A stretch of DNA of 64,000 bases from Candidatus Binatia bacterium. GTDB taxonomy: Bacteria > Desulfobacterota > Binatia > UBA9968 > JAJDTQ01. Where the stretch lies: contig OY762897.2 of the NCBI GenBank assembly GCA_963666515.2, forward strand, positions 2,176,001 through 2,240,000, read 5' to 3'. Below are positions 1-64,000 of this stretch, in pieces (within the stretch, counting starts at the first letter, position 1; each line of letters starts with the position of its first letter). The translations under genes were made by a program, and so were the position numbers. Below the pieces are notes generated by a model. It saw only the letters and a list, made by a program, of their open reading frames with translations, searched no databases and was not told the origin of the DNA.

Positions 1-183
1 GGCAGCGGCGCCACCACGATCAACGACCAACGCATGGAATGGACCGAGGGCGACTTCTTCACCGTGCCGCTGTGGTCCTGGCACCAGCACGAGAACGGCA
101 ACAAGGACGAGGCCATCCTGTTCTCAGTCAACGACCGCCCGGTGAAGGAGGCCTTCGGCCTCTACCGGGAAGAGCGTGCGTAG
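1..183 (+). CDS. Cupin-domain protein, gentisate 1,2-dioxygenase-like (partial, C-terminus only)
   Basis: Frame 1 from the window edge reads GSGATTINDQRMEWTEGDFFTVPLWSWHQHENG...ILFSVNDRPVKEAFGLYREERA*, a typical C-terminal cupin motif; stop TAG at 181-183. Confidence 0.75.
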   Translation, partial: GSGATTINDQRMEWTEGDFFTVPLWSWHQHENGNKDEAILFSVNDRPVKEAFGLYREERA

Positions 184-211
184 TATCGGAATCCAAGGAA
201 GGAGCATTCCC

Positions 212-1327
212 ATGAGCAAAGCCGCCGCCATCGACACCTCAACCGGAGCGGAGCGGAACCTGAATGAAGCCTCCGGCTTCGCGCCCATCAGCCCCTACGA
301 GATCTACCAGCAGTGGGAAGGTATCCCCGTGTACAAGGGGTTCATCATCGACGACCTGCTGGAGCTGGAGCTGGGCGACTGGGCTCGCACCGGCGGCAAG
401 GGCGCGTTCGTGAACCTCGACGGCGCCGGCGGCACCTGTGACACGGTGATCCAGGAGATCGCCCCGGGCGGGGAGCTGCGGCCGCAGCACCACCTGTTCG
501 AGGAAGCGGTGTTCATCCTGTCCGGCCAGGGCGCCACCACCCTGTGGAACGAGGGCGGCCGGAAGCACACGCTGGAGTGGCAGAAGGGAAGCCTGTTCTC
601 GATCCCGCTCAACGCCTGGTTCCAGCACTTCAACGCCCAGGGGCGGGAGCCGGTGCGGATGATCTCGCTGACCGACGCCACCGTGATCATCAACCGCTAC
701 CGGAACCTGGACTACATCTTCAACAACCCGTTCACCTTCGGCGACCGCTACGCCGGCGACGCCAACGAGTGGGGCAAGCCCGGACGGTATCTCGAAGGGG
801 TGAAGAAGGGCCGCGTGTGGGAATCCAACTTCATCGCGGACCTGTGGCAGTTCTCGCCCAAGGACTACAAAGAGCGCGGCGGCGGCAACCGCACCACGCT
901 TTTCGAGTTCGTCGACAACACCATGAGCGCGCACCTCTCGGAGTTCCCCGTGGGCAAGTACAAGAAGGCCCACCGCCACGGCGCCGGCGCCCACATCATC
1001 ATGCTGACCGGCTCCGGCTACTCGTTCCTGTGGGAGGAAGACGCGCCGCGGAAGCGCGTGGAATGGGGCCGCATGAGCATGTTCGTGCCGCCCATCCAGT
1101 GGTGGCACCAGCACTTCAACAACGGCGCCGAGCCCGCGCGCTACCTGGCGCTCAAGCCGTGGGGTTTCAAGTACAAGGTGGAGGAGTTGAAGGACACCGG
1201 CGAGGACGTGAAGAAAGGCGGCGCGCAGATCGAGTACCAGGACCAGGATCCGGAGATCCACCGGGTCTTCGTGGAGGAGTGCCGCAAGAGCGGCGCCGAG
1301 GTGGACATGGCGCAGTTCGGGTTCTGA
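212..1327 (+). CDS. Bicupin protein (putative dioxygenase-like)
   Basis: Two cupin motifs (QHHLFEEAVFILSGQG...WFQHFN; AHRHGAGAHIIMLTGSGYS...WWHQHFN); AGGAG RBS before ATG 212. Confidence 0.8.
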   Translation: MSKAAAIDTSTGAERNLNEASGFAPISPYEIYQQWEGIPVYKGFIIDDLLELELGDWARTGGKGAFVNLDGAGGTCDTVIQEIAPGGELRPQHHLFEEAVFILSGQGATTLWNEGGRKHTLEWQKGSLFSIPLNAWFQHFNAQGREPVRMISLTDATVIINRYRNLDYIFNNPFTFGDRYAGDANEWGKPGRYLEGVKKGRVWESNFIADLWQFSPKDYKERGGGNRTTLFEFVDNTMSAHLSEFPVGKYKKAHRHGAGAHIIMLTGSGYSFLWEEDAPRKRVEWGRMSMFVPPIQWWHQHFNNGAEPARYLALKPWGFKYKVEELKDTGEDVKKGGAQIEYQDQDPEIHRVFVEECRKSGAEVDMAQFGF

Positions 1328-1351
1328 CGGACTGCCGGGGACGGGCGGCCT

Positions 1352-3166
1352 CTAACGGTCTTCCCGGAGCCGGCGCCGCAGCGCCTTGGTGGCTTCGGGG
1401 TCCACCTCGCTGGCCTCACCCTCCAACGCCACGCCGTAGATGCTCCTGGCCGCCTCCTCGGAGACCGCGCCGTCCATCACGTCGGCCCGCACCCGGCCGG
1501 GCTCCCGGGCCAGCGGGTCGCCGTAGCCGCCGCCGCTGGCCACCCGCATGTAGAGCACGTCCCCTTCGTTGAACTCGAAGTTGCAGTACGGCAGCACCCG
1601 TTCCGTTCCGCCGACCTCGTCCAGGTCCACGGCGTTCCGGTCCCGCTCCATGACCTCGCGGACCCGCGTTCCCTCCCTCAGCACGATGACGCTGGGGGCT
1701 CCGGGATAGCCGCCGTACATGCCGTGGCCGGAGTTGCGGAGTCCCGCCACCCCGTAGGCGACACCCCCCAACCTCCCCTCTCCCGCGTCGTGGGGCGTGT
1801 GGGCCGTCTCCACCGCCAGTCCGCCCCGGAACTTCCCCGGACCCGCGGAGTCCGTCGCGTGGCGGCGGAACAGGTAGAGCACGGGGAAGTTCAGCTCGAA
1901 CCATTCGGCGTTGGGACAGTTCATGTAGGTGCCGCCGGAGTCGATGCCGTCGCGGTAGACCCGGGCGCCGTTGCCGTCCATGGCGCCGTGGGCGAGGTTG
2001 AACACGCAGTAGCGTCCGTACTGGTTCACGCCGGAGTGCTTGCCGTTCCGGTGGCTGGCGTTGGGGGTCACGATCTCTTCCTTCCAGCGTTCGTGGGTGC
2101 CGAGCATCTGCATCAAGACCGAGCTGGCCAGGAAGCCCACGCCGAAGCCGCAAGAGGTGGTGTTCATGGACACCGGAGCCGGGTACCGGACGTTCACCAG
2201 AGTCCCATCGGGGGCGATGACCTCCAGCGGCCTCAGCACGCCGTGGTTCTTGGGGAGATCGTACACCAGCGTGGTCAGCACCGCGGCGAAGCAGAACCCG
2301 GCGGTGCCGTGGAGCGGCAGGTTGACGCCGGTCGAAGCCTGGGGATCGGTGCCGGTGAAGTCGAAGACCAGCCGGTCGCCGCGCTTGCGCAGCGTGACCT
2401 TCATGCGCCAAGTCTCCTGCGCCTCCAGCGCCAACTCCTCGGTCCACTCGCCGTCCTCGAACGAGGCGATGCGCTCCCGCAGGATCGCCTCGGTGTAGCG
2501 GATCATCTCGTTGCCCACCGACTCCAACAGCTCCGGACCGTAGTGGTCGTACATCTCGCCCAGCCGCGCCTTGGCCACGTTGTTGGCAGCGATCTCGCAC
2601 TTGAAGTCCAGGCCAACCATGCCCGGCTGGCGGGTCATGTTGGTCAGCGTGTCGAACACGTCCTGGCGCAGCCTGCCCCGCTCCACCAGCTTGATGCCCG
2701 GGACCCGCAACCCCTCGTGAAAGATCTCGGTAGCGTCGGGGGAGTCGCCCCCCGGCGAATTGGCGCCGACGTCGTTCACGTGGACGAAGGTGGCGCTCCA
2801 GGCCACCAGGCGGCCGCTGTGGTGGATCGGCGCAATGACGTAGACGTCGGATTGATGGATGGCGGCGAGGTAGGGATCGTTCAGCAGGAAGACGTCGTCC
2901 TCGAACACCTCATCGGGCGGAAAGCGCTCGATGATGCTCTTGACCGCGCAGCTTGCGCAGGCCACGTGCTGCCCCAGTGTAGCGCCGGCGCAGAGGATCT
3001 CCCCGTCCGGGCGGTAGAGGGAGGCCATGTAGTCCCGTTGCTGCGTGGTGTTGACGGTGCCGCCGGTGCGCTCCAGGGTGATGCCCATCTCGCGGGTCAC
3101 CTGGTGCAGACGGTGCGAGAGTATCTCGAAGGTCACGGGATCGACGCCGCGGATTCGCGTGTCCAT
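1352..3166 (-). CDS. Hydantoinase B / oxoprolinase family subunit
   Basis: DPVTFEILSHRL N-terminus, LLNDPY..H..D, HVNDVG, EIFHEG, GGGYGDPL motifs. Confidence 0.9.
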   Translation of the reverse strand: MDTRIRGVDPVTFEILSHRLHQVTREMGITLERTGGTVNTTQQRDYMASLYRPDGEILCAGATLGQHVACASCAVKSIIERFPPDEVFEDDVFLLNDPYLAAIHQSDVYVIAPIHHSGRLVAWSATFVHVNDVGANSPGGDSPDATEIFHEGLRVPGIKLVERGRLRQDVFDTLTNMTRQPGMVGLDFKCEIAANNVAKARLGEMYDHYGPELLESVGNEMIRYTEAILRERIASFEDGEWTEELALEAQETWRMKVTLRKRGDRLVFDFTGTDPQASTGVNLPLHGTAGFCFAAVLTTLVYDLPKNHGVLRPLEVIAPDGTLVNVRYPAPVSMNTTSCGFGVGFLASSVLMQMLGTHERWKEEIVTPNASHRNGKHSGVNQYGRYCVFNLAHGAMDGNGARVYRDGIDSGGTYMNCPNAEWFELNFPVLYLFRRHATDSAGPGKFRGGLAVETAHTPHDAGEGRLGGVAYGVAGLRNSGHGMYGGYPGAPSVIVLREGTRVREVMERDRNAVDLDEVGGTERVLPYCNFEFNEGDVLYMRVASGGGYGDPLAREPGRVRADVMDGAVSEEAARSIYGVALEGEASEVDPEATKALRRRLREDR

Positions 3167-3209
3167 GCAGCTCCTCGTTCCTCGCCCGGCACAGTCGTAA
3201 CCGGGCTTT

Positions 3210-3238
3210 CTGGATTCCGGCTTTCGCCGGAATGACGG
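3210..3238. repeat. REP-like palindromic repeat CTGGATTCCGGCTTTCGCCGGAATGACGG
   Basis: ATTCCGGC-TTTC-GCCGGAAT hairpin; near-identical copies at 6672, 6739, 37386 and 41740. Confidence 0.9.
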
Positions 3239-3240
3239 GA

Positions 3241-5358
3241 CTACTGGCCGATGAGCAGCCTGACGTTGCGGTACTCGTCCATCACCGCCCGGTCGCCGGG
3301 GTTTATCACGATGGTGGTCACCGGCGTCTCGATGACGGCCGGTCCGGCGATCTCGTTTCCGGGTTGCAAGGGTTCGAAGCCGTACACCGGGGTCGCGCGT
3401 GATTCCTCGTACTCCTCGAAGAAGACCTTCCGGCTCCCCTTGACCGCTCCGCCTGCATCGCCCGACGACAACGGGTAGCGCTGCGGCCGGGGCTTGTCCA
3501 GCGCGCCGGTGGCGGTGAGCCGGAAGTTCATGATCTCCTTGCCGGCCTCGCGGTAGCCGGAGCCCTGGCCGTAGGTCCGTTCGTACAGGTCGTCGAAACG
3601 TTCGTACACGCCCTCCAGCTCCTGCTCCGAAAGCGGCTCCGCGCCCTCGGGCATACCCACGTTCAGCTCGTGCACCTGGTAACGGTACCGCATGTCAAGG
3701 CTTCTCTCGATGCGGACGCCCTCGCCCTCGAATCCGGCGGCGGCCAGGTCCGCGCGGGCGCGCCGCACCAGCTCGTCGAAGTTCCGGTTGACGCGCCCGC
3801 GGTCCGCGGGAACCGGCAGCCGGTCTGACTTGCCGTACTGGTAGACGATGTCCGAGCTGACCAGGCCGGTGGCGCTGTGCACCGACGCCGTCAGCGGCAC
3901 CACTACCTGCTTGATGCCCAGCTCCGCGGCGTAGCGGGCCGCGTGCACCGGCCCGGCGCCGCCGAACGCGAACAGGGTGAAGTCACGAGGGTCGTAGCCC
4001 CGCTCCACCGTGGCCCGCCGGATGAGGTCGCTCATGTGGGCGTTGATGATGCGGAAGATGCCGGCGGCCGCGGCCTCCACGGACAGTCCCAGGGGCTGTG
4101 CGACCTTCTCCTCGACGGCCCGCCGCGCCCGTTCCGCATCCAGCGACATGCGCCCGCCCAGGAAGTAATCCGGGTTGAGGTAGCCGAGCACGAGGTCTGC
4201 GTCCGACACCGTGGGCTCGGTCCCGCCCAGGCCGTAGCAGGCGGGACCGGGCTGCGCGCCCGCGCCGTCCGGCCCCACCTTCAGCAATCCGGTCTGGGGG
4301 TCCGTCCAGGCGATGCTGCCGCCGCCCGCGCCGATGGACTCCACCCATATCTTGGTGGCGTAGATCTGGTGGCGCAGCAGCACGGGCTTGTAGTCCATCT
4401 CGATGGCGCCGTCCCGGATCACGCTGACCTTGAAGGTGGTGCCGCCCATGTCCGTCGCCAGGACGTCCGGCAAGTCCATGAGCCGACCGAGCCATGCGCT
4501 GCCGGAGACCCCGGCCGCCGGCCCGGACTCGATCGTGCCGATGGCGTTCCGGGCGGTGGCGTCCACGCCCAGCACGCCGCCGTAGGACTGCATGATGAGC
4601 GGCTCACCGTCGAGGCCCCGATCCCGGAGCCTGCCGCCCAGCCGCTTGATGTAGGCGGAAATGCGCGGCCCTATGCAGGCATTGAACACCGTGGTGGCGG
4701 TGCGCTCGTACTCGCCCAGGTAGGGGGCCACCTCGCTGGAGAGGCTGAGGAAGACCCCGGGGTGCTTTTTCGTGACGATGTCGGCGACGGCCCGCTCGTG
4801 GCTGTCGTTGGCGACGGACCAGATGAGGCTCACGGCGACCGCCTCCACGCCCTGCGACGCCAATTCCGCCACGGCCTTTTCCACTTGGCCCGAGTCGAGC
4901 CGCACCAGCACCGCCCCCTTGTAGTCCACCCGCTCGTCAACCTCCTTGATCAAAGGCCGAGGCACCATGGGTTCGGGCTTGTCGAGGATGGAGAGATGGA
5001 AGATCTCGGACTCTGGAACGCCGTCGGTGAAGCGCCCGCGCATGATGCGCAACGTGTCCGCGAACCCCCTGGTGGTGATCAGGCCGGTGACGGCCCCGGA
5101 GCCGGTGATGAGCGCGTTGTCGCCGATGGTGCAGGCATGGAAGAACAGCCGGGTGGATGCGAGAAGCTCGCCTTCGTCCGCCAACCCCAGGCTCTCGGCG
5201 GCGTTCCGCACCGCGTTCAACGCGCCCACCGAGTAGTCGTCGGGCGTGGAGAGGGCCTTGCCCACCGTCATTGTGCCGAGCTCGTCCATGGCGACGCAGT
5301 CGGTGAAGGTGCCGCCGATATCGACGCCGATGCAATACCCGGTTTCAGACTTAGACAT
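3241..5358 (-). CDS. Hydantoinase A / oxoprolinase family subunit
   Basis: IGVDIGGTFTD, ESGPAAG, DMGGTT, SIGAGGGS, FGGAGPVHA motifs; adjacent to the B subunit. Confidence 0.92.
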   Translation of the reverse strand: MSKSETGYCIGVDIGGTFTDCVAMDELGTMTVGKALSTPDDYSVGALNAVRNAAESLGLADEGELLASTRLFFHACTIGDNALITGSGAVTGLITTRGFADTLRIMRGRFTDGVPESEIFHLSILDKPEPMVPRPLIKEVDERVDYKGAVLVRLDSGQVEKAVAELASQGVEAVAVSLIWSVANDSHERAVADIVTKKHPGVFLSLSSEVAPYLGEYERTATTVFNACIGPRISAYIKRLGGRLRDRGLDGEPLIMQSYGGVLGVDATARNAIGTIESGPAAGVSGSAWLGRLMDLPDVLATDMGGTTFKVSVIRDGAIEMDYKPVLLRHQIYATKIWVESIGAGGGSIAWTDPQTGLLKVGPDGAGAQPGPACYGLGGTEPTVSDADLVLGYLNPDYFLGGRMSLDAERARRAVEEKVAQPLGLSVEAAAAGIFRIINAHMSDLIRRATVERGYDPRDFTLFAFGGAGPVHAARYAAELGIKQVVVPLTASVHSATGLVSSDIVYQYGKSDRLPVPADRGRVNRNFDELVRRARADLAAAGFEGEGVRIERSLDMRYRYQVHELNVGMPEGAEPLSEQELEGVYERFDDLYERTYGQGSGYREAGKEIMNFRLTATGALDKPRPQRYPLSSGDAGGAVKGSRKVFFEEYEESRATPVYGFEPLQPGNEIAGPAVIETPVTTIVINPGDRAVMDEYRNVRLLIGQ

Positions 5359-5373
5359 TACGGCCCGATTTTC

Positions 5374-6573
5374 CTACCACGCTCTTTCGAGCACCGTCAG
5401 GACTTCCTCGGGATCCGTTACCGGCCTGGGGTTGTAGATGATGTTCGGCGACACGATGACCTTTTTCGCGATGTCCGGGAGGTCGTCGCGGGGGACGCCC
5501 ACGTCCCGGAGCCGGGTGGGCAGGTCCAGGTCCCGGATCAGGCCGGCCACCGCGGACTGCGCTGATTCGGCAAGCTCGTCGTCGGTGGCGCCCTCGCCGC
5601 CCAGGGCCCGGCCAAGGGCCGCCTGGGCGCTTTGGCTCACGGAACGGTTGAACTCCATCACGTGGGGCAGCATGACGCAGGAGGTATGGCCGTGGGCGAC
5701 GCCGTGGGCGCCGAGCTGCCAGCCGATGACCTGTGACAGGCCCTTGTGCACGCCACGTCCGTGGAAGCCCACGCCCACCAGCGCCACGTGGCATTGGGTG
5801 AAGGCCTCCAGGTCCTCCGGGTTGTCCTTGCAGCGGGGCAGGTAGCGGTAGAGCAGCTCGCCGGCCTTGAGGCACATGTTGTCCACCACCGGGTTGCGGT
5901 CCACGGTGTAGAGCTTCTCCACCACGTGCTCCATGGCCTTGAGGCCGGTGGCACACCACAGGCCGGCCGGGGTGGATGAGGCGATGGCCGCGTCGAGGAT
6001 CACGGCCCTGGGCACGAGGTCGGGATGCCTCACGTGGTCCTTGAACTTCCGCTCGGGCCGGTTGATGGTCACCGACCACGTCGCCTCCGAAGCGGACAGG
6101 GTGGTGGGGATCGCCACCTGGGGGATCGGCGGGCGAGGCAATGCCGTCAGCCGCTGGTTGTCCGGCGAGGCCACGTAGCCGTCCAGTTCCTCGACCGATT
6201 CGAGGCCCTGGGCGAGTATGAACGCCACCGCCTTGCCCCAGTCGGCGACGCTGCCGCCGCCCACGGTGACGATGACGTCGGGCTCCACCTCGCGGGCCTG
6301 CCGCGCCGTGTCGAAACACAGCCAGTCGGGGGTGAACTCCGCGCTGTCGCTGCGGACCGCCGCCACCATGCCGCCGAGCCCGTCCACAATCCTGTCCACC
6401 CATTGCGTGCGCTTCTTGAGCGAACCGCTGGTCAGGAGCAGTGCCCGGGTGCAGCCCATCTCTTCCAGCAGCCCTCTCAGGCGCTCGTGGGAGCCGGGGC
6501 CCCAGATTACATGGTCCGGCACCGCGGCGCGGTCGCGCCATTCGCCCTGGAGATCATTGGCTGCCGTCGTCAT
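5374..6573 (-). CDS. Iron-containing alcohol dehydrogenase family protein
   Basis: GGGSVADWGK, IPTTLSASE, GAHGVAHG motifs; start placed at MTTAAND (6573) after a GGAGG RBS. Confidence 0.85.
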   Translation of the reverse strand: MTTAANDLQGEWRDRAAVPDHVIWGPGSHERLRGLLEEMGCTRALLLTSGSLKKRTQWVDRIVDGLGGMVAAVRSDSAEFTPDWLCFDTARQAREVEPDVIVTVGGGSVADWGKAVAFILAQGLESVEELDGYVASPDNQRLTALPRPPIPQVAIPTTLSASEATWSVTINRPERKFKDHVRHPDLVPRAVILDAAIASSTPAGLWCATGLKAMEHVVEKLYTVDRNPVVDNMCLKAGELLYRYLPRCKDNPEDLEAFTQCHVALVGVGFHGRGVHKGLSQVIGWQLGAHGVAHGHTSCVMLPHVMEFNRSVSQSAQAALGRALGGEGATDDELAESAQSAVAGLIRDLDLPTRLRDVGVPRDDLPDIAKKVIVSPNIIYNPRPVTDPEEVLTVLERAW

Positions 6574-6671
6574 GGATGAACCTCCCCTCTCCGGTTCGGG
6601 GATGGTTGCACGCCCGGTTGATGGCGTCAAACCGGGTCATTCATGACCATGAAATAGCGCCCAGGTGTTCC

Positions 6672-6810
6672 CCGTCATTCCGGCGAAAGCCGGAATCCAG
6701 ACGGGGCGAGACTGTAGCCTGCACCGTCGCCTCCTCCCCTGGATTCCGGCTTTCGCCGAAATGACGGAGAAGAAGTCCAGAATGACGGGGAGGGGATACG
6801 GAATGACGGG
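6672..6810. repeat. Cluster of REP-like palindromes (inverted doublet plus two partial copies)
   Basis: Reverse copy 6672-6700 and forward copy 6739-6767 face each other; partial GAATGACGGG tails at ~6780 and ~6801. Confidence 0.85.
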
Positions 6811-6880
6811 TTCAATGTGAAGGCACGGGCTTGCCACACCCGGATGACTGTGCGAGAAGTGAGGGCCGGAGGGAACGATC

Positions 6881-8011
6881 ATGAGCGAGCGAATCATCTC
6901 GGCTGACGGACACATGGACCTCTTCTATCTCGACGAGGATACCTTCCGGTCCCGGGCTCCGGCGAACCTGAAGGACCGAGTGCCCAACGTACATACGGTG
7001 GACGGGAAGCCCACGTGGGTGGGCGACGGCGCGGTGATGGGCGGGCATCGGGCTTGGATGGGCAGGCAGCCCATGACCAACCACCGGGGGCGGCGGATGC
7101 GCGAGGCCGGGTGGGAACCCACGCACCCTTCGGACCCGAAGTTGCGGGCCAAGGACATGGAAATCGACAACATCGCGGCCGAGGTCATCTACGGCATCCG
7201 CTTCGTGGAGGACAGCATCAAGGACCCGGACGTGATCACCGCCACCTACCGGGCCTACAACGACTTCATCGCCGAGTTCTGCGAGTACGATGCCAACCGC
7301 TTCATCGGCATCGCGGATATCCCGGCCCACTCGCCCGACGCCGCGGCCGCGGAGGTCCGCCGCATCGGCAGGAACGGGTTGGGGCTCAAGGGCGCGCTGT
7401 TCGACTTCTTCAACGGCCCCGCGCCCATCTGGCACGAGATGTGGGAGCCCATGTGGGCCGCGGCCGAGGAGGAGGAAGTGGCGCTGTCGTTCCACATCGG
7501 AGCGGGCCACGGCACCACCACGGTGGGACCCCGGAGCGCGGAGGAGAAGCTCAGGGGCGATACCCCGAAGGTTTCCCGGGAAGCGCACATCGCGGTGGTG
7601 GCGATGCAGGCCGACGAGTGCCTCGTGTCGATCATTCTGTGCGGCGCGCTGGAGCGCCATCCCGCCCTCAAGGTGGTCATGGCCGAGAGCCACATCGGCT
7701 GGATCCCCTACGTGCTGGAGCGGCTCGACACCAAGTTCCGGGAAGGCGAGTACGAGGGCATGATCAGCACGCCGCCGAGCACGCTGTTCCAGCGCCAGAT
7801 GTGGGCCACGTTCCAGGACGACAAGGTCGGCGCGCAGCTTGCGGAAGAATACGCCCCGGAAAACTTCTGCTGGGCGTCGGACTATCCCCACCGGGACGGC
7901 ATCTGGCCCGACTCGCAGGAGTTCATCGCCCAGACCATGGGCGGGTTGAGCGACAGGATGCGCAAGCGGCTTACCGCGGACAACGTGGCGCGGTTGTACA
8001 ATATCCAGTAG
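6881..8011 (+). CDS. Amidohydrolase family protein (Amidohydro_2)
   Basis: IISADGH, SFHIG, AESHIGWIP, WASDYPH motifs. Confidence 0.9.
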   Translation: MSERIISADGHMDLFYLDEDTFRSRAPANLKDRVPNVHTVDGKPTWVGDGAVMGGHRAWMGRQPMTNHRGRRMREAGWEPTHPSDPKLRAKDMEIDNIAAEVIYGIRFVEDSIKDPDVITATYRAYNDFIAEFCEYDANRFIGIADIPAHSPDAAAAEVRRIGRNGLGLKGALFDFFNGPAPIWHEMWEPMWAAAEEEEVALSFHIGAGHGTTTVGPRSAEEKLRGDTPKVSREAHIAVVAMQADECLVSIILCGALERHPALKVVMAESHIGWIPYVLERLDTKFREGEYEGMISTPPSTLFQRQMWATFQDDKVGAQLAEEYAPENFCWASDYPHRDGIWPDSQEFIAQTMGGLSDRMRKRLTADNVARLYNIQ

Positions 8012-8018
8012 TCCGTCG

Positions 8019-8645
8019 CTACAGGATCCTGATCTTCGCGCGGTTGTAGGCGGCCATGGAGGCGGCTGACGCGCGGCTCTGCGGGTAGTCGGCGGCGTCG
8101 AGGCTCCACACCATGGTGTCGCGCGCGAGACCGTCGGCGTCGGTCTTGTTGCCGTAGAGGGTCGAGCGGTGGACGTAGCCGAGCTTCTCGGCCACCCGGG
8201 CGCTGGCTTGGTTGCGCGGGTCGCAACGTATCTCGACCCGCTCCACCCGGTTGATCTCGAAGGCCACCCGCGTGAGCGCGCCCGTGGACTCGGTGGCCAA
8301 GCCCTGGTTGGCGTGGGGCTGGGCGATCCAGTAGCCGATCTCCCGCGCGTCCTTGTTCTCCCGGGTGTGCAGGCCGGTGCCGCCGATGATGCGTACGCCG
8401 TCGGCGCCGAAGATGCCGTAGACGTAGTCCCGCCGTGACAGGAAGTCGTCCCGGAACCGCCGCAGCCGCTCCGTCTTCATCTCCAGCGATTCCGGCTCCT
8501 GCCGCGCCCAGTCCATCCACGGGCGCAGGTAGTCCAGGTTGTCGTTGATCGCCCGCTGCAGCAGGTTGGCGTCCGTCGGATGCCAGCAACGGAGGATCAG
8601 GCGCGGCGTGTGAATGCTGTATGCCAGTCCCGAGGGGCGAGCCAT
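8019..8645 (-). CDS. GNAT N-acetyltransferase, RimJ/RimL-like
   Basis: TPRLILR, EIGYW, QGLATE, N.ASARVAEKLGY motifs. Confidence 0.88.
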   Translation of the reverse strand: MARPSGLAYSIHTPRLILRCWHPTDANLLQRAINDNLDYLRPWMDWARQEPESLEMKTERLRRFRDDFLSRRDYVYGIFGADGVRIIGGTGLHTRENKDAREIGYWIAQPHANQGLATESTGALTRVAFEINRVERVEIRCDPRNQASARVAEKLGYVHRSTLYGNKTDADGLARDTMVWSLDAADYPQSRASAASMAAYNRAKIRIL

Positions 8646-8700
8646 CTACCCGGTGTCCTGCCTCGAGGCCCGCCCCTCGGCGGCGGAAACGTGGCGCCCG

Positions 8701-9741
8701 CTACTTCTTGACAGCAAAGGTCTTCTTGATGGTGGACATCAGCTCCGGCGGCAGCTTGGCGATGTTGGCCACGAGCCGTTCCACCTCCTCGCCGGAGACG
8801 GGCGTGATGTCGAACTTGCCCTTTGCCTCGGCCAGGAGCTTGGGGTCCTTGGTGGCGGCGTCGAACGCCCGGCGCAGGATCATCACCCGGTCCTTGGGCG
8901 TCCCCGGAGGAAGCGAGTAGGGCCGGTTGAGCGAGCCGCCGATATCGTGGACCACGGTCTTCATGACCACCCTTCCCTCCTCGGTCTTCATCTGGTCGAT
9001 GCCCAGGGGCACCTTGGTGAGGTCGTAATGGGGCTTGTCCACGAATTGCAGCAGCACGCGCACGTCGCCGCTCTTCAGCGCCGCGGCCCAGGGGTTCTTG
9101 AGTCCTTCCCAACTCGCGCACACGCCGCCTACCTCGCCCCGCTCCGCCGCCAGCCGCACCGGCGCCGTGCCGCCGTAGCCCTCGATGAGCTTGAGGGGAA
9201 GGTCCGTGTGCTTGCCCAGGATCATCGGGATGTCCGACATGGTGGAGCCGGGCCGCTGGCCGCCGAACTTGAGCGGCTGCTTGGCCGTGCGCCAGGCTGC
9301 CAGGTCGGCGACGCCGCTGGTCTTGTGGGCCATGCATACGTTGTGGATGCGCACCGGCGCGCCGACCCACTCGAACTTGGCCGCGTCGAACTTCACCCCC
9401 TTGTCCCCCAGGTACTGCTGCAGGATGAGGCCGCCGATCCACATACCCATGGTCAGCCCGTCGGGCTTGGCCTTGTTGTACATGTAGTTGGCGGTGATGC
9501 GGCCGCCGGCTCCGGGGCGGTTCTGGACGATCATCGTGGGGTTGCCCGGTATATGCCTGGGCATGTGCCGGGCCATCATTCGCGAGTAGGCGTCAAAACC
9601 GCCGCCGGGGGAGGCCGCGACCATGATGTGCATGGTCTTGCCGGCGAAGAAGCTGTCGGCGGCATGCGTTGCCGAAGCGAAAGCGAAAATGGCAAGGGCC
9701 GCGAAAAGAGACAAAGACGAAAGCACGAGTTTCCGGGTCAT
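8701..9741 (-). CDS. Tripartite tricarboxylate transporter substrate-binding protein (Bug/TctC family)
   Basis: Signal peptide, PGGGFDAYSR, NRPGAGG, PDGLT, GYGGT motifs. Confidence 0.88.
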   Translation of the reverse strand: MTRKLVLSSLSLFAALAIFAFASATHAADSFFAGKTMHIMVAASPGGGFDAYSRMMARHMPRHIPGNPTMIVQNRPGAGGRITANYMYNKAKPDGLTMGMWIGGLILQQYLGDKGVKFDAAKFEWVGAPVRIHNVCMAHKTSGVADLAAWRTAKQPLKFGGQRPGSTMSDIPMILGKHTDLPLKLIEGYGGTAPVRLAAERGEVGGVCASWEGLKNPWAAALKSGDVRVLLQFVDKPHYDLTKVPLGIDQMKTEEGRVVMKTVVHDIGGSLNRPYSLPPGTPKDRVMILRRAFDAATKDPKLLAEAKGKFDITPVSGEEVERLVANIAKLPPELMSTIKKTFAVKK

Positions 9742-9820
9742 GGCGTCCTCCAGTGTCGTCGCGGTTGACGGGTGTTTGAAACAACAACGGTCAAGTTGCC
9801 TACCCTATACCACAGGCACC

Positions 9821-10213
9821 CTATTGCGATTCAAACGGATAATGGCCTATGGACATGAGCCGCACGGCTGGCAGCTTCCTCAGTTGCCGGTTGAGCGGAT
9901 CGACTTCGATCCCCAGGGACTCCAGTGCCGTTACCCCGAGCAGCGGCTCGGTGTTCGCATCGCCGAAAAGGACCGTGCCCCCGACGACCTCTCCCATGAG
10001 CTCGATTCGCGCAACCGCGACGTCCATCGCAACTTCACTGCCGTTCGCCAGCAGGTATCTCCGCTGCCCTTCGGGCTCGATACCGATGGCTTCCAGGTGT
10101 TGCCTCGGGACGACGCTGTCGGTGGCGCCCGTGTCCACCACGAAGACCCCTTCCCAGGCCTTGTCCCGGTCGGCGGGGTTGCTGATGACTACTTTGGCGT
10201 TGACGACACCCAT
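9821..10213 (-). CDS. Clan AA aspartic protease (retropepsin-like, single domain)
   Basis: VVDTGAT catalytic motif and LLGVTALE motif in 130 aa. Confidence 0.85.
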   Translation of the reverse strand: MGVVNAKVVISNPADRDKAWEGVFVVDTGATDSVVPRQHLEAIGIEPEGQRRYLLANGSEVAMDVAVARIELMGEVVGGTVLFGDANTEPLLGVTALESLGIEVDPLNRQLRKLPAVRLMSIGHYPFESQ

Positions 10214-10267
10214 CTTGCATTCCTCCTTCCCCCGGGCCGGATAACTGGCTCCGGCGCCGGACCCGGC

Positions 10268-13200
10268 TCAGGCGAGCTTCAACTCGTCGGATACCTGGGA
10301 CAGCAGCTCGTTGATTTCCTCTACGGCTTCCGGTGCGGGAGCGGTCTCGCCGCCGAACTCGACCCGGACGTTGAACCGAAGGTCATGACCCACCGCGGCC
10401 TTGGCGATGTTCGGCACTTGGTCCGCCAGATCCTGGATGCCGTTGACCTCCAGGACCGCCTCGGCCGTTAGCAGCCCCTGGGGCTTCGGTGTCGGGGGCT
10501 TGACGTCACCGTCACCTTTCGGAACACGGAGGATGACGTGCCTGGCCCCGGCGAGGTCGCACGGCCAGGCGCCGCCCCCGTCGCCAAGCTCGATCCATCG
10601 CGCCCGGATACCGTCCTCTATGGCCGACTGCACGGTGAACCAGGGCAGGTTCATGCCGCGCCGGGCCGACAGCGCGGTGGCGACGGCGAGCGCGTTGGTC
10701 TCGCCATCCTTCCAGGCATCGGGGATCGCCTCGGCCATCAGCTCGTGAACCTCGAACCGCTCGGGGGGCGGGTGCAGCATCGCCGCGGCACCGAGGACCC
10801 CTGCGGGCACGGGCTCCTTCAGGATCGAAGCCGGTCCGTTGGTCAGCCACACGAGCCCGTTCTCCACGGCCTGTGAAACCGCCGCTTCCACGTCCTCCGG
10901 CTCGCACTTCGGCAACGTGACGGTCTCTTCATAGCCGTCCATCGGGACCGTCACGGTGTGGCCGCCGGCAAAGTAGTCGCACACGTCCTGGACGCTGATC
11001 CCTCCTTCGCGCCACAGTCCGGGCAGCTTTTCCGGTTCGAACAGCTCGGCCGGCAGCTCACTGAGTGTCACGGCTTCGGGCAATAAGACCTCCAGACCCG
11101 AGTCCTTGAGCGCAGGCTCGTCGATGGCCGTGCGCCAGAACGTTCTGACGGTCCTGTCAGGACGCAACAGCCGTGCCACCCATATCCCCTGGCGGACGCC
11201 CTGCACGACGGTATCGAGTATCTCCTTCGTCCGCAGCATCTTGGGCAGCTTGGGAAACTGGGCGAACGCTCCCACCAGGTCCTTCACCCGGCGCCCATCC
11301 TCCCCTTCCCGCCACAGGTCGTACGGACCGCCCGGCAGCATCGCCTCCGAGTTGATGGCCGTCTCCTGGATGCGGGAGCGCCTGTCCGCCTTGATGATCG
11401 TGAACAGGGGTTCGTCCGTCACCACCACCTTGAAGGCCTGGACGTCGTCGTTTTCGTTCACTGTGACGACAATGGAATATGCCTGGGTGACGGCGTCCGG
11501 GACGCGCTTCCGCGCAGCGTCCAGCTCCCTGGCGAGCATCTGCTCCCGGACGAGGTCGATGGACTGGTCCTTGAGCTGGTCGCGGACCTCCACCCAGCCG
11601 AGATATTCGCGCACGCGCGTGCGCGCCGCTTCGAGGCCGTCCCGCGAAGGAACGACCAGGACGACGGCATTGCGGTAGACCCGGGGCTTGTCGGCGGCGG
11701 TGGTCTCGTCGATGAACCGCCGTGCATCCGTGTTGGGCTTGCCGGACTCGGAGGCCGCCTTCGGTCCGAGGATGCCGTAGTGGAAATCGCCGTCGTCGGC
11801 GACGTCGCGCGGCCGCTCCGGCAGGTTGTGCACCTTCGCGCCCGCCGCCGCAGCGCCCGACGTGAGCGTCTTGCGTTTCTCGATGGCGTCGATGAGCTGC
11901 GATTCCACGAGTTCGGGCGGCACCCGCGTGGTGCACGCGTCGTGGTGCATCTGGCGCAGGTTGGGACGGTTGCCAAGCCGCCACCCCTTGGGCAGTTGCG
12001 GGGCGCCTTCCGGACCGGCGCCGCCCGTGGCCACCTGCACCTCGTCCAGGAACCAGGACAGTTCCGTCCAGCGGCGCAGGGCTTTCTCCAGCTCGATCCT
12101 GTCGGGACCGCCGGCTCCCAGCAGCGCCATCAACTCCGGCGTCGAAGCCTTGTGGCCGATGGGTTGAGAGTTGAGGAAAACCGCAATCACCGCCTGCTCG
12201 ATCTCCCGGTGGCGCAAACCCGCGGCCTCCGACTGAATCGTCCGCGCCTTGACCAGCTCGCCTTCGACGATGGGCCGCCACTCCTGCCCCCCGGCCGCTT
12301 CACCCACGCTGGCGAAAGACGCCAACTCGCTCGCGGCTTCCGCAAGGTCGTTCCTTTCCGGTTCGGCAAGCAGCACGTTGGGGCCCACCAGCGGGCTCGT
12401 GTCCCACTTCTCCGCGTCCCGTAGCGCAATGGCGAAGGTCCGCAGGATGCCGCGCGTGCGCTGGAAGCCCTCGACCTGGGTCCAGCGGGTGTAGAAGACC
12501 TCGGTGAGGTCCGGGTGAAAGGGATAGCTCTCCAGGTAGCGCTTTTCCGCGGCCTCGCGCTCCTTGCGAGTGCCCTCGTCAAGCGCGGCGATGCTGGCCG
12601 CGGCCGAGGTCACGTGCGGACGGAAAGCGTCGGTATCGCGAATCGATTCGGGTTTGAAGAAACGGCGCCGGAGAACCTCGGCCACGTCCTCCTTGCTCAC
12701 CGGGCTGGCGTCTTCCTCCTTCTGGCGGCCGAAGATCTCCGACACCTCTCGCAGCAACTCGCTGCCGAATTCATCGTTTTTCCGCGGGTCCGAGGCCAGC
12801 AGCGACGCCACCAGGGCGCAACGGTCCACCTTGACCACCGCTTGCGTCAGGTACTGGAAGAAGCTCATCAGGAGTCCGCGCCACGAGGGCTCGATCCGGG
12901 CGCGCATGTACATCAGCACCTCGTCCAGCAGCACCAGGGTCGAAAGCCCCTCCTTCTGTGGCGCCGACAACAGCTCCGCCAGGAGCGGCTCCGCAGGCGG
13001 CGTATCCCGCTCCTGGTCCTTGCCCTCGGCGTGGATCAGGCGGAGACCGTCCGGCCCGGCAAGCTGAAACGCCAGGATGCTCCACGGATGCCTGAGCATC
13101 CTCACGGTTCCGTCGGGCGCCCGCGTCTCGACCCCTTTCTCCAGGTCGATCTTGTCGAAGCACAGCGCCGCCACCCGCGCCTTGGGCGCCCGGGAACCGA

Positions 13201-13567
13201 TGTGCGCCTCGAAGTCCTGCACCGCCGACAGGTCGGGCAGCGCCGCCGGATCATGCACCAGGTGCCTGAGAGTGATGAGCGTATGAGTCTTGCCGCCGCC
13301 GTAGTTGACCGAGAGCTTCCTGCACGCCTTGTCGCTCTTGCCCGCCAGCCGAACGCACACGTCCTTGACCAACTCGCGCAGGTTGTAAGTCGGGTACGTC
13401 AGCGCGAAGAACTCCGCCGGGTCCTCGTACACCGGCCGACGGCCCTTCTGCATCATCACGTCGTGCAGGTCCGCGGCGAACACGGCCAACGAAAGCTCTC
13501 CGGTCTTGAGGTCGTCGCGCAACTGCACGACCTCGTGCCAGGGCTTCCGGGAAGGTTGGGTTGTCAT
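10268..13567 (-). CDS. DUF499-family AAA+ ATPase (restriction-like/BREX-related system)
   Basis: KPWHEVVQLRDDL..FAADL N-terminus, EFFALTYPT, Walker A YGGGKTH, Walker B VLLDE, SYPFHP, FQRTRGILR. Confidence 0.88.
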   Translation of the reverse strand: MTTQPSRKPWHEVVQLRDDLKTGELSLAVFAADLHDVMMQKGRRPVYEDPAEFFALTYPTYNLRELVKDVCVRLAGKSDKACRKLSVNYGGGKTHTLITLRHLVHDPAALPDLSAVQDFEAHIGSRAPKARVAALCFDKIDLEKGVETRAPDGTVRMLRHPWSILAFQLAGPDGLRLIHAEGKDQERDTPPAEPLLAELLSAPQKEGLSTLVLLDEVLMYMRARIEPSWRGLLMSFFQYLTQAVVKVDRCALVASLLASDPRKNDEFGSELLREVSEIFGRQKEEDASPVSKEDVAEVLRRRFFKPESIRDTDAFRPHVTSAAASIAALDEGTRKEREAAEKRYLESYPFHPDLTEVFYTRWTQVEGFQRTRGILRTFAIALRDAEKWDTSPLVGPNVLLAEPERNDLAEAASELASFASVGEAAGGQEWRPIVEGELVKARTIQSEAAGLRHREIEQAVIAVFLNSQPIGHKASTPELMALLGAGGPDRIELEKALRRWTELSWFLDEVQVATGGAGPEGAPQLPKGWRLGNRPNLRQMHHDACTTRVPPELVESQLIDAIEKRKTLTSGAAAAGAKVHNLPERPRDVADDGDFHYGILGPKAASESGKPNTDARRFIDETTAADKPRVYRNAVVLVVPSRDGLEAARTRVREYLGWVEVRDQLKDQSIDLVREQMLARELDAARKRVPDAVTQAYSIVVTVNENDDVQAFKVVVTDEPLFTIIKADRRSRIQETAINSEAMLPGGPYDLWREGEDGRRVKDLVGAFAQFPKLPKMLRTKEILDTVVQGVRQGIWVARLLRPDRTVRTFWRTAIDEPALKDSGLEVLLPEAVTLSELPAELFEPEKLPGLWREGGISVQDVCDYFAGGHTVTVPMDGYEETVTLPKCEPEDVEAAVSQAVENGLVWLTNGPASILKEPVPAGVLGAAAMLHPPPERFEVHELMAEAIPDAWKDGETNALAVATALSARRGMNLPWFTVQSAIEDGIRARWIELGDGGGAWPCDLAGARHVILRVPKGDGDVKPPTPKPQGLLTAEAVLEVNGIQDLADQVPNIAKAAVGHDLRFNVRVEFGGETAPAPEAVEEINELLSQVSDELKLA

Positions 13568-13574
13568 GCTGTCC

Positions 13575-14207
13575 TCATTCGCCGAGATCACGCCTCCCGG
13601 AAGGAAACCACTTGCTCAGGATACTCTTGAGTTCCAGAAACGCCGTATCGGTGCATCGACGCAAAGAAACCCTTTCCGCAATCTGTTGATACAGGGAAGC
13701 ACTCCGCGGTTTTTGCGCTTCACGCAGGGCCGCTTCAAATGCCTCTTTGGGCCGCCCCGGCTTAACCTCGCCCACTCGCAAGTATTTCTGCTCGATCAAC
13801 CAGGGGCGGAGTTTGGGATCACGGTTTCTCCAGCCTGCTACGACATCGACGTGCGGAGAATCACTCCAAATCCACGCTTCCAACTCTGGGGACAGCACGA
13901 CCGCCCTCGCCCGTTCGCCCCAAACCGAGCCGGCAAACGCCTCGTTGAGCGTTGTCTGGAGGTCTTGAGGCGTCGTGGCTTCCCTTCCGCTTCCCATGTG
14001 GTCGAATATGAGCAACCCATGGCCATAGTCCGCAGAGAGGTTGACCAGGAAATCAACGCCGCGCAATGCACAGGCAGGATCATGTTCCGGTTCCACAAAG
14101 ATATCGGCGTCGACGGGTCTGGTGCCCAACGCTTCTGGTCTTGCAAGCAATCCCTTCAGGACGTGTTCCAGATCCTTGTCCGCGGCAAGAATGACGATAT
14201 CCTTCAT
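13575..14207 (-). CDS. Small partner protein of ABC/AAA ATPase, MAD4-like (putative TOPRIM-like)
   Basis: MKDIVILAADKD...EPEHDPAC...PELEAWIW...PKEAFE; ATGA overlap with upstream ATPase stop; resemblance to MADS Mad4 is from recall. Confidence 0.65.
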   Translation of the reverse strand: MKDIVILAADKDLEHVLKGLLARPEALGTRPVDADIFVEPEHDPACALRGVDFLVNLSADYGHGLLIFDHMGSGREATTPQDLQTTLNEAFAGSVWGERARAVVLSPELEAWIWSDSPHVDVVAGWRNRDPKLRPWLIEQKYLRVGEVKPGRPKEAFEAALREAQKPRSASLYQQIAERVSLRRCTDTAFLELKSILSKWFPSGRRDLGE

Positions 14208-15457
14208 CCCAAGACCCCTGATGCAAGCAACATGCCGAGCTTGGCTTCGCCATGCCACTGCTTGAGCCTGGGATGCTCGGAACCGAGCACGATGTCCGTT
14301 GCTCCCATCCCGTCTTTGGCGAAGCATAACACGTCGCGTATTCCAGCGGCGTTCAATACTACCGGCGAGTGCGTTGCCAGCAGCACCTGCGCGCCGTAAA
14401 CGGACGAAAGGGAATCGTACGCCGTCGCTATGGCTCTGGGATGGATGCCGTTCTCCGGTTCTTCGATCAGGTAGATGCCACGAAGATCATTGAGATAGGC
14501 GGGCAAGGTCAGGGCTGTCAGCCTGAGGGTGCCGTCAGAGACCATCCAGGACGGCACTTTCAATCCACCTTTGTACTCATAGACCATGTAGCAATGTCTG
14601 TCGTCCTTTCGTTCAACGGTCGTAATCTCCTCCAGATCAGTCAGCGCCGTACGGAGGTGTGCGATCCAATCCCGGTATCGGTCTCCAGCTTCTCCACGCA
14701 ACCGCTCAACGACCCACGGCAGATTCGATCCGTTGGGCAAGAAACCTGCCACTCGCGTCGGCGGACTGGCCTGCCTGATCGCAAGGCTGTTGAGAACAAA
14801 CTTCTGCACCCCGGAGCTCAGGTATTCTCGAAACCACATGGCCACGGGGAGAGCATTGACGTCCGCGGGGAGATTGCCGAGGGCCGACTTTTGCGGCCCC
14901 AGCTTGAACGACGGCGCCCAGCCTTTTCCCCCTCGGGGATAGGTTTCACTGTAGAAGTTGTCGTTCCCTCCCGGCACCTTGTTGACTACGGTCTTGTAGT
15001 TCCGGCCCTTGGTCAGCAACGACTTCGGCGCGTCGGGCGGCATGGGAAACAGTGAGCGCTGGAGCGGCTCCGTCCCATTGTCTTTCTTGAGCAGGAACTT
15101 CTCCGCCTTGAACTCGAACTGCAGTTGTGTCTCATCGAAACCGATCGCCACTTCATACCGCGCCGTGTCCAACTCCGGTCTCGCCGTCCGCTTCCGCAAC
15201 TCATCCGGTATCCGCGCTTCGATGGCCAGTTCCAACCTGTCTCCCTGACGCCGAAACAGGAGCTCTTGCGGGTTGTTGGTTCGGCCGGACGTGGCTGCGT
15301 CCAAACCCTCCGACAAAAGGTCCTGGAGAAAGCCAACGACATCGAGAAAAGTCGTTTTGCCGGACGCGTTCGGTCCCACCAGTACGTGAAACGGGTGAAG
15401 CGGCCTCGAGACGTACCGCAAGCATCGATAGTTCAGCGCTTCAACCAGTGTGATCAT
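14204..15457 (-). CDS. ABC/AAA_21-type ATPase, MAD3-like
   Basis: Walker A GPNASGKTT, signature VSDGTLR, Walker B IEEPENGIHP, H-loop ATHSP. Confidence 0.85.
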   Translation of the reverse strand: MITLVEALNYRCLRYVSRPLHPFHVLVGPNASGKTTFLDVVGFLQDLLSEGLDAATSGRTNNPQELLFRRQGDRLELAIEARIPDELRKRTARPELDTARYEVAIGFDETQLQFEFKAEKFLLKKDNGTEPLQRSLFPMPPDAPKSLLTKGRNYKTVVNKVPGGNDNFYSETYPRGGKGWAPSFKLGPQKSALGNLPADVNALPVAMWFREYLSSGVQKFVLNSLAIRQASPPTRVAGFLPNGSNLPWVVERLRGEAGDRYRDWIAHLRTALTDLEEITTVERKDDRHCYMVYEYKGGLKVPSWMVSDGTLRLTALTLPAYLNDLRGIYLIEEPENGIHPRAIATAYDSLSSVYGAQVLLATHSPVVLNAAGIRDVLCFAKDGMGATDIVLGSEHPRLKQWHGEAKLGMLLASGVLG

Positions 15458-15493
15458 CCCTGCGCTCCATCCGGGTTCAGTGTTCAGAGGACC

Positions 15494-16147
15494 TCAGCGT
15501 GCGAGTTCCCGGAGTTTCCGTCGAAAGTACTGGAAACTGGGCGATGCGTTGTTTTCCACATCCATCAGCGGAGCGATCCTCTCCGCCCATGCCGACTTTT
15601 CCGCCCCTACTGCCTGCCATCCGTTCGATTTCAGCGCACCTGAACCGCCTGCGAATATGGCGTCAGCCAGAACTTCCCACGTGCCGCAAATCGAGTCGCT
15701 AGCGTAGCGGTTGAGGATATCGACCTTGGCGTTGGGATAGGCCGACCTGATCGCCGGGAGGTCTCCGAGCAGCCACGCTTCACCTTCTTCGATGGCGATG
15801 CAGAATCGAGTGGTCGGTCCAGGATTGCAAGCATTCAGCACGGCAAAGAGTTCCTGCCGAAATGTTTTCTGACACCTGTCGTCCAGGTCGCAAACCAAGA
15901 CCACCGCTGCTGGATAGTCGGCCGGGTAACCGGCAAATGCCCTGCCGTAGCCCTTGAGCAAACGGGGGAGTTGGTCAAGTAAAAGGCGCTTGCTGGCGTC
16001 GGTAACCCTCTTGAGGTTCCTTGGAATACGTCCGATTCCCCGGTATTTGGTCACCTTGAACGTGTGCTCACACCCGATCATCTTCGGGATCAAGATGTCA
16101 AGTGCCCTCTTGCCGGACGCGTCTTCGACAAGTACCTCGAAGTGCAT
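15494..16147 (-). CDS. DUF4276-like TOPRIM-fold partner protein
   Basis: HFEVLVEDASG, VCDLDD, IEEGEAWLLGD, SPSFQYF motifs; starts 4 nt after the ATPase stop. Confidence 0.75.
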   Translation of the reverse strand: MHFEVLVEDASGKRALDILIPKMIGCEHTFKVTKYRGIGRIPRNLKRVTDASKRLLLDQLPRLLKGYGRAFAGYPADYPAAVVLVCDLDDRCQKTFRQELFAVLNACNPGPTTRFCIAIEEGEAWLLGDLPAIRSAYPNAKVDILNRYASDSICGTWEVLADAIFAGGSGALKSNGWQAVGAEKSAWAERIAPLMDVENNASPSFQYFRRKLRELAR

Positions 16148-16151
16148 CCCA

Positions 16152-17423
16152 TCACCTGGCGTCGAAATAGTCGCTATACCAGAGGCCGCCCAACGGCAAT
16201 CCCTCCGCCACCATGTTCTCCACGATCGGATCGTCGCTCGCCCGCCGAACGGTTGAGAGGCCATCTGCTCCCTTCTCCAGTATCCAGACTTCGTTGGGCT
16301 CCAACGCATCCACCAGATAGGGTTGGTGCGTCGTCACGAAGACCTGTGAACCACCTTTGTGCGCACCGGCGTATTCACGAAATTCCTTGGCCAGTGTTTC
16401 CAGGAGCTTGTGATACAAGCCGTTTTCCGGCTCTTCGATACAGAGAAAGGGGGGCGGGGTGGGATCTTCAAGCAGCAACAGATAAGCGAACACCTTGAGC
16501 GTCCCGTCTGACATCTGCTGCGCGAAGAAGGGATCCTGAAAACCCTTGTCGTTGAACCTGAGCAATAGTCTGCCATCATTGGTTCTTTCCGTATCGATCT
16601 TGTCGATGCCCGGAATCTTGCCGGCAATGCTCTTCAGAATCTCCAAGAACCGTTGCGGATGTTCACGCTCCATAAATTGCACGACGTTACCAAGGTTGTC
16701 GCCGTGGATACTGAGATGCTTCTGAGGCCCGGCCAGCGGCAGACCGCGGGCCGCATCCGGCGTAAAGTAACTGAGATACCACCCCTCGATGAAACGGCGA
16801 AAAGCGGAGATTCGCGGGTGCTGTTTCAAGGCGCCTAGCGTGGCAATGCCGAGCCTACGACGATCCTCCAATTCGATGCGTTCAGCATCCTTGGATTCCT
16901 TCCCGGCTTTGACCAGTTCCAAAAACTCGAAAGCGTTGAAACCTTCTGTTGAATCGCCCTGAACAGCCAGATTTCCCTTCCACGCCACGCCACGCCCTTC
17001 GCTGAGAACAAGAAAAAGCGACGATGCAATATCTTCGCCCCGGTCTTCGCACATTTTCTCTTCTGACACATAAGGACGACCAGACTCGTCGACTTCGATA
17101 GCAACTTCATAGGTGATGGGAATAGAATTCTCATCTTCCCGATAGTACACCTCAAACTCCATAGGAGCCTCTTCCCCTTGCGTCCGCATTCTCTCGAAGC
17201 CGCCACGTCCCCGTGCGTCGCAAGCCTCTTCGACCCCGGATTTCAACGCATCGGCGAGAAACCCGAAGGCGTCGAACAGGGCGCTCTTGCCCACGCCGTT
17301 CTTGCCGATTACCGCCGTCATTGCTGTCACGGGTTGGACGTCCGGTCGGTCCCACAAACGGCCCAGCGTCACATCCTTGAGCACCTTGAAGTTTTTTACT
17401 CGAAAGCCTTCGATCCTGGCCAT
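16152..17423 (-). CDS. ABC/AAA_21-type ATPase
   Basis: GKNGVGKS, MSDGTLK, IEEPENGLY, TTHQP motifs. Confidence 0.88.
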   Translation of the reverse strand: MARIEGFRVKNFKVLKDVTLGRLWDRPDVQPVTAMTAVIGKNGVGKSALFDAFGFLADALKSGVEEACDARGRGGFERMRTQGEEAPMEFEVYYREDENSIPITYEVAIEVDESGRPYVSEEKMCEDRGEDIASSLFLVLSEGRGVAWKGNLAVQGDSTEGFNAFEFLELVKAGKESKDAERIELEDRRRLGIATLGALKQHPRISAFRRFIEGWYLSYFTPDAARGLPLAGPQKHLSIHGDNLGNVVQFMEREHPQRFLEILKSIAGKIPGIDKIDTERTNDGRLLLRFNDKGFQDPFFAQQMSDGTLKVFAYLLLLEDPTPPPFLCIEEPENGLYHKLLETLAKEFREYAGAHKGGSQVFVTTHQPYLVDALEPNEVWILEKGADGLSTVRRASDDPIVENMVAEGLPLGGLWYSDYFDAR

Positions 17424-17442
17424 TTTGCAGTACCTTATTGAA

Positions 17443-17841
17443 TTATTGGGTGGTAGAGGAGCGGGGCTTCAGCCTCCGTTCTCCGAATCTCCACCGGCCG
17501 TCCGCAAGCGACGCAATCGCGTCTATCTCCATCCAGCCGCCAATCAAGCCGTGGTGATGGCCTGCACCAACAAGCTGCTTTTGGCCAAGCCATCCGAACA
17601 CGAGACAGTGACCGGCATTTCGCAGGGTCCTTTTTAGCCAATCCTCCCGGACCAGCAAAGCCATGTGGCCATCCCCTTCAACGTAGCGCGCTACCGTCTC
17701 TCCACTCGGGATGCGCCACTCGCGAGTGCCCGGGACCCAGCGCAGCTTTCCCGACCTGAACAGAACCGGTGCCGGGGAAAAGGCCGTTACGCCTTCGTCG
17801 ATGGAGCAATCAAGGACATTGCCCTCCCAGTGGTAGTCTTC
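17443..17841 (-). pseudogene. Orphan C-terminal fragment (132 codons) of a large STAND NTPase, Avs2-like
   Basis: Open frame bounded upstream by a TGA at 17842-17844 reads EDYHWEGNVLDCSIDEG...LRW...ALLVREDWLKRTL...LVFGWLGQKQLVG; no start/RBS for the 5' part; overlaps the upstream ATPase tail out of frame. Confidence 0.55.
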
Positions 17842-19088
17842 TCATCGTCAGCCTCGTCGCTGTTTTCGGTGAACGCGAGCGCCGTTTCCATCCACCCTTC
17901 GCTGAGGAGCCGGCCCAGCCCGCCCTGGGATGTTCTAAGCTCCTTGGCGTTGGGCAATTCGGCAACCGGGCGAATGATGGCGTCGTAGGAATCTTCAAGA
18001 CGGCACACGACCGACGTGTTCTCGAACGTGCTGTCGTTGGCGAAAGTCAGCATGTCCGGCGCATGGGTCGTGGTCACGACCTGGACGCTGCCTTTTGCTG
18101 TCTGTCTTTCGATCAGTTCAAGCAACAGCGCCAGCCGCGCGGGGTGAATGCCCGTGTCGATTTCCTCGAAAAAGTACAAACCATGAGGGTTGTCGCCCAG
18201 CAACGCAGCCAACACCGCTAGAAAACGCAGTGTGCCGCCCGAGGCGCTATATGCCGACACCCTTCTTTCCCCGGTCTCAAGAATGTGTAGATGGACTCGG
18301 TCACTTGGATCCGGGAGAAACTCAAGTTTCGCCACGTCCATCGGTGCGAGCTCCCGCAACCAATCGGCCAGAATCGTCCGTCGCGCCTCGTCTGTGCAGA
18401 TTTCCTTCAGAACCGTCGGCAGGTTCTGTCCAAAATCGCCCAATGTGTCCGCGTTCGGGAAGGAGGGTTCGCGCATGAGCTTGGGGGTCAACTCCAGAAA
18501 ACGCATGCCCTGGAAAACACGGAGCACCGGGACTTCGGATAGATCGAAGTATAGATCTGGCTGGTCCAGGAAAAATGCCTGATTCAGAACCGGTTGAGAC
18601 GCGCTCGCGGAATATCCTAGCGGACCGTTCTTCCCATCGAGCGACAATGAGTGGTCAGTTGCTGTCGTCGCCTTGTAGACCCTTCCAGACTCGGTCTCCA
18701 GCTCCTCGCTCACCACGACAAACCTGTCAGGGCCATGAGGCTTGAATCCCACGGTGATCGCGTAAGATGTCCTTTTGCCCGCCAACTCCATCTTGACCTC
18801 GATGGAAAACTCGGATGGCTTCAAGTAGAAGGATGACGGAGAGAAACGAGCGATCTCGTTTGGAGCGCCGCGAATCGGTTCCCATTCCGGTTGGCCCCCG
18901 ACCCCGTGTTTCCCAGCGATGATTTCCTCCAGTGTGTAGCCCCGGCCAATACCGTGAAGGAAGCGGAAGGCGTCGCGGACATTGCTCTTGCCGCTTGCGT
19001 TCGCGCCCACGATCGTCGTGAACGGTCCTACCCGCAACGTCTCATCCGCGAAATTCTTGAAGTTCACGAGGCGGATCGAGGTAATCAT
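17787..19088 (-). CDS. ABC/AAA_21-type ATPase (partner gene apparently lost)
   Basis: GANASGKS, SGGTLR, FEEIDTGIHP, TTHAP motifs; GGAGG RBS before ATG 19088. Confidence 0.85.
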   Translation of the reverse strand: MITSIRLVNFKNFADETLRVGPFTTIVGANASGKSNVRDAFRFLHGIGRGYTLEEIIAGKHGVGGQPEWEPIRGAPNEIARFSPSSFYLKPSEFSIEVKMELAGKRTSYAITVGFKPHGPDRFVVVSEELETESGRVYKATTATDHSLSLDGKNGPLGYSASASQPVLNQAFFLDQPDLYFDLSEVPVLRVFQGMRFLELTPKLMREPSFPNADTLGDFGQNLPTVLKEICTDEARRTILADWLRELAPMDVAKLEFLPDPSDRVHLHILETGERRVSAYSASGGTLRFLAVLAALLGDNPHGLYFFEEIDTGIHPARLALLLELIERQTAKGSVQVVTTTHAPDMLTFANDSTFENTSVVCRLEDSYDAIIRPVAELPNAKELRTSQGGLGRLLSEGWMETALAFTENSDEADDEKTTTGRAMSLIAPSTKA

Positions 19089-19131
19089 CGGCTTTCCTCC
19101 GATTGACGGTTCATGTCCCAAGGGAACCGGA

Positions 19132-22100
19132 TCAAAGGTGCATCTGCCGCGGCTCCTGGACGCCGTCGCGCCCGGCCACATGGTTGCTCACGGCTTCGAG
19201 AATCGCCCGCTCGTCCGATCCGGCATCGGCCAATTCGATCAGCGTCTGGAGGATCTGGTTGAACAAGGGGTTGCGCTGGAGGCCGCGGGTGTCGAGGTAG
19301 TCGTCTACCTTGACCTGATCCCCAGCTCGCCACAGGTGCATGAGCTTGTGCACCTGGTCGATCAAGGGTGCCGGCCGCCCACCCGGAGCTTCGAAACCGA
19401 GGTTGCGGCCACTGCGACGATGCCAGGGTTTGAGCTTTACTTTGGCCCCGGTGCCCGGCTCTCCAACGTCCTCCGACGGGTCCTCCTCATCGTCCGGGTC
19501 GCCGGTCTTCTCTGATTTGGTCAAGAGATCATACTGCCGGACCAGATCCGAATCGGACAGATTGCATGACAGCGCATAGAGAATACATCCGCCAATGGCC
19601 GCTTCCGTCGTACCGAAGTCGTGGCGATGGAGCAGGTAGTATGTGGTGACGTCGTCCAGTCCCGTGGCCGCCTCTTGCCCGTTGGACGACGTGGGAGCGC
19701 TTTCCTGGAACAACACGCGGCCTACTACGAAGTCCACAACCATGCGGCGGACCTCGGTCAAAAACTCCGAGACCGTCATCTGCCGGTCTCGGTCATTCGC
19801 CTTCTTGACGGCCGGATGCTTGCTGAAAGCCTCGAGCGCCGGCCCCGTAGCCGCCCATACGAAATCCGGCCCGCGGATGCCGGCATCCCAGAAGTCACGA
19901 AGTTGCCGGGTGATGTTCTCACGCATCTCGCCGAGGACTACGTTGTCCCAGCCGACACGGGAGGCTGAACGCCTCTTGCAGACTAGCCAAACGGAAGATG
20001 AGAGGGCAGCGGAGGCCATCGCGCGAGTCCTGGTCCCCATCTCCGTCTGGATGGGCCAAGAGCCATCAACTACGAGTCCGGCCCTGATCAGGGCGGCGGC
20101 GAGTGTCTCCCATGCATCCGGCTGCTTGTTGGCGAATACGACTACTAGACGGCCGTCTGGCCGGAGCGCCGCAGCCAGGGAGCGAAACACACGGGCCATG
20201 CCATCTTCGTAGTTTTGCTTCGACCGTTCCTTGTCGCCCCCGAATCGGCTCGCGTCGTCTATGAGTTCACCGTCCTTCTCTTCATGATCCCATTTAGGGC
20301 CGAGCTTGTCCGAGAAAAGCCCATCGACCTCCGACGACAAGCCCGTTACAGATCGCCTCAACCACACGTAGAAGAAATCCATCAGGTCCGAATACGGAAT
20401 TGCATCGTAGTATGGAGGATCGGTGACAATGGCGTCATACTCTCCGGATGCTGCAACCGCGCTGGCGCCCAAGACACTGTTCCCTTCCGCCGATTGAGCC
20501 GCCACCAGTGTGTGGGCAACACAGCGCGAGACCCAATCGAGTGCACCGAGATAGTTGCCGGACGAATCCGACAGCGGATTGACCTCGGTGTAGTCCCACA
20601 CGATGGGGAGTGCGAAGCGCGCAAAGGTATGTCCGAGTTTTTCCCCGCTGTTGTGCCACGAGCAAACTGCGCTGGAGTAGTCGGCCAGCCGGTCGTTGAC
20701 GAGCGCAAGTTGCGCGATCATGGCTTCGCGCCAGCTTTCCGGCCAACCGTCGAGTTCTTGCATAAGGTTCCGAAGGACGAGAGCAAACCGTCCAAGGGTC
20801 AGTAGCTGCCGGTTGGTGAATAGCTTCCGCCAAGTGTCGAGACCGTATAGCGGAACGCGGAACCCAAGAGCCTCCTTGCTCGGCAAGGACTCCTCCGGTA
20901 GCCCGAAAGGAATATCAGCGTAGAGGATCTGGAGTTGTTCATCGGTTACCTCAGCCACAGCACGCTCATGATCCGTAGGCAAGCGGTACTCCTTGCCCTT
21001 CTGGCCATCGACAACCACCGCGGTCATCACCGCACCCAGCCTGCCCGCCCGGCCCTCAAAACGGATGTCCTCCATCGTCATGATCGTGCCGCAGCATGGG
21101 CAGGTGGCTCCGGTGCGCGACATGGTGCCCGCCCCGACACGCCTGTCGTGCTCCCGTCGCTGAGCCGCGTTGCCGCCGTTTTGCGGGACTCCGTTCTGAA
21201 CTCCAAACACGGCCCCAGTGCCGTCGGAGTTCCGATCCATCGTCAGCAGGACGCGCTTTCGTTCCTTCTTGCATAACCAGCGCGTCTTGAGCAGCGGGAG
21301 CGTGGCCCGGCACTGCTTGCAGGTCACGGTACGCGCCCAGAGAAAGGCGACCGTAGGTTTGGCAATCCAGCGCGGGTTTCGCGGGTCCTTGAGGCAGGCG
21401 GCGTCGAATTCCGCGTTGAGCGGGTCGAGTAACGGCAGGCCCCTCTCGTCAACCTCCAGAAGTCGCATGGGGCGCGGTTCAAACTCCAGGCCCGGCGCCG
21501 GCGGCTCGAACTCGGCATAGGTCGGGTAGTACGCCGCCAGTTCCCTGCGCGCCCTTGCCAGCACCCACCGCCCCCAGGCGCGCACCTGCCAGGCCAAGTC
21601 CGCTTCCACCGTCGGATCGTCATGCGCCAATGCATCAAGTTGCATTTCACCGCCGTCGCCGTGGCCGAGGCGTTCCAGGTGAGTCCGCAGGCTCGCGCCC
21701 TTGAACCCCTTGGCCTTGAGGAACGCCTCCATGAACTCCCAGTCTTCCCGGGCAAATTCAGGCAAAGGCCGCGTCTGGCCGGCGAGCTTCTGGGGATATT
21801 CAAGCGTGCACTTGAGGATGAACCAAGCCACCGGGTTGATGTCCATGGCAGTGACTTCACAGCCCAACCGCATGGCTTCGAGGGGAATAGCGCCGCCTCC
21901 GGCAAACGGGTCCAGCACCTTGGGCGCCCGGCCGCCGTACGCATTGCGTATCTCGTCCCTGAACCACGCGAGACCCGGCTGGTTCTCGCGGCCCCAGTGA
22001 AGAATGCCGCCGACGGTCTCCTCTTTCACCGTCTCGACCGTGCGGCCGTTCAAGCGCTTGCGCTCGATCTTCTCCGTGACTCGGCCCGCCATGCGCTCCA

Positions 22101-22329
22101 GGATCGCTCGGCGCTTGTCGGGATCACCGGGATCCGGCAGCAGCGTTGCGATCAACGCCGCCCGCGCCGCCGCCAACGGCCTCCGCGCCGGCCAGATATG
22201 CAGCGTGGAGATGTGCCCGTGCCGCACGTTCTTCTCGTGCACGGAGTCGAGAGACACCTGCTTGAGCGGAAAGGCCGCTTCGATGAGGCGACGGTCGCTC
22301 AAGGCGCCGTCAATGTTCGGCACCGACAT
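19132..22329 (-). CDS. DUF1156-family adenine-specific DNA methyltransferase with Zn ribbon
   Basis: LHIWPARRPL, SAM motif DPFAGGG, catalytic TDPPYY, CKQC/CPCC cysteines. Confidence 0.9.
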   Translation of the reverse strand: MSVPNIDGALSDRRLIEAAFPLKQVSLDSVHEKNVRHGHISTLHIWPARRPLAAARAALIATLLPDPGDPDKRRAILERMAGRVTEKIERKRLNGRTVETVKEETVGGILHWGRENQPGLAWFRDEIRNAYGGRAPKVLDPFAGGGAIPLEAMRLGCEVTAMDINPVAWFILKCTLEYPQKLAGQTRPLPEFAREDWEFMEAFLKAKGFKGASLRTHLERLGHGDGGEMQLDALAHDDPTVEADLAWQVRAWGRWVLARARRELAAYYPTYAEFEPPAPGLEFEPRPMRLLEVDERGLPLLDPLNAEFDAACLKDPRNPRWIAKPTVAFLWARTVTCKQCRATLPLLKTRWLCKKERKRVLLTMDRNSDGTGAVFGVQNGVPQNGGNAAQRREHDRRVGAGTMSRTGATCPCCGTIMTMEDIRFEGRAGRLGAVMTAVVVDGQKGKEYRLPTDHERAVAEVTDEQLQILYADIPFGLPEESLPSKEALGFRVPLYGLDTWRKLFTNRQLLTLGRFALVLRNLMQELDGWPESWREAMIAQLALVNDRLADYSSAVCSWHNSGEKLGHTFARFALPIVWDYTEVNPLSDSSGNYLGALDWVSRCVAHTLVAAQSAEGNSVLGASAVAASGEYDAIVTDPPYYDAIPYSDLMDFFYVWLRRSVTGLSSEVDGLFSDKLGPKWDHEEKDGELIDDASRFGGDKERSKQNYEDGMARVFRSLAAALRPDGRLVVVFANKQPDAWETLAAALIRAGLVVDGSWPIQTEMGTRTRAMASAALSSSVWLVCKRRSASRVGWDNVVLGEMRENITRQLRDFWDAGIRGPDFVWAATGPALEAFSKHPAVKKANDRDRQMTVSEFLTEVRRMVVDFVVGRVLFQESAPTSSNGQEAATGLDDVTTYYLLHRHDFGTTEAAIGGCILYALSCNLSDSDLVRQYDLLTKSEKTGDPDDEEDPSEDVGEPGTGAKVKLKPWHRRSGRNLGFEAPGGRPAPLIDQVHKLMHLWRAGDQVKVDDYLDTRGLQRNPLFNQILQTLIELADAGSDERAILEAVSNHVAGRDGVQEPRQMHL

Positions 22330-22720
22330 GTATGCGCTCCTCAGCCCAGCGAATGACAGACTTGGCAATTTCCAGTGCTTCCTGGTGCTGCTTCTCTGTG
22401 ACGGGAGGTTCGGCGCCGGGGTAGCGAGTAGCGACGGCGAAGTGAGTGAGGCGCTCCGCCTGCCACACTGCTTCGGATATCTCCTCACCCCCTTCTTCAA
22501 GAATCGTCAGCATAACGCCCAAATCATGAATGTAAGGAAACTCGACGTTACGCCGGATCAGCACCGCCTTGATGGCCTTCTCCGCGGCCTGTTGTGCCTG
22601 GGAACACAGATCCTCGATATGGATTTCGGGTCCGCGCAAGCCTGCCAGGGCAAGGCTGCTCTGAGCCCGACTCAGCCACTCTCGCGGATCATCCGGCGGA
22701 AACCGGTCAGGCGGACTCAT
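22310..22720 (-). CDS. HEPN domain protein (toxin of MNT-HEPN pair)
   Basis: QQAAEKAIKA, YIHDL, TRYP motifs; overlaps the MNT gene. Confidence 0.85.
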   Translation of the reverse strand: MSPPDRFPPDDPREWLSRAQSSLALAGLRGPEIHIEDLCSQAQQAAEKAIKAVLIRRNVEFPYIHDLGVMLTILEEGGEEISEAVWQAERLTHFAVATRYPGAEPPVTEKQHQEALEIAKSVIRWAEERIHVGAEH

Positions 22721-23159
22721 AAACGACCTTGCCCTCCTGCAACGCCGGCTTGATGACCAAGGCATGGCTGTCCTTGTAGCGCTCGACGTCCGCCGGCGAG
22801 ACCACAATCGCATCCACGGCGGTCCGCACGCCACGCAAGCCTTCGTAGATTCGCGCGCTGAGTTCGCGGTCGCCTCCTTCCTTGATGATGAGAAGATCGA
22901 CGTCGCTTTGTCCGGTCATGATACCGCGGGCCGCGGACCCGAAGAGTATGATCTTCTCCGGCTGGGCAACCTTCACGACGCGTCGGATAACTTCGTCGAG
23001 AGCCGCTGGGTCCAGTGCCGCTGAACTCAATGCTGCGGCCCTCGAAACCTCTTCCGCGCGGCGACGCGCCGTTCGAGCCGCCCTGTGCATGGCTGCCTCT
23101 GCGCCGATCAAGTCGGAGCTACGAGGCCTTTCCGTCGGCTTCCGATTCCCTGCGCTCAT
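22707..23159 (-). CDS. Minimal nucleotidyltransferase (MNT antitoxin)
   Basis: ILFGSAARG....SDVDLL motif. Confidence 0.88.
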   Translation of the reverse strand: MSAGNRKPTERPRSSDLIGAEAAMHRAARTARRRAEEVSRAAALSSAALDPAALDEVIRRVVKVAQPEKIILFGSAARGIMTGQSDVDLLIIKEGGDRELSARIYEGLRGVRTAVDAIVVSPADVERYKDSHALVIKPALQEGKVVYESA

Positions 23160-23188
23160 CCTTTAACTCCCTCTCCACTGACCGTGGC

Positions 23189-24610
23189 TTACATGAAGAA
23201 CCGGAATTGATAGGGGGTTTTCCCCAAGCTCGGCATACGCTTCACTACACGGGAGAGCACCTTGGCATAGGCCATGGTTACAGGTAGCGGGTCGTATAGC
23301 GCATCATTGTTCCAGTTCATCTTCGACAGCCCAAGCACTGCCCGTACCGTGTCATCCCACGGCCCGTGACCTGCATGGCGAACCAGCCGCACAGGCCTGG
23401 GAGTGCTCCGAGCCCCCTGAAAGTAGGAACCTGATGTGATGCCCGTCACATTACCGTGTGTCCACAGCAACGCGTCTCGTGGTCCAAGCCTGACCACGGT
23501 ACCACGCGGAACCGGGTATGCGGCGCCGCGGCCCTTCTTTTCACCTTGATGACCGGGATCAATGCGGACGCCACGCCAACCAACATCCTCAACCACCTGA
23601 ACGAGATCGACTTCTTCACACAAGTGCAACGCCTCCATACAACCCTCGACTTCGTCCCGTTTGAACTCAGTGGTCTTATGTACCATCACACGCCGGGGCG
23701 GCTGTCCTGCATGACGACGGCGGTAAAGGTCCAGGGAACGCGTCATGACGCGGAACATTTCGGTCCGGGAAAGGAACGGATTGTCTCGCTGGACGTTGAC
23801 CTCATGAGCGTCATAGGCAATGAACTCCAAGCCGGAGCCTTCTTCGTCGAACACCTGACTGCAACACGTCACAAATCGAGGTCGATCGGCCTGAACGGGA
23901 CGGATCGCGTATGAGATGCCTATGTAGGCGGTTCCGGGATCAGCTTCAGCCAACTTCCATGGAACGCCGCCAGCCTTGGCATAAAGCGCAAGACCGACAC
24001 GCCACATCACACTGGCTCGGCAGGGATAAGCAAGTGCCTTGTCCTCTCGGACCAATTGAACAGGGATACGACGTGTGGCGGTGACGGCTTTTAGATGGTC
24101 GTGCAGGTCGAAGTCTCCCTCAACTCCACCGGCGAAGCCGGGTTCCCAGCGTTTGGGAAGGTAGATGAACAAGACGTCGAAATCATTCCGGCGAGATCCA
24201 AGGCTGTGAATCGCCCTCGTCAACGCCTCCGCGAGTACCGTGTAGGGCCTGGGTGAACTACGGAAATCGGACTCGACCCGGGAATCGAGTTCCACGAGGC
24301 AGCCGCTGTCTGCCGGGCCGATGTGCAGCCCAAAGACTCTATGGAATCCTGGCCATTCTGGCAGATAATCAACTCGCTCCTTTGGTTTATACGTCGTTTT
24401 CAGCTTCTTCATGAATCCGTAAAGACGTTCGCTCTCACCGGCTGGTGCCAGCGTGGCCACCCTTATTGGGTCAGGGACGCAACCCGCTGAGTGAGGACCG
24501 AACTTCAACAGCCCGTAGAGCGGATGAGGCGTTCGATCCGAACTACGGTCGGGATGAAAGCTCAACTGAGGCTCAGACAACCACATGTGGGGGCTGATCT
24601 CGAAACTCAC
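23189..24610 (-). CDS. Short prokaryotic Argonaute (MID-PIWI, catalytically inactive)
   Basis: 473 aa; MID YAKAGGVPWKL, PIWI IGISYA (no catalytic Asp), HKTT, LSKMNWN, LPVT, C-terminal YQFRFFM. Confidence 0.92.
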   Translation of the reverse strand: MSFEISPHMWLSEPQLSFHPDRSSDRTPHPLYGLLKFGPHSAGCVPDPIRVATLAPAGESERLYGFMKKLKTTYKPKERVDYLPEWPGFHRVFGLHIGPADSGCLVELDSRVESDFRSSPRPYTVLAEALTRAIHSLGSRRNDFDVLFIYLPKRWEPGFAGGVEGDFDLHDHLKAVTATRRIPVQLVREDKALAYPCRASVMWRVGLALYAKAGGVPWKLAEADPGTAYIGISYAIRPVQADRPRFVTCCSQVFDEEGSGLEFIAYDAHEVNVQRDNPFLSRTEMFRVMTRSLDLYRRRHAGQPPRRVMVHKTTEFKRDEVEGCMEALHLCEEVDLVQVVEDVGWRGVRIDPGHQGEKKGRGAAYPVPRGTVVRLGPRDALLWTHGNVTGITSGSYFQGARSTPRPVRLVRHAGHGPWDDTVRAVLGLSKMNWNNDALYDPLPVTMAYAKVLSRVVKRMPSLGKTPYQFRFFM

Positions 24611-26349
24611 GACATCGTCCTCCGCGAAAAGGCAGTGGTACGCGAAAGCTCAAATATGGCATCGATCCCACCTTCGACATCCAACGCACGCATCTCCGTC
24701 CCGTTCCGTCCCAAGTATCCCGCCCAAAAATCAATGAGCCCGTTCAGCATTCGATTGTAGCGCTTGACAGTCCGCTCACGAGCGAAATCTGCCGCCGCGG
24801 CCTTGTTCTCGTAATTCACTCCCTCGAACACGGTCGCTGGCTCGATCAATAGCCAGAGCTTGTCATCGGCCCAACCTAGACGAATGGCGATGCCTTCGCT
24901 CCACAGCAGATCCCGATCACCATTGACCGTGCCGTTCAATCTTCCCACCAAATTCTCCAAGGGTTTCCAGACGACATCGCTCGGATTGGCCGGCGACAGT
25001 AGGTCCGTACCCCTGCGATGTCGCCGTATAAGGTCACACTCCCGCGCTAGCGCCACCGTCAAGGCTTCGCGTAAGAAACCGCGTTCGTTGGAATCGTATC
25101 TTTGTTTCCTGACGTCCAACGTGTGGATATCGAATTCGCTAATGTCCTTACCTTCAAATGCAGCCCGCACGTCGGCATCAGCACCAAAGGCCAAAACCCC
25201 GACTCCGGAGCGAACAGCGAGCACATTGACCCCAGCTTCCTGAACTGCTTGGCGTACCTCCGAAGTTCCACCTATTTCACAAACCACCCTCCTGCATGTG
25301 TTCGGCACTTTGACCAGAGGTAAGGCGTTGAGTCGTACGACCGGCCAACCGCGACGCCGGACTTGTGGAAGCGGTGCAGGACTCCAATGTCTGCGCTCCG
25401 TGGCGAAGTCATCAAGCACTTTGGTATCGATGCTCTCAAAAAGGCGCATCAAATCTCGCAAAGTCTCGTCGAAGTTCTCGATAACGACCAACGCCGTCTC
25501 AACCCCCGCTTCCTTCCCTCGATCCAAGAGTCTTTGAACACGTGTCAAGGGGGGTTGCTCACCACGGTGTAACCAAAAAAATCCGGAGGGAAACGCCCTT
25601 TGACACGTGATCGCCTCCTCCAAAGTGTCCATGATCGAGTCGTCACGCCCGCTGTATCCCGCAACCACAAGTCCAAATCGCTGGCATTGGGCGATCATTG
25701 CTTGTCTCAGGCGTTGATCTTGATGTCTTAATTCGTCGTCCGTGTTCTTCAATCGGCGGGATCGGAAATCGCCATGTAGCTTTACCTCGAGTGGCCAGCG
25801 CTCGTCGGCTATCGCTTGTTCGGCCAAATCCGGGGCGTCGAGAGCCGCTGTGGTTAACGCACCTGTGGTGTCATATATCTTTGCACAGGCGTCGGCTACC
25901 AGTGCATCGAAGTTTGTAGTCCAGACGATGCGCATCAGTTCGGCGTACATCAACGTAGCGAGCGCCATGTGACCATAAGACGGTTTCGCTCCCGCCAATT
26001 TCGCACGCAAAAACGCTTGGCGGTCCTTTTCGGCAGGATACGCAGCTTCGAATAGCTGAGCGTACTCGTCCGGAGCACCCGGCTTAGGGGATTGCTCCAT
26101 GGAATCGATGTGGCCCTGGAGCTGATCACGCACCATGGGCTGGGAAAGATCTGCTACGGTTTGATACGAGCCCCGACGTTGACTGACGAAAAGCGTCTGT
26201 TTGAACTCCCATATCATGTCCATGGCAGTAGGAACACCGGCCGCAGCAGAACTCCCAGCGCCAAGGAACCACATCAGACTTCGCGCCCGCATGGAGAAAC
26301 GACGCGCGAAGTCATCCAGTGTGATTCTTGGAGTATCTGATTCCTGCAA
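24607..26349 (-). CDS. SIR2-APAZ NADase effector (SPARSA-type)
   Basis: FLGAGSS, WTTNFD, KLHGDF, GYSGRD sirtuin motifs; C-terminal APAZ-like region; TTG start with AGGAGG RBS; stop overlaps the pAgo start. Confidence 0.9.
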   Translation of the reverse strand: MQESDTPRITLDDFARRFSMRARSLMWFLGAGSSAAAGVPTAMDMIWEFKQTLFVSQRRGSYQTVADLSQPMVRDQLQGHIDSMEQSPKPGAPDEYAQLFEAAYPAEKDRQAFLRAKLAGAKPSYGHMALATLMYAELMRIVWTTNFDALVADACAKIYDTTGALTTAALDAPDLAEQAIADERWPLEVKLHGDFRSRRLKNTDDELRHQDQRLRQAMIAQCQRFGLVVAGYSGRDDSIMDTLEEAITCQRAFPSGFFWLHRGEQPPLTRVQRLLDRGKEAGVETALVVIENFDETLRDLMRLFESIDTKVLDDFATERRHWSPAPLPQVRRRGWPVVRLNALPLVKVPNTCRRVVCEIGGTSEVRQAVQEAGVNVLAVRSGVGVLAFGADADVRAAFEGKDISEFDIHTLDVRKQRYDSNERGFLREALTVALARECDLIRRHRRGTDLLSPANPSDVVWKPLENLVGRLNGTVNGDRDLLWSEGIAIRLGWADDKLWLLIEPATVFEGVNYENKAAAADFARERTVKRYNRMLNGLIDFWAGYLGRNGTEMRALDVEGGIDAIFELSRTTAFSRRTMS

Positions 26350-26393
26350 TCCCTCCTCCTATGCCGCTTCCGCAATCCTTCTGTCCCGGTCCA

Positions 26394-26987
26394 TCAGTCT
26401 GGCAATCCACGGAAGGCATTACGAAGATCCGCTATGAAACGCTGAAAGGACCTGTCCACACTTGCCACGCGGTCGATTTCCATATGCCGGACAATCTCAT
26501 CCGCGTATTCGATACCCCCGAGCCTCGGTACCGTTTCGGTAGCTCTAATGGCCTCGATCAGTCGTTCCTTGTAGCGGCTTCGGGCGCACTTCTGGTCGGG
26601 TGCATCGCAGCCCTTTCCGAACACAGCCTTGAACGCTGCCCCATCCAACAGCAACCAGCGCTCTATGTGGGGATCAGGTATGGCGAGGATAAGCGTGGGT
26701 TTGTCTCGACTCCTTTTGGCTTGGCTCCTTACTTCCTGCGCTCGTCGGTTCAAGCCCCTGCAGTTGGCGTCGGTGGCTACAACGAGCAGATCAGGCCACG
26801 GACTACCTTGGCGCTCGAGATCACTTATGTAGTCCTTGAGCTTTCCGACAACTTTGCCGTAGCCGCCTACGGCGTTGCGCCAATTGAGCCGTATGGAGAC
26901 ACCGTATTCCGCGGCGATCCTCTCCACGAGTGTCCCGATCACCTGCCGATGCGCGTAGTCCTCAACGAACAGCGCAATCTCACGCAT
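26394..26987 (-). CDS. Small TOPRIM-like/DUF4276-like partner of ATPase
   Basis: ALFVED, VATDAN, PDPHIERWLL motifs; overlaps the ATPase stop. Confidence 0.65.
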   Translation of the reverse strand: MREIALFVEDYAHRQVIGTLVERIAAEYGVSIRLNWRNAVGGYGKVVGKLKDYISDLERQGSPWPDLLVVATDANCRGLNRRAQEVRSQAKRSRDKPTLILAIPDPHIERWLLLDGAAFKAVFGKGCDAPDQKCARSRYKERLIEAIRATETVPRLGGIEYADEIVRHMEIDRVASVDRSFQRFIADLRNAFRGLPD

Positions 26988-28290
26988 CGAAATCTCCTCT
27001 CAGAATGCGTTCAGACACGGCTGGTGCGTCCTGCTGGTCCGATAGTGCCTCATCGATCCCAATCCGTCGTCCCAATGGCCCCCAAACAGAAAACGAGTCG
27101 ATCCGAGTCCTTCGGTCGATCCGATTCATCACGAACAGGGAGCTGTCCTCCAACATATCAGGCAGGATGGGCGAGTGCGTCGTGACAACGTACTGGGTCG
27201 TCTTCAGGACCTCCTGAGTCTTGAGAAGCTCAGCGATGAGCTGGATTCGACGAGGGTGAACGCCGTTTTCTGGTTCTTCGAAACCCACAAGCGCAGGGGC
27301 CTCGTCAACACCGGTCAACGCTAGAAGCCCGAGCATCCGCAGTGTCCCTTCCGAGAGTACGCGAGCGGGGAACGCAACACCGCCTTCCCGGAGGCGAAGC
27401 TCCACCTCACCGAGATCGCTAACCTCCACTTCGATGCCGTCGATGTTCGGCATCAACAGATTGAGCGCCTTCTCAATGCCTTTGAACTGTCTCTCATCCG
27501 TGGCCTTCATGGTGTTGAGGAACGCTGCGAGCTCTTCTCCCATCAAGCCGATATGGCGGACTTCCTTTACCGGATTGGCGGCACGCATGCGTTCGCGCGG
27601 CTCGAAGTAGAAAAACAACCAACTCTCCAACTCGCGCCGTGCAGCCACCAAATGGGGATAGTGTGGCGGATAATGCGGCATGGAGAGGATGCTATGATCC
27701 AGATAACGGTCGAAATAGGTGGGGTGCGCTTGCCCTTCGTGGCGGAGGTGTATTCTTCCGCCTTGTCTTTCGAGAAAAGGCTTGCGCTTGCCCGTGGGCT
27801 CTCCCTTGCTGTTGAGCGCAGCCAGATACTCGTCGGCAACACGCAACACGCCCGACCTGGGCAGCATTTCCACCTCAATGCGGTACCGCAAGTCGCGTTC
27901 ACGAACGCGCGCTGGCACCTTGCTCTGCTTCTGGGAGACTCCGGCATCGTTTGGTCGACGCATTTCTCGGATCTGGCGATCGACGAACTTTACCACGCTG
28001 TCCGACAAGCTCAGATCGGCTTCGATTGAAAACGACAACCGCTCTTGCTCCAGCAAACCCTTGATCCCTGTTTGCCCTATCGTAAAGGACTCCAGCGGCT
28101 TTCCACGATAAGGAGGCTCAAAGGCTTCTTTGAGCGTCCGGCTCGTCACTAGCTTTGACAACAATTGCAAAGCGTCAAGTAGATTGCTCTTGCCGGCGGC
28201 ATTCGGCCCAAACAGGACGACAAGCTGAGACAGACTCACTTCAACGTCTTCAAGGGACTTGTACCCTCGTATTTGTACGCGCTTCAGCAT
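26980..28290 (-). CDS. ABC/AAA_21-type ATPase
   Basis: GPNAAGKS, LSEGTLR, FEEPENGVHP, TTHSP motifs. Confidence 0.88.
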   Translation of the reverse strand: MLKRVQIRGYKSLEDVEVSLSQLVVLFGPNAAGKSNLLDALQLLSKLVTSRTLKEAFEPPYRGKPLESFTIGQTGIKGLLEQERLSFSIEADLSLSDSVVKFVDRQIREMRRPNDAGVSQKQSKVPARVRERDLRYRIEVEMLPRSGVLRVADEYLAALNSKGEPTGKRKPFLERQGGRIHLRHEGQAHPTYFDRYLDHSILSMPHYPPHYPHLVAARRELESWLFFYFEPRERMRAANPVKEVRHIGLMGEELAAFLNTMKATDERQFKGIEKALNLLMPNIDGIEVEVSDLGEVELRLREGGVAFPARVLSEGTLRMLGLLALTGVDEAPALVGFEEPENGVHPRRIQLIAELLKTQEVLKTTQYVVTTHSPILPDMLEDSSLFVMNRIDRRTRIDSFSVWGPLGRRIGIDEALSDQQDAPAVSERILRGDFDA

Positions 28291-28320
28291 GTTTCCCCCT
28301 CCAGGACTCCAATCAAGCAA

Positions 28321-28381
28321 TCCTCAGCTTGGCGAAGGATCGCCTTGGCGATTTCCAGTGCCTCCTGGTGCTGCTTTTCTG
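28321..28381 (-). pseudogene. Diverged duplicate of the HEPN gene 3' end
   Basis: 51/61 nt identical (hand alignment) to 22338-22398; encodes EKQHQEALEIAKAILRQAE versus EKQHQEALEIAKSVIRWAE. Confidence 0.8.
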
Positions 28382-28420
28382 CAGCGGCACGGCTGCTCTC
28401 TGCTCGGTTCACACCCGGCT

Positions 28421-28783
28421 CTACCCAGCCAGCGGAACAATCCTTGAACCGCGGATGACCCGATCCCGCGTCAGTAACGGCACGTCATGCACGATGCTGG
28501 TGGCGGCGATGATCTCGTCCGCGGGATCGCCCTTGAAGTCCAGTCGGGTCGAGGCTCGCGCAACGGCGAAATCGATCGGCCACACGTGCACGCGGTTCAA
28601 TACACGGACCACTTCACGGTCGTCGAGGTCCACATCCAACCGACCCAGTTGGACGAGCTTGGCCAATTCCCACAAGACTATGGCCGAAATGGACCACGGA
28701 CTCCCCGTCAATAGACTCTGCTCGGAACGTTGGAGGTTGCCGTCCATCGCGAAGACGAGAATATGCGTGTCAAGATTGAGCAT
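28421..28783 (-). CDS. PIN-domain toxin (VapC family)
   Basis: NLDTHIL, SAIVLWE, DPADEIIAAT, LLTRD motifs. Confidence 0.9.
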   Translation of the reverse strand: MLNLDTHILVFAMDGNLQRSEQSLLTGSPWSISAIVLWELAKLVQLGRLDVDLDDREVVRVLNRVHVWPIDFAVARASTRLDFKGDPADEIIAATSIVHDVPLLTRDRVIRGSRIVPLAG

Positions 28784-28994
28784 TTGCGTCCCAGGAAACG
28801 CCGGTCGTCAGGATATCTCCCCGAATCTTGATCTTGTGTCGCAGGCTACCGATCAGATCAGCGCATTGCCGGTCGTAGGGGACCACCCGGGCGACAGGCT
28901 TGCCACGCTTCGTAACGATCAACCCTTCCGTGTCAAGGCTGTCCAGCAATGCCAGGCACTGCTCTTTGAACTTGGCGGCTCCAATCGTCTTCAT
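28770..28994 (-). CDS. Phd/YefM family antitoxin
   Basis: MKTIGAAKFK...VTKRGKPVARVVP; overlaps the PIN gene. Confidence 0.9.
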   Translation of the reverse strand: MKTIGAAKFKEQCLALLDSLDTEGLIVTKRGKPVARVVPYDRQCADLIGSLRHKIKIRGDILTTGVSWDANAQS

Positions 28995-29010
28995 TGTGTT
29001 CCTCCGCTAA

Positions 29011-29048
29011 ACTGGACACATTATATGACCAGTCACTCAATTTGTCTA
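29011..29048 (-). promoter_or_regulatory. Sigma70-like promoter with overlapping palindromic operator for the TA operon
   Basis: On the - strand TAGACA (29043-29048), 17 nt, TATAAT (29020-29025); imperfect inverted repeat ACTGGACA...TGACCAGT (29011-29033) covers the -10. Confidence 0.7.
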
Positions 29049-29088
29049 TGCTGACCGCCATTGATAGGCAAGTGGAAGCTGATGTTCA

Positions 29089-32000
29089 TCAGTTGATTCC
29101 CGCCTGTTCCGCTGCCTCCATGACCGCACCCGCCGTGATGGTAAACGCGAGCGACTCCCGTCCCTTGACCAGCAGCTTCGCGAACGGATCGCGTACCCTT
29201 ACCAGCCGAGGGTTGGGCGTGGCGCAGTCGAAGACCACGTAGAGCCAGTACCGACCCCGAAGGTTGCAGGCCCTGGACCACTCGTTTTCCTGCATCTCCA
29301 CGCTGCCGGTGCGCGCGCGGCCTTTGACTTCGATGGCTCGTTCTTCCCCGAGACGGCGGGATCTGAGATCGAAGCCCGGCCAATCGGTCAGGCCGGCGCG
29401 GCGTGCGAGTTCGGGGCGCGATACGTCGGCGACCTCGGCGCCGAAGCGCTCCTCGTAGGCAGTGGCCACCTGCATTGCGACGGCTTCCACGTCGGAGTCG
29501 TATCGCTCGGTCTCGCCGGTGTCCTGTACGGGCACCACGAGAGCGTGGGCGAGCAACTCGACCTCTCCGGCCTGGATGAGGTCCGGCTCGGCTTCCAACG
29601 CGGCCAACGCGCGGTTGCGGTGGCTTGTCAGGCTCCGCTGCCGTTCCTTGACTCTCGAAAGCTCGGCGTTGGCACGGGGGTCACCCGCGCGCGCCTTCTC
29701 CCCGAGACGCGCGCGGGCCGCGGTCAGCTCCGCGGCACGAAAGTCGAACCCGCGCTTGACGAAGTCGACGCGGGCGGGGAGGTCTTCCGTGCGACGCTGC
29801 CGGTGCGACTGGACAAGCCGGTCCAGCACGAACTCCCGTGCGTAAGTCACGGCATCCTGGACCATGCCGCGCGCCAGGGTCGCGAGGGGAACTCGGCTCG
29901 GCGCGAAGCCATGTGCGCCTCTGAGCAACAGCAGGTGCTCGACCGGACACTCCTCCACGGCGCCGTCGTTGGACTGGCGCAGCCCGGTAAGCCTCGACTC
30001 CAGAGTCTTCGAGGCTGACTGTTCGCGCTGTTCCACCGTCACCCGTGCGACGTGGAACAGGTACGGCTCGGTTGCATAAGGGTCGGTGAACACGGCGCCC
30101 CGAAGACCGTCCCGGCCGAAACGGTCCAGGACGGTAACCGACAGAGCGTCGAACAGCGGCTCGCCGGGGTGCAGCCAGACAGCGTCTTCACGGGTCGCCG
30201 GCTTGTAGACCGTAAGACGTTGCCGCGCAGGCTCGGCGTACCGTTCGAGGGCGGGCAGCAGCGGGTCGCCGGCGCCGGGACGGTCGGAAACGAATGCGAA
30301 GGTCGTTTCCGGATCGCCTTCGATACGGAGGTTCAGCAACGGCGCCACCTTTTCCACGAAACGGCGGACGTAGCCGGGCAGAAGCCGCCGGTAGTTCTCC
30401 TGCTCCGCCTCATCCTTGAGGTCGTCGAGTCTTCCGCGCACGTCCCCGCCCTGCCCGTAGAGCACACGCTCCCTTTCCTCCAGAGCCCGGACCTGCTCCT
30501 CGGTCAGGTGTCCCTCCAACTGCTGGACAACGGCTTCCGCATCGTCCGTGACAGCCTGCTCAAGGTAGTCCTTCATGGAGACGCCCTCGAACAGGCGGCC
30601 CACCACGTCGAACACCTTGTCGGACTGAAGCCTGCGGCGCATGGCCTCCAGCTTGTCGAGCAGCGTCTTGAGCACCCTGCCCTCGCGCGTGCCGCCGGCC
30701 ACCAGATTGACGATGACCACCGGATCGTGACGCTGGCCGTAGCGATGGATGCGGCCCATCCGCTGCTCCAGCCGCGCCGGGTTCCAGGGGATGTCGTAGT
30801 TGACCATGAGCCAGCAGAACTGCAGGTTGATCCCCTCACCCGCGGCATCCGTGGCCACCAGGTAGCTGGCTCCGCCTTCGGCCGCTGGCCGCCGGAAGAA
30901 CTCGACTTGCCGTTCCCGTTCCTGGTACGGCAGGCCGCCGTGGATCAGCGCGACGCGGCCGGTGAAGCCCAGACCTTCGAGGCGGCGCACTAGGAATTCC
31001 GCGGTGTCGCGGTGCTCGGTGAAGACGATGAACTTCTCGTCGGCGTAGCGAGGATCGCGGAGCACTTCGCGCAACTTCTCGAACTTGGACTCCTCGCCGG
31101 CATCGAAAAGCCGTCGCGCCTTGTCGAGCAACTCCTCGACCTTCAGACGCTCGGTCTCCAACTCCCCGAGAGTCACCGCGACCGTAGCGCCGAGCGCCTG
31201 GCTTTCGAACTCCTCGTGCTGCTCGCCCCGGTCCTCGATCGACGCATCCTCGTCCGCGGTGCGACTCTCGAAGACGTCCTCAATATCGTCCAGGTTCCGC
31301 TGAAGGCGGGCGAGCGCTTCCTCGGTGAGCCCCCCGTCCCGAATGTCTTCGATCAGCCCCTCGATCTTGTCCAACCGGCGCTCGAAAGACCGCATCAGGG
31401 CATACGTGGAGCTGGCCAAGCGCCGCTGGAAGACGCTCATGGCCAAGCGGGCCGCGGACCGGTTCAGCACCCGAGCCCGGTTGTAGTAGAAGCGGAGGTA
31501 CTCGGTCGCGTCGTCGTAGAGTTCCTGTTCACCTTCCCGCCCCTGAGACAGGTCGTAACTCAGCGTGTCGCAGTTGCGCTGCGGATACAGCGGAGCACCA
31601 TCAAGATGAACCAGCTCCTCCTTGGTCCGGCGGATGAAGTGCCTCGGCCGCGAATCGCGGGCAAACGCATCGAACGCGTCGCCGGTCGAGAGCGTGTCGG
31701 GAAGCAGCAGCCGCCACAGGAAGTAGTAGGGGTGGTCCTTGCCCATGTGCGGCGTTGCGGTCAGCAGCAACAGATGCTGAGCAGACCACGGTAGTCTCCA
31801 CCGGTCACCGTCCACCTCGGCGCCCGCCAATGCCTCCGCCAGCCGGTAACGGTCGGTCTTCCGCACCCGGAAGTCGGGCTGGCGATCCGCGGAGAGCTTG
31901 TGCGCTTCGTCGAAGACCACAAGGTCGTAAGGCTGCGTCGCCGCATCCTTGAGGCAACCGAACAGCCTTTCTCCGGCCAGGGTGTCGACGCTGACGATGA

Positions 32001-32661
32001 CGTGATCGCCCTCGGGACCGGCGAACGGGTTGCCTACGCGCGCATCCGCGCCGCTGACGATGCGGAACGGCAGGCGAAACAGCGTGCGCATCTCCCGCTC
32101 CCAGTTTCCCACCAGGCCGGCGGGCGGCACGATGAGCACGCGGCGGATGAGCCGCCGGGACAGCATCTCGCGTACGTACAGGCCCGTCATGATGGTCTTC
32201 CCCGCCCCTGCATCGTCGGCAAGCAGAAAGCGCAGGGGAGCTTGCCGCAGCATCTGCTCGTAGACGGCGATTCGCTGATGGGGAAGCGGGTCGATCAGTG
32301 AAGTCTCGGTGGCGAAAGCAGGGTTGAAGAGGTGACCGTAGGCAAGCCGATGCGCCTCGGCGACGGCGGAGACTGCGTCGGGGTTGGCGGAGAAGTCGAG
32401 GCTGGGCGGAGTCGTCGGACCGGCATCGTATTCGACTTCGGTCCCTTCCATCACGTGGTCGGGTTGGGTCTCGATCTCCGCGATTCGCCGCCATGCCAGC
32501 TTGTTTGGACGGGACTGCCCGTTCTCCCAGCGATTGACGGTGACGTAGGATACCCCGACAAGCTCCGCGAACTGCGTTTGCGTGAGACCCTTGACTCCCC
32601 GCACACGTCTGATTCGCTGCGGGAAGTCCTCGGCCAAGTCGGGGGATACGAGAGGCGACAT
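29089..32661 (-). CDS. SNF2-family helicase with N-terminal XRE HTH and C-terminal DUF3883 (PD-(D/E)XK-like) domain
   Basis: LTQTQFAELVGVSYVTVNRWENG HTH; LLADDAGAGKT, FDEAH, EQRMGRIHRYGQ helicase motifs; GFDLRS..IEVKGR. Confidence 0.9.
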   Translation of the reverse strand: MSPLVSPDLAEDFPQRIRRVRGVKGLTQTQFAELVGVSYVTVNRWENGQSRPNKLAWRRIAEIETQPDHVMEGTEVEYDAGPTTPPSLDFSANPDAVSAVAEAHRLAYGHLFNPAFATETSLIDPLPHQRIAVYEQMLRQAPLRFLLADDAGAGKTIMTGLYVREMLSRRLIRRVLIVPPAGLVGNWEREMRTLFRLPFRIVSGADARVGNPFAGPEGDHVIVSVDTLAGERLFGCLKDAATQPYDLVVFDEAHKLSADRQPDFRVRKTDRYRLAEALAGAEVDGDRWRLPWSAQHLLLLTATPHMGKDHPYYFLWRLLLPDTLSTGDAFDAFARDSRPRHFIRRTKEELVHLDGAPLYPQRNCDTLSYDLSQGREGEQELYDDATEYLRFYYNRARVLNRSAARLAMSVFQRRLASSTYALMRSFERRLDKIEGLIEDIRDGGLTEEALARLQRNLDDIEDVFESRTADEDASIEDRGEQHEEFESQALGATVAVTLGELETERLKVEELLDKARRLFDAGEESKFEKLREVLRDPRYADEKFIVFTEHRDTAEFLVRRLEGLGFTGRVALIHGGLPYQERERQVEFFRRPAAEGGASYLVATDAAGEGINLQFCWLMVNYDIPWNPARLEQRMGRIHRYGQRHDPVVIVNLVAGGTREGRVLKTLLDKLEAMRRRLQSDKVFDVVGRLFEGVSMKDYLEQAVTDDAEAVVQQLEGHLTEEQVRALEERERVLYGQGGDVRGRLDDLKDEAEQENYRRLLPGYVRRFVEKVAPLLNLRIEGDPETTFAFVSDRPGAGDPLLPALERYAEPARQRLTVYKPATREDAVWLHPGEPLFDALSVTVLDRFGRDGLRGAVFTDPYATEPYLFHVARVTVEQREQSASKTLESRLTGLRQSNDGAVEECPVEHLLLLRGAHGFAPSRVPLATLARGMVQDAVTYAREFVLDRLVQSHRQRRTEDLPARVDFVKRGFDFRAAELTAARARLGEKARAGDPRANAELSRVKERQRSLTSHRNRALAALEAEPDLIQAGEVELLAHALVVPVQDTGETERYDSDVEAVAMQVATAYEERFGAEVADVSRPELARRAGLTDWPGFDLRSRRLGEERAIEVKGRARTGSVEMQENEWSRACNLRGRYWLYVVFDCATPNPRLVRVRDPFAKLLVKGRESLAFTITAGAVMEAAEQAGIN

Positions 32662-32665
32662 ATGA

Positions 32666-32721
32666 CTATTGCACCACAGAACCGAGGACACGATATCGGA
32701 ATTATGTCTCGTGTGCAATAG
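32666..32721 (-). promoter_or_regulatory. Putative promoter and inverted repeat upstream of the defence operon
   Basis: - strand TTGCAC (32713-32718), 17 nt, TATCGT (32690-32695); perfect 9-bp inverted repeat CTATTGCAC (32666-32674) / GTGCAATAG (32713-32721); locally AT-rich. Confidence 0.5.
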
Positions 32722-32783
32722 CTTTCATCATATATCAAATTTTATAGTCGCTATTATTTTGACACGCTCCGATGGCCTACCCT

Positions 32784-33191
32784 TCACCCTTCCTTCCGCT
32801 TCGGCGGCGCGTAGAGCTGCAGCAGGTTGCCGTCGGGGTCGAAGAAGTAGAAGCCGCGGCCGGACCGGCGCTCCACCACCGGGACCTCGTGGATGCGGAC
32901 GCCGGCTTCGCGCATGCGTTCCTCGGCAGTGTCGAAGTCGTCGGCATCGACGTAGAAGGCTTGGTGGGTGACGCCGTCCTCGGCCAGGGCGTCCCGCTCG
33001 ATGGGCGTGGGGCGCTGGAACAGCACCACGATGCTCTTGCCGGACCGCATGTCGGCGCGGCCGAGGCCCCGGAGGTCATCGCGGGCGACGTTGGCCACTT
33101 CCATGCCCAGCACGTCCCGGTAGAAGGCCACCGCCCGGTCGATGTCATTGACGGGGATGCCGCTGTGATACATTCCCTTGGTCTTGATCAT
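32784..33191 (-). CDS. VOC family (glyoxalase/bleomycin resistance) protein
   Basis: H.GIPVNDIDRAVAFYRDVLG, YFFDPDGNLL motifs. Confidence 0.88.
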   Translation of the reverse strand: MIKTKGMYHSGIPVNDIDRAVAFYRDVLGMEVANVARDDLRGLGRADMRSGKSIVVLFQRPTPIERDALAEDGVTHQAFYVDADDFDTAEERMREAGVRIHEVPVVERRSGRGFYFFDPDGNLLQLYAPPKRKEG

Positions 33192-33310
33192 GTCCTGCCT
33201 CCTGTGCCTGAAGGGCTTGTTTCGCGCTCAATCGAAACCCGCGGGGAAACGTGCTATTCGAGAGTTTCCATCATCACCAATCAAACAACAGCAACCAGAG
33301 GATACCACCC

Positions 33311-34594
33311 ATGAACGACCTGTGCAGACTTTCCGCCAGCGAAGCCGTAGAACGCATCAACCGGGGTGAAGTCACCTCCGAGGAGCTGGTCCGTGCTTGC
33401 CTGGAGCGGATCGAGGAACGGGAGCCCCAGGTGGAAGCCTGGGTCCACCTGGACGCAGAGTACTCGCTCGCCCAGGCCCGCGAGCGCGACGCCGCGTCGG
33501 ACCGCGGACCGGTTCACGGCCTTCCGTTCGCCGTGAAGGATATCATGGACACCGCCGACATGCCCACGGGCTACGGCTCGCCCATCTGGGAGGGCTTCCG
33601 GCCACGGGCGGATGCCGCGTGCGTGGCGCTGACCCGGGCCGCGGGCGGCGTGCTGCTGGGCAAGACCGTGACTGCGGAGTTCGCCAGCCGCCATCCGGGC
33701 AAGACGATGAATCCGCACGATCCGGCCCACACTCCCGGCGGCTCGTCCAGCGGATCGGCCGCTGCGGTGGCCGATTTCATGGCGTTCATGGCCTTCGGCA
33801 CCCAGACCTTGGGGTCGGTGATCCGGCCGGCATCCTTCTGCGGCTGCGTGGCTTACAAGCCCACCTACGGCGAGATCAGCGCCGAGGGGGTCAAGGAGAA
33901 CACCGGCTCCTTCGACACGGTGGGGCTGTTCGGCCGGGCGGTGGAGGACCTGCCGCTGTTCCGGGCGGCGGTGACCGGCGAGCCGGTCCGACCGTTGGAC
34001 CCGGTTTCGGTCAAGGGGCTTCGGGTGGGGCTGTGCCGTACGCCGCTGTGGGACCGTGCGCAGAACTACACCAAGGCGCTGGTGGAGGGCGCCGCGGCCG
34101 AACTGGCCAAGGCCGGTGCGGCGGTGTCGGACCTCGACCTCGGCGGGCCGTTCGCCGACTTCGAGGCCATGGGCCGGCGTCTCAGCGACTACGAGATCTC
34201 TCGTGCGCTGACGTGGGAACGCACCCACCACTTCGACCTGCTGAGCGAGTACCAGCAGGGCAAGATGAAGGACTGGCCCGTGGTGTCCTACGAGGAATAC
34301 CGGGAGGCGGAACGGGTTATGACAGCGTGCCGGGCCTACCTGGACGAGGCCGCGAAGGAGCTTGACGTGCTGCTGACCCCGAGCGCGACCGGAGAGGCTC
34401 CCGTGGGTCTCGACAGCACCGGGGATACGTCGTTCAACATCCTCGCCACGTGGACACACGTGCCGTGCGTGACGCTGCCCCTCTTCAAGGGGCCTTCGGG
34501 CTTGCCCGTGGGGCTGCAACTGGTGGGGCGCCGTTGCCAGGACCACCGGCTGTTCGAGATCAGCCGCACGGTGCTCTCCGTGTTGTCCGGGTAG
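33311..34594 (+). CDS. Amidase (amidase-signature family)
   Basis: AVKD, PGGSSSGSAAAVA, GTQTLGSVIRPA motifs. Confidence 0.92.
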   Translation: MNDLCRLSASEAVERINRGEVTSEELVRACLERIEEREPQVEAWVHLDAEYSLAQARERDAASDRGPVHGLPFAVKDIMDTADMPTGYGSPIWEGFRPRADAACVALTRAAGGVLLGKTVTAEFASRHPGKTMNPHDPAHTPGGSSSGSAAAVADFMAFMAFGTQTLGSVIRPASFCGCVAYKPTYGEISAEGVKENTGSFDTVGLFGRAVEDLPLFRAAVTGEPVRPLDPVSVKGLRVGLCRTPLWDRAQNYTKALVEGAAAELAKAGAAVSDLDLGGPFADFEAMGRRLSDYEISRALTWERTHHFDLLSEYQQGKMKDWPVVSYEEYREAERVMTACRAYLDEAAKELDVLLTPSATGEAPVGLDSTGDTSFNILATWTHVPCVTLPLFKGPSGLPVGLQLVGRRCQDHRLFEISRTVLSVLSG

Positions 34595-34629
34595 GGCGCT
34601 CCTTCGGAAGAAACGGGAGTTGACGCGCC

Positions 34630-35496
34630 TTGTTCCGCCCATGGATACGGGGGCGCGTCGTCCTCGGCTTCGTCCCGGCTGTCCTGCTGATGAGCTATAC
34701 CGGCTTCATCGAGAACTTCTTCCTCTACCACCCGCTACGGGAGATCGAAGCCACCCCTGCGGACTACGGCGCACCCTTCCAGGACGTGCGCTTCCAGGCC
34801 GGGGACGGCGTCCGTCTGCACGGCTGGTACGTGGAACCCCCCGGTCCGGACCGCCCGGTGGTGCTCTGGGCGCACGGCAACGCGGGCAACCTCTCCCACC
34901 GGGCGGAGAACATCGCCATGATCCGCGAGGAACTCCGCGCGGGGGTCTTCCTGTTCGACTACCGGGGCTTCGGACGGAGCGAGGGACGGCCCGGGGAGCC
35001 GGGACTCTACGAGGATGCCCGGGGCGCATACGCTTGGCTGCGCCAAAGGGTGCCGCCGGAGCGGATATTCCTCTTCGGGCGCTCCATCGGCGCGGCCGTC
35101 ATGGTCCGCATCGCCGCGGAGGGTGCCGCGGCCCGCGGTCTGATACTCGAAGCACCCTTCGAGAGCCTGCTGGCCATGGGGAAGGAGGTCTTCCCTTTCC
35201 TTCCCGTGAGCTGGTTCGTTTCTTCCCGGAAGTTCGACAACGCAAGCTACCTTCCACAAGTAACAATGCCCGTCTTCATCCTTCACGGGGACGCTGACGA
35301 GATCGTCCCCCTCACTCAGGGGCGGCGGCTGTTCGAGTTGGCCAACCCGCCCAAGCGCTTCTACGTCATTCCCGGATCGGGGCACAACGACACGTATCTC
35401 GCGGGCGGAGAGCCGTACTGGGAAGCCTGGCGATCCTTCATGGCGAACCCGGAGCGTGGAACCCCGGAATCAACATCGGAACCGGAGGGCCGGTAG
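34630..35496 (+). CDS. Alpha/beta hydrolase
   Basis: HGNAGN, DYRGFG, GRSIG, HGDADEIVP, GHND motifs; start uncertain (alternative ATG 34690). Confidence 0.85.
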   Translation: MFRPWIRGRVVLGFVPAVLLMSYTGFIENFFLYHPLREIEATPADYGAPFQDVRFQAGDGVRLHGWYVEPPGPDRPVVLWAHGNAGNLSHRAENIAMIREELRAGVFLFDYRGFGRSEGRPGEPGLYEDARGAYAWLRQRVPPERIFLFGRSIGAAVMVRIAAEGAAARGLILEAPFESLLAMGKEVFPFLPVSWFVSSRKFDNASYLPQVTMPVFILHGDADEIVPLTQGRRLFELANPPKRFYVIPGSGHNDTYLAGGEPYWEAWRSFMANPERGTPESTSEPEGR

Positions 35497-35530
35497 CCGG
35501 AGCCGCGACCTTGCCCGGCTTGCCAGCGCT

Positions 35531-36856
35531 TCAGGGTTCGAACCGTTCTTGCGCGTCGAGCTTGCGCTGGAACTCCAGGTACTCGTCCCGGGTCATGCGC
35601 GGTTTGTCTTCCCTGAGGATCCGGCGCGCCGCCGCGGCGTCGTCGTGAAGCAGGTCGATGGCGGTCATGGCCAGGAGCTTGGCCGACTTCACGTAGACCG
35701 CATCCTGGTCGGTGAGCAGGTAGGCATTGGTGTGGCCGCCGCCGGAGGCGCCGGCGACGTAGGGCTGCACCGCCGGCATGATGTGCGCCAGGTCGCCGAA
35801 GTCGGTGCTGCTGGTGCGGTGCTCGGTGCCGAGCGCGAATTGGCCGGCGCCGAACACCTCCTCGGCGTTCTCGCCCCACAGGCGGGCCATGGATTCGTTG
35901 TTGGTCTGCGGCAGATAGCCCGGCACCGTCGTGATCTCCACCGTGGCGCCTATCGCCGTGGCCGCGCCCCGGAGTGCGTTGTCCACCTTGCGGTTGGCGT
36001 CGAGGATACCCTCCAGGGTCTTCCCGCGGATGAAGGTCTCCAGGGTCACCTCTGCCGGCACCACGCTCACCGCGTCGCCGCCCCGGGTGATGATGGGATG
36101 GATGCGGATGGTGTCGTCGTCGTAGAAGGTCTCGCGCTGGTAGGCGATGGCGGTCATGGCCAGAGACGCCGCGTTGAGGGCGTTGATGCCCTTCTGCGGG
36201 CTTCCGCCCGCGTGCGCGGCCCTGCCTATGAAGCGTATCTTCTTGATGATGGCGGCGTTGGACGATCGCGCCACGTGGGAGGCAAGAGTGTCGGTCTTGG
36301 TGTGGAACATCATCGCCAGGTCCACGTCGTCGAAGTGGCCGAGCCGGATCAGTTCCGCCTTACCCGACAGGAACTCGATCTCACCGCCGGCCTTGCGCGC
36401 CATGCGCTCGTCCACGTCGATCATCTCTTCGGCCGGGACCGCAAAGAACACCAGCGAGCCCGCGAGCTCCGGCAGCACGCCGGCGGACAGAAGCCCCATG
36501 GCCGCGCCCACCATGCCAGCCACCTGCGCGTTATGGCCGCAGGCATGGGCCGCGCCGGTCCGGGAGTCGGCATGAGGGTGGTCCGGCACCCGGAGCGCAT
36601 CCAGCTCCCCCATGATGGCCAGGGTGGGACCGGGGACGCCGCAGTCCATGCGGCCCTTGATGCCGGTGACGGCCAGGCCGCGCTGCGGCTCGATGCCGAG
36701 GCCCTGGAGCCCGGCGGCTACCAGGTCCGCGGTGTCGGTCTCGTTGAAGCCCGTCTCGGGGTTGCGCAGGATCGTCTCGCCAAGGTCGATGATCTCCTGA
36801 CTGCGGTCGTCGATGACCCGGCAGGCCCGGGCCTTGAGATCCTCCCTGGAGGTCAT
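35531..36856 (-). CDS. M20 family amidohydrolase/peptidase
   Basis: NPETGFNE, GELDAL, HACGH, PAEE, STDFG motifs. Confidence 0.88.
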   Translation of the reverse strand: MTSREDLKARACRVIDDRSQEIIDLGETILRNPETGFNETDTADLVAAGLQGLGIEPQRGLAVTGIKGRMDCGVPGPTLAIMGELDALRVPDHPHADSRTGAAHACGHNAQVAGMVGAAMGLLSAGVLPELAGSLVFFAVPAEEMIDVDERMARKAGGEIEFLSGKAELIRLGHFDDVDLAMMFHTKTDTLASHVARSSNAAIIKKIRFIGRAAHAGGSPQKGINALNAASLAMTAIAYQRETFYDDDTIRIHPIITRGGDAVSVVPAEVTLETFIRGKTLEGILDANRKVDNALRGAATAIGATVEITTVPGYLPQTNNESMARLWGENAEEVFGAGQFALGTEHRTSSTDFGDLAHIMPAVQPYVAGASGGGHTNAYLLTDQDAVYVKSAKLLAMTAIDLLHDDAAAARRILREDKPRMTRDEYLEFQRKLDAQERFEP

Positions 36857-36889
36857 GGGTTTCCTTCCTTCACCGACAAGCGGTTCGCC

Positions 36890-37372
36890 CTAGCCCTGCC
36901 GGAGCGCATCTTCCAGCAGTTGCAGGGCGGCCTTGGTGAAGGCCCACATGTTGGCTTCGCGGTCCGCGTCGCCGGTCTCGATGGTGATGGCCTTCTCCAC
37001 CGGCCCGACGACGGCCATGCAACTGTGGCCGGCGGCGTCGCCGTAGCGGTTCCCGGTGGGGCCGGTGGCGCCGCTTTCCGAGAGGCCCCAGGTGGTGTTC
37101 AGCCGTCCCTGGATCAGCCGCGCCGCGTTGAGCGCGTACGGCTCCGTGCTGCCTCGCACCGTTACCTCGCTCTCGGGCATCATCAGCAGGCCGGCGCGGG
37201 CATGCCGGGTGTAGATGACGCCCCCGCCCACGAAATAGGCCGAGGCGCCGGGCAGCGACAGCAGCGCCGCGGAGATCAAGCCGCCGGTGGAGGACTCGGC
37301 CACCGCCACGGTCTCGTTCCTCTCCTTGAGCAGTTCGCCGACGGTACGTCCGAGGGTTATCAGGTCGGGCAT
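36890..37372 (-). CDS. CinA C-terminal / NMN deamidase (PncC) family protein
   Basis: VAVAESSTGGLI...PGASAYF motif. Confidence 0.82.
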   Translation of the reverse strand: MPDLITLGRTVGELLKERNETVAVAESSTGGLISAALLSLPGASAYFVGGGVIYTRHARAGLLMMPESEVTVRGSTEPYALNAARLIQGRLNTTWGLSESGATGPTGNRYGDAAGHSCMAVVGPVEKAITIETGDADREANMWAFTKAALQLLEDALRQG

Positions 37373-37385
37373 GGTCTCTCCTCTC

Positions 37386-37414
37386 CTGGATTCCGGCTTT
37401 CGCCGGAATGACGG
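37386..37414. repeat. REP-like palindromic repeat
   Basis: Identical core to 3210-3238. Confidence 0.9.
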
Positions 37415-37482
37415 ATGCGAAGCGTCATTGTCTCATTCACCTGCCACAGGCCTTCCATATCGGCGGGATTAGTTCCAGGCGG

Positions 37483-38943
37483 CTACGCCCCGCCCTTCTG
37501 CAGCGACAGCGACAGGCCCGGCCGGCGCACGTGGATGCCGGCGTAGCGGCTGCGGCCGGTGAGGCGCTCCATCAGCGCGACCATGGGCAGCCTGGCGCTC
37601 AGGTACTCCCGGGGCGGGCCGGCGGCGCGCATGGCGGCGATCTCTTCCTCGCTCAGCATCCACCGGAGCAGCAGCTCCTCGTCGGTGACGCCCGGGCCGC
37701 CAAGCTTGCGCCGCACCTCCTCGATGGTCAGATCCGGCGGCTCCCACCGGGCCATCTCCTTGCCGCGCGGCCGGTCGAGGATCTTGTGCTTCACGTCCGG
37801 GTCCATGGTCTCGGCCCCTTCGCGGCCCCACAACCCCAGCGCGTACTGGATGACCTGGTCGGTGACCTCCTCGTAGCGGGCGCCGACGATGACGTTGATG
37901 GCGGCCTGGCTGCCGACGAACTGCGACAGCGGCGTCACCATGATGGGATAGCCCAGGTCCGCGCGCACCCGCACCACCTCTTCCAGGGCCTCCTCCGCCT
38001 TGTGCTCCAGACCCACCTTGGCGAGCTGGTGGCGCAGGTTCGAGATCATGCCGCCGGGCACCTGGTGCTGGTACTGGGCGTAGTCGTATTCCACCGGGGC
38101 ACCGATGGGAAAGCCTTCCCGCCGGGCCACCGCGGTGAAGAACTCCGACACTTCCTCAAGAGCGTCCGTGTCCACGGCGCACGGGTAGCCCAGGGCCCGG
38201 AGGTTGGCGGCGACGCTGAAGACGGACGGGTTGGAGGAGGCATTGGCCAGCGGCGGCACCGCGGTGTTCACGGTACGGATGCCGAGCTTCACCGCTTCCA
38301 GACAGCACAAGGGACCCAGCCCGGTGGTGCAGTGGGTGTGCAGCTCCACCGGGATGCCGCCGGCGTTCTCGAAGATCATCGGCACCAGGGTGCGGGTGCG
38401 CTCGGGGGTCAGCAGGCCGCCGGGGTCCTTGAGGCAGAGGAACGGCACCCCCAGCGACGCGGCCTCGCGGGTCTTCCGCGCGTAGTAGTCGTCGGTGTGC
38501 TTCGGCGACACCGAGTAGATGAGGTTCACGATGGGCTGGAGGCCGTTCTTGCGGGCGATGGCGACCTTGCGCTGCCAGCCCTCCAGCTCGTTCCACTCCT
38601 CGGAGATGCGCGCCTGCCGGATGCCGTTGGCCGCCATCCGCTCGATGAACAGCTCGTACACCGACACCGGCGTGATCTCGAAGGCGTTGACCCGGCCGGC
38701 CATGAGCCGCAGCGGCGTGCGGGTGACGCGCTCCGCCACCATCCGCACCCGGTCCCAGGGGTCCTCCTTCAGCTCACGCACGCACTTCTTGAGGTGGGAG
38801 GCGGACATCAGCTCGATGGCGTCGAACCCGGCCTCGTCCATGGTCCTGGCCACCGGCAGCATCATGCCGGTGGTCATGCGCTCGGCCCACAGGCTCTGGT
38901 GGCCGTCGCGCAACGTCGTGTCTACGAATCGGATCTCGTCCAT
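37483..38943 (-). CDS. Pyruvate/oxaloacetate carboxyltransferase domain protein (no biotin carrier domain)
   Basis: DTTLRDGHQSL, LKDPGG, LHTH, HQVPGGMISN, VTPLSQFVG motifs. Confidence 0.88.
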   Translation of the reverse strand: MDEIRFVDTTLRDGHQSLWAERMTTGMMLPVARTMDEAGFDAIELMSASHLKKCVRELKEDPWDRVRMVAERVTRTPLRLMAGRVNAFEITPVSVYELFIERMAANGIRQARISEEWNELEGWQRKVAIARKNGLQPIVNLIYSVSPKHTDDYYARKTREAASLGVPFLCLKDPGGLLTPERTRTLVPMIFENAGGIPVELHTHCTTGLGPLCCLEAVKLGIRTVNTAVPPLANASSNPSVFSVAANLRALGYPCAVDTDALEEVSEFFTAVARREGFPIGAPVEYDYAQYQHQVPGGMISNLRHQLAKVGLEHKAEEALEEVVRVRADLGYPIMVTPLSQFVGSQAAINVIVGARYEEVTDQVIQYALGLWGREGAETMDPDVKHKILDRPRGKEMARWEPPDLTIEEVRRKLGGPGVTDEELLLRWMLSEEEIAAMRAAGPPREYLSARLPMVALMERLTGRSRYAGIHVRRPGLSLSLQKGGA

Positions 38944-38947
38944 GTCG

Positions 38948-40117
38948 CTAATCCAGGATGCGGGGGCCGAACAGCGTCACCGCGTTGTCCCACAGGATCT
39001 TGGCCTTGGCCTCTTCCGGGATGGGCTGGGCGTCGAAGTCCGGCAGGGCCTTCTCCGGCCGCGGCGCGTCCGGGTGCGGATAGTCGGTGTTCCAGGCGAT
39101 GTTGTCGCCGCCCAGGTGGTCCACCGCGTAGGACAGCGCGCTCTCGTCGCTGTCGCAGGTCACCGTGATCTGGCGCTTGAAGTACTCGCTGGGGAGCATG
39201 GGCAGGCGCTCCACCGCGTTGCCCATGACGCTGTTGCGGCCGTGGGTGTGCTCGTCCATCCGGCCGAGCCAGAATGGCACCCAGCCGACGTTGGACTCCA
39301 GGATGCCCAGCCGCAGCCTGGGGAAACGGTCCAGGATGCCGGTGAAGATGAAATGACCCATGGTGGCCATGTTGTCGCACGGGAAGCCCAGCGCGTGGTC
39401 GAGGCCGCGCAGGGCGAGCTGCTGCATGTCGCGGTCGTCCACGTTGCCGCGGTTGCCGCCGGCGAAGGGGTGGAAGCGGCGCTGGCGGTACTCGCCGTGC
39501 ACGGAGATGGGGAAATCAAGCTCGCAGGCCAGCGCCCACAGCGCGTCGTACTCGGGCTCGTGCAGCCAGCGGTCCTCGGGCAGGAAGGGGTTGCGCACCG
39601 ACACCGCTCCCAGCTCCTCCACCGCGCGCCGGGCCTCCACCAGCATGGCGTCCGTATCCGATCCCGGCAGCACCGCCACGAACTTGAGCCGCTTGGGGTC
39701 GGCGTCGCAGTAGTCCCGGCACCAGTTGTTGTAGGCCCGGCACATGGCCGCACCCAGTTCGGCGTCCTTGAGCGCCACCCGGTAGGCGAAGTTGCCGTTG
39801 TTGCCCGTGGGCAGCAGCACTTGCACGTCCCAACCGTGGGCGTCCATGTCCTTGAGGCGGGTCTCCGCGGACCACCACGTGCGGTATTGCTCCCCGTACC
39901 TGGCTTCCATGTCCGCCCACGCGGTGCGCGGCAGCTTGGGCTGCTTCTCGGTCTTGGGGATGATGCGCCCGTCCGGCTCGTAGACCATGAAGGCGCCGTC
40001 CATGAACGCCACCTTGGGCACCTGGTCGCGGTAGGCGGGCTCGACGTAACGCTCCCACAGGTACTGCGGCTCGTGCATGTGCGCGTCCGCGTCGATGACC
40101 TTGAATCCCTTCCACAT
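38948..40117 (-). CDS. Amidohydrolase family protein (Amidohydro_2)
   Basis: IDADAHMHE, LESNVGW, TDYPHPD motifs. Confidence 0.88.
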   Translation of the reverse strand: MWKGFKVIDADAHMHEPQYLWERYVEPAYRDQVPKVAFMDGAFMVYEPDGRIIPKTEKQPKLPRTAWADMEARYGEQYRTWWSAETRLKDMDAHGWDVQVLLPTGNNGNFAYRVALKDAELGAAMCRAYNNWCRDYCDADPKRLKFVAVLPGSDTDAMLVEARRAVEELGAVSVRNPFLPEDRWLHEPEYDALWALACELDFPISVHGEYRQRRFHPFAGGNRGNVDDRDMQQLALRGLDHALGFPCDNMATMGHFIFTGILDRFPRLRLGILESNVGWVPFWLGRMDEHTHGRNSVMGNAVERLPMLPSEYFKRQITVTCDSDESALSYAVDHLGGDNIAWNTDYPHPDAPRPEKALPDFDAQPIPEEAKAKILWDNAVTLFGPRILD

Positions 40118-40275
40118 GACGGCGCTCCTTTCATGTGCGGCCCTGGAGGCCGCCCCGCTACACGCCTGCTACTATTCCCTGTTTCGCGTTTCGCTTCAAC
40201 CGGACGCTACGGGCGCTTGACGGCGCGGCAACGATTCCTTTAAGGGAAACTTGATCGATAGGAACGGGTGCAGGA

Positions 40276-40944
40276 ATGACGACTCAAGCTTTCGTATCCT
40301 CGGTGGTGGAGGAGATCATCCGTCCCGGCGTCGAGCGGCTGCTGGCGGGGCGGTACTTTACCGACCTGCGGAACGGCACCCTTTCGACGCGCAGGCTCCA
40401 GGGGTTCGCGGTGCAGCACTACCTCCTGAACGTCGCCATCAACAAGGGGTTCGTGCTGTGCATGGCGAAGAACGCTCACAACCAGGAACTCTACGACCTG
40501 TTCCTCCACGCCTTCACCGAGGAACAGACGCACCCGGACCTCATGAAGCGCTTCGGCCTCGCCATCGGCCTCACCGACGAGGACTTCGACGAGGCCCTGC
40601 CCATCTTCGAATGCCAGGCCCACGCCGCCGCCATCCTCAGGGGCATGTTCCTGGGCTCGCCCGCGGAAAGCCGCACCAGCGCGCTGGTGAACGAGAGCAT
40701 GGTGGGCCGTTACGCGGCCGAGTTCGACGCCTGCCTGGCCGAAGGATACGGAATCGGCGACCACGACCGGGAATTCTTCACGGTGCACGCGGTGGCCGAC
40801 CAGGAGCACGCCGCGCTGGCGGCGCAGGTGGTCGAACGGTACTGCACCACCGAACGGGACCGCCGCGTCGTCGAGCACGCCGCCCGCAACATGGTGCGCT
40901 TCAAGCTGGCCAAGTTCGACGGGATCTACGACGCCTACGCCTGA
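40276..40944 (+). CDS. Heme-oxygenase-like (TenA/PqqC/CADD) iron-binding redox protein
   Basis: EEQTH and FFTVHAVADQEH putative metal ligands; all-helical character. Confidence 0.7.
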   Translation: MTTQAFVSSVVEEIIRPGVERLLAGRYFTDLRNGTLSTRRLQGFAVQHYLLNVAINKGFVLCMAKNAHNQELYDLFLHAFTEEQTHPDLMKRFGLAIGLTDEDFDEALPIFECQAHAAAILRGMFLGSPAESRTSALVNESMVGRYAAEFDACLAEGYGIGDHDREFFTVHAVADQEHAALAAQVVERYCTTERDRRVVEHAARNMVRFKLAKFDGIYDAYA

Positions 40945-40953
40945 AGGCCGTGC

Positions 40954-40981
40954 TTGACCGCGGTCGGAGGGGCTCTATAAT
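40954..40981 (+). promoter_or_regulatory. Sigma70-like promoter
   Basis: TTGACC, 16 nt, TATAAT upstream of ATG 41003. Confidence 0.6.
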
Positions 40982-41002
40982 CAGGGAACAAGGGGGTTCC
41001 GC

Positions 41003-41692
41003 ATGGAAGACAAAACCGAATCCGTCTCGTTGCCCGAAGTCCTTTCCATCTTCCCGCTCACGGGAGTGCTGCTGCTGCCCGGCACCCGGCTGCCGCTGCA
41101 CATCTTCGAGCCCCGCTACCGCAACCTGGTGCACGACGCGCTCGACGCGGAGGGCGTCTTCGGCATGATCCAGCCCTTCATCCCCCAGAACGACAACCTG
41201 CCCCAGCCGGGCGCCGAGCGCACCGTGCCGGAACTGTACGGGGTGGGCTGCGCCGGACACATCGAACGATGGGAAAAGGCCCCGGACGGCCGCTACATGG
41301 TGCAGCTTCGAGGCATCAGCCGGTTCCGCATCCAGGAAGAACTCTCCCTGGAACGGGGCTACCGGCGGGTGCGGCCCGACTACGCGTGCTTCGACGATCT
41401 GGAGGAAACGGACCCTGCGGCCGTGGACCGTCCGCGCCTCACCCAGGCGCTCAACCGCTACGCCGAGACGCGCGGCCTGACCATCGACCTGAAGCAGCTC
41501 GACCCCATCCCCGATACCGACCTCGTCAACTTCCTGGGCGTGGCGATGCCCTTCCACCCGTCGGAAAAGCAGGCGTTGCTGGAAGCCGAATCCGTCGGGG
41601 AACGGGAGAGGGTTCTCGTCAGCCTGCTGGAGTTCGGCGGCGACACGACGGCGCCCCCCTCGGACTCGTCGGGTTCGCGCACCCTCAACTGA
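41003..41692 (+). CDS. LON peptidase substrate-binding domain protein
   Basis: IFPLTGVLLLPG..LPLHIFEPRY, DGRY, EKQALLE motifs. Confidence 0.9.
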   Translation: MEDKTESVSLPEVLSIFPLTGVLLLPGTRLPLHIFEPRYRNLVHDALDAEGVFGMIQPFIPQNDNLPQPGAERTVPELYGVGCAGHIERWEKAPDGRYMVQLRGISRFRIQEELSLERGYRRVRPDYACFDDLEETDPAAVDRPRLTQALNRYAETRGLTIDLKQLDPIPDTDLVNFLGVAMPFHPSEKQALLEAESVGERERVLVSLLEFGGDTTAPPSDSSGSRTLN

Positions 41693-41739
41693 GCCGCCGC
41701 GCCCAGGCCGCGCGGTCGTCACCACTACCTTCTGTCCTG

Positions 41740-41767
41740 CTGGATTCCGGCTTTCGCCGGAATGACG
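41740..41767. repeat. REP-like palindromic repeat
   Basis: Same core as 3210-3238, between convergent genes. Confidence 0.9.
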
Positions 41768-41820
41768 ATAGAGGTGTCGGCGCTATTCCGGGTGGAGGGG
41801 CCACCTTCGGAACGAGGCGG

Positions 41821-43164
41821 CTATCGGGGCATGCAGCAGCGCTTGTACTTTCGGCCGCTGCCGCAGGGACAGGGCTGGTTGCGGCCCACTTCCGGCCGGT
41901 CGGCGGCGTCCGCCTCGCGCACCAGCCGCATGACCTTCTCGATGGGCTCGCCGGCCTGCCACAGGCCGGCCATGGTGCTCAGGTGCTCGCGGCTGTGGAT
42001 GAAGAACTTCTTGTATCCGGCGCAGAGGTAGTTGAGCCCGTCCTCGCCGTCCGGGGTCTTGATGAAGCGGTCCTTGGGGCAGCCGCCGTTGCACTGGGCG
42101 CGCACCTCGCACTCGCGGCAGTAGCGCGGCAGCGTGGTCCACTTGTCGCGGCCGAACTTCCGCTGGGCGTCGCTGTCGATCATGCGCGCCAGGGAAGTGT
42201 CGCGGAAGTTGCCGAGGCGGTACTCCGGGTCCACGTAGTGGTCGCAGGAGTAGAAGTCGCCGTTGTGCTCCACCACCGGCACGTCGCCGCAGGTCTCCCG
42301 GAAGATGCACAGGGCGTGCTCGATGCCCAGGCCGGTGCGGGCCGCCTCGTCGAAGATCTGGATGGTGACCCGGCCCACGTCGTTGCGGATCCACTCGTCG
42401 AAGATGGCGCACAGGAAGGCGCCGAAGGCCTCCGCGGGCACGCTGCGGGGGCTTACCGCCGGCGCCGATGACCGCGCCGCGGTGACCGCGGCAGGCGCGC
42501 TGGCGGGGCTCGCCGCAGCAACGCCGGGCAACCGCTCCACCAGCGGGATGAACTGCTGGTGGTCGGCGCCGAGGCTCTTGAAGTAGCGGTAGACCGTGGT
42601 GGGGTGGCCGACGTTGCCGGCGTGCACCACGCACAGCACGTCGCAGGGCACCTTGTGGGCCTTGAGCCGCCTGAACGCCTGCACCACCTTGCGGTGGGTG
42701 GGCTGCTGCCCCTTGGTGACGCGGTACTCGTCGTGGAGCTTCTCGGGACCGTCGATGCTGAGGCCGATGGAGAAGCCTTCCTCGGCGAAGAACCGGCACC
42801 ACTCGTCGTCGAGCAGCACGCCGTTGGTCTGCATGCCGTTGCGGACCTTGCGACCCGGCGGGCAGTGCTTGCGCTGGAGCGCGACCACCTCCCGGAAGTA
42901 GTCGAGGCCCAGGATGGTGGGCTCGCCGCCGTGCCAGGCGAAGTCGATGACGGGGTCCGGGCATGCCTGGATGTGCTGGGAGACGTAGTCCTCCAGCACG
43001 TCGCGTTCCATGCGGAAGGACTTCGTCTCGGGGTAGAGGTCTTCCTTCTGGAGGTAGTAGCAGTAGACGCAGTCCAGATTGCAGATGGCCCCGGTAGGCT
43101 TGGCCATGATCTGGAAGCCGCGGGAGGCGGGCGGCGAAACGGGCTTGATCAGTTCGGGTGGCAT
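41821..43164 (-). CDS. Anaerobic sulfatase maturase (radical SAM/SPASM) with C-terminal SEC-C motif
   Basis: CNLDCVYC, WHGGEP, YSCDH, C..C.....CNGGCPK, GRNQPCPCGSGRKYKRCC. Confidence 0.92.
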   Translation of the reverse strand: MPPELIKPVSPPASRGFQIMAKPTGAICNLDCVYCYYLQKEDLYPETKSFRMERDVLEDYVSQHIQACPDPVIDFAWHGGEPTILGLDYFREVVALQRKHCPPGRKVRNGMQTNGVLLDDEWCRFFAEEGFSIGLSIDGPEKLHDEYRVTKGQQPTHRKVVQAFRRLKAHKVPCDVLCVVHAGNVGHPTTVYRYFKSLGADHQQFIPLVERLPGVAAASPASAPAAVTAARSSAPAVSPRSVPAEAFGAFLCAIFDEWIRNDVGRVTIQIFDEAARTGLGIEHALCIFRETCGDVPVVEHNGDFYSCDHYVDPEYRLGNFRDTSLARMIDSDAQRKFGRDKWTTLPRYCRECEVRAQCNGGCPKDRFIKTPDGEDGLNYLCAGYKKFFIHSREHLSTMAGLWQAGEPIEKVMRLVREADAADRPEVGRNQPCPCGSGRKYKRCCMPR

Positions 43165-43181
43165 TCAGAATAGTGCCAAAG

Positions 43182-43285
43182 GTCCTTCGACTTCGCCTGT
43201 CCTGAGCCTGTCGAAGGGCTCAGGACGAACGGAAATGGTTACAACAACCGTTCGTCCTGAGCGTAGCGGAGCGAAGTCGAAGGAC
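43182..43285. repeat. Nested palindromic (MITE/REPIN-like) element
   Basis: Outer 15-bp IR GTCCTTCGACTTCGC/GCGAAGTCGAAGGAC and inner 15-bp IR GCTCAGGACGAACGG/CCGTTCGTCCTGAGC. Confidence 0.85.
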
Positions 43286-43293
43286 GCCGCCGC

Positions 43294-44154
43294 TTAGTTC
43301 ATGTTGAAGAACTTCCTGGCGTTGTCCAGCATGATCTTCTGGCGTACCTCGGGTTTAAGTTGGATCTTGGCGAAGTCGTCCAGCCAGCGCTCCACGCCGA
43401 TGGCCGGCCAGTCGGAGCCGAACATGGCCTTGTCCTGGAGGATCGAGTTCACCTGCTGCACGAGCTCGGCGGCGAAGTACTTGGGCGACCAGCCCGACAG
43501 GTCGATGTAGAAGTTGCTCTTGTGACGGGCGATGGCGAGGCTCTCCGCGGTCCACGGCCACGACGGGTGGGCGCAGATGATCTTCAGTTCGGGGAAATCC
43601 GCGGCCACGTCGTCCAGGTGGATGGGCTGGGTGAACTTGAGCTTGTTGCCCATGCCGCCGGGGGTGCCGGCGCCGGCGCCGGCCATGCCGCTGTGGAACA
43701 GGATCGGCAGCTCCAGCTTCTGGCATTCCTCCCACAGGGGATAGAAGCGGGTGTCGTTGGGAAAGAACTGCTGCCGGGCCGGGTTGATCTCGCCCACGCC
43801 GTGCAGCCCCATGTCCTTGATGCGCTGGATCTCCTGCAACGCCACCTTCTGCTGCCACGGGTCGATGACGCCGAAGCCCATGAAGACGTCGGAGTTGCGC
43901 TGGACGCCGTCGGCCACGTGCTGGTTGGGGACCGGGGTCAACCCCGTGATGGTTTCATCGGTGGTGTTCTGGATCACGGCCATCATGTTGCGCGCGCGGT
44001 ACTCGTCGGCCATCTCGTCGATGGACACGGGCTTGCGTTCCCGCTTGAAGTACTGGGCCATCTGCTTCGGGCGGTCGCCCTTGGAGCTGAGGGTCAGCTC
44101 GTCGCAAAGGTGTACGTGCACGTCAATCGCAATCGGGTCCGTAATCGGGTCCAT
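43294..44154 (-). CDS. Amidohydrolase family protein (Amidohydro_2)
   Basis: IDVHVH, LFHSG, AHPSWPW, FGSDWP motifs; AAGGAGG RBS before ATG 44154. Confidence 0.88.
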   Translation of the reverse strand: MDPITDPIAIDVHVHLCDELTLSSKGDRPKQMAQYFKRERKPVSIDEMADEYRARNMMAVIQNTTDETITGLTPVPNQHVADGVQRNSDVFMGFGVIDPWQQKVALQEIQRIKDMGLHGVGEINPARQQFFPNDTRFYPLWEECQKLELPILFHSGMAGAGAGTPGGMGNKLKFTQPIHLDDVAADFPELKIICAHPSWPWTAESLAIARHKSNFYIDLSGWSPKYFAAELVQQVNSILQDKAMFGSDWPAIGVERWLDDFAKIQLKPEVRQKIMLDNARKFFNMN

Positions 44155-44266
44155 ACTGTCGATCCTCCTTGGGGTTTGGTCGAATGTCGGCGGCAGCCTG
44201 CGGCTGCCCGAAAACTGCCTACTAGCTAACACGATACGTGCTGGCTGACCAGCGCAGGCGCCCGCC

Positions 44267-44752
44267 CTACGTCTCCCAGGGCGCCGAGGTCAGCGCGTTG
44301 AGGGCCTTGTCGAGCATCTGCCGCATGAACTCGGAATTGCTGCCCTCATTCAACTCGTAGCGGACGCCGGTGACGATGGTGACGCCCTGCTCCTGGTCCT
44401 CCAGGACCGTGTGAAGCTCCACCTGGAACAGCGCGAAGGGGGTGTCGTCGAGCCGCTCGCGCGTCCGCGTGGCGTTGCCCTTGAGGTAGTAGTTCAGGCC
44501 GTGGTCGGTGACCACCAGGGTCAGGGCGCCGGTGCGCACGAGGTTCCGTTCCGTGGTGCTGTTCTTGCCCACGGCCAGGTGGATGCGTCCCGGGCTCTTG
44601 GCCACCAGCTCGTAGTAGGATCCCATGGCCGGGTGGCACCAGCCGTTCTCGTCCACCGTGGCCATGATGAAGACCTTGCCGGCCTCGACGGCCTTGCCGC
44701 TCATCAGCGCGAACAGGTCGTCCGGCATCTCGCTTCCGAGTAGTCTCGACAC
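44267..44752 (-). CDS. Pyridoxamine 5'-phosphate oxidase-like FMN-binding split-barrel protein
   Basis: MATVDENGWCH...STTERNL..TG pattern; GTG start with AGGAGG RBS. Confidence 0.7.
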   Translation of the reverse strand: MSRLLGSEMPDDLFALMSGKAVEAGKVFIMATVDENGWCHPAMGSYYELVAKSPGRIHLAVGKNSTTERNLVRTGALTLVVTDHGLNYYLKGNATRTRERLDDTPFALFQVELHTVLEDQEQGVTIVTGVRYELNEGSNSEFMRQMLDKALNALTSAPWET

Positions 44753-44782
44753 GAAACGATCCTCCTGATCTTGTTGCAGGAC

Positions 44783-45262
44783 TCAGCGAGCGGCCGCACC
44801 CAAGTCGAGTTCCTGGCGCTTGCCGAACCCCTGCTGGTTGTCGATGTAGTACAGCGTTTCGGGAATCACCCGGTAGAACTTCACCTTGAGAAACGCCCGG
44901 TGGTAGACCCCGCTCGAAGGATCGGTAAACAGCTTGATGACGCCGGGGTACTTGCGCGCGTAGACCGCCATGGCCTTGGCCTTGGCGACCACCGAGTCGA
45001 CGAGTTCCACGGTCCCCTCTAGCTGGATGCCCTTGATCTCGCGCCAGTCCTTGTAGTCCTCCTGCACGGTCACCGCCACCCGAGAGTTGCCCGCCAGGTT
45101 GGTGCAGTGGCGCGAGTCCGGCGCGGAGAAGAAGTAGAGCTGCAACCCGTCGCTGGCGTAGAACACCGTGGCGTTCCATGGCACACCGTCCGCGCAGGTG
45201 CCCAGGGTCATGGTGTTGTGGGTCCGGAGGTAGTCGAGGACCTGTTCCTCAAGATCAGCCAA
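44783..45262 (-). CDS. Pyridoxamine 5'-phosphate oxidase-like protein (YhbP-like)
   Basis: TMTLGT..PWNATVFY..FFS..SRH..N..VAVTV..IKGIQLEG..DNQQGFGKR; TTG start 45262 with AGGAG RBS. Confidence 0.8.
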   Translation of the reverse strand: MADLEEQVLDYLRTHNTMTLGTCADGVPWNATVFYASDGLQLYFFSAPDSRHCTNLAGNSRVAVTVQEDYKDWREIKGIQLEGTVELVDSVVAKAKAMAVYARKYPGVIKLFTDPSSGVYHRAFLKVKFYRVIPETLYYIDNQQGFGKRQELDLGAAAR

Positions 45263-45267
45263 ACAAA

Positions 45268-45861
45268 CTACTCCTTGTCTCCGGGATAGCGGCTGAGGGA
45301 CTCCTCGTCCCAACGGTGGAACATGTCGGTCTCGATCTCGAACTGGTCCAGGATGCGGGCCACGGTCTGGTTGATGACGTCGTCCAGGGTCTTGGGACGG
45401 TGATAGAAGGCGGGCACGGGTGGAAAGATCACCGCGCCCATGCGGGTGAGCTGCGCCATGCTCTCCAGGTGGCCCAGGTGAAGGGGGGTCTCGCGGGCCA
45501 CCAGCACGAGCTTCTTCCGCTCCTTCAAGATCACGTCCGAGGCGCGCACCAGCAGGTCGCCTCCCACCGACAGCACGATGCCGCCCATGGACTTCATGGA
45601 GCACGGCGCGATGACCATACCGGCGGTGCGGAAGGAGCCGCTGGCGATGCTGGCGCCGATGTTGTTGATGTCGTGCACCACGTCCGCCAGCCCCTCCACT
45701 TCCTTCACCGAGTGCGGCGTCTCCACCTGGACCGTCATCTTGGCGGCCTTGCTCATGACCAGGTGGGTCTCGACGTCCTCGATCCGCGCCAGGACCTGCA
45801 GGATGCGGATCCCGTAGATGGATCCGGTGGCTCCCGACATGCCTACGATGAGACGGCGCAT
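45268..45861 (-). CDS. ubiX: Flavin prenyltransferase UbiX
   Basis: GMSGATG, IASGS, PCSMKS, LKERKKLVLVARETPL, PPVPAFY motifs. Confidence 0.93.
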   Translation of the reverse strand: MRRLIVGMSGATGSIYGIRILQVLARIEDVETHLVMSKAAKMTVQVETPHSVKEVEGLADVVHDINNIGASIASGSFRTAGMVIAPCSMKSMGGIVLSVGGDLLVRASDVILKERKKLVLVARETPLHLGHLESMAQLTRMGAVIFPPVPAFYHRPKTLDDVINQTVARILDQFEIETDMFHRWDEESLSRYPGDKE

Positions 45862-45954
45862 ACTGACTTACCTCCTGCAGCGACGCTGTTTCCGGTCATG
45901 GTCCTGCCGGGCGAGCCGCGTCCCGCGCGGCCCCGGCACTCTGTCCCGACGGGG

Positions 45955-46356
45955 CTAACCGTCGAATACCACGGTCAACTCGTCCCCGTCCCGCACCGCG
46001 TGGGTCTGCTTCAACGAAACCGCGGCGATGATCTCCAGCTTGTCCGCGGGGTATTCCTCCACCTCGGGCACCACCACCGCCACCCGCTCCCGCGCTCCCG
46101 CGCCGGACTCCCATCCTTGAACGAAGCCCGTCAGCAGGAAGGCGTTGCAGAAAGCCGGATCCGGCGACGGCAGGACGATCTTGCCGGCGTGTCGCCGGAC
46201 CTGCTCCCACCGGGTCAGGTCGGCGCCGTTCGCCCGAAGGTTCAGTGTGCCGGGATAGGGATCGAAGCCCACACGCTCTCTGACGGCCTCCCGCACCCAG
46301 TCGATGCCCACGAACGCTCCGGCCCGGCCCAGGTCCGAGAACACCACCCCTTTCAC
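45955..46356 (-). CDS. CTP-dependent riboflavin kinase (archaeal-type, DUF120)
   Basis: GVVFSDLG, GFDPYPGTLNL, LEIIA..L...DGD motifs; GTG start at 46356. Confidence 0.8.
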   Translation of the reverse strand: MKGVVFSDLGRAGAFVGIDWVREAVRERVGFDPYPGTLNLRANGADLTRWEQVRRHAGKIVLPSPDPAFCNAFLLTGFVQGWESGAGARERVAVVVPEVEEYPADKLEIIAAVSLKQTHAVRDGDELTVVFDG

Positions 46357-46376
46357 CTGACTGCCGCGGGAACCGC

Positions 46377-47150
46377 TCACCGCTTTTGGGAAAGCGACTG
46401 CGCCTTGCCGCCGCGCCGGACCTTGATGATCTCGCCCAGGATGCCCAGCGCGATCTCCTCCGGGGTCTCGGTGGCGATGTCGAGCCCTATGGGAGCGTAC
46501 ACCCGTGAGATCAACTCCTCGGAGACGTGCTCCTCTTCCTTGAAGCGCTCGAAGCACGCCTTGATGCGCCGCTTGCTGCCGATCATGCCGATGTACTTGG
46601 CCGGCCGGTCCAGCAGCTCGCGCAGGCACGGCTCGTCGTACTTGTGGCCGCGGGTGATGAGCACCACGTAGGTGGTCGGCGTGATGTCCAACGCCTTCAC
46701 GGTCTCGGCCATGTCCCCCACCACTACCTCGTCGGCATCGGGGAACCGCTCGCGGTTGGCGAACAGGATGCGGTCGTCGATGACCACCACGTGGTAGTCC
46801 ATGAGCTTGGCGATCCTGACCAGCGGCACGGCGATGTGCCCGGCGCCGACCACGATGAGCTTGGGCGGCGACGGCATGGCCTCGAAGAAGACGTCCGCCT
46901 GCCCGCCGGAGGCTGTTTCCAGCGACACCAAGCGGGAGCGCTCTTCCGAGAGCCGCTCCGCGGCCTCGCTGAGGAGCGTCCGTTCGAGTTCCGGGTCGTT
47001 CACCTCGCCCAGGACGATGCGGCCGTCCCGGATGAGGCACTTGGCACCGCTGTCGAACCCATCGAGGCCCTCGGACTCCACCACGGTGACGAGCACCGCG
47101 CCCGCGCCCTCACTCTTGATCTTGATCAGCTCTTGAACCAGCGCGTCCAT
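46377..47150 (-). CDS. XdhC/CoxF family molybdenum-cofactor chaperone
   Basis: GAGHIA, TRGHKYD, YIGMIGSKRR, APIGLDI..TPEEIA motifs. Confidence 0.9.
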   Translation of the reverse strand: MDALVQELIKIKSEGAGAVLVTVVESEGLDGFDSGAKCLIRDGRIVLGEVNDPELERTLLSEAAERLSEERSRLVSLETASGGQADVFFEAMPSPPKLIVVGAGHIAVPLVRIAKLMDYHVVVIDDRILFANRERFPDADEVVVGDMAETVKALDITPTTYVVLITRGHKYDEPCLRELLDRPAKYIGMIGSKRRIKACFERFKEEEHVSEELISRVYAPIGLDIATETPEEIALGILGEIIKVRRGGKAQSLSQKR

Positions 47151-47483
47151 TCATCCGTTACCTGCCTGGTCCTTCCACCAGGGGTCGATGAAGACGTTCA
47201 TGATGCCGCCGCACACCGCCGGGCTGTCGGACGAGATGTCGTCCAGCAGGTCCACGCGCACGGTGCGGGGCTTGCGGGTGCGCACCACCTCGATGGCCTC
47301 GCGCCGGACGTCGGCCTCGCCGCAGCCGCCGCCGATGGTGCCGAGGATCTCGCCCCACGCCGTCACCACCATCTTGGCCCCCACCTCCCGGGGCGTCGAG
47401 CCCTTGGTGGAGACGATGGTGGCCACGGCCACGGTCTCGCCCTTGTCGAGGAATTCCTTGACGTCGTCGTAGATGTCTTCCAT
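47151..47483 (-). CDS. XdhC/CoxI N-terminal domain protein
   Basis: GSTPREVGAKM, GTIGGGCGE, VCGG motifs. Confidence 0.88.
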   Translation of the reverse strand: MEDIYDDVKEFLDKGETVAVATIVSTKGSTPREVGAKMVVTAWGEILGTIGGGCGEADVRREAIEVVRTRKPRTVRVDLLDDISSDSPAVCGGIMNVFIDPWWKDQAGNG

Positions 47484-47504
47484 CAATGCCTCCTTGCGGC
47501 GCGC

Positions 47505-48725
47505 CTACGCCACCAGCCTGCGCATGGTGTGGCCGAGATGGACCAGGCTGTTGGCGTTGTGGGCCGACAGGAACAGGTCCAGGTACGGCAGCGCCGCCTG
47601 CATGCCCTTGCACAAGGGCTCGTAGTTTTCGCTGGCCAGCAGCGGATTGAGCCAGATCATCTTGCCGCAGCGCCGCTTCAGCGCCTGCATCTGCCGCTCC
47701 AGCACTCCCACGTCGCCCCGGTCCCAGCCGTCGCTGATGATGACCACCACGGTGCGGTGGGTGACCATGCTGACCGCGAAGTCGCGGTTGAAGATCTCCA
47801 GCGAGCGGCCGATGTTGGTGCCGCCGGACCAGCCCAGCACGCTCTTGGAGATCTTCTCCAGGGCGTTGCCGATGTTCTTGGTGCGGATCAGGTGCGTGAT
47901 GCGGCTCAGGGTGGTGCTGAAGACGAAGGTCTCCACCCCCCAAAGCTCGTTCTGCAGCCCGTACATGAACTGGATGAGGAAGCGGCTGTAGCAGTCCATG
48001 GAGCCGCTCACGTCGCACAGCAGCACCACCCGGGTTTTCTTGATGCGCCGCTTGCGCGCCACCAGCTCCACCAGCTCGCCGCCGTACTTGATGTTGCGGC
48101 GCATGGTGCCGCGCGGGTCGATCTCGGTGCCCCGGCGCGCGCGCTTCTTGCGCCGGCTCACCTGGGTGGCGATCTTGGAAGCGATGAGCAGGATGGCCTG
48201 GGTCACGGCCCGGCTCTCCTCGATGCCCATCTCGCTGAAGTCCTTCTCGTTGAGCTGCTCGTTGGGGCTGTAGGTGGGCACCATGAGCGGGTCGGGGTCG
48301 TTGGGGCTGTCGTCGCTGGCGCCCTCCTGCTCGGTCAGGGTCTCCTCCACGGTGCCGTCGCCGTCGTCCGACGAGTCCAGCGCCTCGTCCGGGCTCTGGG
48401 CCGGGACCTCCATGGTCTCGATGCCCTCTTCGATCTCCATGTCGCCCTGCCAGAAGGCCTCGAACACCTGGTCGAACAGCTCGATGTCCTCGTGGTCGTG
48501 GAGCAGGTTGGCGGCCAGCGCCCGGTGGAAGTCCGGGCGGCTCTGGATGTCGATGAGCGGCAGCGAGCGGTTGGCGTCGATGACCTGGCTCAGCCCCAGG
48601 CGGAATCCCAGGTCCTTCAGCACCCGGCCGAACATGAGCATGTTCGCCAGCGTGCCCTGGCCGCGCAGGGGCTTGTAGCGCTCCACCGCGTGGATGATCT
48701 GTTCGTCGGTCAGCTCTCTCGCCAT
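47505..48725 (-). CDS. vWA domain protein, CoxE-like
   Basis: CDVSGSM MIDAS, WSGGTNIG, ISDGWD, IWLNPL motifs. Confidence 0.9.
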   Translation of the reverse strand: MARELTDEQIIHAVERYKPLRGQGTLANMLMFGRVLKDLGFRLGLSQVIDANRSLPLIDIQSRPDFHRALAANLLHDHEDIELFDQVFEAFWQGDMEIEEGIETMEVPAQSPDEALDSSDDGDGTVEETLTEQEGASDDSPNDPDPLMVPTYSPNEQLNEKDFSEMGIEESRAVTQAILLIASKIATQVSRRKKRARRGTEIDPRGTMRRNIKYGGELVELVARKRRIKKTRVVLLCDVSGSMDCYSRFLIQFMYGLQNELWGVETFVFSTTLSRITHLIRTKNIGNALEKISKSVLGWSGGTNIGRSLEIFNRDFAVSMVTHRTVVVIISDGWDRGDVGVLERQMQALKRRCGKMIWLNPLLASENYEPLCKGMQAALPYLDLFLSAHNANSLVHLGHTMRRLVA

Positions 48726-48750
48726 GTTGCAGTCCGGCCCGACTACGGAG

Positions 48751-49683
<933 letters not shown>

Positions 49684-49762
49684 GCGTATCCCTTCTTCGC
49701 GGTCGGTCGAGTGATTTTTGATTGCGGTTCGGGCGCGCCGGCGGCCCCACGGCCTGCGGCGG

Positions 49763-50095
49763 CTACTTGTTCTCGGCGAGCTGCCGCTTCCACCCCAGGG
49801 TCCTGGCCTTGGCGCCGACGGCTTCAGCCTCGTCGATCATCCCCTTGCGCTGGTAGAAGATGGAAAGGCTCGTATAGGCCAGCTCATCGTCCGGGCTCAC
49901 CTCGATCAGGCGCTTGCCCACCTCGATGGCCTCGTCCAGGCGGTCGATGTTCGCGTACGCCATCCCCAGGGCGTGCAACGCGTCGGCGTAGTCGGGGTCC
50001 TCGGCCAGAGCCTTCCGGTAAGACTCGATGGCCTCGTCCACCCGGTCGTCGGCGTACGATTCCATGCCCTGGATGTAGTGGTCCTCTTTAGTCAT
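49763..50095 (-). CDS. Tetratricopeptide repeat protein
   Basis: Repeated EA...Y.KAL...P....A...LG TPR pattern. Confidence 0.8.
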   Translation of the reverse strand: MTKEDHYIQGMESYADDRVDEAIESYRKALAEDPDYADALHALGMAYANIDRLDEAIEVGKRLIEVSPDDELAYTSLSIFYQRKGMIDEAEAVGAKARTLGWKRQLAENK

Positions 50096-50240
50096 CGGGC
50101 TTCACCCAATGGACCTAATCTGTATTACGAAATCGTGATATTCTCAACCGAACGCGGACAGGCTGCCCCGGCCGGTTCTCCCGCGCCGATAACCCGTTGC
50201 GCGGGCACACCCTGAAGCACAAAACCCGGAGGACTTCATC

Positions 50241-51338
50241 ATGGCGGAAGCCGCAACTCTCGACGAAATCAAGGACCGCATCCGCAAACGCGTGGGCAAG
50301 CGCAGCCCCTTCCACCTGATGGACCCGGCGGAAGCTGAAGGCGCGCTCGTCGACCTGACCAGCCTCGAACCCGACGCCTGGGCGGAAGCCTGGAGCAAGG
50401 CCGGTGCGCGCTGGGAAGAGACCGCGAAGGAGGCGGAGGAGAAAGGAAACGCCGATGAGGCCGAGGCCGCCTACTTTCAGGCCGCCGCCTGGTACGGCGC
50501 CGCCCGCCACCCCTTTCCCAGCTCACCCGGCAAGCAGGAAGCCTATCGCAAGACCATCGAGAACTATCTCGCCGCCTCGCGCTACTTCGACCCTCCGCTG
50601 GAGCGCATCGCCCTGCCCCTGCGCGACAAGGAGGTCATCGGCTACCTGCGCCTACCGGCCAAGCGGCCCGCACCCGTCATCATGCACTGGGGCGGCATCG
50701 ACAACTGGAAGGAGGAGCGGCACAGTTTCGTGGAGTCCATGCTGGCTGAGGGCTGGGGCTGCTTCATCATGGACAGCCCAGGCACCGGCGAGTCCCCGGT
50801 GCTCGCCTCCGACACCGCCCACGAGGTCTATACCACGGCGCTGGACCACCTAGTGACGCGGCCGGAGGTGGACGCGGCCCGCATCGCCGCCTTGGGCGCG
50901 AGCTTCGGCGGCTACTGGTCCACCAAGCTGGCCCACGTGGAGCCCGAGCGCCTTCGTGCAGCGGTCAACTGGGGCGGCGGCATCCACGGGTTCTTCCAGC
51001 CCGAGTGGCAGCAACGCTCCCGCAACGCTTCCTCATACCTGTTCGACCTCATCGAGGCCCGCGCCAACCTGTTCGGCAAGAGGACCTTCGACGAGCTTTG
51101 CGAGGTCATGCCCATCCTCTCCCTCAAGGACCAGGGCCTGCTCGACAAGCCCTGCGCGCCCATGCTCCTGGTAAACGGCAAGGACGACCTCCAGGTCCCC
51201 ATCGAGGACTTCTTTATGCTCCTGGAATGCGGCAGCCCCAAGGCCATGCGCCTGTTCCCCGGCGGCCACATGGGCGAGTCGCCGGACGTATTTCCGACGA
51301 TCCTGAGGTGGCTGCACCGAGAGCTGGATGGGGAGTAA
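50241..51338 (+). CDS. Alpha/beta hydrolase (FrsA / dihydroxypseudooxynicotine hydrolase-like)
   Basis: GGIDNWKEE, DSPGTG, GASFGG nucleophile elbow, GKDD, GHMG motifs. Confidence 0.82.
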   Translation: MAEAATLDEIKDRIRKRVGKRSPFHLMDPAEAEGALVDLTSLEPDAWAEAWSKAGARWEETAKEAEEKGNADEAEAAYFQAAAWYGAARHPFPSSPGKQEAYRKTIENYLAASRYFDPPLERIALPLRDKEVIGYLRLPAKRPAPVIMHWGGIDNWKEERHSFVESMLAEGWGCFIMDSPGTGESPVLASDTAHEVYTTALDHLVTRPEVDAARIAALGASFGGYWSTKLAHVEPERLRAAVNWGGGIHGFFQPEWQQRSRNASSYLFDLIEARANLFGKRTFDELCEVMPILSLKDQGLLDKPCAPMLLVNGKDDLQVPIEDFFMLLECGSPKAMRLFPGGHMGESPDVFPTILRWLHRELDGE

Positions 51339-51342
51339 GGAG
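51279..51342 (+). repeat. Left copy of a diverged 64-nt direct repeat (3' end of the hydrolase gene)
   Basis: 50/64 nt identical (hand alignment) to 55103-55166. Confidence 0.8.
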
Positions 51343-51363
51343 CAGCGGCGCGCCGCGAAGGCC

Positions 51364-52995
51364 ATGCGTTCATTCAACACCACGGGGCCGGTGCGTCCGG
51401 AGGAGCACTACTGCATTCCGCCGCTCCAGCGACTCGACCTGGACGGTGTGCTCGAGCTGATACGCGGAGGGCGCTACTTCGTCCTGCACGCGCCGCGCCA
51501 GACAGGCAAGACCTCGGCCATGCTGGCGTTGCGCGACCTGCTCAACGACGGCGGTGAGTTCCGCTGCCTCTATGTCAACGTCGAGGCCGCGCAAGCCTCC
51601 CGAGAGAACCTGTCCGAAGCGATGGCTACCATCCTGACGGAGTTGCGCCGCCGCGCCCGCATCACGTTTCGCGACGATGCTATGGTGAATCTCGTAGCCG
51701 GGGTCGGGGAGCGCACCGCGCCGGGCAACGCGCTGTGCGAAAGCCTCACCCTTTGGTCGGAGGCCGATCCGAGGCCGCTGGTGGTGCTCATCGACGAGAT
51801 CGACACGCTCGTGGGCGACACCCTGATCTCGGTCTTGCGCCAATTGCGCTCGGGTTACGACTCCCGACCCGGGAGCTTTCCCCAGAGCGTGGCGCTGTGC
51901 GGCGTACGCGACGTCCGGGACTACCGTCTGCGTTCGGCCGCGGGCAACGAGGTGGTGACCGGCGGAAGCGCGTTCAACATCAAGGCCGCGTCCCTGCGGC
52001 TGGGAGACTTCAGCAACAGCGAGGTGCGCGCCCTGCTCGCGCAGCACAGCGATGAGACGGGGCAAGGATTCGAGGAAGAAGCGCTGGAGACGGTGTGGCG
52101 CCAGACCCGCGGCCAACCCTGGTTGGTCAACGCGCTGGCCAACGAGGCATGTTTCCGCAGCCGGACCGGACGCGACCGCACCCGCACGGTGACGGCGGAA
52201 GCAATCCTGGACGCCCAGGAGCAGATCATCCTCCGGCGCGAGACCCACCTCGATCAATTGGCGGACAAGCTGCAGGAAGAGCGCGTGCGCCGGGTCGTCG
52301 AACCCCTCCTCAGCGGCGGGGACGAACGGCCCTTCAGCGCCCGCGATGTCGAGTACGTCCGCGACCTCGGTCTCGTCGCGGTCGATCAGCCCCTGCGCCT
52401 GGCCAATCCCATCTACGCCGAAGTGGTCCCGCGCGAACTAACCGACGCAGCCCAGGAAGGACTCGTAGAGTCCACCTCCTGGTACGTGTCCCCAAACGGC
52501 GCCCTGGACCTCGACAAGCTCATGGCCGCGTTTCAGGCGTTCTTCCGCGAACACTCCGAACACTGGGTGGAACGGTTCGATTACAAGGAGGCCGGGCCGC
52601 AGCTCCTGTTGCAAGCGTTCCTCCAGCGCATCGTCAACGGCGGCGGACGCATCGAACGCGAGTACGGCCTCGGACGCCGGCGCACCGACCTGCTCATCGT
52701 GTGGCCCGAAGCCGCCCCCGCGTCCGACCCGCCCGGGTCGAGCGGCACCGCTCCCGTGGACAGTGCCGGCCGCGCTACCCGCCGCTACGTCATCGAGTGC
52801 AAGGTGCTGCGCAGGACCCTGGAACAGACCCTCGCGGAAGGCCTGGAACAGACCGTGGACTACATGGACCGCTGCAACGCCGAGGCCGGCCACCTGGTCA
52901 TATTCGACCGCACCACAGAACGGGAATGGAACGAGAGGATATTCCGCCGGGACGAAACGCTGAACGGAAGAGCCGTGACCGTATGGGGGATGTAG
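51364..52995 (+). CDS. AAA-like ATPase with C-terminal PD-(D/E)XK-like nuclease domain
   Basis: FNTTGP, APRQTGKT, LIDEID, REYGLGRRRTDLLI...VIECK motifs. Confidence 0.82.
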   Translation: MRSFNTTGPVRPEEHYCIPPLQRLDLDGVLELIRGGRYFVLHAPRQTGKTSAMLALRDLLNDGGEFRCLYVNVEAAQASRENLSEAMATILTELRRRARITFRDDAMVNLVAGVGERTAPGNALCESLTLWSEADPRPLVVLIDEIDTLVGDTLISVLRQLRSGYDSRPGSFPQSVALCGVRDVRDYRLRSAAGNEVVTGGSAFNIKAASLRLGDFSNSEVRALLAQHSDETGQGFEEEALETVWRQTRGQPWLVNALANEACFRSRTGRDRTRTVTAEAILDAQEQIILRRETHLDQLADKLQEERVRRVVEPLLSGGDERPFSARDVEYVRDLGLVAVDQPLRLANPIYAEVVPRELTDAAQEGLVESTSWYVSPNGALDLDKLMAAFQAFFREHSEHWVERFDYKEAGPQLLLQAFLQRIVNGGGRIEREYGLGRRRTDLLIVWPEAAPASDPPGSSGTAPVDSAGRATRRYVIECKVLRRTLEQTLAEGLEQTVDYMDRCNAEAGHLVIFDRTTEREWNERIFRRDETLNGRAVTVWGM

Positions 52996-53182
52996 CCAGC
53001 CGGGACACGAGCCATCAAGCAAGGATATGGAACCTGTCATGAAGGAGATCGGGGTCAAGAACTTGAATGCCCGGCGCTGACACGGATCTCCGATCCCTTT
53101 TGCGGGAGCACGCTGAGCCACGAAGCGACTACACCGGAAGCCGAAAATGAGTGCCACGGAGTCTAGAAACTAGGAGTGCGCC

Positions 53183-54496
53183 ATGGATTCGGTCACCCTC
53201 AAGAATTTCCGCTGCTTTCGTGAGGAACAGACAGCTCGCTTGGCGCCACTGACCCTTCTTGTGGGTGAGAACAGCACCGGCAAGACCTCGTTCATGGCAA
53301 TGATCCGCGCGTTGTGGGATGTCGCCTACCGGCATCGAGCGCCGGATTTCAAGGAAGAGCCTTACGACTTGGGCAGCTTTGACGAAATCGCCCACCATCG
53401 AGGAGGCAGGGGCGGAAGAACTAGGGCGTTCGAGGCAGGATTCGAGGTCGCCCCGACAGTGCCCAAGGATGCGCCGGGAGGCGCCGACCGCCGCCCCTAC
53501 CGCTTCGACACGACTTTTGAATGCGTGGGCACCGCGCCGCATCCAGTGAAGTTGCGGGTCTCACGCAACGGGACCTCCGCCGAGTCCTGGCTGATGGATG
53601 ACGTTTGGGGCGGCCAATGCCAAACTCCAACGAATCAATGGGCTTATGTGCCGGGAGCGTCCGGAGTTAGAGTAGGCGACGATGTCTTGTTAGTGTCGCC
53701 CTATTATCTGACGGAGATCAACCTTTTTCCGCGGGTTCCCGAGCCGTCCTCGGACGAGATGGAATTGATCCGTGAACTCCTGGTCGGCTTTTACGGCCAT
53801 ACCATTGGGCGCCCCTATGCCAGCGCACCGGTAAGGTCCAGACCGCGCAGAACCTACGACCCTGCCCGCGTTAGCCGTGATCCCGAAGGGGACTACATCC
53901 CGATGTATCTCGCGAGCACGTACTTTCAGGAGTCGCAAACATGGGCAGGGCTCCAGGAAGCTTTGGTTCGCTTTGGAAGGGCGGCAGGCCTCTTTGACGA
54001 AATCGCGATCAAGCCTCTTGGAAAGCGAAACACCGAGCCCTTTCAGATAACAGTAAGAAAGGGAGGAAACCGGGTAAAGGGTCCGCCCCGGAACCTGATC
54101 GATGTTGGATACGGCGTTAGCCAAGTGCTCCCACTTATTACCGAACTGTTGCGTCCAGACGCACCGTCGATGTTTCTGTTACAGCAACCCGAGGTTCATC
54201 TGCATCCTAGCGCCCAAGCCGCTTTGGGGACCCTGTTCTGTCAAGTGGCCTCACGGAGACGGAAGTTAGTGGTCGAGACCCACAGCGATCACCTGCTCGA
54301 CCGGGTGCGCATGGACGTCCGCGACGGCAAAACACGGTTGAAGCCGGAGGACGTCTCCATCCTGTTCTTCGAACGTGGCGATCTGGAGGTAAACATCCAC
54401 GCTCTGCGAATCGATCAGGAAGGGAATATCCTGGATGCGCCGCCGAGCTACCGCCGGTTCTTCATGCAAGAGACCCGCCGGTCTCTGGGGCTCTGA
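53183..54496 (+). CDS. ABC/AAA-type ATPase (DUF3696-like C-terminus)
   Basis: GENSTGKTS, DVGYGVSQVLP, QQPEVHLHP, ETHSDH motifs. Confidence 0.85.
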   Translation: MDSVTLKNFRCFREEQTARLAPLTLLVGENSTGKTSFMAMIRALWDVAYRHRAPDFKEEPYDLGSFDEIAHHRGGRGGRTRAFEAGFEVAPTVPKDAPGGADRRPYRFDTTFECVGTAPHPVKLRVSRNGTSAESWLMDDVWGGQCQTPTNQWAYVPGASGVRVGDDVLLVSPYYLTEINLFPRVPEPSSDEMELIRELLVGFYGHTIGRPYASAPVRSRPRRTYDPARVSRDPEGDYIPMYLASTYFQESQTWAGLQEALVRFGRAAGLFDEIAIKPLGKRNTEPFQITVRKGGNRVKGPPRNLIDVGYGVSQVLPLITELLRPDAPSMFLLQQPEVHLHPSAQAALGTLFCQVASRRRKLVVETHSDHLLDRVRMDVRDGKTRLKPEDVSILFFERGDLEVNIHALRIDQEGNILDAPPSYRRFFMQETRRSLGL

Positions 54497-54499
54497 GGC

Positions 54500-54961
54500 A
54501 TGTGCGCCATTATTGACGCAAACGCCGCCTCGGAGGTGTTCGGATCCAATCGTCCCGAGGCTGGAGTGAAGTTCTTCGACTGGTTCTACGCAGGCAAGGG
54601 TCGCTTATTCATCGGCGGGCAACTTCTTGAGGAACTCAACCGCACGCCGGTTCGAGAGTGGGCGCGACAAGGGCTCAATTCTGGATGGCTCCGAAAGGTG
54701 CCGGATAACGACGTAAACGCCAAGACCCAACAAATCCGGGACGAGGGTCAATGCAGGTCAGATGACCCGCACGTTCTGGCCCTCGCCGTAGTGAGCGGCG
54801 CGCGGCTCTTGTACTCGAACGATGCAGACTTGCAGCAGGATTTCAAGGACAAGAATCTGATCGACAACCCACGTGGGAAGGTCTACTCGACGCGTGAGGC
54901 AACGAGCTTCCAGCAAAGTCACGCAAGGCTGCTTCAGAGGAAAGACTTGTGCCGCCCCTGA
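54500..54961 (+). CDS. PIN-like domain protein
   Basis: IIDAN, EEL, SDDPHVLALA, LYSND acidic PIN tetrad pattern; starts 3 nt after the ATPase stop. Confidence 0.72.
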   Translation: MCAIIDANAASEVFGSNRPEAGVKFFDWFYAGKGRLFIGGQLLEELNRTPVREWARQGLNSGWLRKVPDNDVNAKTQQIRDEGQCRSDDPHVLALAVVSGARLLYSNDADLQQDFKDKNLIDNPRGKVYSTREATSFQQSHARLLQRKDLCRP

Positions 54962-55102
54962 AGGGCACAACTCTATTCGATGTCGTGGGCTTCGACATCG
55001 ACCATGGGTCCACGCGTCTCGACCTCTCCACGTTGGAGACGATCTCATAGTCGGGCGTTCACGAACGCTGATCGAGTCTCTGTCACATCGGCGTTGATAC
55101 CC

Positions 55103-55166
55103 TCGCCGGATCTGTTCCGCACCGTCCTGAGGTGGCTGAACCGGCAACTTGTTGGGGAGTAAGGAG
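55103..55166 (+). repeat. Right copy of the diverged direct repeat: displaced hydrolase 3' end
   Basis: Encodes SPDLFRTVLRWLNRQLVGE* versus SPDVFPTILRWLHRELDGE*; both end TGGGGAGTAAGGAG. Confidence 0.8.
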
Positions 55167-55172
55167 ACGCCC

Positions 55173-56810
55173 CTACCCCACCTTCCCCCGCGCTTCCATG
55201 ATCTTCTTGACCACGGCTTCGACGTCCGGTTCGTCCACGAACGGCGACATGATGTAGGACTTGAGCGCGTAGATGGGCTCGCCGTAGGCGGTGCGGCGGT
55301 AACAGTCGGTGTTGGAGATGACGACGCCGCGGCCGGACATGGCCTCGGAGTGGACGTACCGGAAAATGTTCCGGTTGAACTCGTTGTGGGCCAGCAGGGT
55401 GTCGCGGAAGGCTGGGTCTTCCAACTCCTGGCGCTTGATGGCGAATGTGTCCACGCCCGGCGGATAGGCACGGAACAGGGTCACGGTGCCGAAGTTGTCG
55501 CGGTTGAGCACGGTGGTGCCCTCGCGTCCCTCCAGGTGCTCGCGCAGCAGTTGCGCCATCTCCACCATGTGTCCCAGCACCACCCGCAGGCCCTCGCGCC
55601 CGAACAGGCGGTAGTTGGCGAGGGCGGCCAGCGGCCCGGTGCCGGCCCGGGACGTCTCCAGGGTGTACATGCCGGGGCGGTGCTCGCCGAAGTGGTAGAG
55701 GTAAGGCATCTGTGCCGGGTCCCGGGCCAGTCGCTGCAGGTCGCCGCGGTCCTTCGCCAGCACCAAGCTGGAGATGTACGGCGCGAAGCCGGTCTTGTGG
55801 AAGTCCACGCCCACGGAATCCGCCAGCGACAGGTGGCGGATGCGGCGGCACGCCCCCGCCAGGGCGCGCAGGGTGCGCGGCCGGAAGCCCAGGGGGTTGC
55901 CCTCGAAGTCATAGTCGTTGAAAACCGCCCACGCCCAGCCGATGACCGCGTCGGCGTGGATGTGCGGGCGGTAGGCGAGCCGGTACTCGTCCACCAGCGT
56001 GTCCCGCAACTTCGCGACGGCCTCCAGGTCGTCGAGGCCGAACGAATCGGTGGTGCCCATGGTGGCGATGATGGCTGCGATTTTCCTGCCCTCCGACAGT
56101 GCCTTGCGCGCCGCTTCCTCCAGTTGCGCCAGATCGATCTCGTTCTCCGGAGTCGTCGGGACCGTGATCAGGCTGCGGGTTCCCAGGCCGAGCCAGCCGG
56201 CGATGTTGGCGGCGCAGTAGTGCCCGGTGTCGGACACCAGGATCACCGCCTCCCTTGACACCCCGTTCTGGATCGTGTCCGGGCACGCCTTCTCCAGCCC
56301 CATCTTCACCCCGTAGAGGGACGTGCCGGTGCCGCCGAACGTGAACACGCCGCCGGCCCGTTCCGGGTCGTAGCCGATGAGCCCGGCGGTCGTGCCCGTG
56401 GCCTCCACTTCGGCCAACGCCACCAAGCGGCTGTATTCGTCCCAGGCGACGTTGGGGTTGTACAACGCGGCCAGCAGCACGCCGATGACGCTGGGGATGG
56501 TCGGCGGAGGGATGACGTTCTGCTGCGTGCGGGGGTGGCCGAAGATGGTCATGCCCTGAAGGTAGTCCACGAGGTCGGCGGTCACAGCCTCCACCGACGA
56601 CGGCCCCTCCGGCAAGGCCGCGTTGCGCGCCTCCCCGAAGTCCCCGGCGGTCAGCGCCCCGAGTATCGGCAGGTCGGACTTCAACGCATCCACCTGGTCG
56701 AGGGCGCGCATGATGGAGTGGACGAAGTACGAATCGTGGATCGGATCGGATACCGGCTGCGGGAACGCCAGCCGAACCTTGTCCAGGATGTCGCGATAGG
56801 GTGTAGTCAT
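55173..56810 (-). CDS. Group II PLP-dependent amino-acid decarboxylase
   Basis: FTFGGTG, GTTDSFGLDD, HIHADA, ADSVGVDFHK (PLP lysine) motifs. Confidence 0.88.
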   Translation of the reverse strand: MTTPYRDILDKVRLAFPQPVSDPIHDSYFVHSIMRALDQVDALKSDLPILGALTAGDFGEARNAALPEGPSSVEAVTADLVDYLQGMTIFGHPRTQQNVIPPPTIPSVIGVLLAALYNPNVAWDEYSRLVALAEVEATGTTAGLIGYDPERAGGVFTFGGTGTSLYGVKMGLEKACPDTIQNGVSREAVILVSDTGHYCAANIAGWLGLGTRSLITVPTTPENEIDLAQLEEAARKALSEGRKIAAIIATMGTTDSFGLDDLEAVAKLRDTLVDEYRLAYRPHIHADAVIGWAWAVFNDYDFEGNPLGFRPRTLRALAGACRRIRHLSLADSVGVDFHKTGFAPYISSLVLAKDRGDLQRLARDPAQMPYLYHFGEHRPGMYTLETSRAGTGPLAALANYRLFGREGLRVVLGHMVEMAQLLREHLEGREGTTVLNRDNFGTVTLFRAYPPGVDTFAIKRQELEDPAFRDTLLAHNEFNRNIFRYVHSEAMSGRGVVISNTDCYRRTAYGEPIYALKSYIMSPFVDEPDVEAVVKKIMEARGKVG

Positions 56811-56822
56811 GAAACGGAGTCC

Positions 56823-57314
56823 TCACCTGTCAGGAAGCGGGACCCAGCGCGAGAAGGTGGCGGCCTGTCCCTGCTTGACGCCGTGCTCGTCGAGCACGTT
56901 CCACACGGTGGCCTGCTTCACCAGGAAGCGCCGGCCGCTTTTCGATATGCGCACGCCCTCGTAGTCGGTGACGAAGCCGTGCTCGGCCGCCTGACGGAGC
57001 ATCCGGGCGCGCTCGGTGCGGTTCACGGGCTCCGCGGTCAGACGCGACGGAGTGGCCGTCAACTCCGGCCAGGTCATTTCCCACAAGAGCAGCGCCTGCC
57101 GATTGCCGTAGTTGAGGACAGGGTCTTCCGCGTTGGCGTGGGACACCACCACGAAAGGAGCAAAGAAGAGCCTCCGGCTTTGCTCGTCCAGGGTGCCGGT
57201 CCGCTCGACCAGATCACGTTTCAACCAGAACGCGTAGCTGTCCAGGAGCCGGCGTATCCAGGTGAGTTCCATGGCCGGCATCGGCTGTGGCAGGCATTCG
57301 GACGGCTCCTTCAT
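56823..57314 (-). CDS. MEKHLA domain protein
   Basis: APFVVVSH, DPVLNYGN, PSRLTAE, YEGVRISKSGRRF, GQAATF motifs; start uncertain. Confidence 0.85.
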   Translation of the reverse strand: MKEPSECLPQPMPAMELTWIRRLLDSYAFWLKRDLVERTGTLDEQSRRLFFAPFVVVSHANAEDPVLNYGNRQALLLWEMTWPELTATPSRLTAEPVNRTERARMLRQAAEHGFVTDYEGVRISKSGRRFLVKQATVWNVLDEHGVKQGQAATFSRWVPLPDR

Positions 57315-57452
57315 ATCCGGCTTCAATCTATGCTTGGACCACCGACCGGTCAAACGGTTCCCCAGGACCTGCCGATCCCGCGCGGCAATGCGGACATTTG
57401 CAGAAAATCGGTGAAATGCCATAAACCGGGCAGCAGAAAGGAGCGGACGGCG

Positions 57453-58088
57453 ATGATCACTCTCTACAGCAAGGCGACCTCCAACGGCCGCAAGGCATCC
57501 ATCATGTTGGAGGAGTCGGGGCTGGACTACACGGTCAGGCCCATGGCCCTGGAGAACATGGAGCAGAAGGAAGACTGGTACTTGGCCATCAACCCCAACG
57601 GACGGATTCCCTGCATTGTGGATGACGACGGCCCTGAAGGCGCGTCCGTCACCGTGTTCGAGTCCGGCGCCATCCTCATCTATCTGGCGGAGAAGTCGGG
57701 ACGGCTCCTGCCCCAAGAACCCGCCGCCCGCATGGAAGCGCTGAACTGGCTCTTCTTCGCCTCCGGCCACATCACCCACACGGGCCTTGGCGTCCACTGG
57801 CAGATACGCTGCCGCGACGCCGGCGAAGAGCACGCCCATCTGGGCGTCTGGCAGACGGAGAACAACCGGGTCTATGGCGTGCTCAACCGGGGGCTGGAAG
57901 GCCGGGATTATCTGGCGGGGGACTACTCCATAGCGGATGTGGCGGCCTACCCCTGGACCTACCGCTGGGAGATGCAGGAAATCGACCTCGACAGCTATCC
58001 CAACGTCCGGGAGTGGCTGGGCCGTGTCGGCGCCCGGCCGGCGGTGCAGCGGGGGTTGCAGATTCCGCCGCGGGACGACGGACTTTGA
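57453..58088 (+). CDS. Glutathione S-transferase (YfcG-like)
   Basis: TSNGRK, NPNGRIP, FESGAILIYLA, YSIADVA motifs; AGGAG RBS. Confidence 0.9.
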   Translation: MITLYSKATSNGRKASIMLEESGLDYTVRPMALENMEQKEDWYLAINPNGRIPCIVDDDGPEGASVTVFESGAILIYLAEKSGRLLPQEPAARMEALNWLFFASGHITHTGLGVHWQIRCRDAGEEHAHLGVWQTENNRVYGVLNRGLEGRDYLAGDYSIADVAAYPWTYRWEMQEIDLDSYPNVREWLGRVGARPAVQRGLQIPPRDDGL

Positions 58089-58227
58089 GCGTTACGCCTC
58101 GTCAATGAAGGCTATATCAAGATCAGAGTTTGAATTAGCCTACAATACGCCGTTCGTTTATAACAAGTTTAACCCAGTTTATCAGAATTTGATAAACTTC
58201 CTAAACTCGCTATAAATCCCTCCCGCC

Positions 58228-58938
58228 CTACTCGAACAGCTCAAGCAACGCATCCACCGCAACCCGCGTATCGGAGAAGTCCGGCAGCAGCCGGTCCGCG
58301 TCCAGCTTCCGCAACTCTTCCAGGGGATTGTAGCGGCCGGTGGCCACGAGCAGGCATTTCATGCCGTTGGTCCTGGCGGCTTCGAGGTCGCGGGGGGTGT
58401 CGCCGACGATGACGCAGTGGCGGGGCTCCACGGGGAGGTTCAGGTGGGCCTGCCACCGTTCCATGGCGATGCGGGGGAGGTCGTTGCGGTTGGCGGAGTC
58501 GCTGCCGAAGGCGCCGGGGCCGATATATTCGCCGACGCCCGCGGCCTGGAGCTTGAGGCGGGCGGTGACCTCCATGTTGCCGGTGACGACGCCGAGGCAG
58601 AGGTCCGGCAGGCGGCTCAACTCGCGCACCAGCTCGGGGACGCCGGGCAGCGCGCGTACCCGCGTGGGGCCTTCGGAGATGGCGCGGGTGTAGCTTTCCT
58701 TCAGGCGCGCGCTGAAGGTGGCCAAATCCGCGGGGCTCCATTCCACCTCGTGGCCGCCGGCGTCGAATATCTCCTGCAGGATGATCGGATCGGTCTTGCC
58801 GTCGGGGCGGATGGTGCGGATGTCGCCAGGGACGCCGAAGGTCTTGAGGATGGCCTCGTTGAAGGCGACGTGGCCCTCCTGGGACCGGAGCATTGTGCCG
58901 TCGAGGTCGAAAAAGATGATGTTGGGTGTGCTGGCCAT
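58228..58938 (-). CDS. HAD-superfamily hydrolase
   Basis: FDLDGT, VTGN, VGDTPRD motifs. Confidence 0.88.
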   Translation of the reverse strand: MASTPNIIFFDLDGTMLRSQEGHVAFNEAILKTFGVPGDIRTIRPDGKTDPIILQEIFDAGGHEVEWSPADLATFSARLKESYTRAISEGPTRVRALPGVPELVRELSRLPDLCLGVVTGNMEVTARLKLQAAGVGEYIGPGAFGSDSANRNDLPRIAMERWQAHLNLPVEPRHCVIVGDTPRDLEAARTNGMKCLLVATGRYNPLEELRKLDADRLLPDFSDTRVAVDALLELFE

Positions 58939-59007
58939 GACGGACTGGAAACTTATACGCTCGCGGCGCGCATGGGAAGGGAGGCGGCCGGCCCCACCCC
59001 TCGCCCC

Positions 59008-59036
59008 CTGGACCCCGGATCAAGTCCGGGGTGACG
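59008..59036. repeat. Variant REP-like palindrome CTGGACCCCGGATCAAGTCCGGGGTGACG
   Basis: Same CTGGA...TGACG flanks as the main repeat but a different perfect stem (CCCCGGA/TCCGGGG). Confidence 0.7.
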
Positions 59037-59092
59037 GGTTCGGCGGACCGGCCGGCGGAATTGACAAAACCGCCTGCTCCGGCTACGAAGAA

Positions 59093-59166
59093 GGTCGCAC
59101 AACTGGCGTGTACGTGGATTCAACCACGGGGGAGTGCTTTACTGCTGGACGGCCGTACGCCTGGGT
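59093..59166 (+). ncRNA. ZMP/ZTP riboswitch (pfl motif)
   Basis: GCAC-AACTGGCG...GTGG-loop-CCAC-GGGGGAG-TGC...GCCGTACGCCTGGG matches the pfl consensus with the GGCG/CGCC pseudoknot; TTGACA at 59061 upstream; precedes serine/purine genes. Confidence 0.88.
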
Positions 59167-59195
59167 CTCTGTGCCGAAGAGGTTCAGGCTTTTTT
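59159..59195 (+). terminator. Intrinsic terminator (riboswitch expression platform)
   Basis: GCCTGGGTCTCT/AGAGGTTCAGGC stem followed by TTTTTT; its 5' arm overlaps the aptamer 3' end. Confidence 0.8.
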
Positions 59196-59257
59196 GTGCG
59201 CAAAACCCGTCGAGTGAAGCAATTCATGCCGCTGTGGCGGCCATTGGATGTGACGCC

Positions 59258-60403
59258 ATGATCAAGCAATACCTCCTTTCTCCCGGGCCGACGCCCATTC
59301 CCAACGAAGTGCAGTTGGCCATGGCGCAGACCATGATCCATCACCGGACGCCGGAGTTCGCGGCGGTCCTGGAGGAGGCGCGGCAGGGTCTGAAGACGCT
59401 GTTCGGCGCGAAGAACGACGTGATCATCCTGGCCTCGTCCGGCACCGGCGCCATGGAGGCGGCGGTGACCAATCTGTTCTCGCCGGAAGACAAGGTGATC
59501 CTGGTCAACGGCGGCAAGTTCGGCGAACGCTGGCTGCGCATCTGCCGGACCTTCGGCCTCGACGTGGTGGAGATCACGGTGGAATGGGGCAAGGCCGTGG
59601 AGGTGAGCGCGGTGGAACGGGCGCTCCGGGCCCACCCCGATGCCAAGGGCGTGCTGGTCCAGGCCAGCGAGACCTCCACCACGACGCTGCACCCGGTGCG
59701 GGAGATCGCGGAACTGACGCGCGACGGGGGACCGTTGCTCCTGGTGGACGGCGTGACCGCGGTGGGGGTGCTGTCGGTGCCCATGGACGAGTGGGGCATC
59801 GACGCCCTGGTGACGGGCTCCCAGAAGGCGATGATGCTGCCGCCGGGCCTGGCCTTCATCGGCCTGAGCGACCGCGCCTGGCAACGGACCCGGGAAGCCG
59901 CATCCCCGCGCTTCTACTTCGACCTGGAGAGCGAGCGGAAGGGACAGGCCAAGGGCTCCACCGCCTACACGCCCGCGGTGTCGCTGGTGTTCGGACTGTG
60001 CGCCGCCCTCAAGCTCATGCGCGAAGAGGGGCTCGACCGGGTCTACGCGCGGCACGACCGCATGGCCCGGGCCACCCGCGCGGCGGTGACGGCCATGGGC
60101 CTCAAGCTGCTGTCGCCCGACAACCCCAGCCCCGCGGCCACGGGCCTCTACGTGCCCGATGGGACCGACGGCGACGCCTTGCTCGATTACCTGCGGGCGC
60201 GCATGGGGGTCACCCTGGCGGAGGGACAGGACCACCTGCAGGGGAAGGTCATCCGCATCGCCCACGTGGGACACATGGGCGCCTTCGACGTCATCGTGGC
60301 GGTCAGCGCGCTGGAGATGGCCTTCCGCAAGTTCGGCCTGCCGGTCACTCTCGGCCGGGCCGTGGCCGCGGCGCAGGAGATCCTGCTGGAGGCGCTGGAC
60401 TGA
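59258..60403 (+). CDS. Class V PLP aminotransferase (serine-pyruvate/alanine-glyoxylate type; probable phosphoserine aminotransferase role)
   Basis: LSPGPT, SGTGAME, SETST, TGSQKAMMLPPG motifs; directly upstream of serA. Confidence 0.85.
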   Translation: MIKQYLLSPGPTPIPNEVQLAMAQTMIHHRTPEFAAVLEEARQGLKTLFGAKNDVIILASSGTGAMEAAVTNLFSPEDKVILVNGGKFGERWLRICRTFGLDVVEITVEWGKAVEVSAVERALRAHPDAKGVLVQASETSTTTLHPVREIAELTRDGGPLLLVDGVTAVGVLSVPMDEWGIDALVTGSQKAMMLPPGLAFIGLSDRAWQRTREAASPRFYFDLESERKGQAKGSTAYTPAVSLVFGLCAALKLMREEGLDRVYARHDRMARATRAAVTAMGLKLLSPDNPSPAATGLYVPDGTDGDALLDYLRARMGVTLAEGQDHLQGKVIRIAHVGHMGAFDVIVAVSALEMAFRKFGLPVTLGRAVAAAQEILLEALD

Positions 60404-60478
60404 CCCATGAACCTGATGGACCACCGCGAGGCGCCCGTGAACGGCGCGGACGCAAGTGAGAGCAGAGGTGACAGCGAC

Positions 60479-62065
60479 ATGAAGAAGGTGCTGGTTTCGG
60501 ACCCGCTTCCGGACGTGGGGCTGGCGGTGCTGAACGATGCGGAGGACATCGCCGTCGACGTGCGCACGGGGCTCAAGCCCGAAGAGCTGAAGGAGATCAT
60601 CGGCGGTTACGACGGCTTGATCATCCGAAGCGGCACCAAGGTAACCGCGGAGGTCATCGAGGCCGCCGAAAGGCTCAGGATCGTCGGCCGCGCCGGCGTG
60701 GGCGTGGAGAACGTCGACGTGGACGCCGCCAGCAAGAAGGGCATCGTGGTGATGAACACCCCCGGCGGCAACAACGTCACCACCGGCGAGCACACCATCT
60801 CGCTGATGCTGGCGCTGGCGCGGCACATCCCCCAGGCGGTGGCCTCGCTCAAGGGCGGGAAATGGAACCGCCAGAAGTTCACCGGCGTGGAGGTGTGCAA
60901 CAAGACCCTGGGGGTCATCGGCCTGGGTAACGTGGGACGCATCGTGGCCGAGCGGGCCCTGGGCCTGCGCATGAAGGTGCTGGGATACGATCCCTTCATC
61001 CCGGCCGAGGCCGCCGCGCGCATGGGCGTGGAATCCGCAAGCCTTGACGAGATCTACCGCCGGTCGGACTTCATCACCGTCCACGTGCCGCTGATCGACG
61101 AGACCCGGGGGCTCATCGACCGCGACGCCATCGCGAAGATGAAGGACGGCGTGCGCATCATCAACTGCGCCCGCGGCGGCATCGTGGACGAGAACGACCT
61201 GGCCGAAGCCATCGAGGAGGGCAAGGTGGCGGGGGCGGCGCTGGACGTGTACGTGGACGAGCCGCCGGGGCCGGATCACCCGCTGGTGCAACTGGACCAG
61301 GTGGTGACCACCCCTCACTTGGGCGCCTCCACCGACGAGGCCCAGCTCAACGTCGCCATCGCGGTGGCCGAGCAGATCCGCGACTTCCTCGTGGACGGCG
61401 TCATCCGCTATGCGGTCAACGCTCCCAGCGTGAGCCAGGACCTGCTGCGGGAGCTGCAACCGTACCTCACCCTGGGGGAGAAGCTCGGAAGCCTCCACGT
61501 GCAGTTGCTGGGCAGGTTCCCCGAGGAGATCCAGATCGAGGGCGGCGGCGAGGTGGCGCAGTACGACATCGCCCCCATCGCCCTGGCGGTGTTGAAGGGC
61601 GTGCTGAGCTTCGCCCTGGGCGAGACCGTCAACTACGTCAACGCGCCGTTCATCGCGCAGGAGCGCGGCATCAAGGTGGTCCAGTCCAGGAGCGAAAGGA
61701 CCAGGGACTTCGCCAGCTACATCAAGGTCCGCACCCGCACCGGGGGCGAGGAAACGGAGATCGAGGGCGCGCTCTTCGGCACCAACAATCCCCGCATCGT
61801 GCGCCTCAACGAATTCTACTTCGAGGCCGTGCCCGACGGGCATATCCTGGTTTCCTACAATCACGACGTCCCCGGGGTGGTGGGAGCCATGGGCGCGCTG
61901 CTGGGCGACAACGGCATCAACATCGCCGGGCTGGAGCTGGGGCGGGAGAAGGCCGGCGGACGCGCCATCTCCTTCATCCGCGTGGACAACGCCGTGCCCA
62001 GGGACGTGCTGGACAAGTTCAGGGCCTTGCCTCAAGTCATATCCACCACCGCGGTGAGGCTCTAG
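60479..62065 (+). CDS. serA: D-3-phosphoglycerate dehydrogenase
   Basis: GRAGVGVENVD, GLGNVG, NCARGG, PHLGAST motifs; C-terminal ACT domain. Confidence 0.95.
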   Translation: MKKVLVSDPLPDVGLAVLNDAEDIAVDVRTGLKPEELKEIIGGYDGLIIRSGTKVTAEVIEAAERLRIVGRAGVGVENVDVDAASKKGIVVMNTPGGNNVTTGEHTISLMLALARHIPQAVASLKGGKWNRQKFTGVEVCNKTLGVIGLGNVGRIVAERALGLRMKVLGYDPFIPAEAAARMGVESASLDEIYRRSDFITVHVPLIDETRGLIDRDAIAKMKDGVRIINCARGGIVDENDLAEAIEEGKVAGAALDVYVDEPPGPDHPLVQLDQVVTTPHLGASTDEAQLNVAIAVAEQIRDFLVDGVIRYAVNAPSVSQDLLRELQPYLTLGEKLGSLHVQLLGRFPEEIQIEGGGEVAQYDIAPIALAVLKGVLSFALGETVNYVNAPFIAQERGIKVVQSRSERTRDFASYIKVRTRTGGEETEIEGALFGTNNPRIVRLNEFYFEAVPDGHILVSYNHDVPGVVGAMGALLGDNGINIAGLELGREKAGGRAISFIRVDNAVPRDVLDKFRALPQVISTTAVRL

Positions 62066-63427
<1,362 letters not shown>

Positions 63428-63468
63428 GAGTGCGGTTCAAAGCCCTGTCCCTCTGGGAGAGGGTTCCC

Positions 63469-64000
63469 TCACCGCGCGGCGCCCGCCTTCCTCGGGTCCG
63501 AAGCTCCGGTGATGCGCTTGCCCTCGACCCGGATGGCTTGCACCGCGCCCAACCGGCGTCTCTCCCGAACCGTGTGCCCCTTGCCTTCGAGGGCCTCTAC
63601 CGCCTCGCCGCCGACCGCGGGCTCCACTTCCACGGTCCGCGGCTCGTCCGCGGGGACATGGATGCGCGGCGCGGCCAGGGCCGCGGCCAGGGGCATGCGG
63701 AAATCCACGACGTTGAGAATGGACTGAAGCACCGCTCCGGTGATCCGCGAACCCCCGGAAGCGCCGATGATGAGCACCGGCCGGCCCTCCTCGAGCAGGA
63801 TGGCCGGGGTCATGCCGTTCACCGGCCGCTTGCGCGGCTTGAGCACGTTGGGCGCGTCCTCCCCGGGCGCCCCGGAACCGTCGCCGCGCGAGAAGTCCCG
63901 CATCCGGTTGTTGAGGATGACGCCGGTCTCCCGCACCAGCACCCTGGCGCCGAAGGGACTGCCCAGGGCGACGCTCATGGAGACCGCGTTGCCGTCGCCG
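63469..64000 (-). CDS. ggt: Gamma-glutamyltransferase family protein (partial, C-terminus)
   Basis: GVILNN.M.DF, PRKRP..MTP, GASGGSRI, GASDPRK motifs; runs off the window end. Confidence 0.8.
   Translation of the reverse strand, partial: GDGNAVSMSVALGSPFGARVLVRETGVILNNRMRDFSRGDGSGAPGEDAPNVLKPRKRPVNGMTPAILLEEGRPVLIIGASGGSRITGAVLQSILNVVDFRMPLAAALAAPRIHVPADEPRTVEVEPAVGGEAVEALEGKGHTVRERRRLGAVQAIRVEGKRITGASDPRKAGAAR

Follow-up and report, generated by a model that had tools for sequence, protein, structure and literature searches.

A Binatia locus that probably combines an Hma core with defense modules embedded in two inter-gene slots

The minus-strand locus at positions 9821-32718 of the window (the whole 64,000-nucleotide stretch of Candidatus Binatia bacterium contig OY762897.2 that was analyzed) is very probably one Hma (Helicase-Methylase-ATPase) system whose two inter-gene gaps are filled by self-contained defense modules. 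It spans ~23 kb, with 17 intact genes, all co-oriented, and two gene relics (Table 1), in the order HmaA, slot A, HmaB, slot B, HmaC, and then a retropepsin-like protease. Six two-gene defense modules sit between the three core genes. Slot A contains Phd-PIN, an ABC ATPase with a DUF4276 protein, SIR2-APAZ with a short Argonaute (SPARSA), and MNT-HEPN; slot B contains an orphan PDC-M07A ABC ATPase, an Avs2 stub, HEC-01A/B, and MAD3/MAD4. A first-pass annotation of this DNA had described about 17 co-oriented, often overlapping genes with cargo slots at 22310-28994 and 13575-19088. These limits agree with the gene ends and starts found here. One of its genes, the 73-amino-acid ORF at 17443-17664 (one of 18 minus-strand ORFs in 9821-32718), is a piece of a gene stub, and one ATPase lacks its usual partner.

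Overlaps range from 4 to 20 nt: 14 nt for Phd/PIN, 8 nt for ABC/DUF4276, 4 nt for SIR2-APAZ/pAgo, 4 nt (ATGA) for MAD3/MAD4, and 20 nt for HEPN/HmaB, where the HEPN stop lies inside HmaB. The MAD4 stop abuts the HmaC start. As had been noticed, the slots are more A/T-rich than the core (55 to 59% versus 59 to 67% GC). By 1-kb windows, GC is 0.554-0.589 in slot B (14-19 kb) and 0.551-0.591 in slot A (23-29 kb), versus 0.667-0.671 in HmaC (10-13 kb), 0.643-0.663 in HmaA (29-32 kb), 0.591-0.657 in HmaB (19-23 kb), and 0.645-0.70 in the host flanks. GC3 is ~0.9 in flanking genes, 0.86 in HmaC, 0.81 in HmaA, and 0.76 in HmaB; seven cargo genes were scored and gave 0.59-0.73.

Table 1. Features of the locus, in the order of the minus strand
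Feature	Position	Strand	Evidence
HmaA: XRE-type HTH, SNF2 helicase, C-terminal NOV_C PD-(D/E)xK nuclease	29089..32661	-	Pfam, PADLOC
Phd/YefM-family antitoxin	28770..28994	-	Pfam PhdYeFM_antitox, E 4.1e-07
PIN-domain (VapC-like) toxin	28421..28783	-	Pfam PIN, E 3.2e-12
Relic: HEPN gene C-terminal remnant, in gap ahead of ABC ATPase	28320..28385	-	Repeat and tblastn
ABC (OLD-type) ATPase, HEC-01A-like	26980..28290 (ORF to TTG 28320)	-	Pfam AAA_21, AAA_15
DUF4276 (TOPRIM-like) partner of slot A ABC ATPase	26394..26987	-	Pfam DUF4276, 36.9 bits (cutoff 30.2)
SIR2-APAZ, NADase partner of short Argonaute (SPARSA)	24607..26349	-	PADLOC Aga_SIR2-PNTD1-PNTD2, 613 bits
Short prokaryotic Argonaute (MID-PIWI)	23189..24610	-	PADLOC pAgo_I, 643 bits
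MNT nucleotidyltransferase (type VII antitoxin)	22707..23159 (start uncertain, 23159 or 23030)	-	Pfam Polbeta, NTP_transf_2
HEPN RNase toxin	22310..22720	-	Pfam HEPN, E 2.1e-25, from residue 51
HmaB: DUF1156 N6-adenine DNA methyltransferase, 1065 aa	19132..22329 (ORF to 22500)	-	Pfam, PADLOC
PDC-M07A-like ABC ATPase, orphan	17787..19088	-	PADLOC PDC-M07A, 194 bits
Relic: last 124 codons of Avs2-type NLR gene (includes the 73-aa ORF)	17467..17838	-	tblastn
HEC-01A ABC ATPase	16152..17423	-	PADLOC HEC-01A, 610 bits, full length
HEC-01B, DUF4276/TOPRIM-like partner	15494..16147 (ORF to 16309)	-	PADLOC HEC-01B, 310 bits, from residue 55
MAD3-family OLD-like ABC ATPase	14204..15457	-	NCBIfam antiphage_MADS3, 493 bits (cutoff 420)
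MAD4-family nuclease partner	13575..14207	-	NCBIfam antiphage_MADS4, 195 bits (cutoff 160), from residue 42 of long ORF
HmaC: DUF499 AAA+ (ORC/Cdc6-type) ATPase	10268..13591	-	Pfam, PADLOC
Clan AA (retropepsin-like) aspartic protease	9821..10213	-	NCBIfam clan_AA_DTGF, 75 bits (cutoff 57)

None of the three core proteins is truncated, and all retain their catalytic motifs. Pfam and PADLOC agree with the earlier reading of a helicase-DUF3883 protein, a DUF1156 methylase, and a DUF499 ATPase, and PADLOC called them HmaA, HmaB, and HmaC. HmaA (PADLOC, 563 bits) has an N-terminal HTH_3 domain, SNF2-rel_dom, Helicase_C, and NOV_C (formerly DUF3883; E 7.9e-14), with GAGKT, DEAH, and D..EVK motifs. 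RapA is its best relative among solved structures, and the predicted model of its N terminus has helices at residues 11-65 (pLDDT ~88-91) and no visible beta domain. ATG 32661 is a likelier start than TTG 32718 of the longest ORF, and the position of a weak promoter-like site upstream (32728-32701; 9/12 matches) is consistent with that start. HmaB (Pfam DUF1156, E 1.9e-18; PADLOC, 406 bits) has homologues of 1051-1106 amino acids and 75-97% identity; FAGGG and DPPY were invariant in the alignment. HmaC (Pfam DUF499, E 4.1e-17; PADLOC, 230 bits), which starts at GTG 13591 or ATG 13567, has GGGKT and LVLLDE motifs and found no sequence match among solved structures.

Judged by sequence, the core is thus named an Hma system, alias the Type-1 DUF499-centered BREX-related (BR) system. 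The "restriction-like" family of Gao (Gao_RL/MANTIS, Type-2 BR), to which the first-pass annotation had assigned the locus, was rejected: that family has DUF3780 and a PLD helicase, and the core proteins scored far under the RL equivalog cutoffs of NCBIfam (79 versus 1200, 179 versus 1000, and 144 versus 1100). The absence of a DUF3780 gene had been remarked before, and none of the 18 locus proteins had a Pfam match to DUF3780. The protease gene follows HmaC after 54 bp. Of the 80 related loci, 21 have a homologue, which in 12 lies ≤113 bp after HmaA; 10 of 11 aligned copies retain the DTGA motif.

Pfam, PADLOC, and NCBIfam bear out the view that the cargo genes are defense or abortive-infection modules. 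Slot A opens with Phd (NCBIfam phd_fam, 25.1 bits, cutoff 20.8), whose ATG is preceded by GGAGG; its PIN partner had no tblastn relative among the 80 loci at E ≤1e-5. The relic ahead of the ABC ATPase was recognized from a 61-nt direct repeat (22338-22398 versus 28321-28381, 84% identical) and matched HEPN residues 145-166 at 68% (tblastn, E 1.7e-05). The ATPase itself (PADLOC HEC-01A, 188 bits) has Walker A GPNAAGKS and, of the 12 best-matching loci, 11 carry a 76-88% identical homologue in slot A; PADLOC matches of its DUF4276 partner to HEC-01B were weak. SIR2-APAZ residues 10-575 align with 5-580 of the solved Sir2 chain 8jl0_A (E 1e-70; 8in8_B scored equally) and keep the TTNFD, HGD, and GYSGRD motifs, and residues 4-473 of the short pAgo align with 7-473 of the solved Piwi chain 8in8_C (E 1.7e-109). 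MNT scored 27 against NCBIfam MntA, under the cutoff of 60, and has the GS...DVD motif. The HEPN toxin likely starts at ATG 22720, though its ORF extends to 22834, and carries an Rx4-6H motif (RWAEERIH).

In slot B, homology of the PDC-M07A-like ATPase stops near residue 447 (~17840). Its relatives have a ~195-amino-acid partner ≤200 bp downstream in 16 of 26 cases; this partner gene was not found in the window, and the partnerless ATPase may be dead. The Avs2 relic matches residues 1309-1430 of a 1436-amino-acid slot B protein of one relative, L010, at 56% (tblastn, E 4e-38), and the cluster of that protein includes an Avs2 with a score of 1712 bits. The 73-amino-acid ORF matches positions 1433-1490 of 1504 in PADLOC's Avs2 model. 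Model position 1 of HEC-01B coincides with ATG 16147, and MAD3 is 95-96% identical to slot B genes in L001 and L002.

Tabulation of the slots of homologous loci had been set beforehand as a test of the two-slot hotspot, and slot content proved variable rather than invariant. In the 80 related loci, taken with 10-kb flanks that cut off slots longer than ~9 kb, HmaA lies upstream and HmaC downstream of HmaB wherever they were found. Slot A measured between -31 and 9168 bp across 76 loci and was occupied in 70 of them; slot B measured between -13 and 9075 bp across 64 loci and was occupied in 56. Both slots were empty in only 2/64. The 408 slot ORFs fell into at least 246 clusters, counts inflated by spurious ORFs since calling was naive (longest ORFs; 81/408 on the opposite strand). 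PADLOC matched 17 of 46 representatives of multi-member clusters (E ≤1e-5) and 31 of 104 singletons (E ≤1e-25), to systems including SPARTA, Avs2, CBASS, Gabija, Nsn, type II RM, long pAgo, HEC-07, and PD-T4-6. Among slots of ≥600 bp, GC was below that of the core in 68/69 slot A and 54/54 slot B regions. On the HmaB tree (FastTree; 16/80 loci dropped beforehand), cargo presence was almost uncorrelated with phylogeny (changes observed versus shuffled labels: pAgo, 6 versus 6.9; HEC-01A, 9 versus 9.5; MAD3, 6 versus 7.7), while host phylum gave 18 changes versus 38.6. Slot content thus differs almost freely between homologous loci with core order kept, and slots ranging from empty to >9 kb uphold the hotspot reading.

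Expression of the cargo probably depends largely on read-through transcription, given the common strand, the tight or overlapping junctions, and the intergenic gaps, in which no terminator-like sites were found (counts in the locus were not above those of shuffles). A strong promoter-like site inside the locus, at 29020..29048 (-) (TAGACA, 17 nt, TATAAT; 11/12 matches), lies ~25 nt ahead of the Phd start. It speaks against transcription as one unit, and the Phd-PIN pair probably has its own promoter. This site is a consensus match only, from a scan of 22000-34500 that gave 3 sites versus 2.0 expected from shuffles and covered only sigma-70-type sites.

In the proposed mechanism, modeled on MANTIS and Halomonas HmaA, HmaC would load HmaB at short asymmetric sites, and the resulting adenine methylation would mark self DNA. 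HmaA would translocate along unmarked DNA and nick or cut it with its NOV_C nuclease. Liu 2024 reports that HmaA defends and that NOV_C has nickase activity; its finding that Halomonas HmaA alone protected against T4 counts against this core mechanism. Each cargo module would respond to its own trigger. SPARSA may detect invading DNA by guide and deplete NAD+, PIN and HEPN would be RNase toxins restrained by their antitoxins, and the ABC ATPase-TOPRIM pairs, MAD3-MAD4 included, may be OLD-like ATP-dependent nucleases. The cargo would be younger than the core and turn over by insertion, recombination, and deletion, leaving stubs. The outcome would be a layered immune locus, with methylation-based restriction and several abortive-infection effectors. 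The partnerless ATPase, together with the lack of protection by HEC-01 in its only published test (Payne 2024), was counted against the proposal.

Other explanations bear on why the cargo is there. The slots could merely tolerate insertion, with cargo kept by linkage and addiction, nested without benefit to the host, and partly decaying. Payne 2024 itself raises this hypothesis, and the relics, the orphan ATPase, two toxin-antitoxin pairs in the locus, the random distribution of cargo on the HmaB tree, and the decay of SPARSA in two relatives (L048 and L006, at the same position following the same ABC-DUF4276 pair) fit it. However, six modules are intact with catalytic motifs kept, 327 of 408 slot ORFs in the naive set are co-oriented (96.7% in Payne 2024), and in 54 of 66 loci no more than 40 nt, in either direction, separate the end of the last slot A ORF from the HmaB start, a kept spacing that suggests selection on expression; we consider such a passive sink possible but doubtful. 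Embedding might instead be selected for function, the core holding one or more cargo modules inactive by physical or functional contact, as for PrrC and PARIS. The most plausible such modules would be the OLD-type ABC ATPase-TOPRIM pairs, released when a phage anti-restriction protein, for instance a DNA mimic, knocks out the core. No other cargo is as common as the ABC ATPase modules (35/64 slot B and 13/76 slot A regions), cargo-to-core junctions are tight, and Payne 2024 lists as precedents PrrC within EcoprrI and the triggering of PARIS and Gabija by Ocr. Against this, the distribution of cargo on the tree is close to random, 27/64 loci lack such an ATPase, and Payne 2024 describes the matched PADLOC families (HEC and PDC) as candidates chosen partly for being common outside Hma loci. 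A guarded back-up is unlikely in our judgment.

MAD3-MAD4 might not be cargo at all. It could serve this Hma lineage as a built-in restriction arm, in the manner of the methyltransferase-based MADS system, where defense is lost without mad3 or mad4 and where ATPase and DNA-cleavage activities have been published for the pair. Both proteins pass NCBIfam equivalog cutoffs, the MAD4 stop abuts or overlaps the HmaC start, and the slot B pair is the last module before HmaC in the window and in five relatives (L002, L021, L056, L072, and L077). The pair occurs in slot B of 1.9-2.2 kb, which it therefore probably fills, in three deep-branching loci (HmaB 56-58% identical). Yet strong MAD3 matches (≥400 bits) occur in only 8/80 loci with the near-random tree distribution given above, the pair lies downstream of HmaC in L064, HmaA itself has a nuclease, and PADLOC found no MAD6, MAD7, or MAD8 homologue among the 18 locus proteins. 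We give this arm little credence. Capture of cassettes by a mobile element (an integrative element, transposon, or integron-like array) through a site-specific recombinase is highly improbable. Locus GC is below host GC, in Liu 2024 19.1% of hma loci have a phage integrase nearby, and slot B of L024 holds a minus-strand IS3-family (rve) transposase gene. However, neither the locus nor its flanks gave a Pfam match to an integrase, transposase, or recombinase, the flanks are metabolic genes with GC3 of ~0.9, no cassette-flanking repeat family was found (the sole long repeat is the HEPN remnant), and the single tRNA call sits in an amidase ORF and was unconfirmed by Rfam.

An Hma system filled by self-contained modules, the reading preferred here, has close published counterparts. 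MANTIS, the sister family of Hma, differs in having a DUF3780 cofactor and a PLD nuclease, both absent from the window locus; that the core mechanism above comes from this Type-2 system, whereas the window locus is Type-1, counts against it. Payne 2024 reports embedding in 62.7% of 1,485 Hma systems, using the terms "guilt-by-embedding" and HEC (Hma-embedded candidate), and Liu 2024 reports insertions in 66.5%; the BR classification in PMC12839542 also describes embedding for BR systems. The suggestion that the combination was undescribed therefore stands for the exact gene set, found in none of the 80 loci, but not for the two-slot hotspot architecture, which is already published (Payne 2024; Liu 2024; Rakesh and Krishnan 2026). 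Only the exact gene combination is new, and the window locus is a heavily loaded example of the published arrangement.

The core of the locus is that of an Hma system. The gene for HmaA (SNF2 helicase-nuclease) is followed by those for HmaB (DUF1156 methyltransferase) and HmaC (DUF499 ATPase) in the same orientation, and this order was kept wherever the genes were found among the 80 best related loci. Catalytic motifs are intact in all three proteins: GAGKT, DEAH and D..EVK in HmaA, FAGGG and DPPY in HmaB (both invariant across 19 aligned sequences), and Walker A and B (GGGKT, LVLLDE) in HmaC. Since HmaB homologues are 1,051 to 1,106 aa long, hmaB is likely to start at the ATG inside the ORF. 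Together with the Pfam and PADLOC matches (table), these results upheld the identification of the core genes made in the first-pass annotation, which had also recognized no DUF3780 gene; none was found among the 18 locus proteins with Pfam or NCBIfam. Its assignment of the core to the "restriction-like" family (Gao_RL, now MANTIS) did not hold. Scores against the NCBIfam restriction-like (RL) equivalogs were 79 for DUF499_antiphage (cut-off, 1,200), 179 for DUF1156_antiphage (cut-off, 1,000) and 144 for phospholipD_antiphage (cut-off, 1,100). The last match covers the helicase part only, and the PLD/HKD nuclease expected of MANTIS was not found. Because DUF3780 is absent and the RL scores lie far under their cut-offs, we assign the core to Hma. 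Rakesh and Krishnan (2026; PMC12839542) rename Hma the Type-1 DUF499-centred BREX-related (BR) system and Gao_RL Type-2.

Positions of features in and around the Hma locus (window coordinates unless a related locus is named)
Feature	Position	Strand	Description
Hma locus	9821-32718	-	18 head-to-tail ORFs (ORF calling)
HmaA	29089-32718	-	N-terminal HTH_3, SNF2-rel_dom, Helicase_C, C-terminal NOV_C (DUF3883) (Pfam); PADLOC HmaA 563 bits across residues 107-1191
XRE-type HTH	32420-32661	-	HmaA residues 1-80
Slot A (gap HmaA-HmaB)	22330-29088		About 6.8 kb; Phd + PIN, OLD-type ABC ATPase + DUF4276, SIR2-APAZ + short Argonaute, MNT + HEPN
HEPN relic	28321-28381		61-nt copy of HEPN gene 3' end, 84% identical
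Slot-A ABC ATPase (ABC_1)	26980-28290		
HmaB (as ORF)	19132-22500	-	DUF1156 (Pfam); PADLOC HmaB 406 bits; likely start ATG 22329
Slot B (gap HmaB-HmaC)	13592-19131		About 5.5 kb; PDC-M07A-type ABC ATPase, 73-aa ORF, HEC-01A + HEC-01B, MAD3 + MAD4
Slot-B ATPase (M07A)	17787-19088		PADLOC PDC-M07A 194 bits
Avs2 relic	17467-17838		Last 124 residues; 56% identical to L010 residues 1309-1430, E 4e-38
HEC-01A	16152-17423	-	PADLOC 610 bits
HEC-01B	15494-16309	-	TOPRIM-like; PADLOC 310 bits; adjoins HEC-01A
MAD3	14204-15457	-	NCBIfam 493 bits (equivalog cut-off, 420)
MAD4	13575-14207	-	NCBIfam 195 bits (equivalog cut-off, 160)
HmaC	10268-13591	-	DUF499 AAA+ ATPase; Pfam 61.7 bits (cut-off, 23); PADLOC 230 bits
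Clan AA (retropepsin-like) aspartic protease	9821-10213	-	Just after HmaC; 75 bits (cut-off, 57)
Protease copy, L002	18581-18946		
Protease copy, L007	3702-4079		
Protease copy, L008	3820-4185		
Protease copy, L038	5355-5726		
Slot-B order of the window, L001	13164-18990		M07A, HEC-01A/B, MAD3/MAD4
Seven window cargo families, L047	8090-18788		Order different
Long pAgo, L042	4887-8193		With Cas4-like nuclease
tRNA-Arg(CCG) call	33923-34014	+	92 nt (ARAGORN)
Amidase ORF	33251-34594		
AAA_22 protein	51328-52995		Just upstream of NsnB-like ATPase
NsnB-like ABC ATPase	53183-54961	+	PADLOC 153 bits; AAA_15, AAA_21 (Pfam)
ZMP/ZTP riboswitch	59089-59173	+	Rfam RF01750, 48.3 bits (gathering score, 39)
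ORF containing the riboswitch	58718-60403		Aminotran_5 match begins at residue 185
ORF	45178-46671	+	497 aa, GC3 0.71; no Pfam or PADLOC match
ORF	8701-9741	-	346 aa, GC3 0.90; no Pfam or PADLOC match

The N terminus of HmaA departs from the published description of the family, in which a TUDOR domain is the N-terminal element of Type-1 BR helicases (PMC12839542). The PADLOC HmaA model aligns to the window protein only from model position 68, and Pfam places HTH_3 at residues 36 to 81. When the N-terminal 181 residues were modeled with AlphaFold, positions 11 to 65 came out helical (pLDDT about 88 to 91) and the remainder was of low confidence; the model contains no β-rich domain before Walker A. 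The XRE-type HTH is conserved across 44 aligned HmaA N termini (the window and 43 loci, of 47 relatives that qualified). The HTH in place of TUDOR marks the locus as a variant within the Hma family and does not exclude it from the family. The HTH could autoregulate the operon.

Slot A, the gap between HmaA and HmaB, carries four modules. The SIR2-APAZ and short Argonaute (pAgo) genes overlap by 4 nt and scored 613 and 643 bits, respectively, in PADLOC. The SIR2-APAZ protein aligned end to end with solved Sir2 chains (8jl0_A/8in8_B; E 1e-70), as did the short pAgo with a solved Piwi chain (8in8_C; E 1.7e-109). The motifs TTNFD, HGD and GYSGRD, which we take to be the catalytic motifs of the SIR2 NADase, align with the solved protein. 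Judged by sequence, the Argonaute pair is an intact SPARSA system. The toxin-antitoxin pairs Phd-VapC (type II) and MNT-HEPN (type VII) consist of adjacent, overlapping genes with Pfam matches, and the signature motifs GS..DVD and Rx4-6H are visible; their activity is predicted. The PIN and HEPN families are RNase toxins. HEPN overlaps HmaB by 20 nt, and a relic copy of the HEPN 3′ end precedes the slot-A ATPase.

Slot B, the gap between HmaB and HmaC, holds an unpaired ATPase and two gene pairs. The ATPase is of the PDC-M07A type, and no PDC-M07B partner was matched by PADLOC in the locus. An approximately 195-aa partner follows such ATPases in 16 of 26 relatives; it is absent in the window, where the stub of an Avs2-type NLR stands in its place. 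Matches of cluster 1 to the window were considered as the partner gene and rejected, as they represent the C-terminal half of the ATPase in miscalled long ORFs. The 73-aa ORF was likewise rejected as a gene, being part of the stub. Full-length Avs2 is a STAND NTPase of about 1,400 to 1,500 aa, of which the window retains the last 124 codons only; the reference in L010 is a 1,436-aa slot-B protein. The stub begins exactly where M07A homology ends, near residue 447, and a single deletion probably removed both the M07A partner and most of Avs2. The HEC-01 pair follows; HEC-01 gave no protection in a published test (Payne et al. 2024 preprint). MAD3 and MAD4 both exceed their equivalog cut-offs. 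Among the matches listed for the 18 proteins, PADLOC, whose database includes at least a mad6 model, returned only mad2 (weak), mad3 and mad4, with MAD6, MAD7 and MAD8 absent. As MAD6 to MAD8 are mandatory in the published model, the locus is not a MADS system. A search of solved structures gave weak OLD and PtuA matches for MAD3 and none for MAD4, HmaB or HmaC, so the published structures of MANTIS and of MAD3-MAD4 could not be connected to the locus by sequence. In all, one three-gene system encloses six intact modules of two genes each, together with the orphan ATPase and two relics.

The last gene of the locus encodes the retropepsin-like protease. Homologues were found in 21 of the 80 best loci (tblastn), in 12 of these no more than 113 bp downstream of HmaA; in L002 and in the window the gene lies just after HmaC. 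The copies are 57 to 93% identical, and 10 of the 11 that were aligned retain the VDTGAT active-site motif (DTGA). A clan AA protease model is lacking in PADLOC. The term retropepsin-like occurs in none of the papers listed by a literature search on such proteases in defence, and the main texts of PMC12839542 and PMC11232893 make no mention of an aspartic protease. The supplementary table of Liu et al. (2024; PMC11232893) contains clan AA protease rows, including one in which an HTH_3-bearing HmaA is followed by such a protease.

The first-pass annotation had proposed that the scaffold acts as a two-slot hotspot, and tabulation of homologous loci agreed. Close HmaB homologues number in the thousands, with 7,687 of the 8,000 scored candidates at E ≤ 1e-20; one HmaB (P0001, on a 64.6-kb contig) is 97% identical. 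A genome scan with one genome per species confirmed at least 544 of 600 candidate stretches, and the best 80 loci were kept with 10-kb flanks. Nearly all come from MAGs labelled Latescibacterota, Dehalococcoidia or other Chloroflexota, Poribacteria, Caldilineaceae, Binatia and others. Among these 80, HmaA lay upstream and HmaC downstream of HmaB wherever found, and slot content varied widely. Slot A measured -31 to 9,168 bp (median, 2,288; n = 76) and slot B -13 to 9,075 bp (median, 1,890; n = 64). Slots of at least 300 bp were present in 70/76 (A) and 56/64 (B) cases, and both slots were empty in 2/64. The total cargo of the window, about 12.3 kb, would rank fourth of 65, in a ranking in which per-slot values near 9 kb are bounded by the 10-kb flanks.

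Naive ORF calling in these 80 loci gave 408 ORFs within the slots; 327 are co-oriented, and the full set forms 246 clusters. PADLOC matched 17 of 46 representatives of multimember clusters (E ≤ 1e-5) and 31 of 104 singletons (E ≤ 1e-25). The relatives' cargo includes Avs2, CBASS, Gabija, Nsn, type II restriction-modification (RM), HEC-07, PD-T4-6 and several PDC candidates, and Pfam added DUF2806, zeta-like kinases, ParE, AbiJ, Schlafen domains and one IS3-family transposase. ABC ATPases of the types in the window occurred in 35/64 slot-B and 13/76 slot-A regions; the window has four in its locus versus at most three in relatives, with three in 2/64. SPARTA (TIR-APAZ with short pAgo) was present in seven loci, in six of which the pAgo match ends no more than about 30 nt from that of HmaB. 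Neither the exact combination of the window nor an intact SPARSA of its type occurred in any of the 80 best loci.

Slot A is a recurrent home of Argonautes, which lie next to HmaB in L003, L012, L014, L021, L028 and L039. Truncated PIWI-only ORFs were seen in L016 and L017 and a long pAgo with a Cas4-like nuclease in L042. Over L001 to L080, in MAGs labelled as many phyla, HmaB is 55 to 81% identical to the window copy; matches came from Binatia, Latescibacterota, Poribacteria, Chloroflexota, Gemmatimonadota, Spirochaetia, Acidobacteriota and others. This conservation is unusually high for a defence gene.

Host phylum and cargo differ in how they follow the HmaB tree (FastTree; 65 rows, after 16 of 80 loci with partial matches or in-frame stops were dropped). 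Host phylum changed 18 times versus 38.6 times in shuffled data, and the tree groups mostly by phylum. Cargo changes, observed versus shuffled, were 6 and 6.9 for pAgo, 9 and 9.5 for HEC-01A, 6 and 7.7 for MAD3, 7 and 9.5 for ABC_1, 15 and 19.6 for M07A, and 13 and 15.2 for the protease. Because changes of phylum are few and those of cargo are close to shuffled, the core is mostly passed on within phyla and the cargo is reshuffled. L001 has the slot-B order of the window (no HmaC was found in the 4 kb after its slot-B genes), and in L047 seven cargo families of the window stand in another order; these two loci suggest a common cargo pool reshuffled by recombination. L002, also from Binatia, has one ABC module in slot A and, in slot B, MAD3 and MAD4 genes 95% and 85% identical to those of the window. 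In L048 and L006, decayed SPARSA genes come after the ABC-DUF4276 pair of the window. In L004, L020 and L048, ABC_1 is 86 to 88% identical to the window copy versus 72 to 79% for core genes; this was rejected as proof of recent cassette exchange, as the partner DUF4276 is only about 70% identical there.

Base composition also sets the cargo apart. GC content is 55 to 59% in cargo genes, 59 to 66% in HmaB, 64 to 67% in HmaA and HmaC, and 65 to 70% in the flanks; GC3 is 0.59 to 0.73 in the seven scored cargo genes versus 0.76 to 0.86 in the core and about 0.9 in host genes. Among relatives, slot GC was lower than core GC in 68/69 (A) and 54/54 (B) cases. Ordinary metabolic genes make up the flanks, and Pfam found neither integrase nor transposase there or in the locus. 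Apart from the HEPN remnant, no cassette-flanking repeats were found, other repeat families being ATPase motifs or short, probably chance matches. A tRNA-Arg gene called by ARAGORN was rejected as an integration site; it lies inside the amidase ORF and, as Rfam has no tRNA there, is probably a false positive.

Sigma-70-like sites were absent from 9000-22500. In 22000-34500 there were 3, versus 2.0 expected from shuffles, the strongest (11/12 matches) just upstream of Phd. Terminator-like sites were all intragenic and their totals were not above those of shuffles. Module partners are joined by overlaps of 4 to 14 nt or gaps of a few nucleotides, and the end of the last slot-A ORF lies no more than 40 nt to either side of the HmaB start in 54 of 66 loci (median overlap, 17.5 nt). 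The likeliest arrangement is read-through transcription plus at least one promoter inside the locus.

Outside the Hma locus, the window contains a fifth ABC ATPase, which is NsnB-like. An AAA_22 protein lies just upstream of it and a 153-aa ORF without family match after it, in a stretch of lower GC (0.57 to 0.59) that is probably a separate small defence islet. A ZMP/ZTP riboswitch was found inside an ORF whose gene probably starts downstream of it, because the Aminotran_5 match begins only at residue 185.

A mechanism for the core can be proposed by analogy. In MANTIS, the DUF499 ATPase loads the DUF1156 methyltransferase for hemimethylation of asymmetric sites, and unmodified DNA is cut by the helicase-nuclease (bioRxiv 10.64898/2026.09.23.753747). 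In E. coli, Halomonas HmaA was by itself enough for protection against T4; the helicase motif VI arginine R610 is required, and the NOV_C nuclease of the protein nicks DNA (PMC11232893). In the window, HmaC and HmaB would mark self DNA and HmaA would restrict unmarked DNA, and anti-phage activity and self-methylation are predicted for this Hma. Of the cargo, SPARSA is described as acting by NAD+ depletion and MAD3-MAD4 as a 2:2 ATPase-nuclease (PMC13662399).

The locus might be a stack of independent systems, or the nesting might be functional and the locus one integrated multi-effector immune machine. The second reading is a composite that we consider improbable when its parts are taken jointly. 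It would make the HTH-bearing HmaA lineage a dedicated carrier operon for changing effectors, driven by an HmaA-XRE-autoregulated promoter and translationally coupled junctions. The MAD3-MAD4 and OLD-like pairs by HmaC would serve as an additional restriction arm or as a guard that fires upon Hma inhibition, and the recurrent protease would be a further accessory to the core.

The locus is a heavily loaded case of a known arrangement and not a new kind of system. Hma was described by Payne et al. (2021), and embedded defence genes by Payne et al. (2024 preprint) and Liu et al. (2024; PMC11232893). In the count of Payne et al. (2024), 931 of 1,485 Hma systems carry embedded genes, with 96.7% co-orientation; the authors name the HEC families after embedding and discuss back-up, linkage and co-regulation. 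Liu et al. found 66.5% of hma loci to carry insertions and every Halomonas locus to have an AAA_21 pair in the hmaB-hmaC gap. PMC12839542 describes auxiliary or back-up effectors and a pervasive OLD-ABC association in BREX and BR loci. The central proposal of the first-pass annotation was therefore right yet already published: its observation is confirmed, and its interpretation is partly supported and largely already known. Its suggestion that the combination may be undescribed stands for the exact set, found in none of the 80 best loci, and falls for the embedding architecture. The cargo load, the HTH N terminus of HmaA and the retropepsin-like protease may be additions. The window locus shows how far embedding can go. 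Under published rules that stop at three embedded genes per gap, such loci would be overlooked or cut short, and the extent of embedding in uncultured lineages is therefore probably underestimated. Since simpler versions of the operon exist, the close relatives form a natural series on the effects of nesting on expression, cost and protection, a question left open by the Payne et al. 2024 preprint.

MANTIS, with a homologous DUF499 ATPase, DUF1156 methyltransferase and SF2 helicase-nuclease logic, is the only relative of the window core with a worked-out mechanism, namely, ATPase-loaded hemimethylation and motor-nuclease restriction. The small MtsB cofactor that MANTIS requires (DUF3780 in PMC12839542; DUF3870 in bioRxiv 10.64898/2026.09.23.753747) and its N-terminal PLD/HKD nuclease are absent in the window. 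MADS (Maestri et al.; PMC13662399) likewise pairs an OLD-like ATPase-nuclease with a methylation-based system; in the window, which lacks MAD6 to MAD8, that system is Hma. The Argonaute pair resembles GsSir2/Ago SPARSA (8in8 and related; Zaremba 2022 preprint; PMC11452484) in end-to-end alignment and conserved SIR2 motifs but is nested within another defence operon and is of predicted activity. Abortive-infection or complementary effectors also lie between methylation-system genes in EcoprrI (PrrC; type I RM) and in the BREX system of pEFER (BrxU); coupling or complementarity, shown there by experiment, is a possibility in the window.

The closest comparisons are within Hma. Like Hma/Type-1 BR, the window has the three core families in the same order, no DUF3780 and co-oriented cargo in both gaps; the commonest cargo is an ABC ATPase with TOPRIM/DUF4276, and HEC-01 itself was defined from Hma-embedded genes. 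The Halomonas meridiana locus (hmaA-ptuAB-hmaB-[AAA_21 pair]-hmaC), where NOV_C is needed for defence (PMC11232893), has Septu in the A-B gap and the AAA_21 pair in the B-C gap, that is, one module per gap versus four and three in the window; it has no pAgo, no toxin-antitoxin pair and, in the Pfam list of PMC11232893, no HmaA HTH. While the Payne et al. 2024 screen counted at most three embedded genes per gap, slot A of the window contains 8 ORFs and slot B 7, and its HmaA begins with an XRE-type HTH, unlike the TUDOR-bearing Hma of PMC12839542. Finally, against 62.7 to 66.5% loaded loci in Hma overall, 62 of 64 sampled loci have at least one occupied slot in the window clade, which also carries the recurrent retropepsin-like protease.

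Follow-up and report, generated by a model that had tools for sequence, protein, structure and literature searches.

Between hmaB and hmaC of a single defense operon, the window (the whole 64,000-nucleotide stretch of Candidatus Binatia DNA analyzed here) holds three ABC ATPases in succession: A (433 aa), B (423 aa), and C (417 aa). What are three such ATPases doing in one interval? The first-pass annotation proposed a stacked panel of sensors, each possibly detecting a different phage anti-restriction factor. We favor, with a probability of about 0.6, the explanation that this cargo consists of three independently evolved split ABC-ATPase and TOPRIM-nuclease modules that accreted successively in an Hma operon and act as a second line of defense. 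The stack is an unusually dense case of a described module type and no new system: OLD-ABC plus nuclease modules are known from at least 1242 taxa in BREX and BREX-related systems (PMC12839542; PMC11232893), ABC ATPases have been called the commonest Hma cargo (10.1101/2024.01.29.577857), and a backup-sensor role for Hma-embedded ABC ATPases has already been published (Payne 2024; Rakesh & Krishnan 2026; 10.1101/2024.01.29.577857, PMC12839542). New here are three clades in one interval, MAD3-MAD4 within Hma, and a candidate partner family without a model. Few kinds of cargo are commoner in Hma and BREX-like systems than split ABC-ATPase/TOPRIM modules, and a trigger is known for PARIS only; for MAD3-MAD4 the structure is solved and the trigger lacking. 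The locus alone reveals no new mechanism; with three or four distant clades sharing a cell, it allows partner specificity, additivity, and trigger differences to be tested directly.

The host operon and its cargo

The co-oriented hmaA, hmaB, and hmaC genes all have Pfam and PADLOC matches (Table 1), so that the flanks of the array are, as the first-pass annotation had it, a methylase (DUF1156) and a DUF499 ATPase. An SNF2 helicase with a C-terminal PD-(D/E)xK-type nuclease, a DUF1156 methylase, and a DUF499 ATPase in one operon are the components of the Hma, or type 1 BREX-related (DUF499), system, whose hmaB-hmaC interval is a known insertion hotspot (PMC12839542; PMC11232893). A Pfam scan of 18 proteins with E values up to 0.1 gave no match to DUF3780, which marks type 2, or to PglZ, which marks type 3 (PMC12839542). 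The hmaB coordinates are those of the longest ORF; alignments with most relatives begin at residue ~65-70, and translation probably starts ~190 bp inside that frame.

Table 1 Features of the Hma locus, by position in the window
Feature	Position	Strand	Matches
hmaC, DUF499 AAA+ ATPase, downstream flank	10268..13567	-	Pfam DUF499 61.7 bits; PADLOC HmaC 230 bits
Module C partner, MAD4 family TOPRIM-like nuclease, 210 aa	13575..14207	-	NCBIfam NF047734 MAD4 195.6 bits (cut-off 160)
Module C ATPase, MAD3 family, 417 aa	14204..15457	-	NCBIfam NF047739 MAD3 493 bits (cut-off 420)
Module B partner, HEC-01B / DUF4276-type TOPRIM, 217 aa	15494..16147	-	PADLOC HEC-01B 310 bits
Module B ATPase, HEC-01A	16152..17423	-	PADLOC PDLC04182 HEC-01A 610 bits over 1-422; Pfam AAA_21 140 bits
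Avs2 (AVAST type 2) 3' remnant, ~125 codons, deletion/recombination scar	17443..17844	-	PADLOC Avs2; NCBIfam Avs2
Module A ATPase, ABC (AAA_21), PDC-M07A-like clade, orphan here	17787..19088	-	PADLOC best match PDC-M07A 194.5 bits
hmaB, DUF1156 adenine methyltransferase, upstream flank	19132..22500	-	Pfam DUF1156; PADLOC HmaB 406 bits
Module D, fourth ABC ATPase (26980-28290) and DUF4276 partner (26394-26987), between hmaA and hmaB	26394..28290	-	Pfam AAA_21 99.6 bits, DUF4276 36.9 bits, both above cut-off
hmaA, HTH-SNF2 helicase with C-terminal NOV_C (DUF3883) nuclease domain	29089..32718	-	Pfam Helicase_C, NOV_C, HTH_3; PADLOC HmaA 563 bits

Compared with other Hma systems, the cargo of this locus is unusually heavy: four ABC-TOPRIM modules, a SIR2-APAZ/short Argonaute pair, two toxin-antitoxin pairs, and an Avs2 scar. 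Modules A, B, and C are encoded on the minus strand throughout. The search of Payne et al. permitted at most three genes between hma genes (10.1101/2024.01.29.577857), a limit that excludes both this stack, with its five genes, and the hmaA-hmaB interval, with its eight. Module D, in the same locus, had gone unremarked in the first-pass annotation; its ATPase forms a clade of its own in the ATPase tree.

Three divergent ABC ATPases

All three ATPases match Pfam AAA_21 (96-140 bits, cut-off 27) and carry the motifs read earlier from the sequence: Walker A (GANASGKS in A, GKNGVGKS in B, GPNASGKT in C), the ABC signature (SGGT, SDGT, and SDGT, respectively), Walker B (EEIDTG, EEPENG, and EEPENG), and the TH switch. 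Their lengths agree with the ~420-435 aa given for them, C being just below that range. Identity is 23.9% between C and B (427 columns) and 24.8% between C and A (436 columns), A and B align in short local segments only, and DNA repeats among the three genes are confined to motif-sized stretches. The three ATPases are therefore not recent duplicates, in agreement with the first-pass annotation.

Modules C and B have TOPRIM partners of different families

Both genes of module C are adjacent and above their NCBIfam cut-offs, yet they lie outside MADS, which extends the contexts of MAD3-MAD4. ATPase C is 36.7% identical over its full length to MAD3 of a Piscinibacter MADS operon (E 4e-70), whereas ATPases A, B, and D score 71, 90, and 144 bits with NF047739, all under the cut-off. 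The acids D10, D43, and D69 of the partner, with E108, E110, and K154, are spaced like D12/D55/D81/E119/E121/K164 of the MAD4 pocket, so that six of its seven residues (D12, D55, D81, E83, E119, E121, K164) have a counterpart by spacing; D10 is present in 84 of 85 homologs and the other five are invariant in all 85. The residue at the E83 position is M71 in this copy, whose DxD-like motif is left with a single acid; 66 of the 85 homologs have Glu there. An EAW motif occupies residues 110-112.

Modeling of module C predicts that its ATPase and TOPRIM partner associate in the manner of MAD3 and MAD4. The 1:1 model of the cognate pair scored 0.77 and the best of three controls 0.00; solved complexes attained that mark in 116 of 157 cases and mismatched pairs in 2 of 215, although the score may reflect likeness to solved ATPase-TOPRIM complexes. 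At least 87% of contacts recur between runs, the partner pLDDT is at least 85, and 6 of the 11 MAD3 polar interface residues named in the cryo-EM paper fall on predicted contacts. Module C shares its families with MAD3-MAD4 of MADS (PMC13662399; 10.1101/2023.03.30.534895), its predicted interface corresponds in part, and its pocket corresponds by spacing in six of seven residues, but its scaffold is Hma. The genes mad6, mad7, and mad8 are mandatory in MADS, where mad2 and mad5 are the methylase and specificity genes (10.1101/2023.03.30.534895). None of mad2 and mad5-mad8 was found among 16 locus proteins scanned, a 36-residue mad2 motif match in HmaB being the only one; with no mad5-mad8 and no mad2 ortholog, the locus as a whole is not a MADS system.

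Adjacent, full-length HEC-01A and HEC-01B matches place module B in HEC-01, the Hma-embedded candidate 01 of Payne et al. (10.1101/2024.01.29.577857), a two-gene ABC ATPase and TOPRIM module of the same kind; modules A and C belong to other clades. Its partner matches Pfam DUF4276 below the cut-off (E 3.5e-5). Its predicted fold and sequence combine a TOPRIM fold with the Glu and DxD metal site of HEC-01: the acidic residues E8, D9, and D87xD89, together with E120, E121, and E123, are invariant in 80 of 80 close homologs, and EAW lies at 123-125. Two of the ATPases had been said to be followed by ~210-aa partners with N-terminal acids and EAW, which holds for both.

The first-pass annotation had also named partners without a TOPRIM or nuclease fold as what would refute its reading. 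Among 48,161 chains compared, the best match of each surviving partner is the TOPRIM region of OLD (6nk8; B, Z 9.5, rmsd 3.9, 161 aligned, model pLDDT 79; C, Z 9.6, rmsd 4.5, 178 aligned, model pLDDT 91.7), a Z of ~9.5 being modestly above background and Foldseek E-values exceeding 0.001 for both. For MAD4 itself, fold matches of the same family reached Z 8.8 and 8.5 (PMC13662399). Folds and family matches together bear out the reading of these pairs as defense-type ABC-ATPase and TOPRIM modules. OLD, Gabija GajA, and Septu belong to the same ABC ATPase superfamily. OLD and GajA are single fused ATPase-TOPRIM chains, whereas in the window two genes encode ATPase and TOPRIM, as they do in all 35 partnered cases, which rules out OLD class 1/GajA. 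The Septu effector is an HNH nuclease; the partners have no HNH/PtuB match in Pfam or PADLOC and fold as TOPRIM, which rules out Septu (PtuA with HNH PtuB). PARIS (AriA-AriB; PMC11464382) has the same split ABC ATPase and TOPRIM organization and a possible anti-anti-restriction role, but AriA is a hexamer releasing a tRNase (PMC11464382) and the partners here are ~210 aa. None matched DUF4435 (Pfam, E up to 0.1) or an AriB model (PADLOC), and the locus is accordingly not PARIS. Among solved structures AriA had no sequence match to these ATPases, and PADLOC 'AriA' matches look unspecific, since the models, of 304 and 373 positions, have the lengths of generic AAA_21 and AAA_15.

Module A has lost its partner

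Module A is an orphan in this genome and has no effector. The 363-bp gap past its ATPase, overlooked earlier, contains an Avs2 3' remnant (PADLOC Avs2, E 3.4e-15, profile positions 1371-1489 of 1504; NCBIfam Avs2, E 3.7e-8) in place of a partner, and the module is therefore broken. The remnant is 70% identical to residues 1296-1420 of an intact 1430-aa Avs2 that sits immediately before module B in another locus (L002). Homology of ATPase A to the related loci L003 and L004 ends at 17842, approximately the native end, and its final ~17 codons run into the Avs2-derived DNA.

Across loci, a ~190-aa gene with TOPRIM motifs comes next in 19 of 23 A-type ATPases and is missing in 4 of 23, as it is in the window; in L046 it was lost between two short repeats. 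Although PDC-M07A is the best match of ATPase A, the intact A partners of L004 and L053 have no PDC-M07B match, and module A is ruled out as PDC-M07 (PDC-M07A beside PDC-M07B), the window having no PDC-M07B partner. The relatives' partner lacks Pfam and NCBIfam matches as well and has only a weak HEC-01B match (E 0.0055); by sequence, it is a putative family without an existing model.

Pairing, travel, and erosion of the modules

The ATPases form four deep clades, each with SH-aLRT 100 and each spread across at least two phyla. In 54 related loci, all 35 partnered ATPases lie beside their own TOPRIM clade; 6 of 41 ATPases are orphans. Modules A, B, and C are each found alone in the slot in other genomes, and these clades are also represented in MADS, downstream of hmaC, and, by themselves, on plasmids; for an A-type pair on a Brasilonema plasmid, the annotation shows neither an hma gene nor a methylase gene within 10 kb. 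The triple stack is present in 2 of the 54 loci, both from Ca. Binatia, and a third locus carries its scars. The triple is intact in L004, gene order is kept in L003, where partner C is truncated, and L005 has lost modules A and B, leaving scars. Strict pairing, separate travel, the rarity of the triple, and the scars indicate a stack that accreted from old modules, was inherited, and is being eroded by deletions. Damage in three of four closely related genomes carrying stack or scars (the window, L003, and L005) argues that keeping all three modules is not strongly selected.

These losses raise the prospect of a passive pile-up, in which the slot is a recombination sink, the modules are toxin-like pairs that are costly and in part selfish, and no function of the entire stack is under selection. 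The repeated loss of the A-type nuclease, as in L046, the loss of modules A and B in L005, and the truncated partner C in L003 are in keeping with it, and the slot also gathers toxin-antitoxin genes and transposases, with duplicated hma fragments bordering cargo in L008, L033, and L043. We nevertheless regard it as quite improbable: dN/dS is 0.06-0.21 in all module genes tested, indicating strong purifying selection on each, the triple persists in L004 and its order in L003, and family members have measured anti-phage effects (10.1101/2023.03.30.534895; 10.1101/2024.09.26.614923).

Equally remote is the idea that the modules are accessory subunits of the Hma machine, acting only with HmaABC or kept quiet by the methylase complex, which they would guard. 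At least one such ATPase occupies the exact slot in 28 of 48 loci with hmaB in view, an AAA_21 pair is in the slot of all Halomonas hma loci (PMC11232893), and the 0 promoter-like sites within the stack (1.3 expected by chance) are compatible with co-transcription. MAD3-MAD4 is moreover required inside MADS, where deletion of mad3 and mad4 lowers defense and mad5 is deletable only together with mad2 or mad3 (10.1101/2023.03.30.534895), which would fit a nuclease restrained by the methylase complex. However, any such module is absent from 20 of the 48 loci, one clade can take the place of another in the slot, the clades also live outside it, and HmaA gives defense by itself (PMC11232893).

Variable inserts and the sensor question

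Insert identity is far below core identity in ATPase A (47-50% versus 80-81%) and ATPase B (58-70% versus 89-91%), which, with raised dS in the A insert, suggests swapping. A PARIS-like panel would account for this: each ATPase would bind a different phage anti-restriction protein directly and then free or activate a TOPRIM toxin, as PARIS does, whose variable pores have been proposed to read different triggers (PMC11464382). AriB is also among the fold matches of partner C (8v46, Z 7.5, rmsd 5.0, 170 aligned). We think such a panel unlikely, since the ATPase C insert is as conserved as its core (95% versus 95-97%, among close relatives), insert dN/dS in A and B (0.18-0.27, where computable) gives no sign of positive selection, module A lacks its effector, and no partner matched a DUF4435/AriB or HNH model, which speaks against a uniform panel. 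MAD3-MAD4, furthermore, is no hexamer freeing a tRNase but a 2:2 DNA-nicking complex whose simple co-expression is toxic without any added trigger (PMC13662399). Also doubtful is an orthogonal, selected panel in which three or four ABC-TOPRIM clades would each guard Hma against a different phage countermeasure, the A and B insert would be a swappable specificity cassette, and MAD3-MAD4 would be a free-standing guard module recruited by different methylation-based systems instead of a dedicated MADS subunit. If it were true, the intact L004 locus would lend itself directly to tests of trigger and partner specificity.

Under successive accretion as second-line defense, modules B and C, like module D upstream, probably each function as a unit and do not cross-pair. 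By analogy with characterized family members, each ATPase dimer would hold and switch on its own metal-dependent nuclease, module C nicking double-stranded DNA as MAD3-MAD4 does, and nucleic acid damage would stop the infected cell or the invader once Hma restriction is beaten or disturbed. For MAD3-MAD4, cleavage showed no link to ATP hydrolysis, and the effects of mutating the pocket were modest (PMC13662399), which leaves "switching on" tentative. The stack would gain breadth by accumulation and shrink again by short-homology deletions. Counting against this explanation, one HEC-01 failed to protect against any of the phages tried (10.1101/2024.01.29.577857); with another, E. coli B was protected from one phage or more (10.1101/2024.09.26.614923).

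Three divergent ABC ATPases in the hmaB-hmaC slot

The slot is flanked by the genes for a DUF1156 methylase (HmaB) and a DUF499 ATPase (HmaC), with an HTH-SNF2-NOV_C helicase (HmaA) upstream, and the three proteins match their PADLOC models with 406, 230, and 563 bits, respectively. The scaffold is that of Hma, classed as a type-1 BREX-related system by Rakesh and Krishnan (PMC12839542). The cargo genes have a G+C content of 55-59%, vs 67% for hmaC. Embedded genes were reported in 62.7% of 1,485 Hma systems, most commonly ABC ATPases, which were proposed to serve as a backup when anti-defence proteins attack the host system (Payne et al., 10.1101/2024.01.29.577857). Liu et al. (PMC11232893) also described this hotspot, where they found an AAA_21 pair separating hmaB from hmaC. 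The MANTIS preprint deals with Gao_RL, a related system.

The three minus-strand ATPases, with the Walker A (GxNxxGK[ST]), S[DG]GT, EE[PI][ED]xG, and TH motifs listed in the first-pass annotation, are present as described. Their mutual identity of about 24% and the existence of four deep clades exclude recent tandem duplication, as that annotation had held. ATPases B and C are each followed by a partner (217 and 210 aa) with N-terminal acidic residues and an EAW motif, and the original observation as a whole is real and correctly described. Coordinates are collected in the table.

Coordinates of features in the window and in related loci
Feature	Sequence	Coordinates	Strand	Length
ATPase A	window	17787-19088	-	433 aa
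ATPase B	window	16152-17423	-	423 aa
ATPase C	window	14204-15457	-	417 aa
Module D	window	26394-28290	-	
Clan AA aspartic protease	window	9821-10213	-	
hmaB internal segment	window	20445-20792		
MNT-HEPN pair	window	22310-23159		
Repeat, copy in MNT-HEPN pair	window	22338-22398		61 bp
Repeat, HEPN 3' fragment	window	28321-28381		61 bp
SIR2-APAZ/short Argonaute pair	window	23189-26349	-	
Inverted repeat	window	25536-25612		28 bp
Phd-type antitoxin/PIN toxin pair	window	28421-28994	-	
tRNA-Arg (likely false)	window	33923-34014		
Duplicated hma fragments	L008	9989-10864		
Duplicated hma fragments	L033	7531-9147		
Duplicated hma fragments	L043	7759-15692		
STAND/AAA_16-like protein	L004	5873-9844		1323 aa
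DUF488/ABC ATPase-Schlafen cargo	L032	3780-9805		
ThiF-containing cluster	L045	3935-8027		

Module B is HEC-01 (610 and 310 bits, PADLOC) and module C is MAD3-MAD4, both of its proteins exceeding the NCBIfam cut-offs (493 against 420 and 195.6 against 160). ATPases A, B, and D fall below the NCBIfam MAD3 cut-off, and the best PADLOC match of ATPase A is PDC-M07A (194 bits). The MAD3 reference was taken from an operon on a Piscinibacter plasmid in which mad2-mad7 were matched, and agrees at 29 of the 31 residue positions named in the MAD3-MAD4 structure paper (PMC13662399). ATPase C is 36.7% identical to it (E 4e-70), the other ATPases giving E values of 3e-13 or weaker. Known families, at a hotspot that is itself known, largely account for the locus. 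In the literature consulted, we found no description of three such clades or modules in one Hma interval, or of MAD3-4 inside Hma; the bioRxiv supplements and Supplementary Data S4 of PMC12839542 may each include examples of one or the other.

Module D, a fourth ABC ATPase with a DUF4276 partner, lies between hmaA and hmaB and forms its own clade. Among the related loci gathered from other genomes by HmaC similarity (L001-L054), this type lies downstream of hmaC in L015, and in L005 it is partnerless.

Partners B and C have a predicted TOPRIM fold

Models of partners B and C were obtained with pLDDT 79.1 and 91.7. Against 48,161 chains, the OLD TOPRIM region (6nk8) ranked first for both: Z 9.5, rmsd 3.9, 161 aligned residues for B, and Z 9.6, rmsd 4.5, 178 aligned for C. 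Foldseek likewise placed OLD (6njw) first for both, yet with E > 0.001. The Glu and DxD typical of the fold are present in partner B and invariant in 80/80 close homologues; in partner C, six residues correspond by spacing to the seven-residue MAD4 pocket, and Met occupies the remaining site, which is Glu in 66/85 homologues. Fold matches and conserved acids thus uphold the TOPRIM fold on which the first-pass reading depended, an assignment already made for DUF4276 and Mad4 in PMC12065111. Comparing the profiles of partners B and C with each other gave no significant match (E 0.053), and the case for their kinship is therefore one of fold and motifs. When solved-structure sequences, a set without MAD3-MAD4 entries, were searched, ATPase C gave nine weak matches of OLD and PtuA types, ATPase B none, and the partner-C profile nothing meaningful.

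The ATPase C-partner C complex was predicted with a score of 0.77 (best control 0.00), a mark attained by 116 of 157 solved complexes vs 2 of 215 mismatched pairs; contact agreement was at least 87% and partner pLDDT at least 85. Of the 11 polar residues that the cryo-EM study (PMC13662399) places at the MAD3 interface, six fall on predicted contacts. Likeness to solved complexes may be the source of this pass.

Module A has lost its effector

The 363-bp gap after ATPase A hides no third partner: it contains the final ~125 codons of an Avs2 gene, whose product there shares 70% identity with the end of the intact Avs2 found before module B in L002. At 17842-17844 DNA similarity changes over from L003/L004 to L002. 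In L003 and L004 the corresponding place holds a ~190-aa gene, and the module A effector has therefore been lost in the window. This partner A matched no Pfam or NCBIfam model, and HEC-01B only weakly; its PED, DRD, and EExETW motifs suggest a TOPRIM protein. In L046, partner A was deleted between two short repeats.

ATPase A has Gly at signature position 284, which is Asp in 20/20 relatives. SGG is the canonical ABC signature, the nine departures at conserved columns fall within the relatives' range of 1-18, and dN/dS is 0.18-0.21; decay of the orphan ATPase is consequently not supported. Every module gene tested gave a dN/dS of 0.06-0.21 in a comparison that excluded the out-of-frame hmaB rows. 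That the modules are a passive pile-up is distinctly improbable.

Distribution and assembly of the stack

The 54 loci come from one HmaC scan of species representatives, in which the flanks extend no further than 10 kb and many of the genomes are related. The closest are Ca. Binatia by title, and the downstream flank of the window is common to L003-L005. Among the 48 loci with hmaB in view, the slot holds no such ATPase in 20, one in 27, and three in one; of the remaining six, L004 has three and L011 two. Partners accompany 35 of 41 near-full ATPases, always from the matching clade (35/35), and six are orphans. A quick tree of 39 ATPases, built without three bearing internal stops and those matched in pieces, gave four clades, each with SH-aLRT 100 and each spread across phyla, the order between clades being unresolved.

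The A-B-C order is common to L003 and L004, with partner C truncated in L003. L005 keeps only C of the stack, the start of ATPase A being fused to the end of partner A, followed by the end of partner B. The simplest reading is that the stack was assembled once in this lineage and has since been trimmed in three of four genomes. Repeat comparisons found no repeat common to the module borders, as integron-like cassette sites would show, and the deletions rely on short chance homologies. Duplicated hmaB/hmaC fragments flank cargo in L008, L033, and L043, which suggests entry by recombination through hma sequence; in L043 a second MAD3-4-type module lies behind an hmaB fragment.

Other cargo was seen in the same slot. 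Between module C and hmaC, L004 has a candidate uncharacterised defence gene, whose product weakly resembles STAND/AAA_16 proteins and matches nothing in PADLOC. L032 carries a DUF488 pair with dual OB and a large ABC ATPase with a Schlafen gene, and the L045 ThiF cluster includes DUF2971 and PIN.

Proposed roles: autonomous nuclease units or sensors

MAD3-MAD4 was reported to form a 2:2 complex with ATPase and Mg/Mn-dependent DNA nicking activities, toxic when co-expressed, the coupling of ATP to cleavage not being established in that study (PMC13662399). MADS defence requires mad3 and mad4 (10.1101/2023.03.30.534895); among HEC-01 modules, one conferred protection from at least one phage (10.1101/2024.09.26.614923) and another did not protect (10.1101/2024.01.29.577857). 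Based on these results, we favour the modules as autonomous, cognate-paired second-line nuclease units, with a probability of roughly 0.6. The stacked sensors of the first-pass annotation would correspond to a PARIS-like panel of direct sensors (cf. PMC11464382), for which the main ground is the variable ATPase inserts; these are hypervariable in ATPases A and B, not C, and we consider such a panel unlikely. That the modules form a panel of orthogonal guards whose inserts can be swapped is similarly doubtful. Dependence of the modules on the Hma complex is slightly less probable again, on a par with passive pile-up. These alternatives to autonomous units partly overlap.

Additional features of the window

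An internal hmaB segment has no DNA similarity to L002, L003, and L021, where both sides align, and looks like a swapped target-recognition region. The aspartic-protease gene directly after hmaC is kept there in L003-L005; homologues follow hmaA in L008, L009, L010, and L018. A class I SIR2-APAZ/short Argonaute pair (613 and 643 bits, PADLOC) lies between hmaA and hmaB, and likewise after module D in L001. Within its SIR2-APAZ gene is an inverted repeat (79%), probably due to chance. The HEPN 3' fragment before module D echoes the intact MNT-HEPN pair (84% over the repeat) and is another deletion scar. The ARAGORN tRNA-Arg, inside an amidase gene and without Rfam support, is likely false. The Phd-type antitoxin/PIN toxin pair lies directly after hmaA.

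Follow-up and report, generated by a model that had tools for sequence, protein, structure and literature searches.

The closest described relative of the locus reported here is the SPARSA system of Geobacter sulfurreducens (PDB 8IN8, 8JKZ, 8JL0, 8K87, 8K88, 8Y7Z, 8Y80, 8Y82), which has the same two-gene operon of SIR2-APAZ and short Argonaute (pAgo). Entry 8IN8 is its SIR2-APAZ/Ago-gRNA-DNA complex, and GsAgo H166 is reported to stack on the guide 5' base (PMC10474274); residues N142 and H186 of GsSir2 are reported to be catalytic (PMC11452484). SPARTA systems also consist of a short pAgo and an APAZ-fused NADase, the effector being TIR and not SIR2.

The second system of relevance is Hma (helicase-methylase-ATPase), termed a 'candidate' or 'putative' system by Payne et al. 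2021 (PMC8565338), in the accessible text of which we found no test of Hma's own putative anti-phage activity. Defence systems embedded between the hma genes have already been described by Payne et al. 2024 (bioRxiv 10.1101/2024.01.29.577857), whose survey counts 931 of 1,485 Hma systems (62.7%) with genes embedded in them, 96.7% of these genes being co-oriented. The detection rule of that survey admits at most three embedded genes per hma gap. Septu is the common known cargo in the main text of the preprint, and HEC-01 (Hma-embedded candidate 01, an ABC ATPase plus a TOPRIM-like/DUF4276 protein) did not protect when the authors assayed it. [quoted passage not shown] PrrC in EcoprrI and BrxU in BREX are cited there as precedents for a functional benefit; in both, as here, a second and mechanistically different defence is nested in a modification-based system (type I R-M for EcoprrI). 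The preprint describes PrrC as having an established link, both physical and regulatory, with the R-M enzyme around it, whereas the likeness of SPARSA and Hma to these cases is one of gene arrangement.

The pair studied here lies in a 64,000-nucleotide stretch (the window) of a high-GC organism whose nearest relatives are Candidatus Binatia, and is nested in an Hma system. The SIR2-APAZ gene (24607..26349, minus strand) has a TTG start and encodes the 580-aa putative NADase effector and APAZ partner of the short pAgo, a 473-aa MID-PIWI protein whose gene (23189..24610, minus strand) starts with GTG. Both genes are co-oriented and adjacent, with SIR2-APAZ directly 5' of the short pAgo; the stop codon of the former overlaps the start of the latter by 4 nt (GTGA), and GGAGG stands a few bases 5' of both starts. 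The SIR2-APAZ protein matches the PADLOC profile Aga_SIR2-PNTD1-PNTD2 at 1e-184 (protein residues 18-578, profile 1-557 of 558), Pfam SIR2_2 at 8.2e-13 and PDB chain 8in8_B at 9.8e-71 (residues 10-575 to 5-580). The pAgo matches PADLOC pAgo_I at 8e-194 (protein residues 3-473, profile 3-457 of 457) and 8in8_C at 1.7e-109 (residues 4-473 to 7-473), while its Pfam Piwi score of 19.3 bits is under the 28.9 cut-off. The APAZ region is C-terminal to SIR2, the GsSir2-APAZ alignment reaching residue 575 of 580, and the pAgo consists of MID and PIWI without N or PAZ, as seen from its length (equal to the 473-aa GsAgo chain) and from an hhalign alignment spanning residues 418-663 of the 685 of Thermus thermophilus Ago (TtAgo). 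A contig from a public run matches positions 23123-27612 with zero differences. Judged from its sequence, the pair is an intact two-gene SPARSA system, as the earlier note had proposed, with the same coordinates and lengths.

Compared with Geobacter, where the chains measure 584-587 and 473 aa, the window proteins have the lengths of the stand-alone system and therefore no added domain. The sequences have diverged, but they align end to end and have in common the catalytic N (TTNFD), the catalytic H (K[IL]HGDF) and the inactive PIWI. The motifs TTNFD (residues 144-148) and KLHGDF (residues 190-195), which the earlier note had read as intact, are so; in the 8in8_B alignment, counted by hand, their N146 and H192 stand opposite N142 and H186 of GsSir2. 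By reading of the same alignment, the reported tetramer-interface residue GsSir2 Y168 is not conserved in the window protein. The slicer site was checked by aligning ten short pAgo sequences with TtAgo in hhalign (probability 92.7%, E 4.3e-7, 236 columns). Opposite TtAgo D478, D546 and D660, which we take to be the Asp residues of the DEDX slicer tetrad, in agreement with the motifs found there, the pAgo has A235 (S233 without a 2-column gap), T313 and K450, all non-acidic, which bears out the claim that it lacks the catalytic Asp; the equivalent of TtAgo E512 falls in a poorly aligned loop. Four residues invariant across the ten short pAgos, H170, K174, Q185 and K212, stand opposite TtAgo R418, K422, Q433 and K457, presumably the guide 5'-phosphate pocket, and H170 corresponds to GsAgo H166. 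The SPARSA pair has kept its predicted NADase residues and its putative 5'-phosphate pocket, and has lost the slicer.

The three hma genes occur once each and on one strand according to PADLOC, with which the Pfam domains agree, and all three ORFs are full length. HmaA (29089..32718, minus strand; 1209 aa; PADLOC HmaA 3.6e-169) carries an N-terminal HTH_3 (6.7e-10, residues 36-81), a SNF2/DEAD helicase core (Pfam Helicase_C, SNF2-rel_dom, ResIII) and a C-terminal NOV_C (DUF3883; 7.9e-14). The DUF1156 DNA methyltransferase gene hmaB (19132..22329, minus strand; PADLOC HmaB 9.5e-122) probably starts at the ATG at 22329, although its longest ORF extends to 22500; DUF1156 is matched at 1.7e-18 by residues 19-81 of the shorter form. 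The gene hmaC (10268..13591, minus strand) encodes a 1107-aa DUF499 ATPase (PADLOC HmaC 1.1e-68; Pfam DUF499 4.1e-17). The SPARSA pair thus lies between a SNF2/DUF3883 helicase (29089-32718) and a DUF1156 methylase (19132-22500), as described earlier. The same gap also holds three more two-gene modules that the earlier note did not mention. These are a Phd/YefM-type antitoxin (28770..28994, minus strand; 74 aa; PhdYeFM_antitox 4.1e-7) overlapping the start of a PIN-domain toxin gene (28421..28783, minus strand; 120 aa; PIN 3.2e-12); a HEC-01A-like ABC-type ATPase of the AAA_21/AAA_15 kind (26980..28320, minus strand; 446 aa; AAA_21 4.6e-28) with a weakly HEC-01B-like DUF4276 partner (26394..26987, minus strand; 197 aa; DUF4276 6e-9); and an MNT-like minimal nucleotidyltransferase (22707..23159, minus strand; 150-aa ORF; Polbeta 1.2e-9, NTP_transf_2 3.4e-8) with its HEPN protein (22310..22720, minus strand; 136 aa from the ATG at 22720; HEPN 1e-25). 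With SPARSA, the hmaA-hmaB gap counts eight genes in four two-gene modules, and the hmaB-hmaC gap six ORFs, of which four encode ATPases, one encodes a DUF4276 partner and one is an additional ORF. The whole forms a low-GC, single-strand island of about 22 kb (GC 0.56-0.62 from about 14 to 30 kb, compared with 0.65-0.69 on either side), carrying about seven passenger modules including SPARSA.

The junctions are tight: 44 nt separate the end of the DUF4276 gene from the SIR2-APAZ start, 29 nt lie on the other flank of SPARSA, and the HEPN gene runs into both its neighbours, overlapping the stop of MNT and the start of hmaB. A repeat search and pairwise alignment found a 61-nt direct repeat whose right copy (28321..28381) is 84% identical to the left copy (22338-22398). 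The copies bracket a 5,983-bp block comprising the ATPase, DUF4276, SIR2-APAZ, pAgo, MNT and HEPN genes. The right copy immediately precedes the start codon of the ATPase gene and is what is left of a HEPN 3' end, and a 42-aa ORF at 28284-28412 resembles the HEPN C-terminus; this remnant shows that a rearrangement took place in the window in the past. Promoter-like and terminator-like sites in the region are not commoner than in shuffled sequences. A strong -35/-10 match (TAGACA-17-TATAAT) at 29048-29020, just 5' of Phd/PIN, suggests at least one internal promoter.

This architecture resembles the published Hma systems with cargo (PMC8565338, bioRxiv 10.1101/2024.01.29.577857), which as described there have the same one-strand hmaA/B/C with co-oriented cargo including HEC-01, and is an unusually crowded case of it. 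Both gaps exceed the three-gene rule, which is a detection threshold and not a biological criterion, and heavily loaded loci of this kind would consequently be missed by the published survey. The earlier note knew of no description of a coupling between such a system and SPARSA. This stands insofar as the main text of the preprint names Argonaute in the introduction and not as Hma cargo (its Figure 1D or supplements may list pAgo), but the embedding of defence systems in Hma was already in print.

Co-location is not limited to this genome; such a limitation is what the earlier note had named as counting against a coupling. Among 70 other species-genome loci with related SPARSA pairs, Hma genes flank the pair in eight, mostly in one Hma subclade of Candidatus Binatia, and are absent from 62; around 80 metagenome loci none were found, with only 22 of these having at least 5 kb on both sides. 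Within the subclade, SPARSA still occupies the position between hmaA and hmaB in the window and in loci L001, L002, L015, L036 and L058, upstream of hmaB and directly so in the last two, where the Hma proteins have diverged to 56-60% identity. Persistence of the position at this divergence suggests long retention of SPARSA. Elsewhere, L028 has SPARSA directly after hmaC, while L060 and L065 have decayed copies before hmaA. A SPARTA pair directly follows hmaC, rather than lying between hmaA and hmaB, in a genome of the same phylum (G067, locus L103), and its pAgo is 26% identical to that of the window. Eight genomes of the phylum sample have a pAgo_I match, which in two of them lies no more than 7 kb from hmaB. 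When 1,070 flanking ORFs were clustered without bias, Hma genes were the most recurrent neighbours after the SPARSA genes themselves (HmaA-like in seven loci, HmaB in six and HmaC in five, while type I HsdR and HsdM reach three each), and the pAgo tree requires at least five changes of Hma label among nine labelled rows. Short-pAgo systems recur as cargo or neighbours of Hma in several lineages, which, like the crowding past three genes per gap, is slightly beyond what we found in print. Outside the Binatia group that carries SPARSA, the closest Hma in the sample (L104, same class, 62-65% identity) is nested inside the SPARSA-carrying subclade, and it has no SPARSA and different cargo at the same junction. 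Cargo differs between close relatives too: in L001, a zeta-toxin-like gene and AbiJ/PDC-S32 stand where the window has MNT/HEPN, and Phd/PIN is absent. The present genome has a second SPARSA (40% and 32% identity) outside Hma, with a type I R-M system 1.7 kb away, and a second Hma that lacks pAgo and carries GmrSD among other cargo.

We favour, with a probability of about 0.7, the reading that the pair is an autonomous, functional-looking SPARSA carried as Hma cargo, one of several independent passenger modules; gene identity, conserved residues, architecture and distribution are what the analysis shows, and the pair's activities and autonomy are what we infer. SPARSA would have come to lie in Hma because defence cassettes build up in the hma gaps, and the linkage would bring co-transfer and probably co-transcription without implying a shared biochemical pathway. 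By homology to the Geobacter system, the two proteins would form a heterodimer in which a small guide RNA is anchored by its 5'-phosphate in the pAgo MID pocket. Once the guide pairs with single-stranded DNA of an invader, this would drive tetramerisation, bringing H192 beside N146 in the SIR2 domain, and the ensuing NAD+ hydrolysis would stop growth of the infected cell. The account of SPARSA action in the earlier note, NAD+ depletion upon guide-directed recognition of single-stranded DNA, agrees with PMC11452484 and PMC10474274 as far as these reports describe it. The first line would be Hma, which would tell self from non-self by methylation, with its cargo as independent second-line or abortive modules. 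The pair could alternatively, as the earlier note had suggested, be coupled to Hma mechanistically, HmaA unwinding or processing unmethylated invader DNA to yield single-stranded DNA or products as SPARSA targets or as a guide source, so that Hma sensing leads to NAD+ depletion. Single-stranded DNA targets are indeed reported to activate SPARSA (PMC11452484), and the tight one-strand array, the retention between hmaA and hmaB across a subclade, the label changes on the pAgo tree and the independent juxtapositions with short pAgos, including SPARTA, fit such a link. Since Hma is typically not near other defence systems (bioRxiv 10.1101/2024.01.29.577857), the repeated adjacency may be non-trivial. 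Mechanistic coupling is nevertheless unlikely, and its chance small: most related pairs do without Hma, L104 does without SPARSA, unrelated cassettes occupy the same gaps, and the proteins show neither an extra domain nor a change of length; the published Geobacter work, as reported, used the pair alone (PMC11452484, PMC10474274). Broken copies are also found in five of eight Hma-linked loci against 13 of 62 unlinked ones, counts that include MAGs and non-independent kin. We are likewise rather doubtful of a broader proposal in which SPARSA and SPARTA form a recurrent, selected partnership with Hma, a composite two-tier system in place of scaffold and cargo, whose helicase exposes invader single-stranded DNA to the pAgo or whose pAgo is the abortive arm once Hma restriction has been evaded; several lineages would have placed such pairs in hma operons, or directly behind them, independently.

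A link may also exist without shared chemistry, in that the island is co-transcribed, perhaps under control of the HTH of HmaA (residues 36-81), and SPARSA, the ABC-ATPase/DUF4276 pairs and the toxin-antitoxin pairs serve as backup when Hma is evaded or inhibited. The single strand, the short flanking gaps, the MNT/HEPN and HEPN/hmaB overlaps and the HTH_3 domain of HmaA fit this reading, which would resemble PrrC and BrxU; the preprint's backup and co-regulation scenarios and its co-orientation figure point the same way, as does the position of the genome's other SPARSA beside a type I R-M system. Against it speak the internal promoter hinted at upstream of Phd/PIN and the shuffle-level frequency of promoter- and terminator-like sites, while the turnover of cargo among close relatives tells against a tuned circuit, and we hold this layered arrangement to be unlikely. 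That the island SPARSA is a decaying relic, non-functional in this organism, is very improbable: frameshifts, fragmentation or IS insertions have disrupted five of the other eight copies linked to Hma, and the HEPN remnant marks a past rearrangement, but here both SPARSA ORFs and the three hma ORFs are full length, the catalytic residues are kept and the public-run contig is identical. The pair provides a clean, intact SPARSA example in a little-studied phylum. Were the linkage functional, a modification-based system would feed an Argonaute sensor; if not, the main value of the locus is that of a naturally assembled catalogue of candidate cassettes for defence.

That catalogue includes four ABC-ATPase cassettes, three with a DUF4276-type partner. 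Downstream of hmaB lie a PDC-M07A-like ABC-type ATPase (17787..19181, minus strand; 464 aa; PADLOC PDC-M07A 1.1e-57; Pfam AAA_21, SMC_N) and a HEC-01 system with the ATPase followed by its TOPRIM-like partner, HEC-01A (16152..17423, minus strand; 423 aa; PADLOC 4.6e-184) and HEC-01B/DUF4276 (15494..16309, minus strand; longest ORF 271 aa with the domain from residue 55; PADLOC 1.6e-93). A fourth ABC-type ATPase (14204..15457, minus strand; 417 aa; PADLOC HEC-01A 1.2e-38; AAA_21 1.7e-28) has a possible partner in a 250-aa ORF (13575..14327, minus strand) with a weak HEC-01B match (6e-4) and no Pfam family. For the pair adjoining SPARSA (26980-28320 and 26394-26987), the HEC-01A and HEC-01B matches are weaker than for the HEC-01 system itself, at 6e-56 and 1e-6.

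The textbook SPARSA heterodimer is encoded in the window by two genes on the reverse strand, a SIR2-APAZ gene (24607-26349, 580 aa, TTG start) and a short pAgo gene (23189-24610, 473 aa, GTG start), whose ORFs overlap by four bases (GTGA) and each have GGAGG upstream of the start. The SIR2-APAZ protein matched the PADLOC profile Aga_SIR2-PNTD1-PNTD2 end to end (1e-184, 557 of 558 profile positions covered) and the pAgo matched pAgo_I, likewise end to end (8e-194). With Pfam, SIR2_2 was found in SIR2-APAZ at 8.2e-13 and the Piwi match in pAgo lay below threshold. The best solved-structure matches for the pair were chains B and C of 8IN8, the SIR2-APAZ/Ago-guide RNA-target DNA complex of Geobacter sulfurreducens (PMC10474274), and its sister entries; chain B aligned with SIR2-APAZ over residues 10-575 (E 9.8e-71) and chain C with pAgo over residues 4-473 (E 1.7e-109). 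The earlier note had placed a complete SIR2-APAZ/short-pAgo system here, and with both ORFs present and both kinds of match running end to end, its gene-level description is real and accurate.

The SIR2-APAZ protein carries the motifs TTNFD (144-148) and KLHGDF (190-195). Counted along the alignment to the solved structure, its N146 and H192 stand opposite N142 and H186 of the Geobacter sulfurreducens protein (GsSir2), which are catalytic, H186 being put in position by tetramerisation (PMC11452484). The slicer aspartates were examined with hhalign, by which a 10-sequence short-pAgo alignment was compared with Thermus thermophilus Ago (TtAgo, from plasmid NC_005838); the probability was 92.7%, with E 4.3e-7 and 236 columns aligned. 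D478, D546 and D660 of TtAgo, a numbering with which the local motifs GFDAG, LRDG and LADR agree, stood opposite A235 (S233 if a two-column gap is removed), T313 and K450 of the window pAgo, which bears out the claim that it lacks the catalytic Asp. R418, K422, Q433 and K457 of TtAgo stood opposite H170, K174, Q185 and K212, four residues invariant in the 10-sequence alignment. On these two grounds, the window pAgo is predicted to be a guide-binding, non-slicing short pAgo.

The "restriction-like" genes flanking SPARSA were identified as a PADLOC Hma system, all on the reverse strand: hmaA (29089-32718; HmaA 3.6e-169; HTH_3, an SNF2/DEAD helicase core and NOV_C/DUF3883), hmaB (19132-22329, start likely ATG at 22329; HmaB 9.5e-122; a DUF1156 methylase) and hmaC (10268-13591; HmaC 1.1e-68; a DUF499 ATPase). 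SPARSA thus does lie between a helicase and a methylase, but it shares that gap with three further two-gene modules, all on the reverse strand. The first pairs a Phd/YefM antitoxin (28770-28994) and a PIN toxin (28421-28783), the second an ABC-type ATPase (26980-28320) and a DUF4276 protein (26394-26987), and the third an MNT nucleotidyltransferase (22707-23159) and a HEPN protein (22310-22720). Phd/YefM-PIN and MNT-HEPN are toxin-antitoxin-like pairs that were absent from the earlier account. The gap between hmaB and hmaC holds three more ABC ATPases, one of them with a strong HEC-01B/DUF4276 partner, plus a 250-aa ORF.

Hma was named as a candidate system by Payne et al. 2021 (PMC8565338), and the architecture seen here belongs to a published class. 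According to the 2024 survey (Payne et al. 2024, bioRxiv 10.1101/2024.01.29.577857), genes are embedded in 931 of 1,485 Hma systems (62.7%), known defence systems make up 22.8% of the embedded genes and 96.7% of the embedded genes share the orientation of the scaffold; HEC-01 is its name for the ATPase-plus-TOPRIM pair. Its authors state outright that what embedding means biologically "remains to be explored", and they offer four possible explanations: a genomic sink, selfish linkage, backup and co-regulation. Since that survey was limited to at most three genes per gap, a locus loaded as heavily as the present one would escape it. Argonaute is mentioned once in its main text (Figure 1D and Tables S1-S8 apart), in the introduction; the PADLOC papers of 2021 and 2024 contain no description of pAgo within Hma in their text, the 2024 figures and supplements aside. 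A literature search for Argonaute with DUF1156 returned nothing, and among the papers listed for short pAgo with Hma, titles and abstract beginnings yielded nothing on coupling. Two features may be new: short-pAgo systems recur alongside Hma, and the window locus is loaded to an extreme degree.

The locus is a low-GC island, with a GC content of 0.56-0.62 over about 14-30 kb where the sequence outside has 0.65-0.69. ARAGORN places an unusually long tRNA-Arg (CCG, 92 nt) at 33923-34014 on the forward strand, 1.2 kb beyond the hmaA start, which may mark the island boundary; among direct repeats sought as att-like sites at the two ends, none was tied to this tRNA and none matched at the other end. 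The repeat search and pairwise alignment did reveal a 61-nt direct repeat, 84% identical, at 22338-22398, where it forms the 3' end of the HEPN gene close to hmaB, and at 28321-28381, where a leftover HEPN end immediately precedes the start of the ATPase gene. Between the copies lies a 5,983-bp block, ATPase-DUF4276-SPARSA-MNT-HEPN, and the repeat may be a scar left by recombination as cassettes moved or were rearranged. When 21500-33500 was scanned for promoters and terminators, 3 and 10 sites emerged, respectively; shuffles lead one to expect 2.7 and 10.3, so these sites were set aside as evidence; a TAGACA-17-TATAAT site lies at 29048-29020, just upstream of the Phd gene, within this shuffle-level background.

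Assembly chimerism is excluded for the window locus, and the composite has a close relative elsewhere, since a public-run contig was identical to 23123-27612 with zero differences, and a run from a different study contained pieces 92-99% similar to pAgo, SIR2-APAZ, Phd/PIN and hmaA. Summing contigs of at least 90% likeness from three runs (X1, X2 and X5) across 13500-33400 gave several times more depth at conserved stretches of hmaA (about 30100-32100) and of hmaB (about 21500-22800 and 18800-19500) than at SPARSA, so the same samples contain many related Hma genes from other organisms.

The earlier note proposed a survey of short-pAgo neighbourhoods for enrichment in DUF499 and DUF1156, and the co-location does extend beyond one genome. 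In a pAgo-centred sample of 70 species-genome loci, scanned by tblastn with the window Hma proteins and then by PADLOC, the nearest pAgo relatives were from Candidatus Binatia (80-90% identity), and Hma genes were found beside SPARSA in 8 loci; 46 of the 70 had flanks of at least 5 kb on both sides, and 5 of these 46 were linked to Hma. The linked loci comprised three from Binatia with Hma 75-86% identical to that of the window (L001, L002, L015), a fourth from Binatia (L036, 56-60%), one from a gammaproteobacterium (L058, 57-59%), a 6-kb contig from Verrucomicrobiota in which SIR2-APAZ is directly preceded by hmaC (L028), and two from Actinomycetes with SPARSA fragments upstream of fragmented hmaA and hmaB (L060, L065). 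When 1,070 flanking ORFs from 62 dereplicated locus groups were clustered, the most recurrent neighbours after the SPARSA genes were Hma families: HmaA-like in 7 loci (2 of them without confirmation as Hma), HmaB in 6 and HmaC in 5, compared with an ABC transporter in 5, Fic in 4, and HsdR, HsdM, RadC and resolvase in 3 each. These counts are lower bounds, because the longest-ORF caller at times picked the wrong strand in high-GC loci (hmaB of L058, hmaC of L036, the DUF4276 genes of L001 and L002), and tblastn was used alongside. Two loci (L023, L055) whose SNF2 helicases clustered with HmaA at 28% identity were left uncounted as linked, Hma being unconfirmed there.

Within a phylum sample of 401 genomes, HmaB-family matches occurred in 53 and pAgo_I matches in 8, and the two lay at most 7 kb apart in two genomes, that of the window and G067. 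The latter carries hmaA-hmaB-hmaC-TIR-APAZ-pAgo on the reverse strand (L103, G067:C75:1-20000, at 3782-17868), a SPARTA pair (TIR-APAZ 1.4e-136; short pAgo PDLC02378 1.3e-202) directly after hmaC on the same strand, with hmaB in two pieces. In a metagenome sample, tblastn with three divergent Hma protein sets found Hma genes in 0 of 80 loci, only 22 of which had at least 5 kb on both sides. Its sole match (L114) was rejected as HmaA, PADLOC giving DrmD (4.4e-204); at 10116-19695 this locus carries a SPARSA pair, then a 2,535-aa ORF with a weakly TmtA-like N-terminus, then the DISARM-type DrmD helicase, and is another modification-type neighbour of SPARSA.

A quick-method pAgo tree of 64 rows, from which pieces shorter than 280 aa (L015 among them) were left out, required 6 label changes for its 9 Hma-linked rows, at least 5 of these changes being imposed by branches with strong support; label shuffles gave a mean of 8.4, with 12 of 500 as low. 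The window grouped with L001 and L002, an unlinked locus (L016) and a short-contig one (L005) being nested inside, L036 and L058 formed a second clade, and L028, L060, L065 and the SPARTA pAgo stood apart. The HmaB tree had 33 rows (L015, L036, L065 and L103 were left out, their best HSP having a stop or fewer than 450 aa) and contained a well-supported subclade of the window, L001, L002, L104, L058 and L092. At the corresponding junction, L104 has no SPARSA and instead an NsnC-like gene with ORFs of no known family, and a profile search of the L092 genome gave no pAgo_I match. We read the trees as suggesting that one Hma subclade acquired SPARSA a single time, long ago, and that joint transfer with losses now and again came afterwards; at least three other juxtapositions would have arisen separately.

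The best-supported reading, at a probability of about 0.7, is that SPARSA is autonomous and is carried as one of many Hma passengers. Recurrence across loci, the conserved order hmaA-SPARSA-hmaB and the tight packing of genes, all hma and cargo genes being co-oriented on a single strand, argue for some non-random link, and a regulatory or backup relationship between SPARSA and Hma is possible, though improbable. The substrate-level coupling to the Hma helicase proposed in the earlier note could draw on the same observations but is unlikely. Several lines of evidence speak against mechanistic dependence. The majority of SPARSA relatives are without Hma, and relative to the Geobacter pair the window proteins have no extra domain by which they differ. 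A second SPARSA in the same genome (L109, G000:C1:4535000-4554999; SIR2-APAZ 7754-9526, pAgo 9523-10935; 32% and 40% identical to the window proteins, respectively) lies outside Hma, with a type I R-M system (HsdS, HsdM, HsdR) 1.7 kb away on the opposite strand. The genome's second Hma (L108, G000:C1:4405000-4424999), 31-35% identical to that of the window and with one in-frame TGA in its hmaB match, carries other cargo, including a 569-aa protein of the GmrSD family, a Schlafen/AlbA_2-HATPase_c_4 protein and a protein with DUF488, and no pAgo.

Carriage of SPARSA as a passenger is also consistent with the turnover of cargo among close relatives: in L001 a zeta-toxin-like gene and AbiJ/PDC-S32 stand in place of the MNT/HEPN genes of the window, and Phd/PIN is absent. 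Also against dependence on Hma, SPARSA is broken in 5 of the 8 linked loci and in 13 of 62 unlinked ones, a comparison weakened by MAG errors and shared ancestry. L001 has a frameshift, L015, L060 and L065 are fragments, and in L058 two DDE_Tnp_1 transposase ORFs of 429 aa each (5275-6564 and 8599-9888, reverse strand) interrupt SIR2-APAZ and pAgo; hmaA was not found within 10 kb upstream in L058.

Among the sampled loci, an identical pAgo occurred in four named Sphingomonas species, in a MAG contig labelled only 'bacterium' (L011) and in a contig labelled Arthrobacter sp. TPD3018 (L006-L011 together). L017 and L066, the latter a 269-aa fragment from a Mesorhizobium MAG, fall into the same group at 95% identity or more. 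Either the gene was transferred very recently or the odd records are contaminated.
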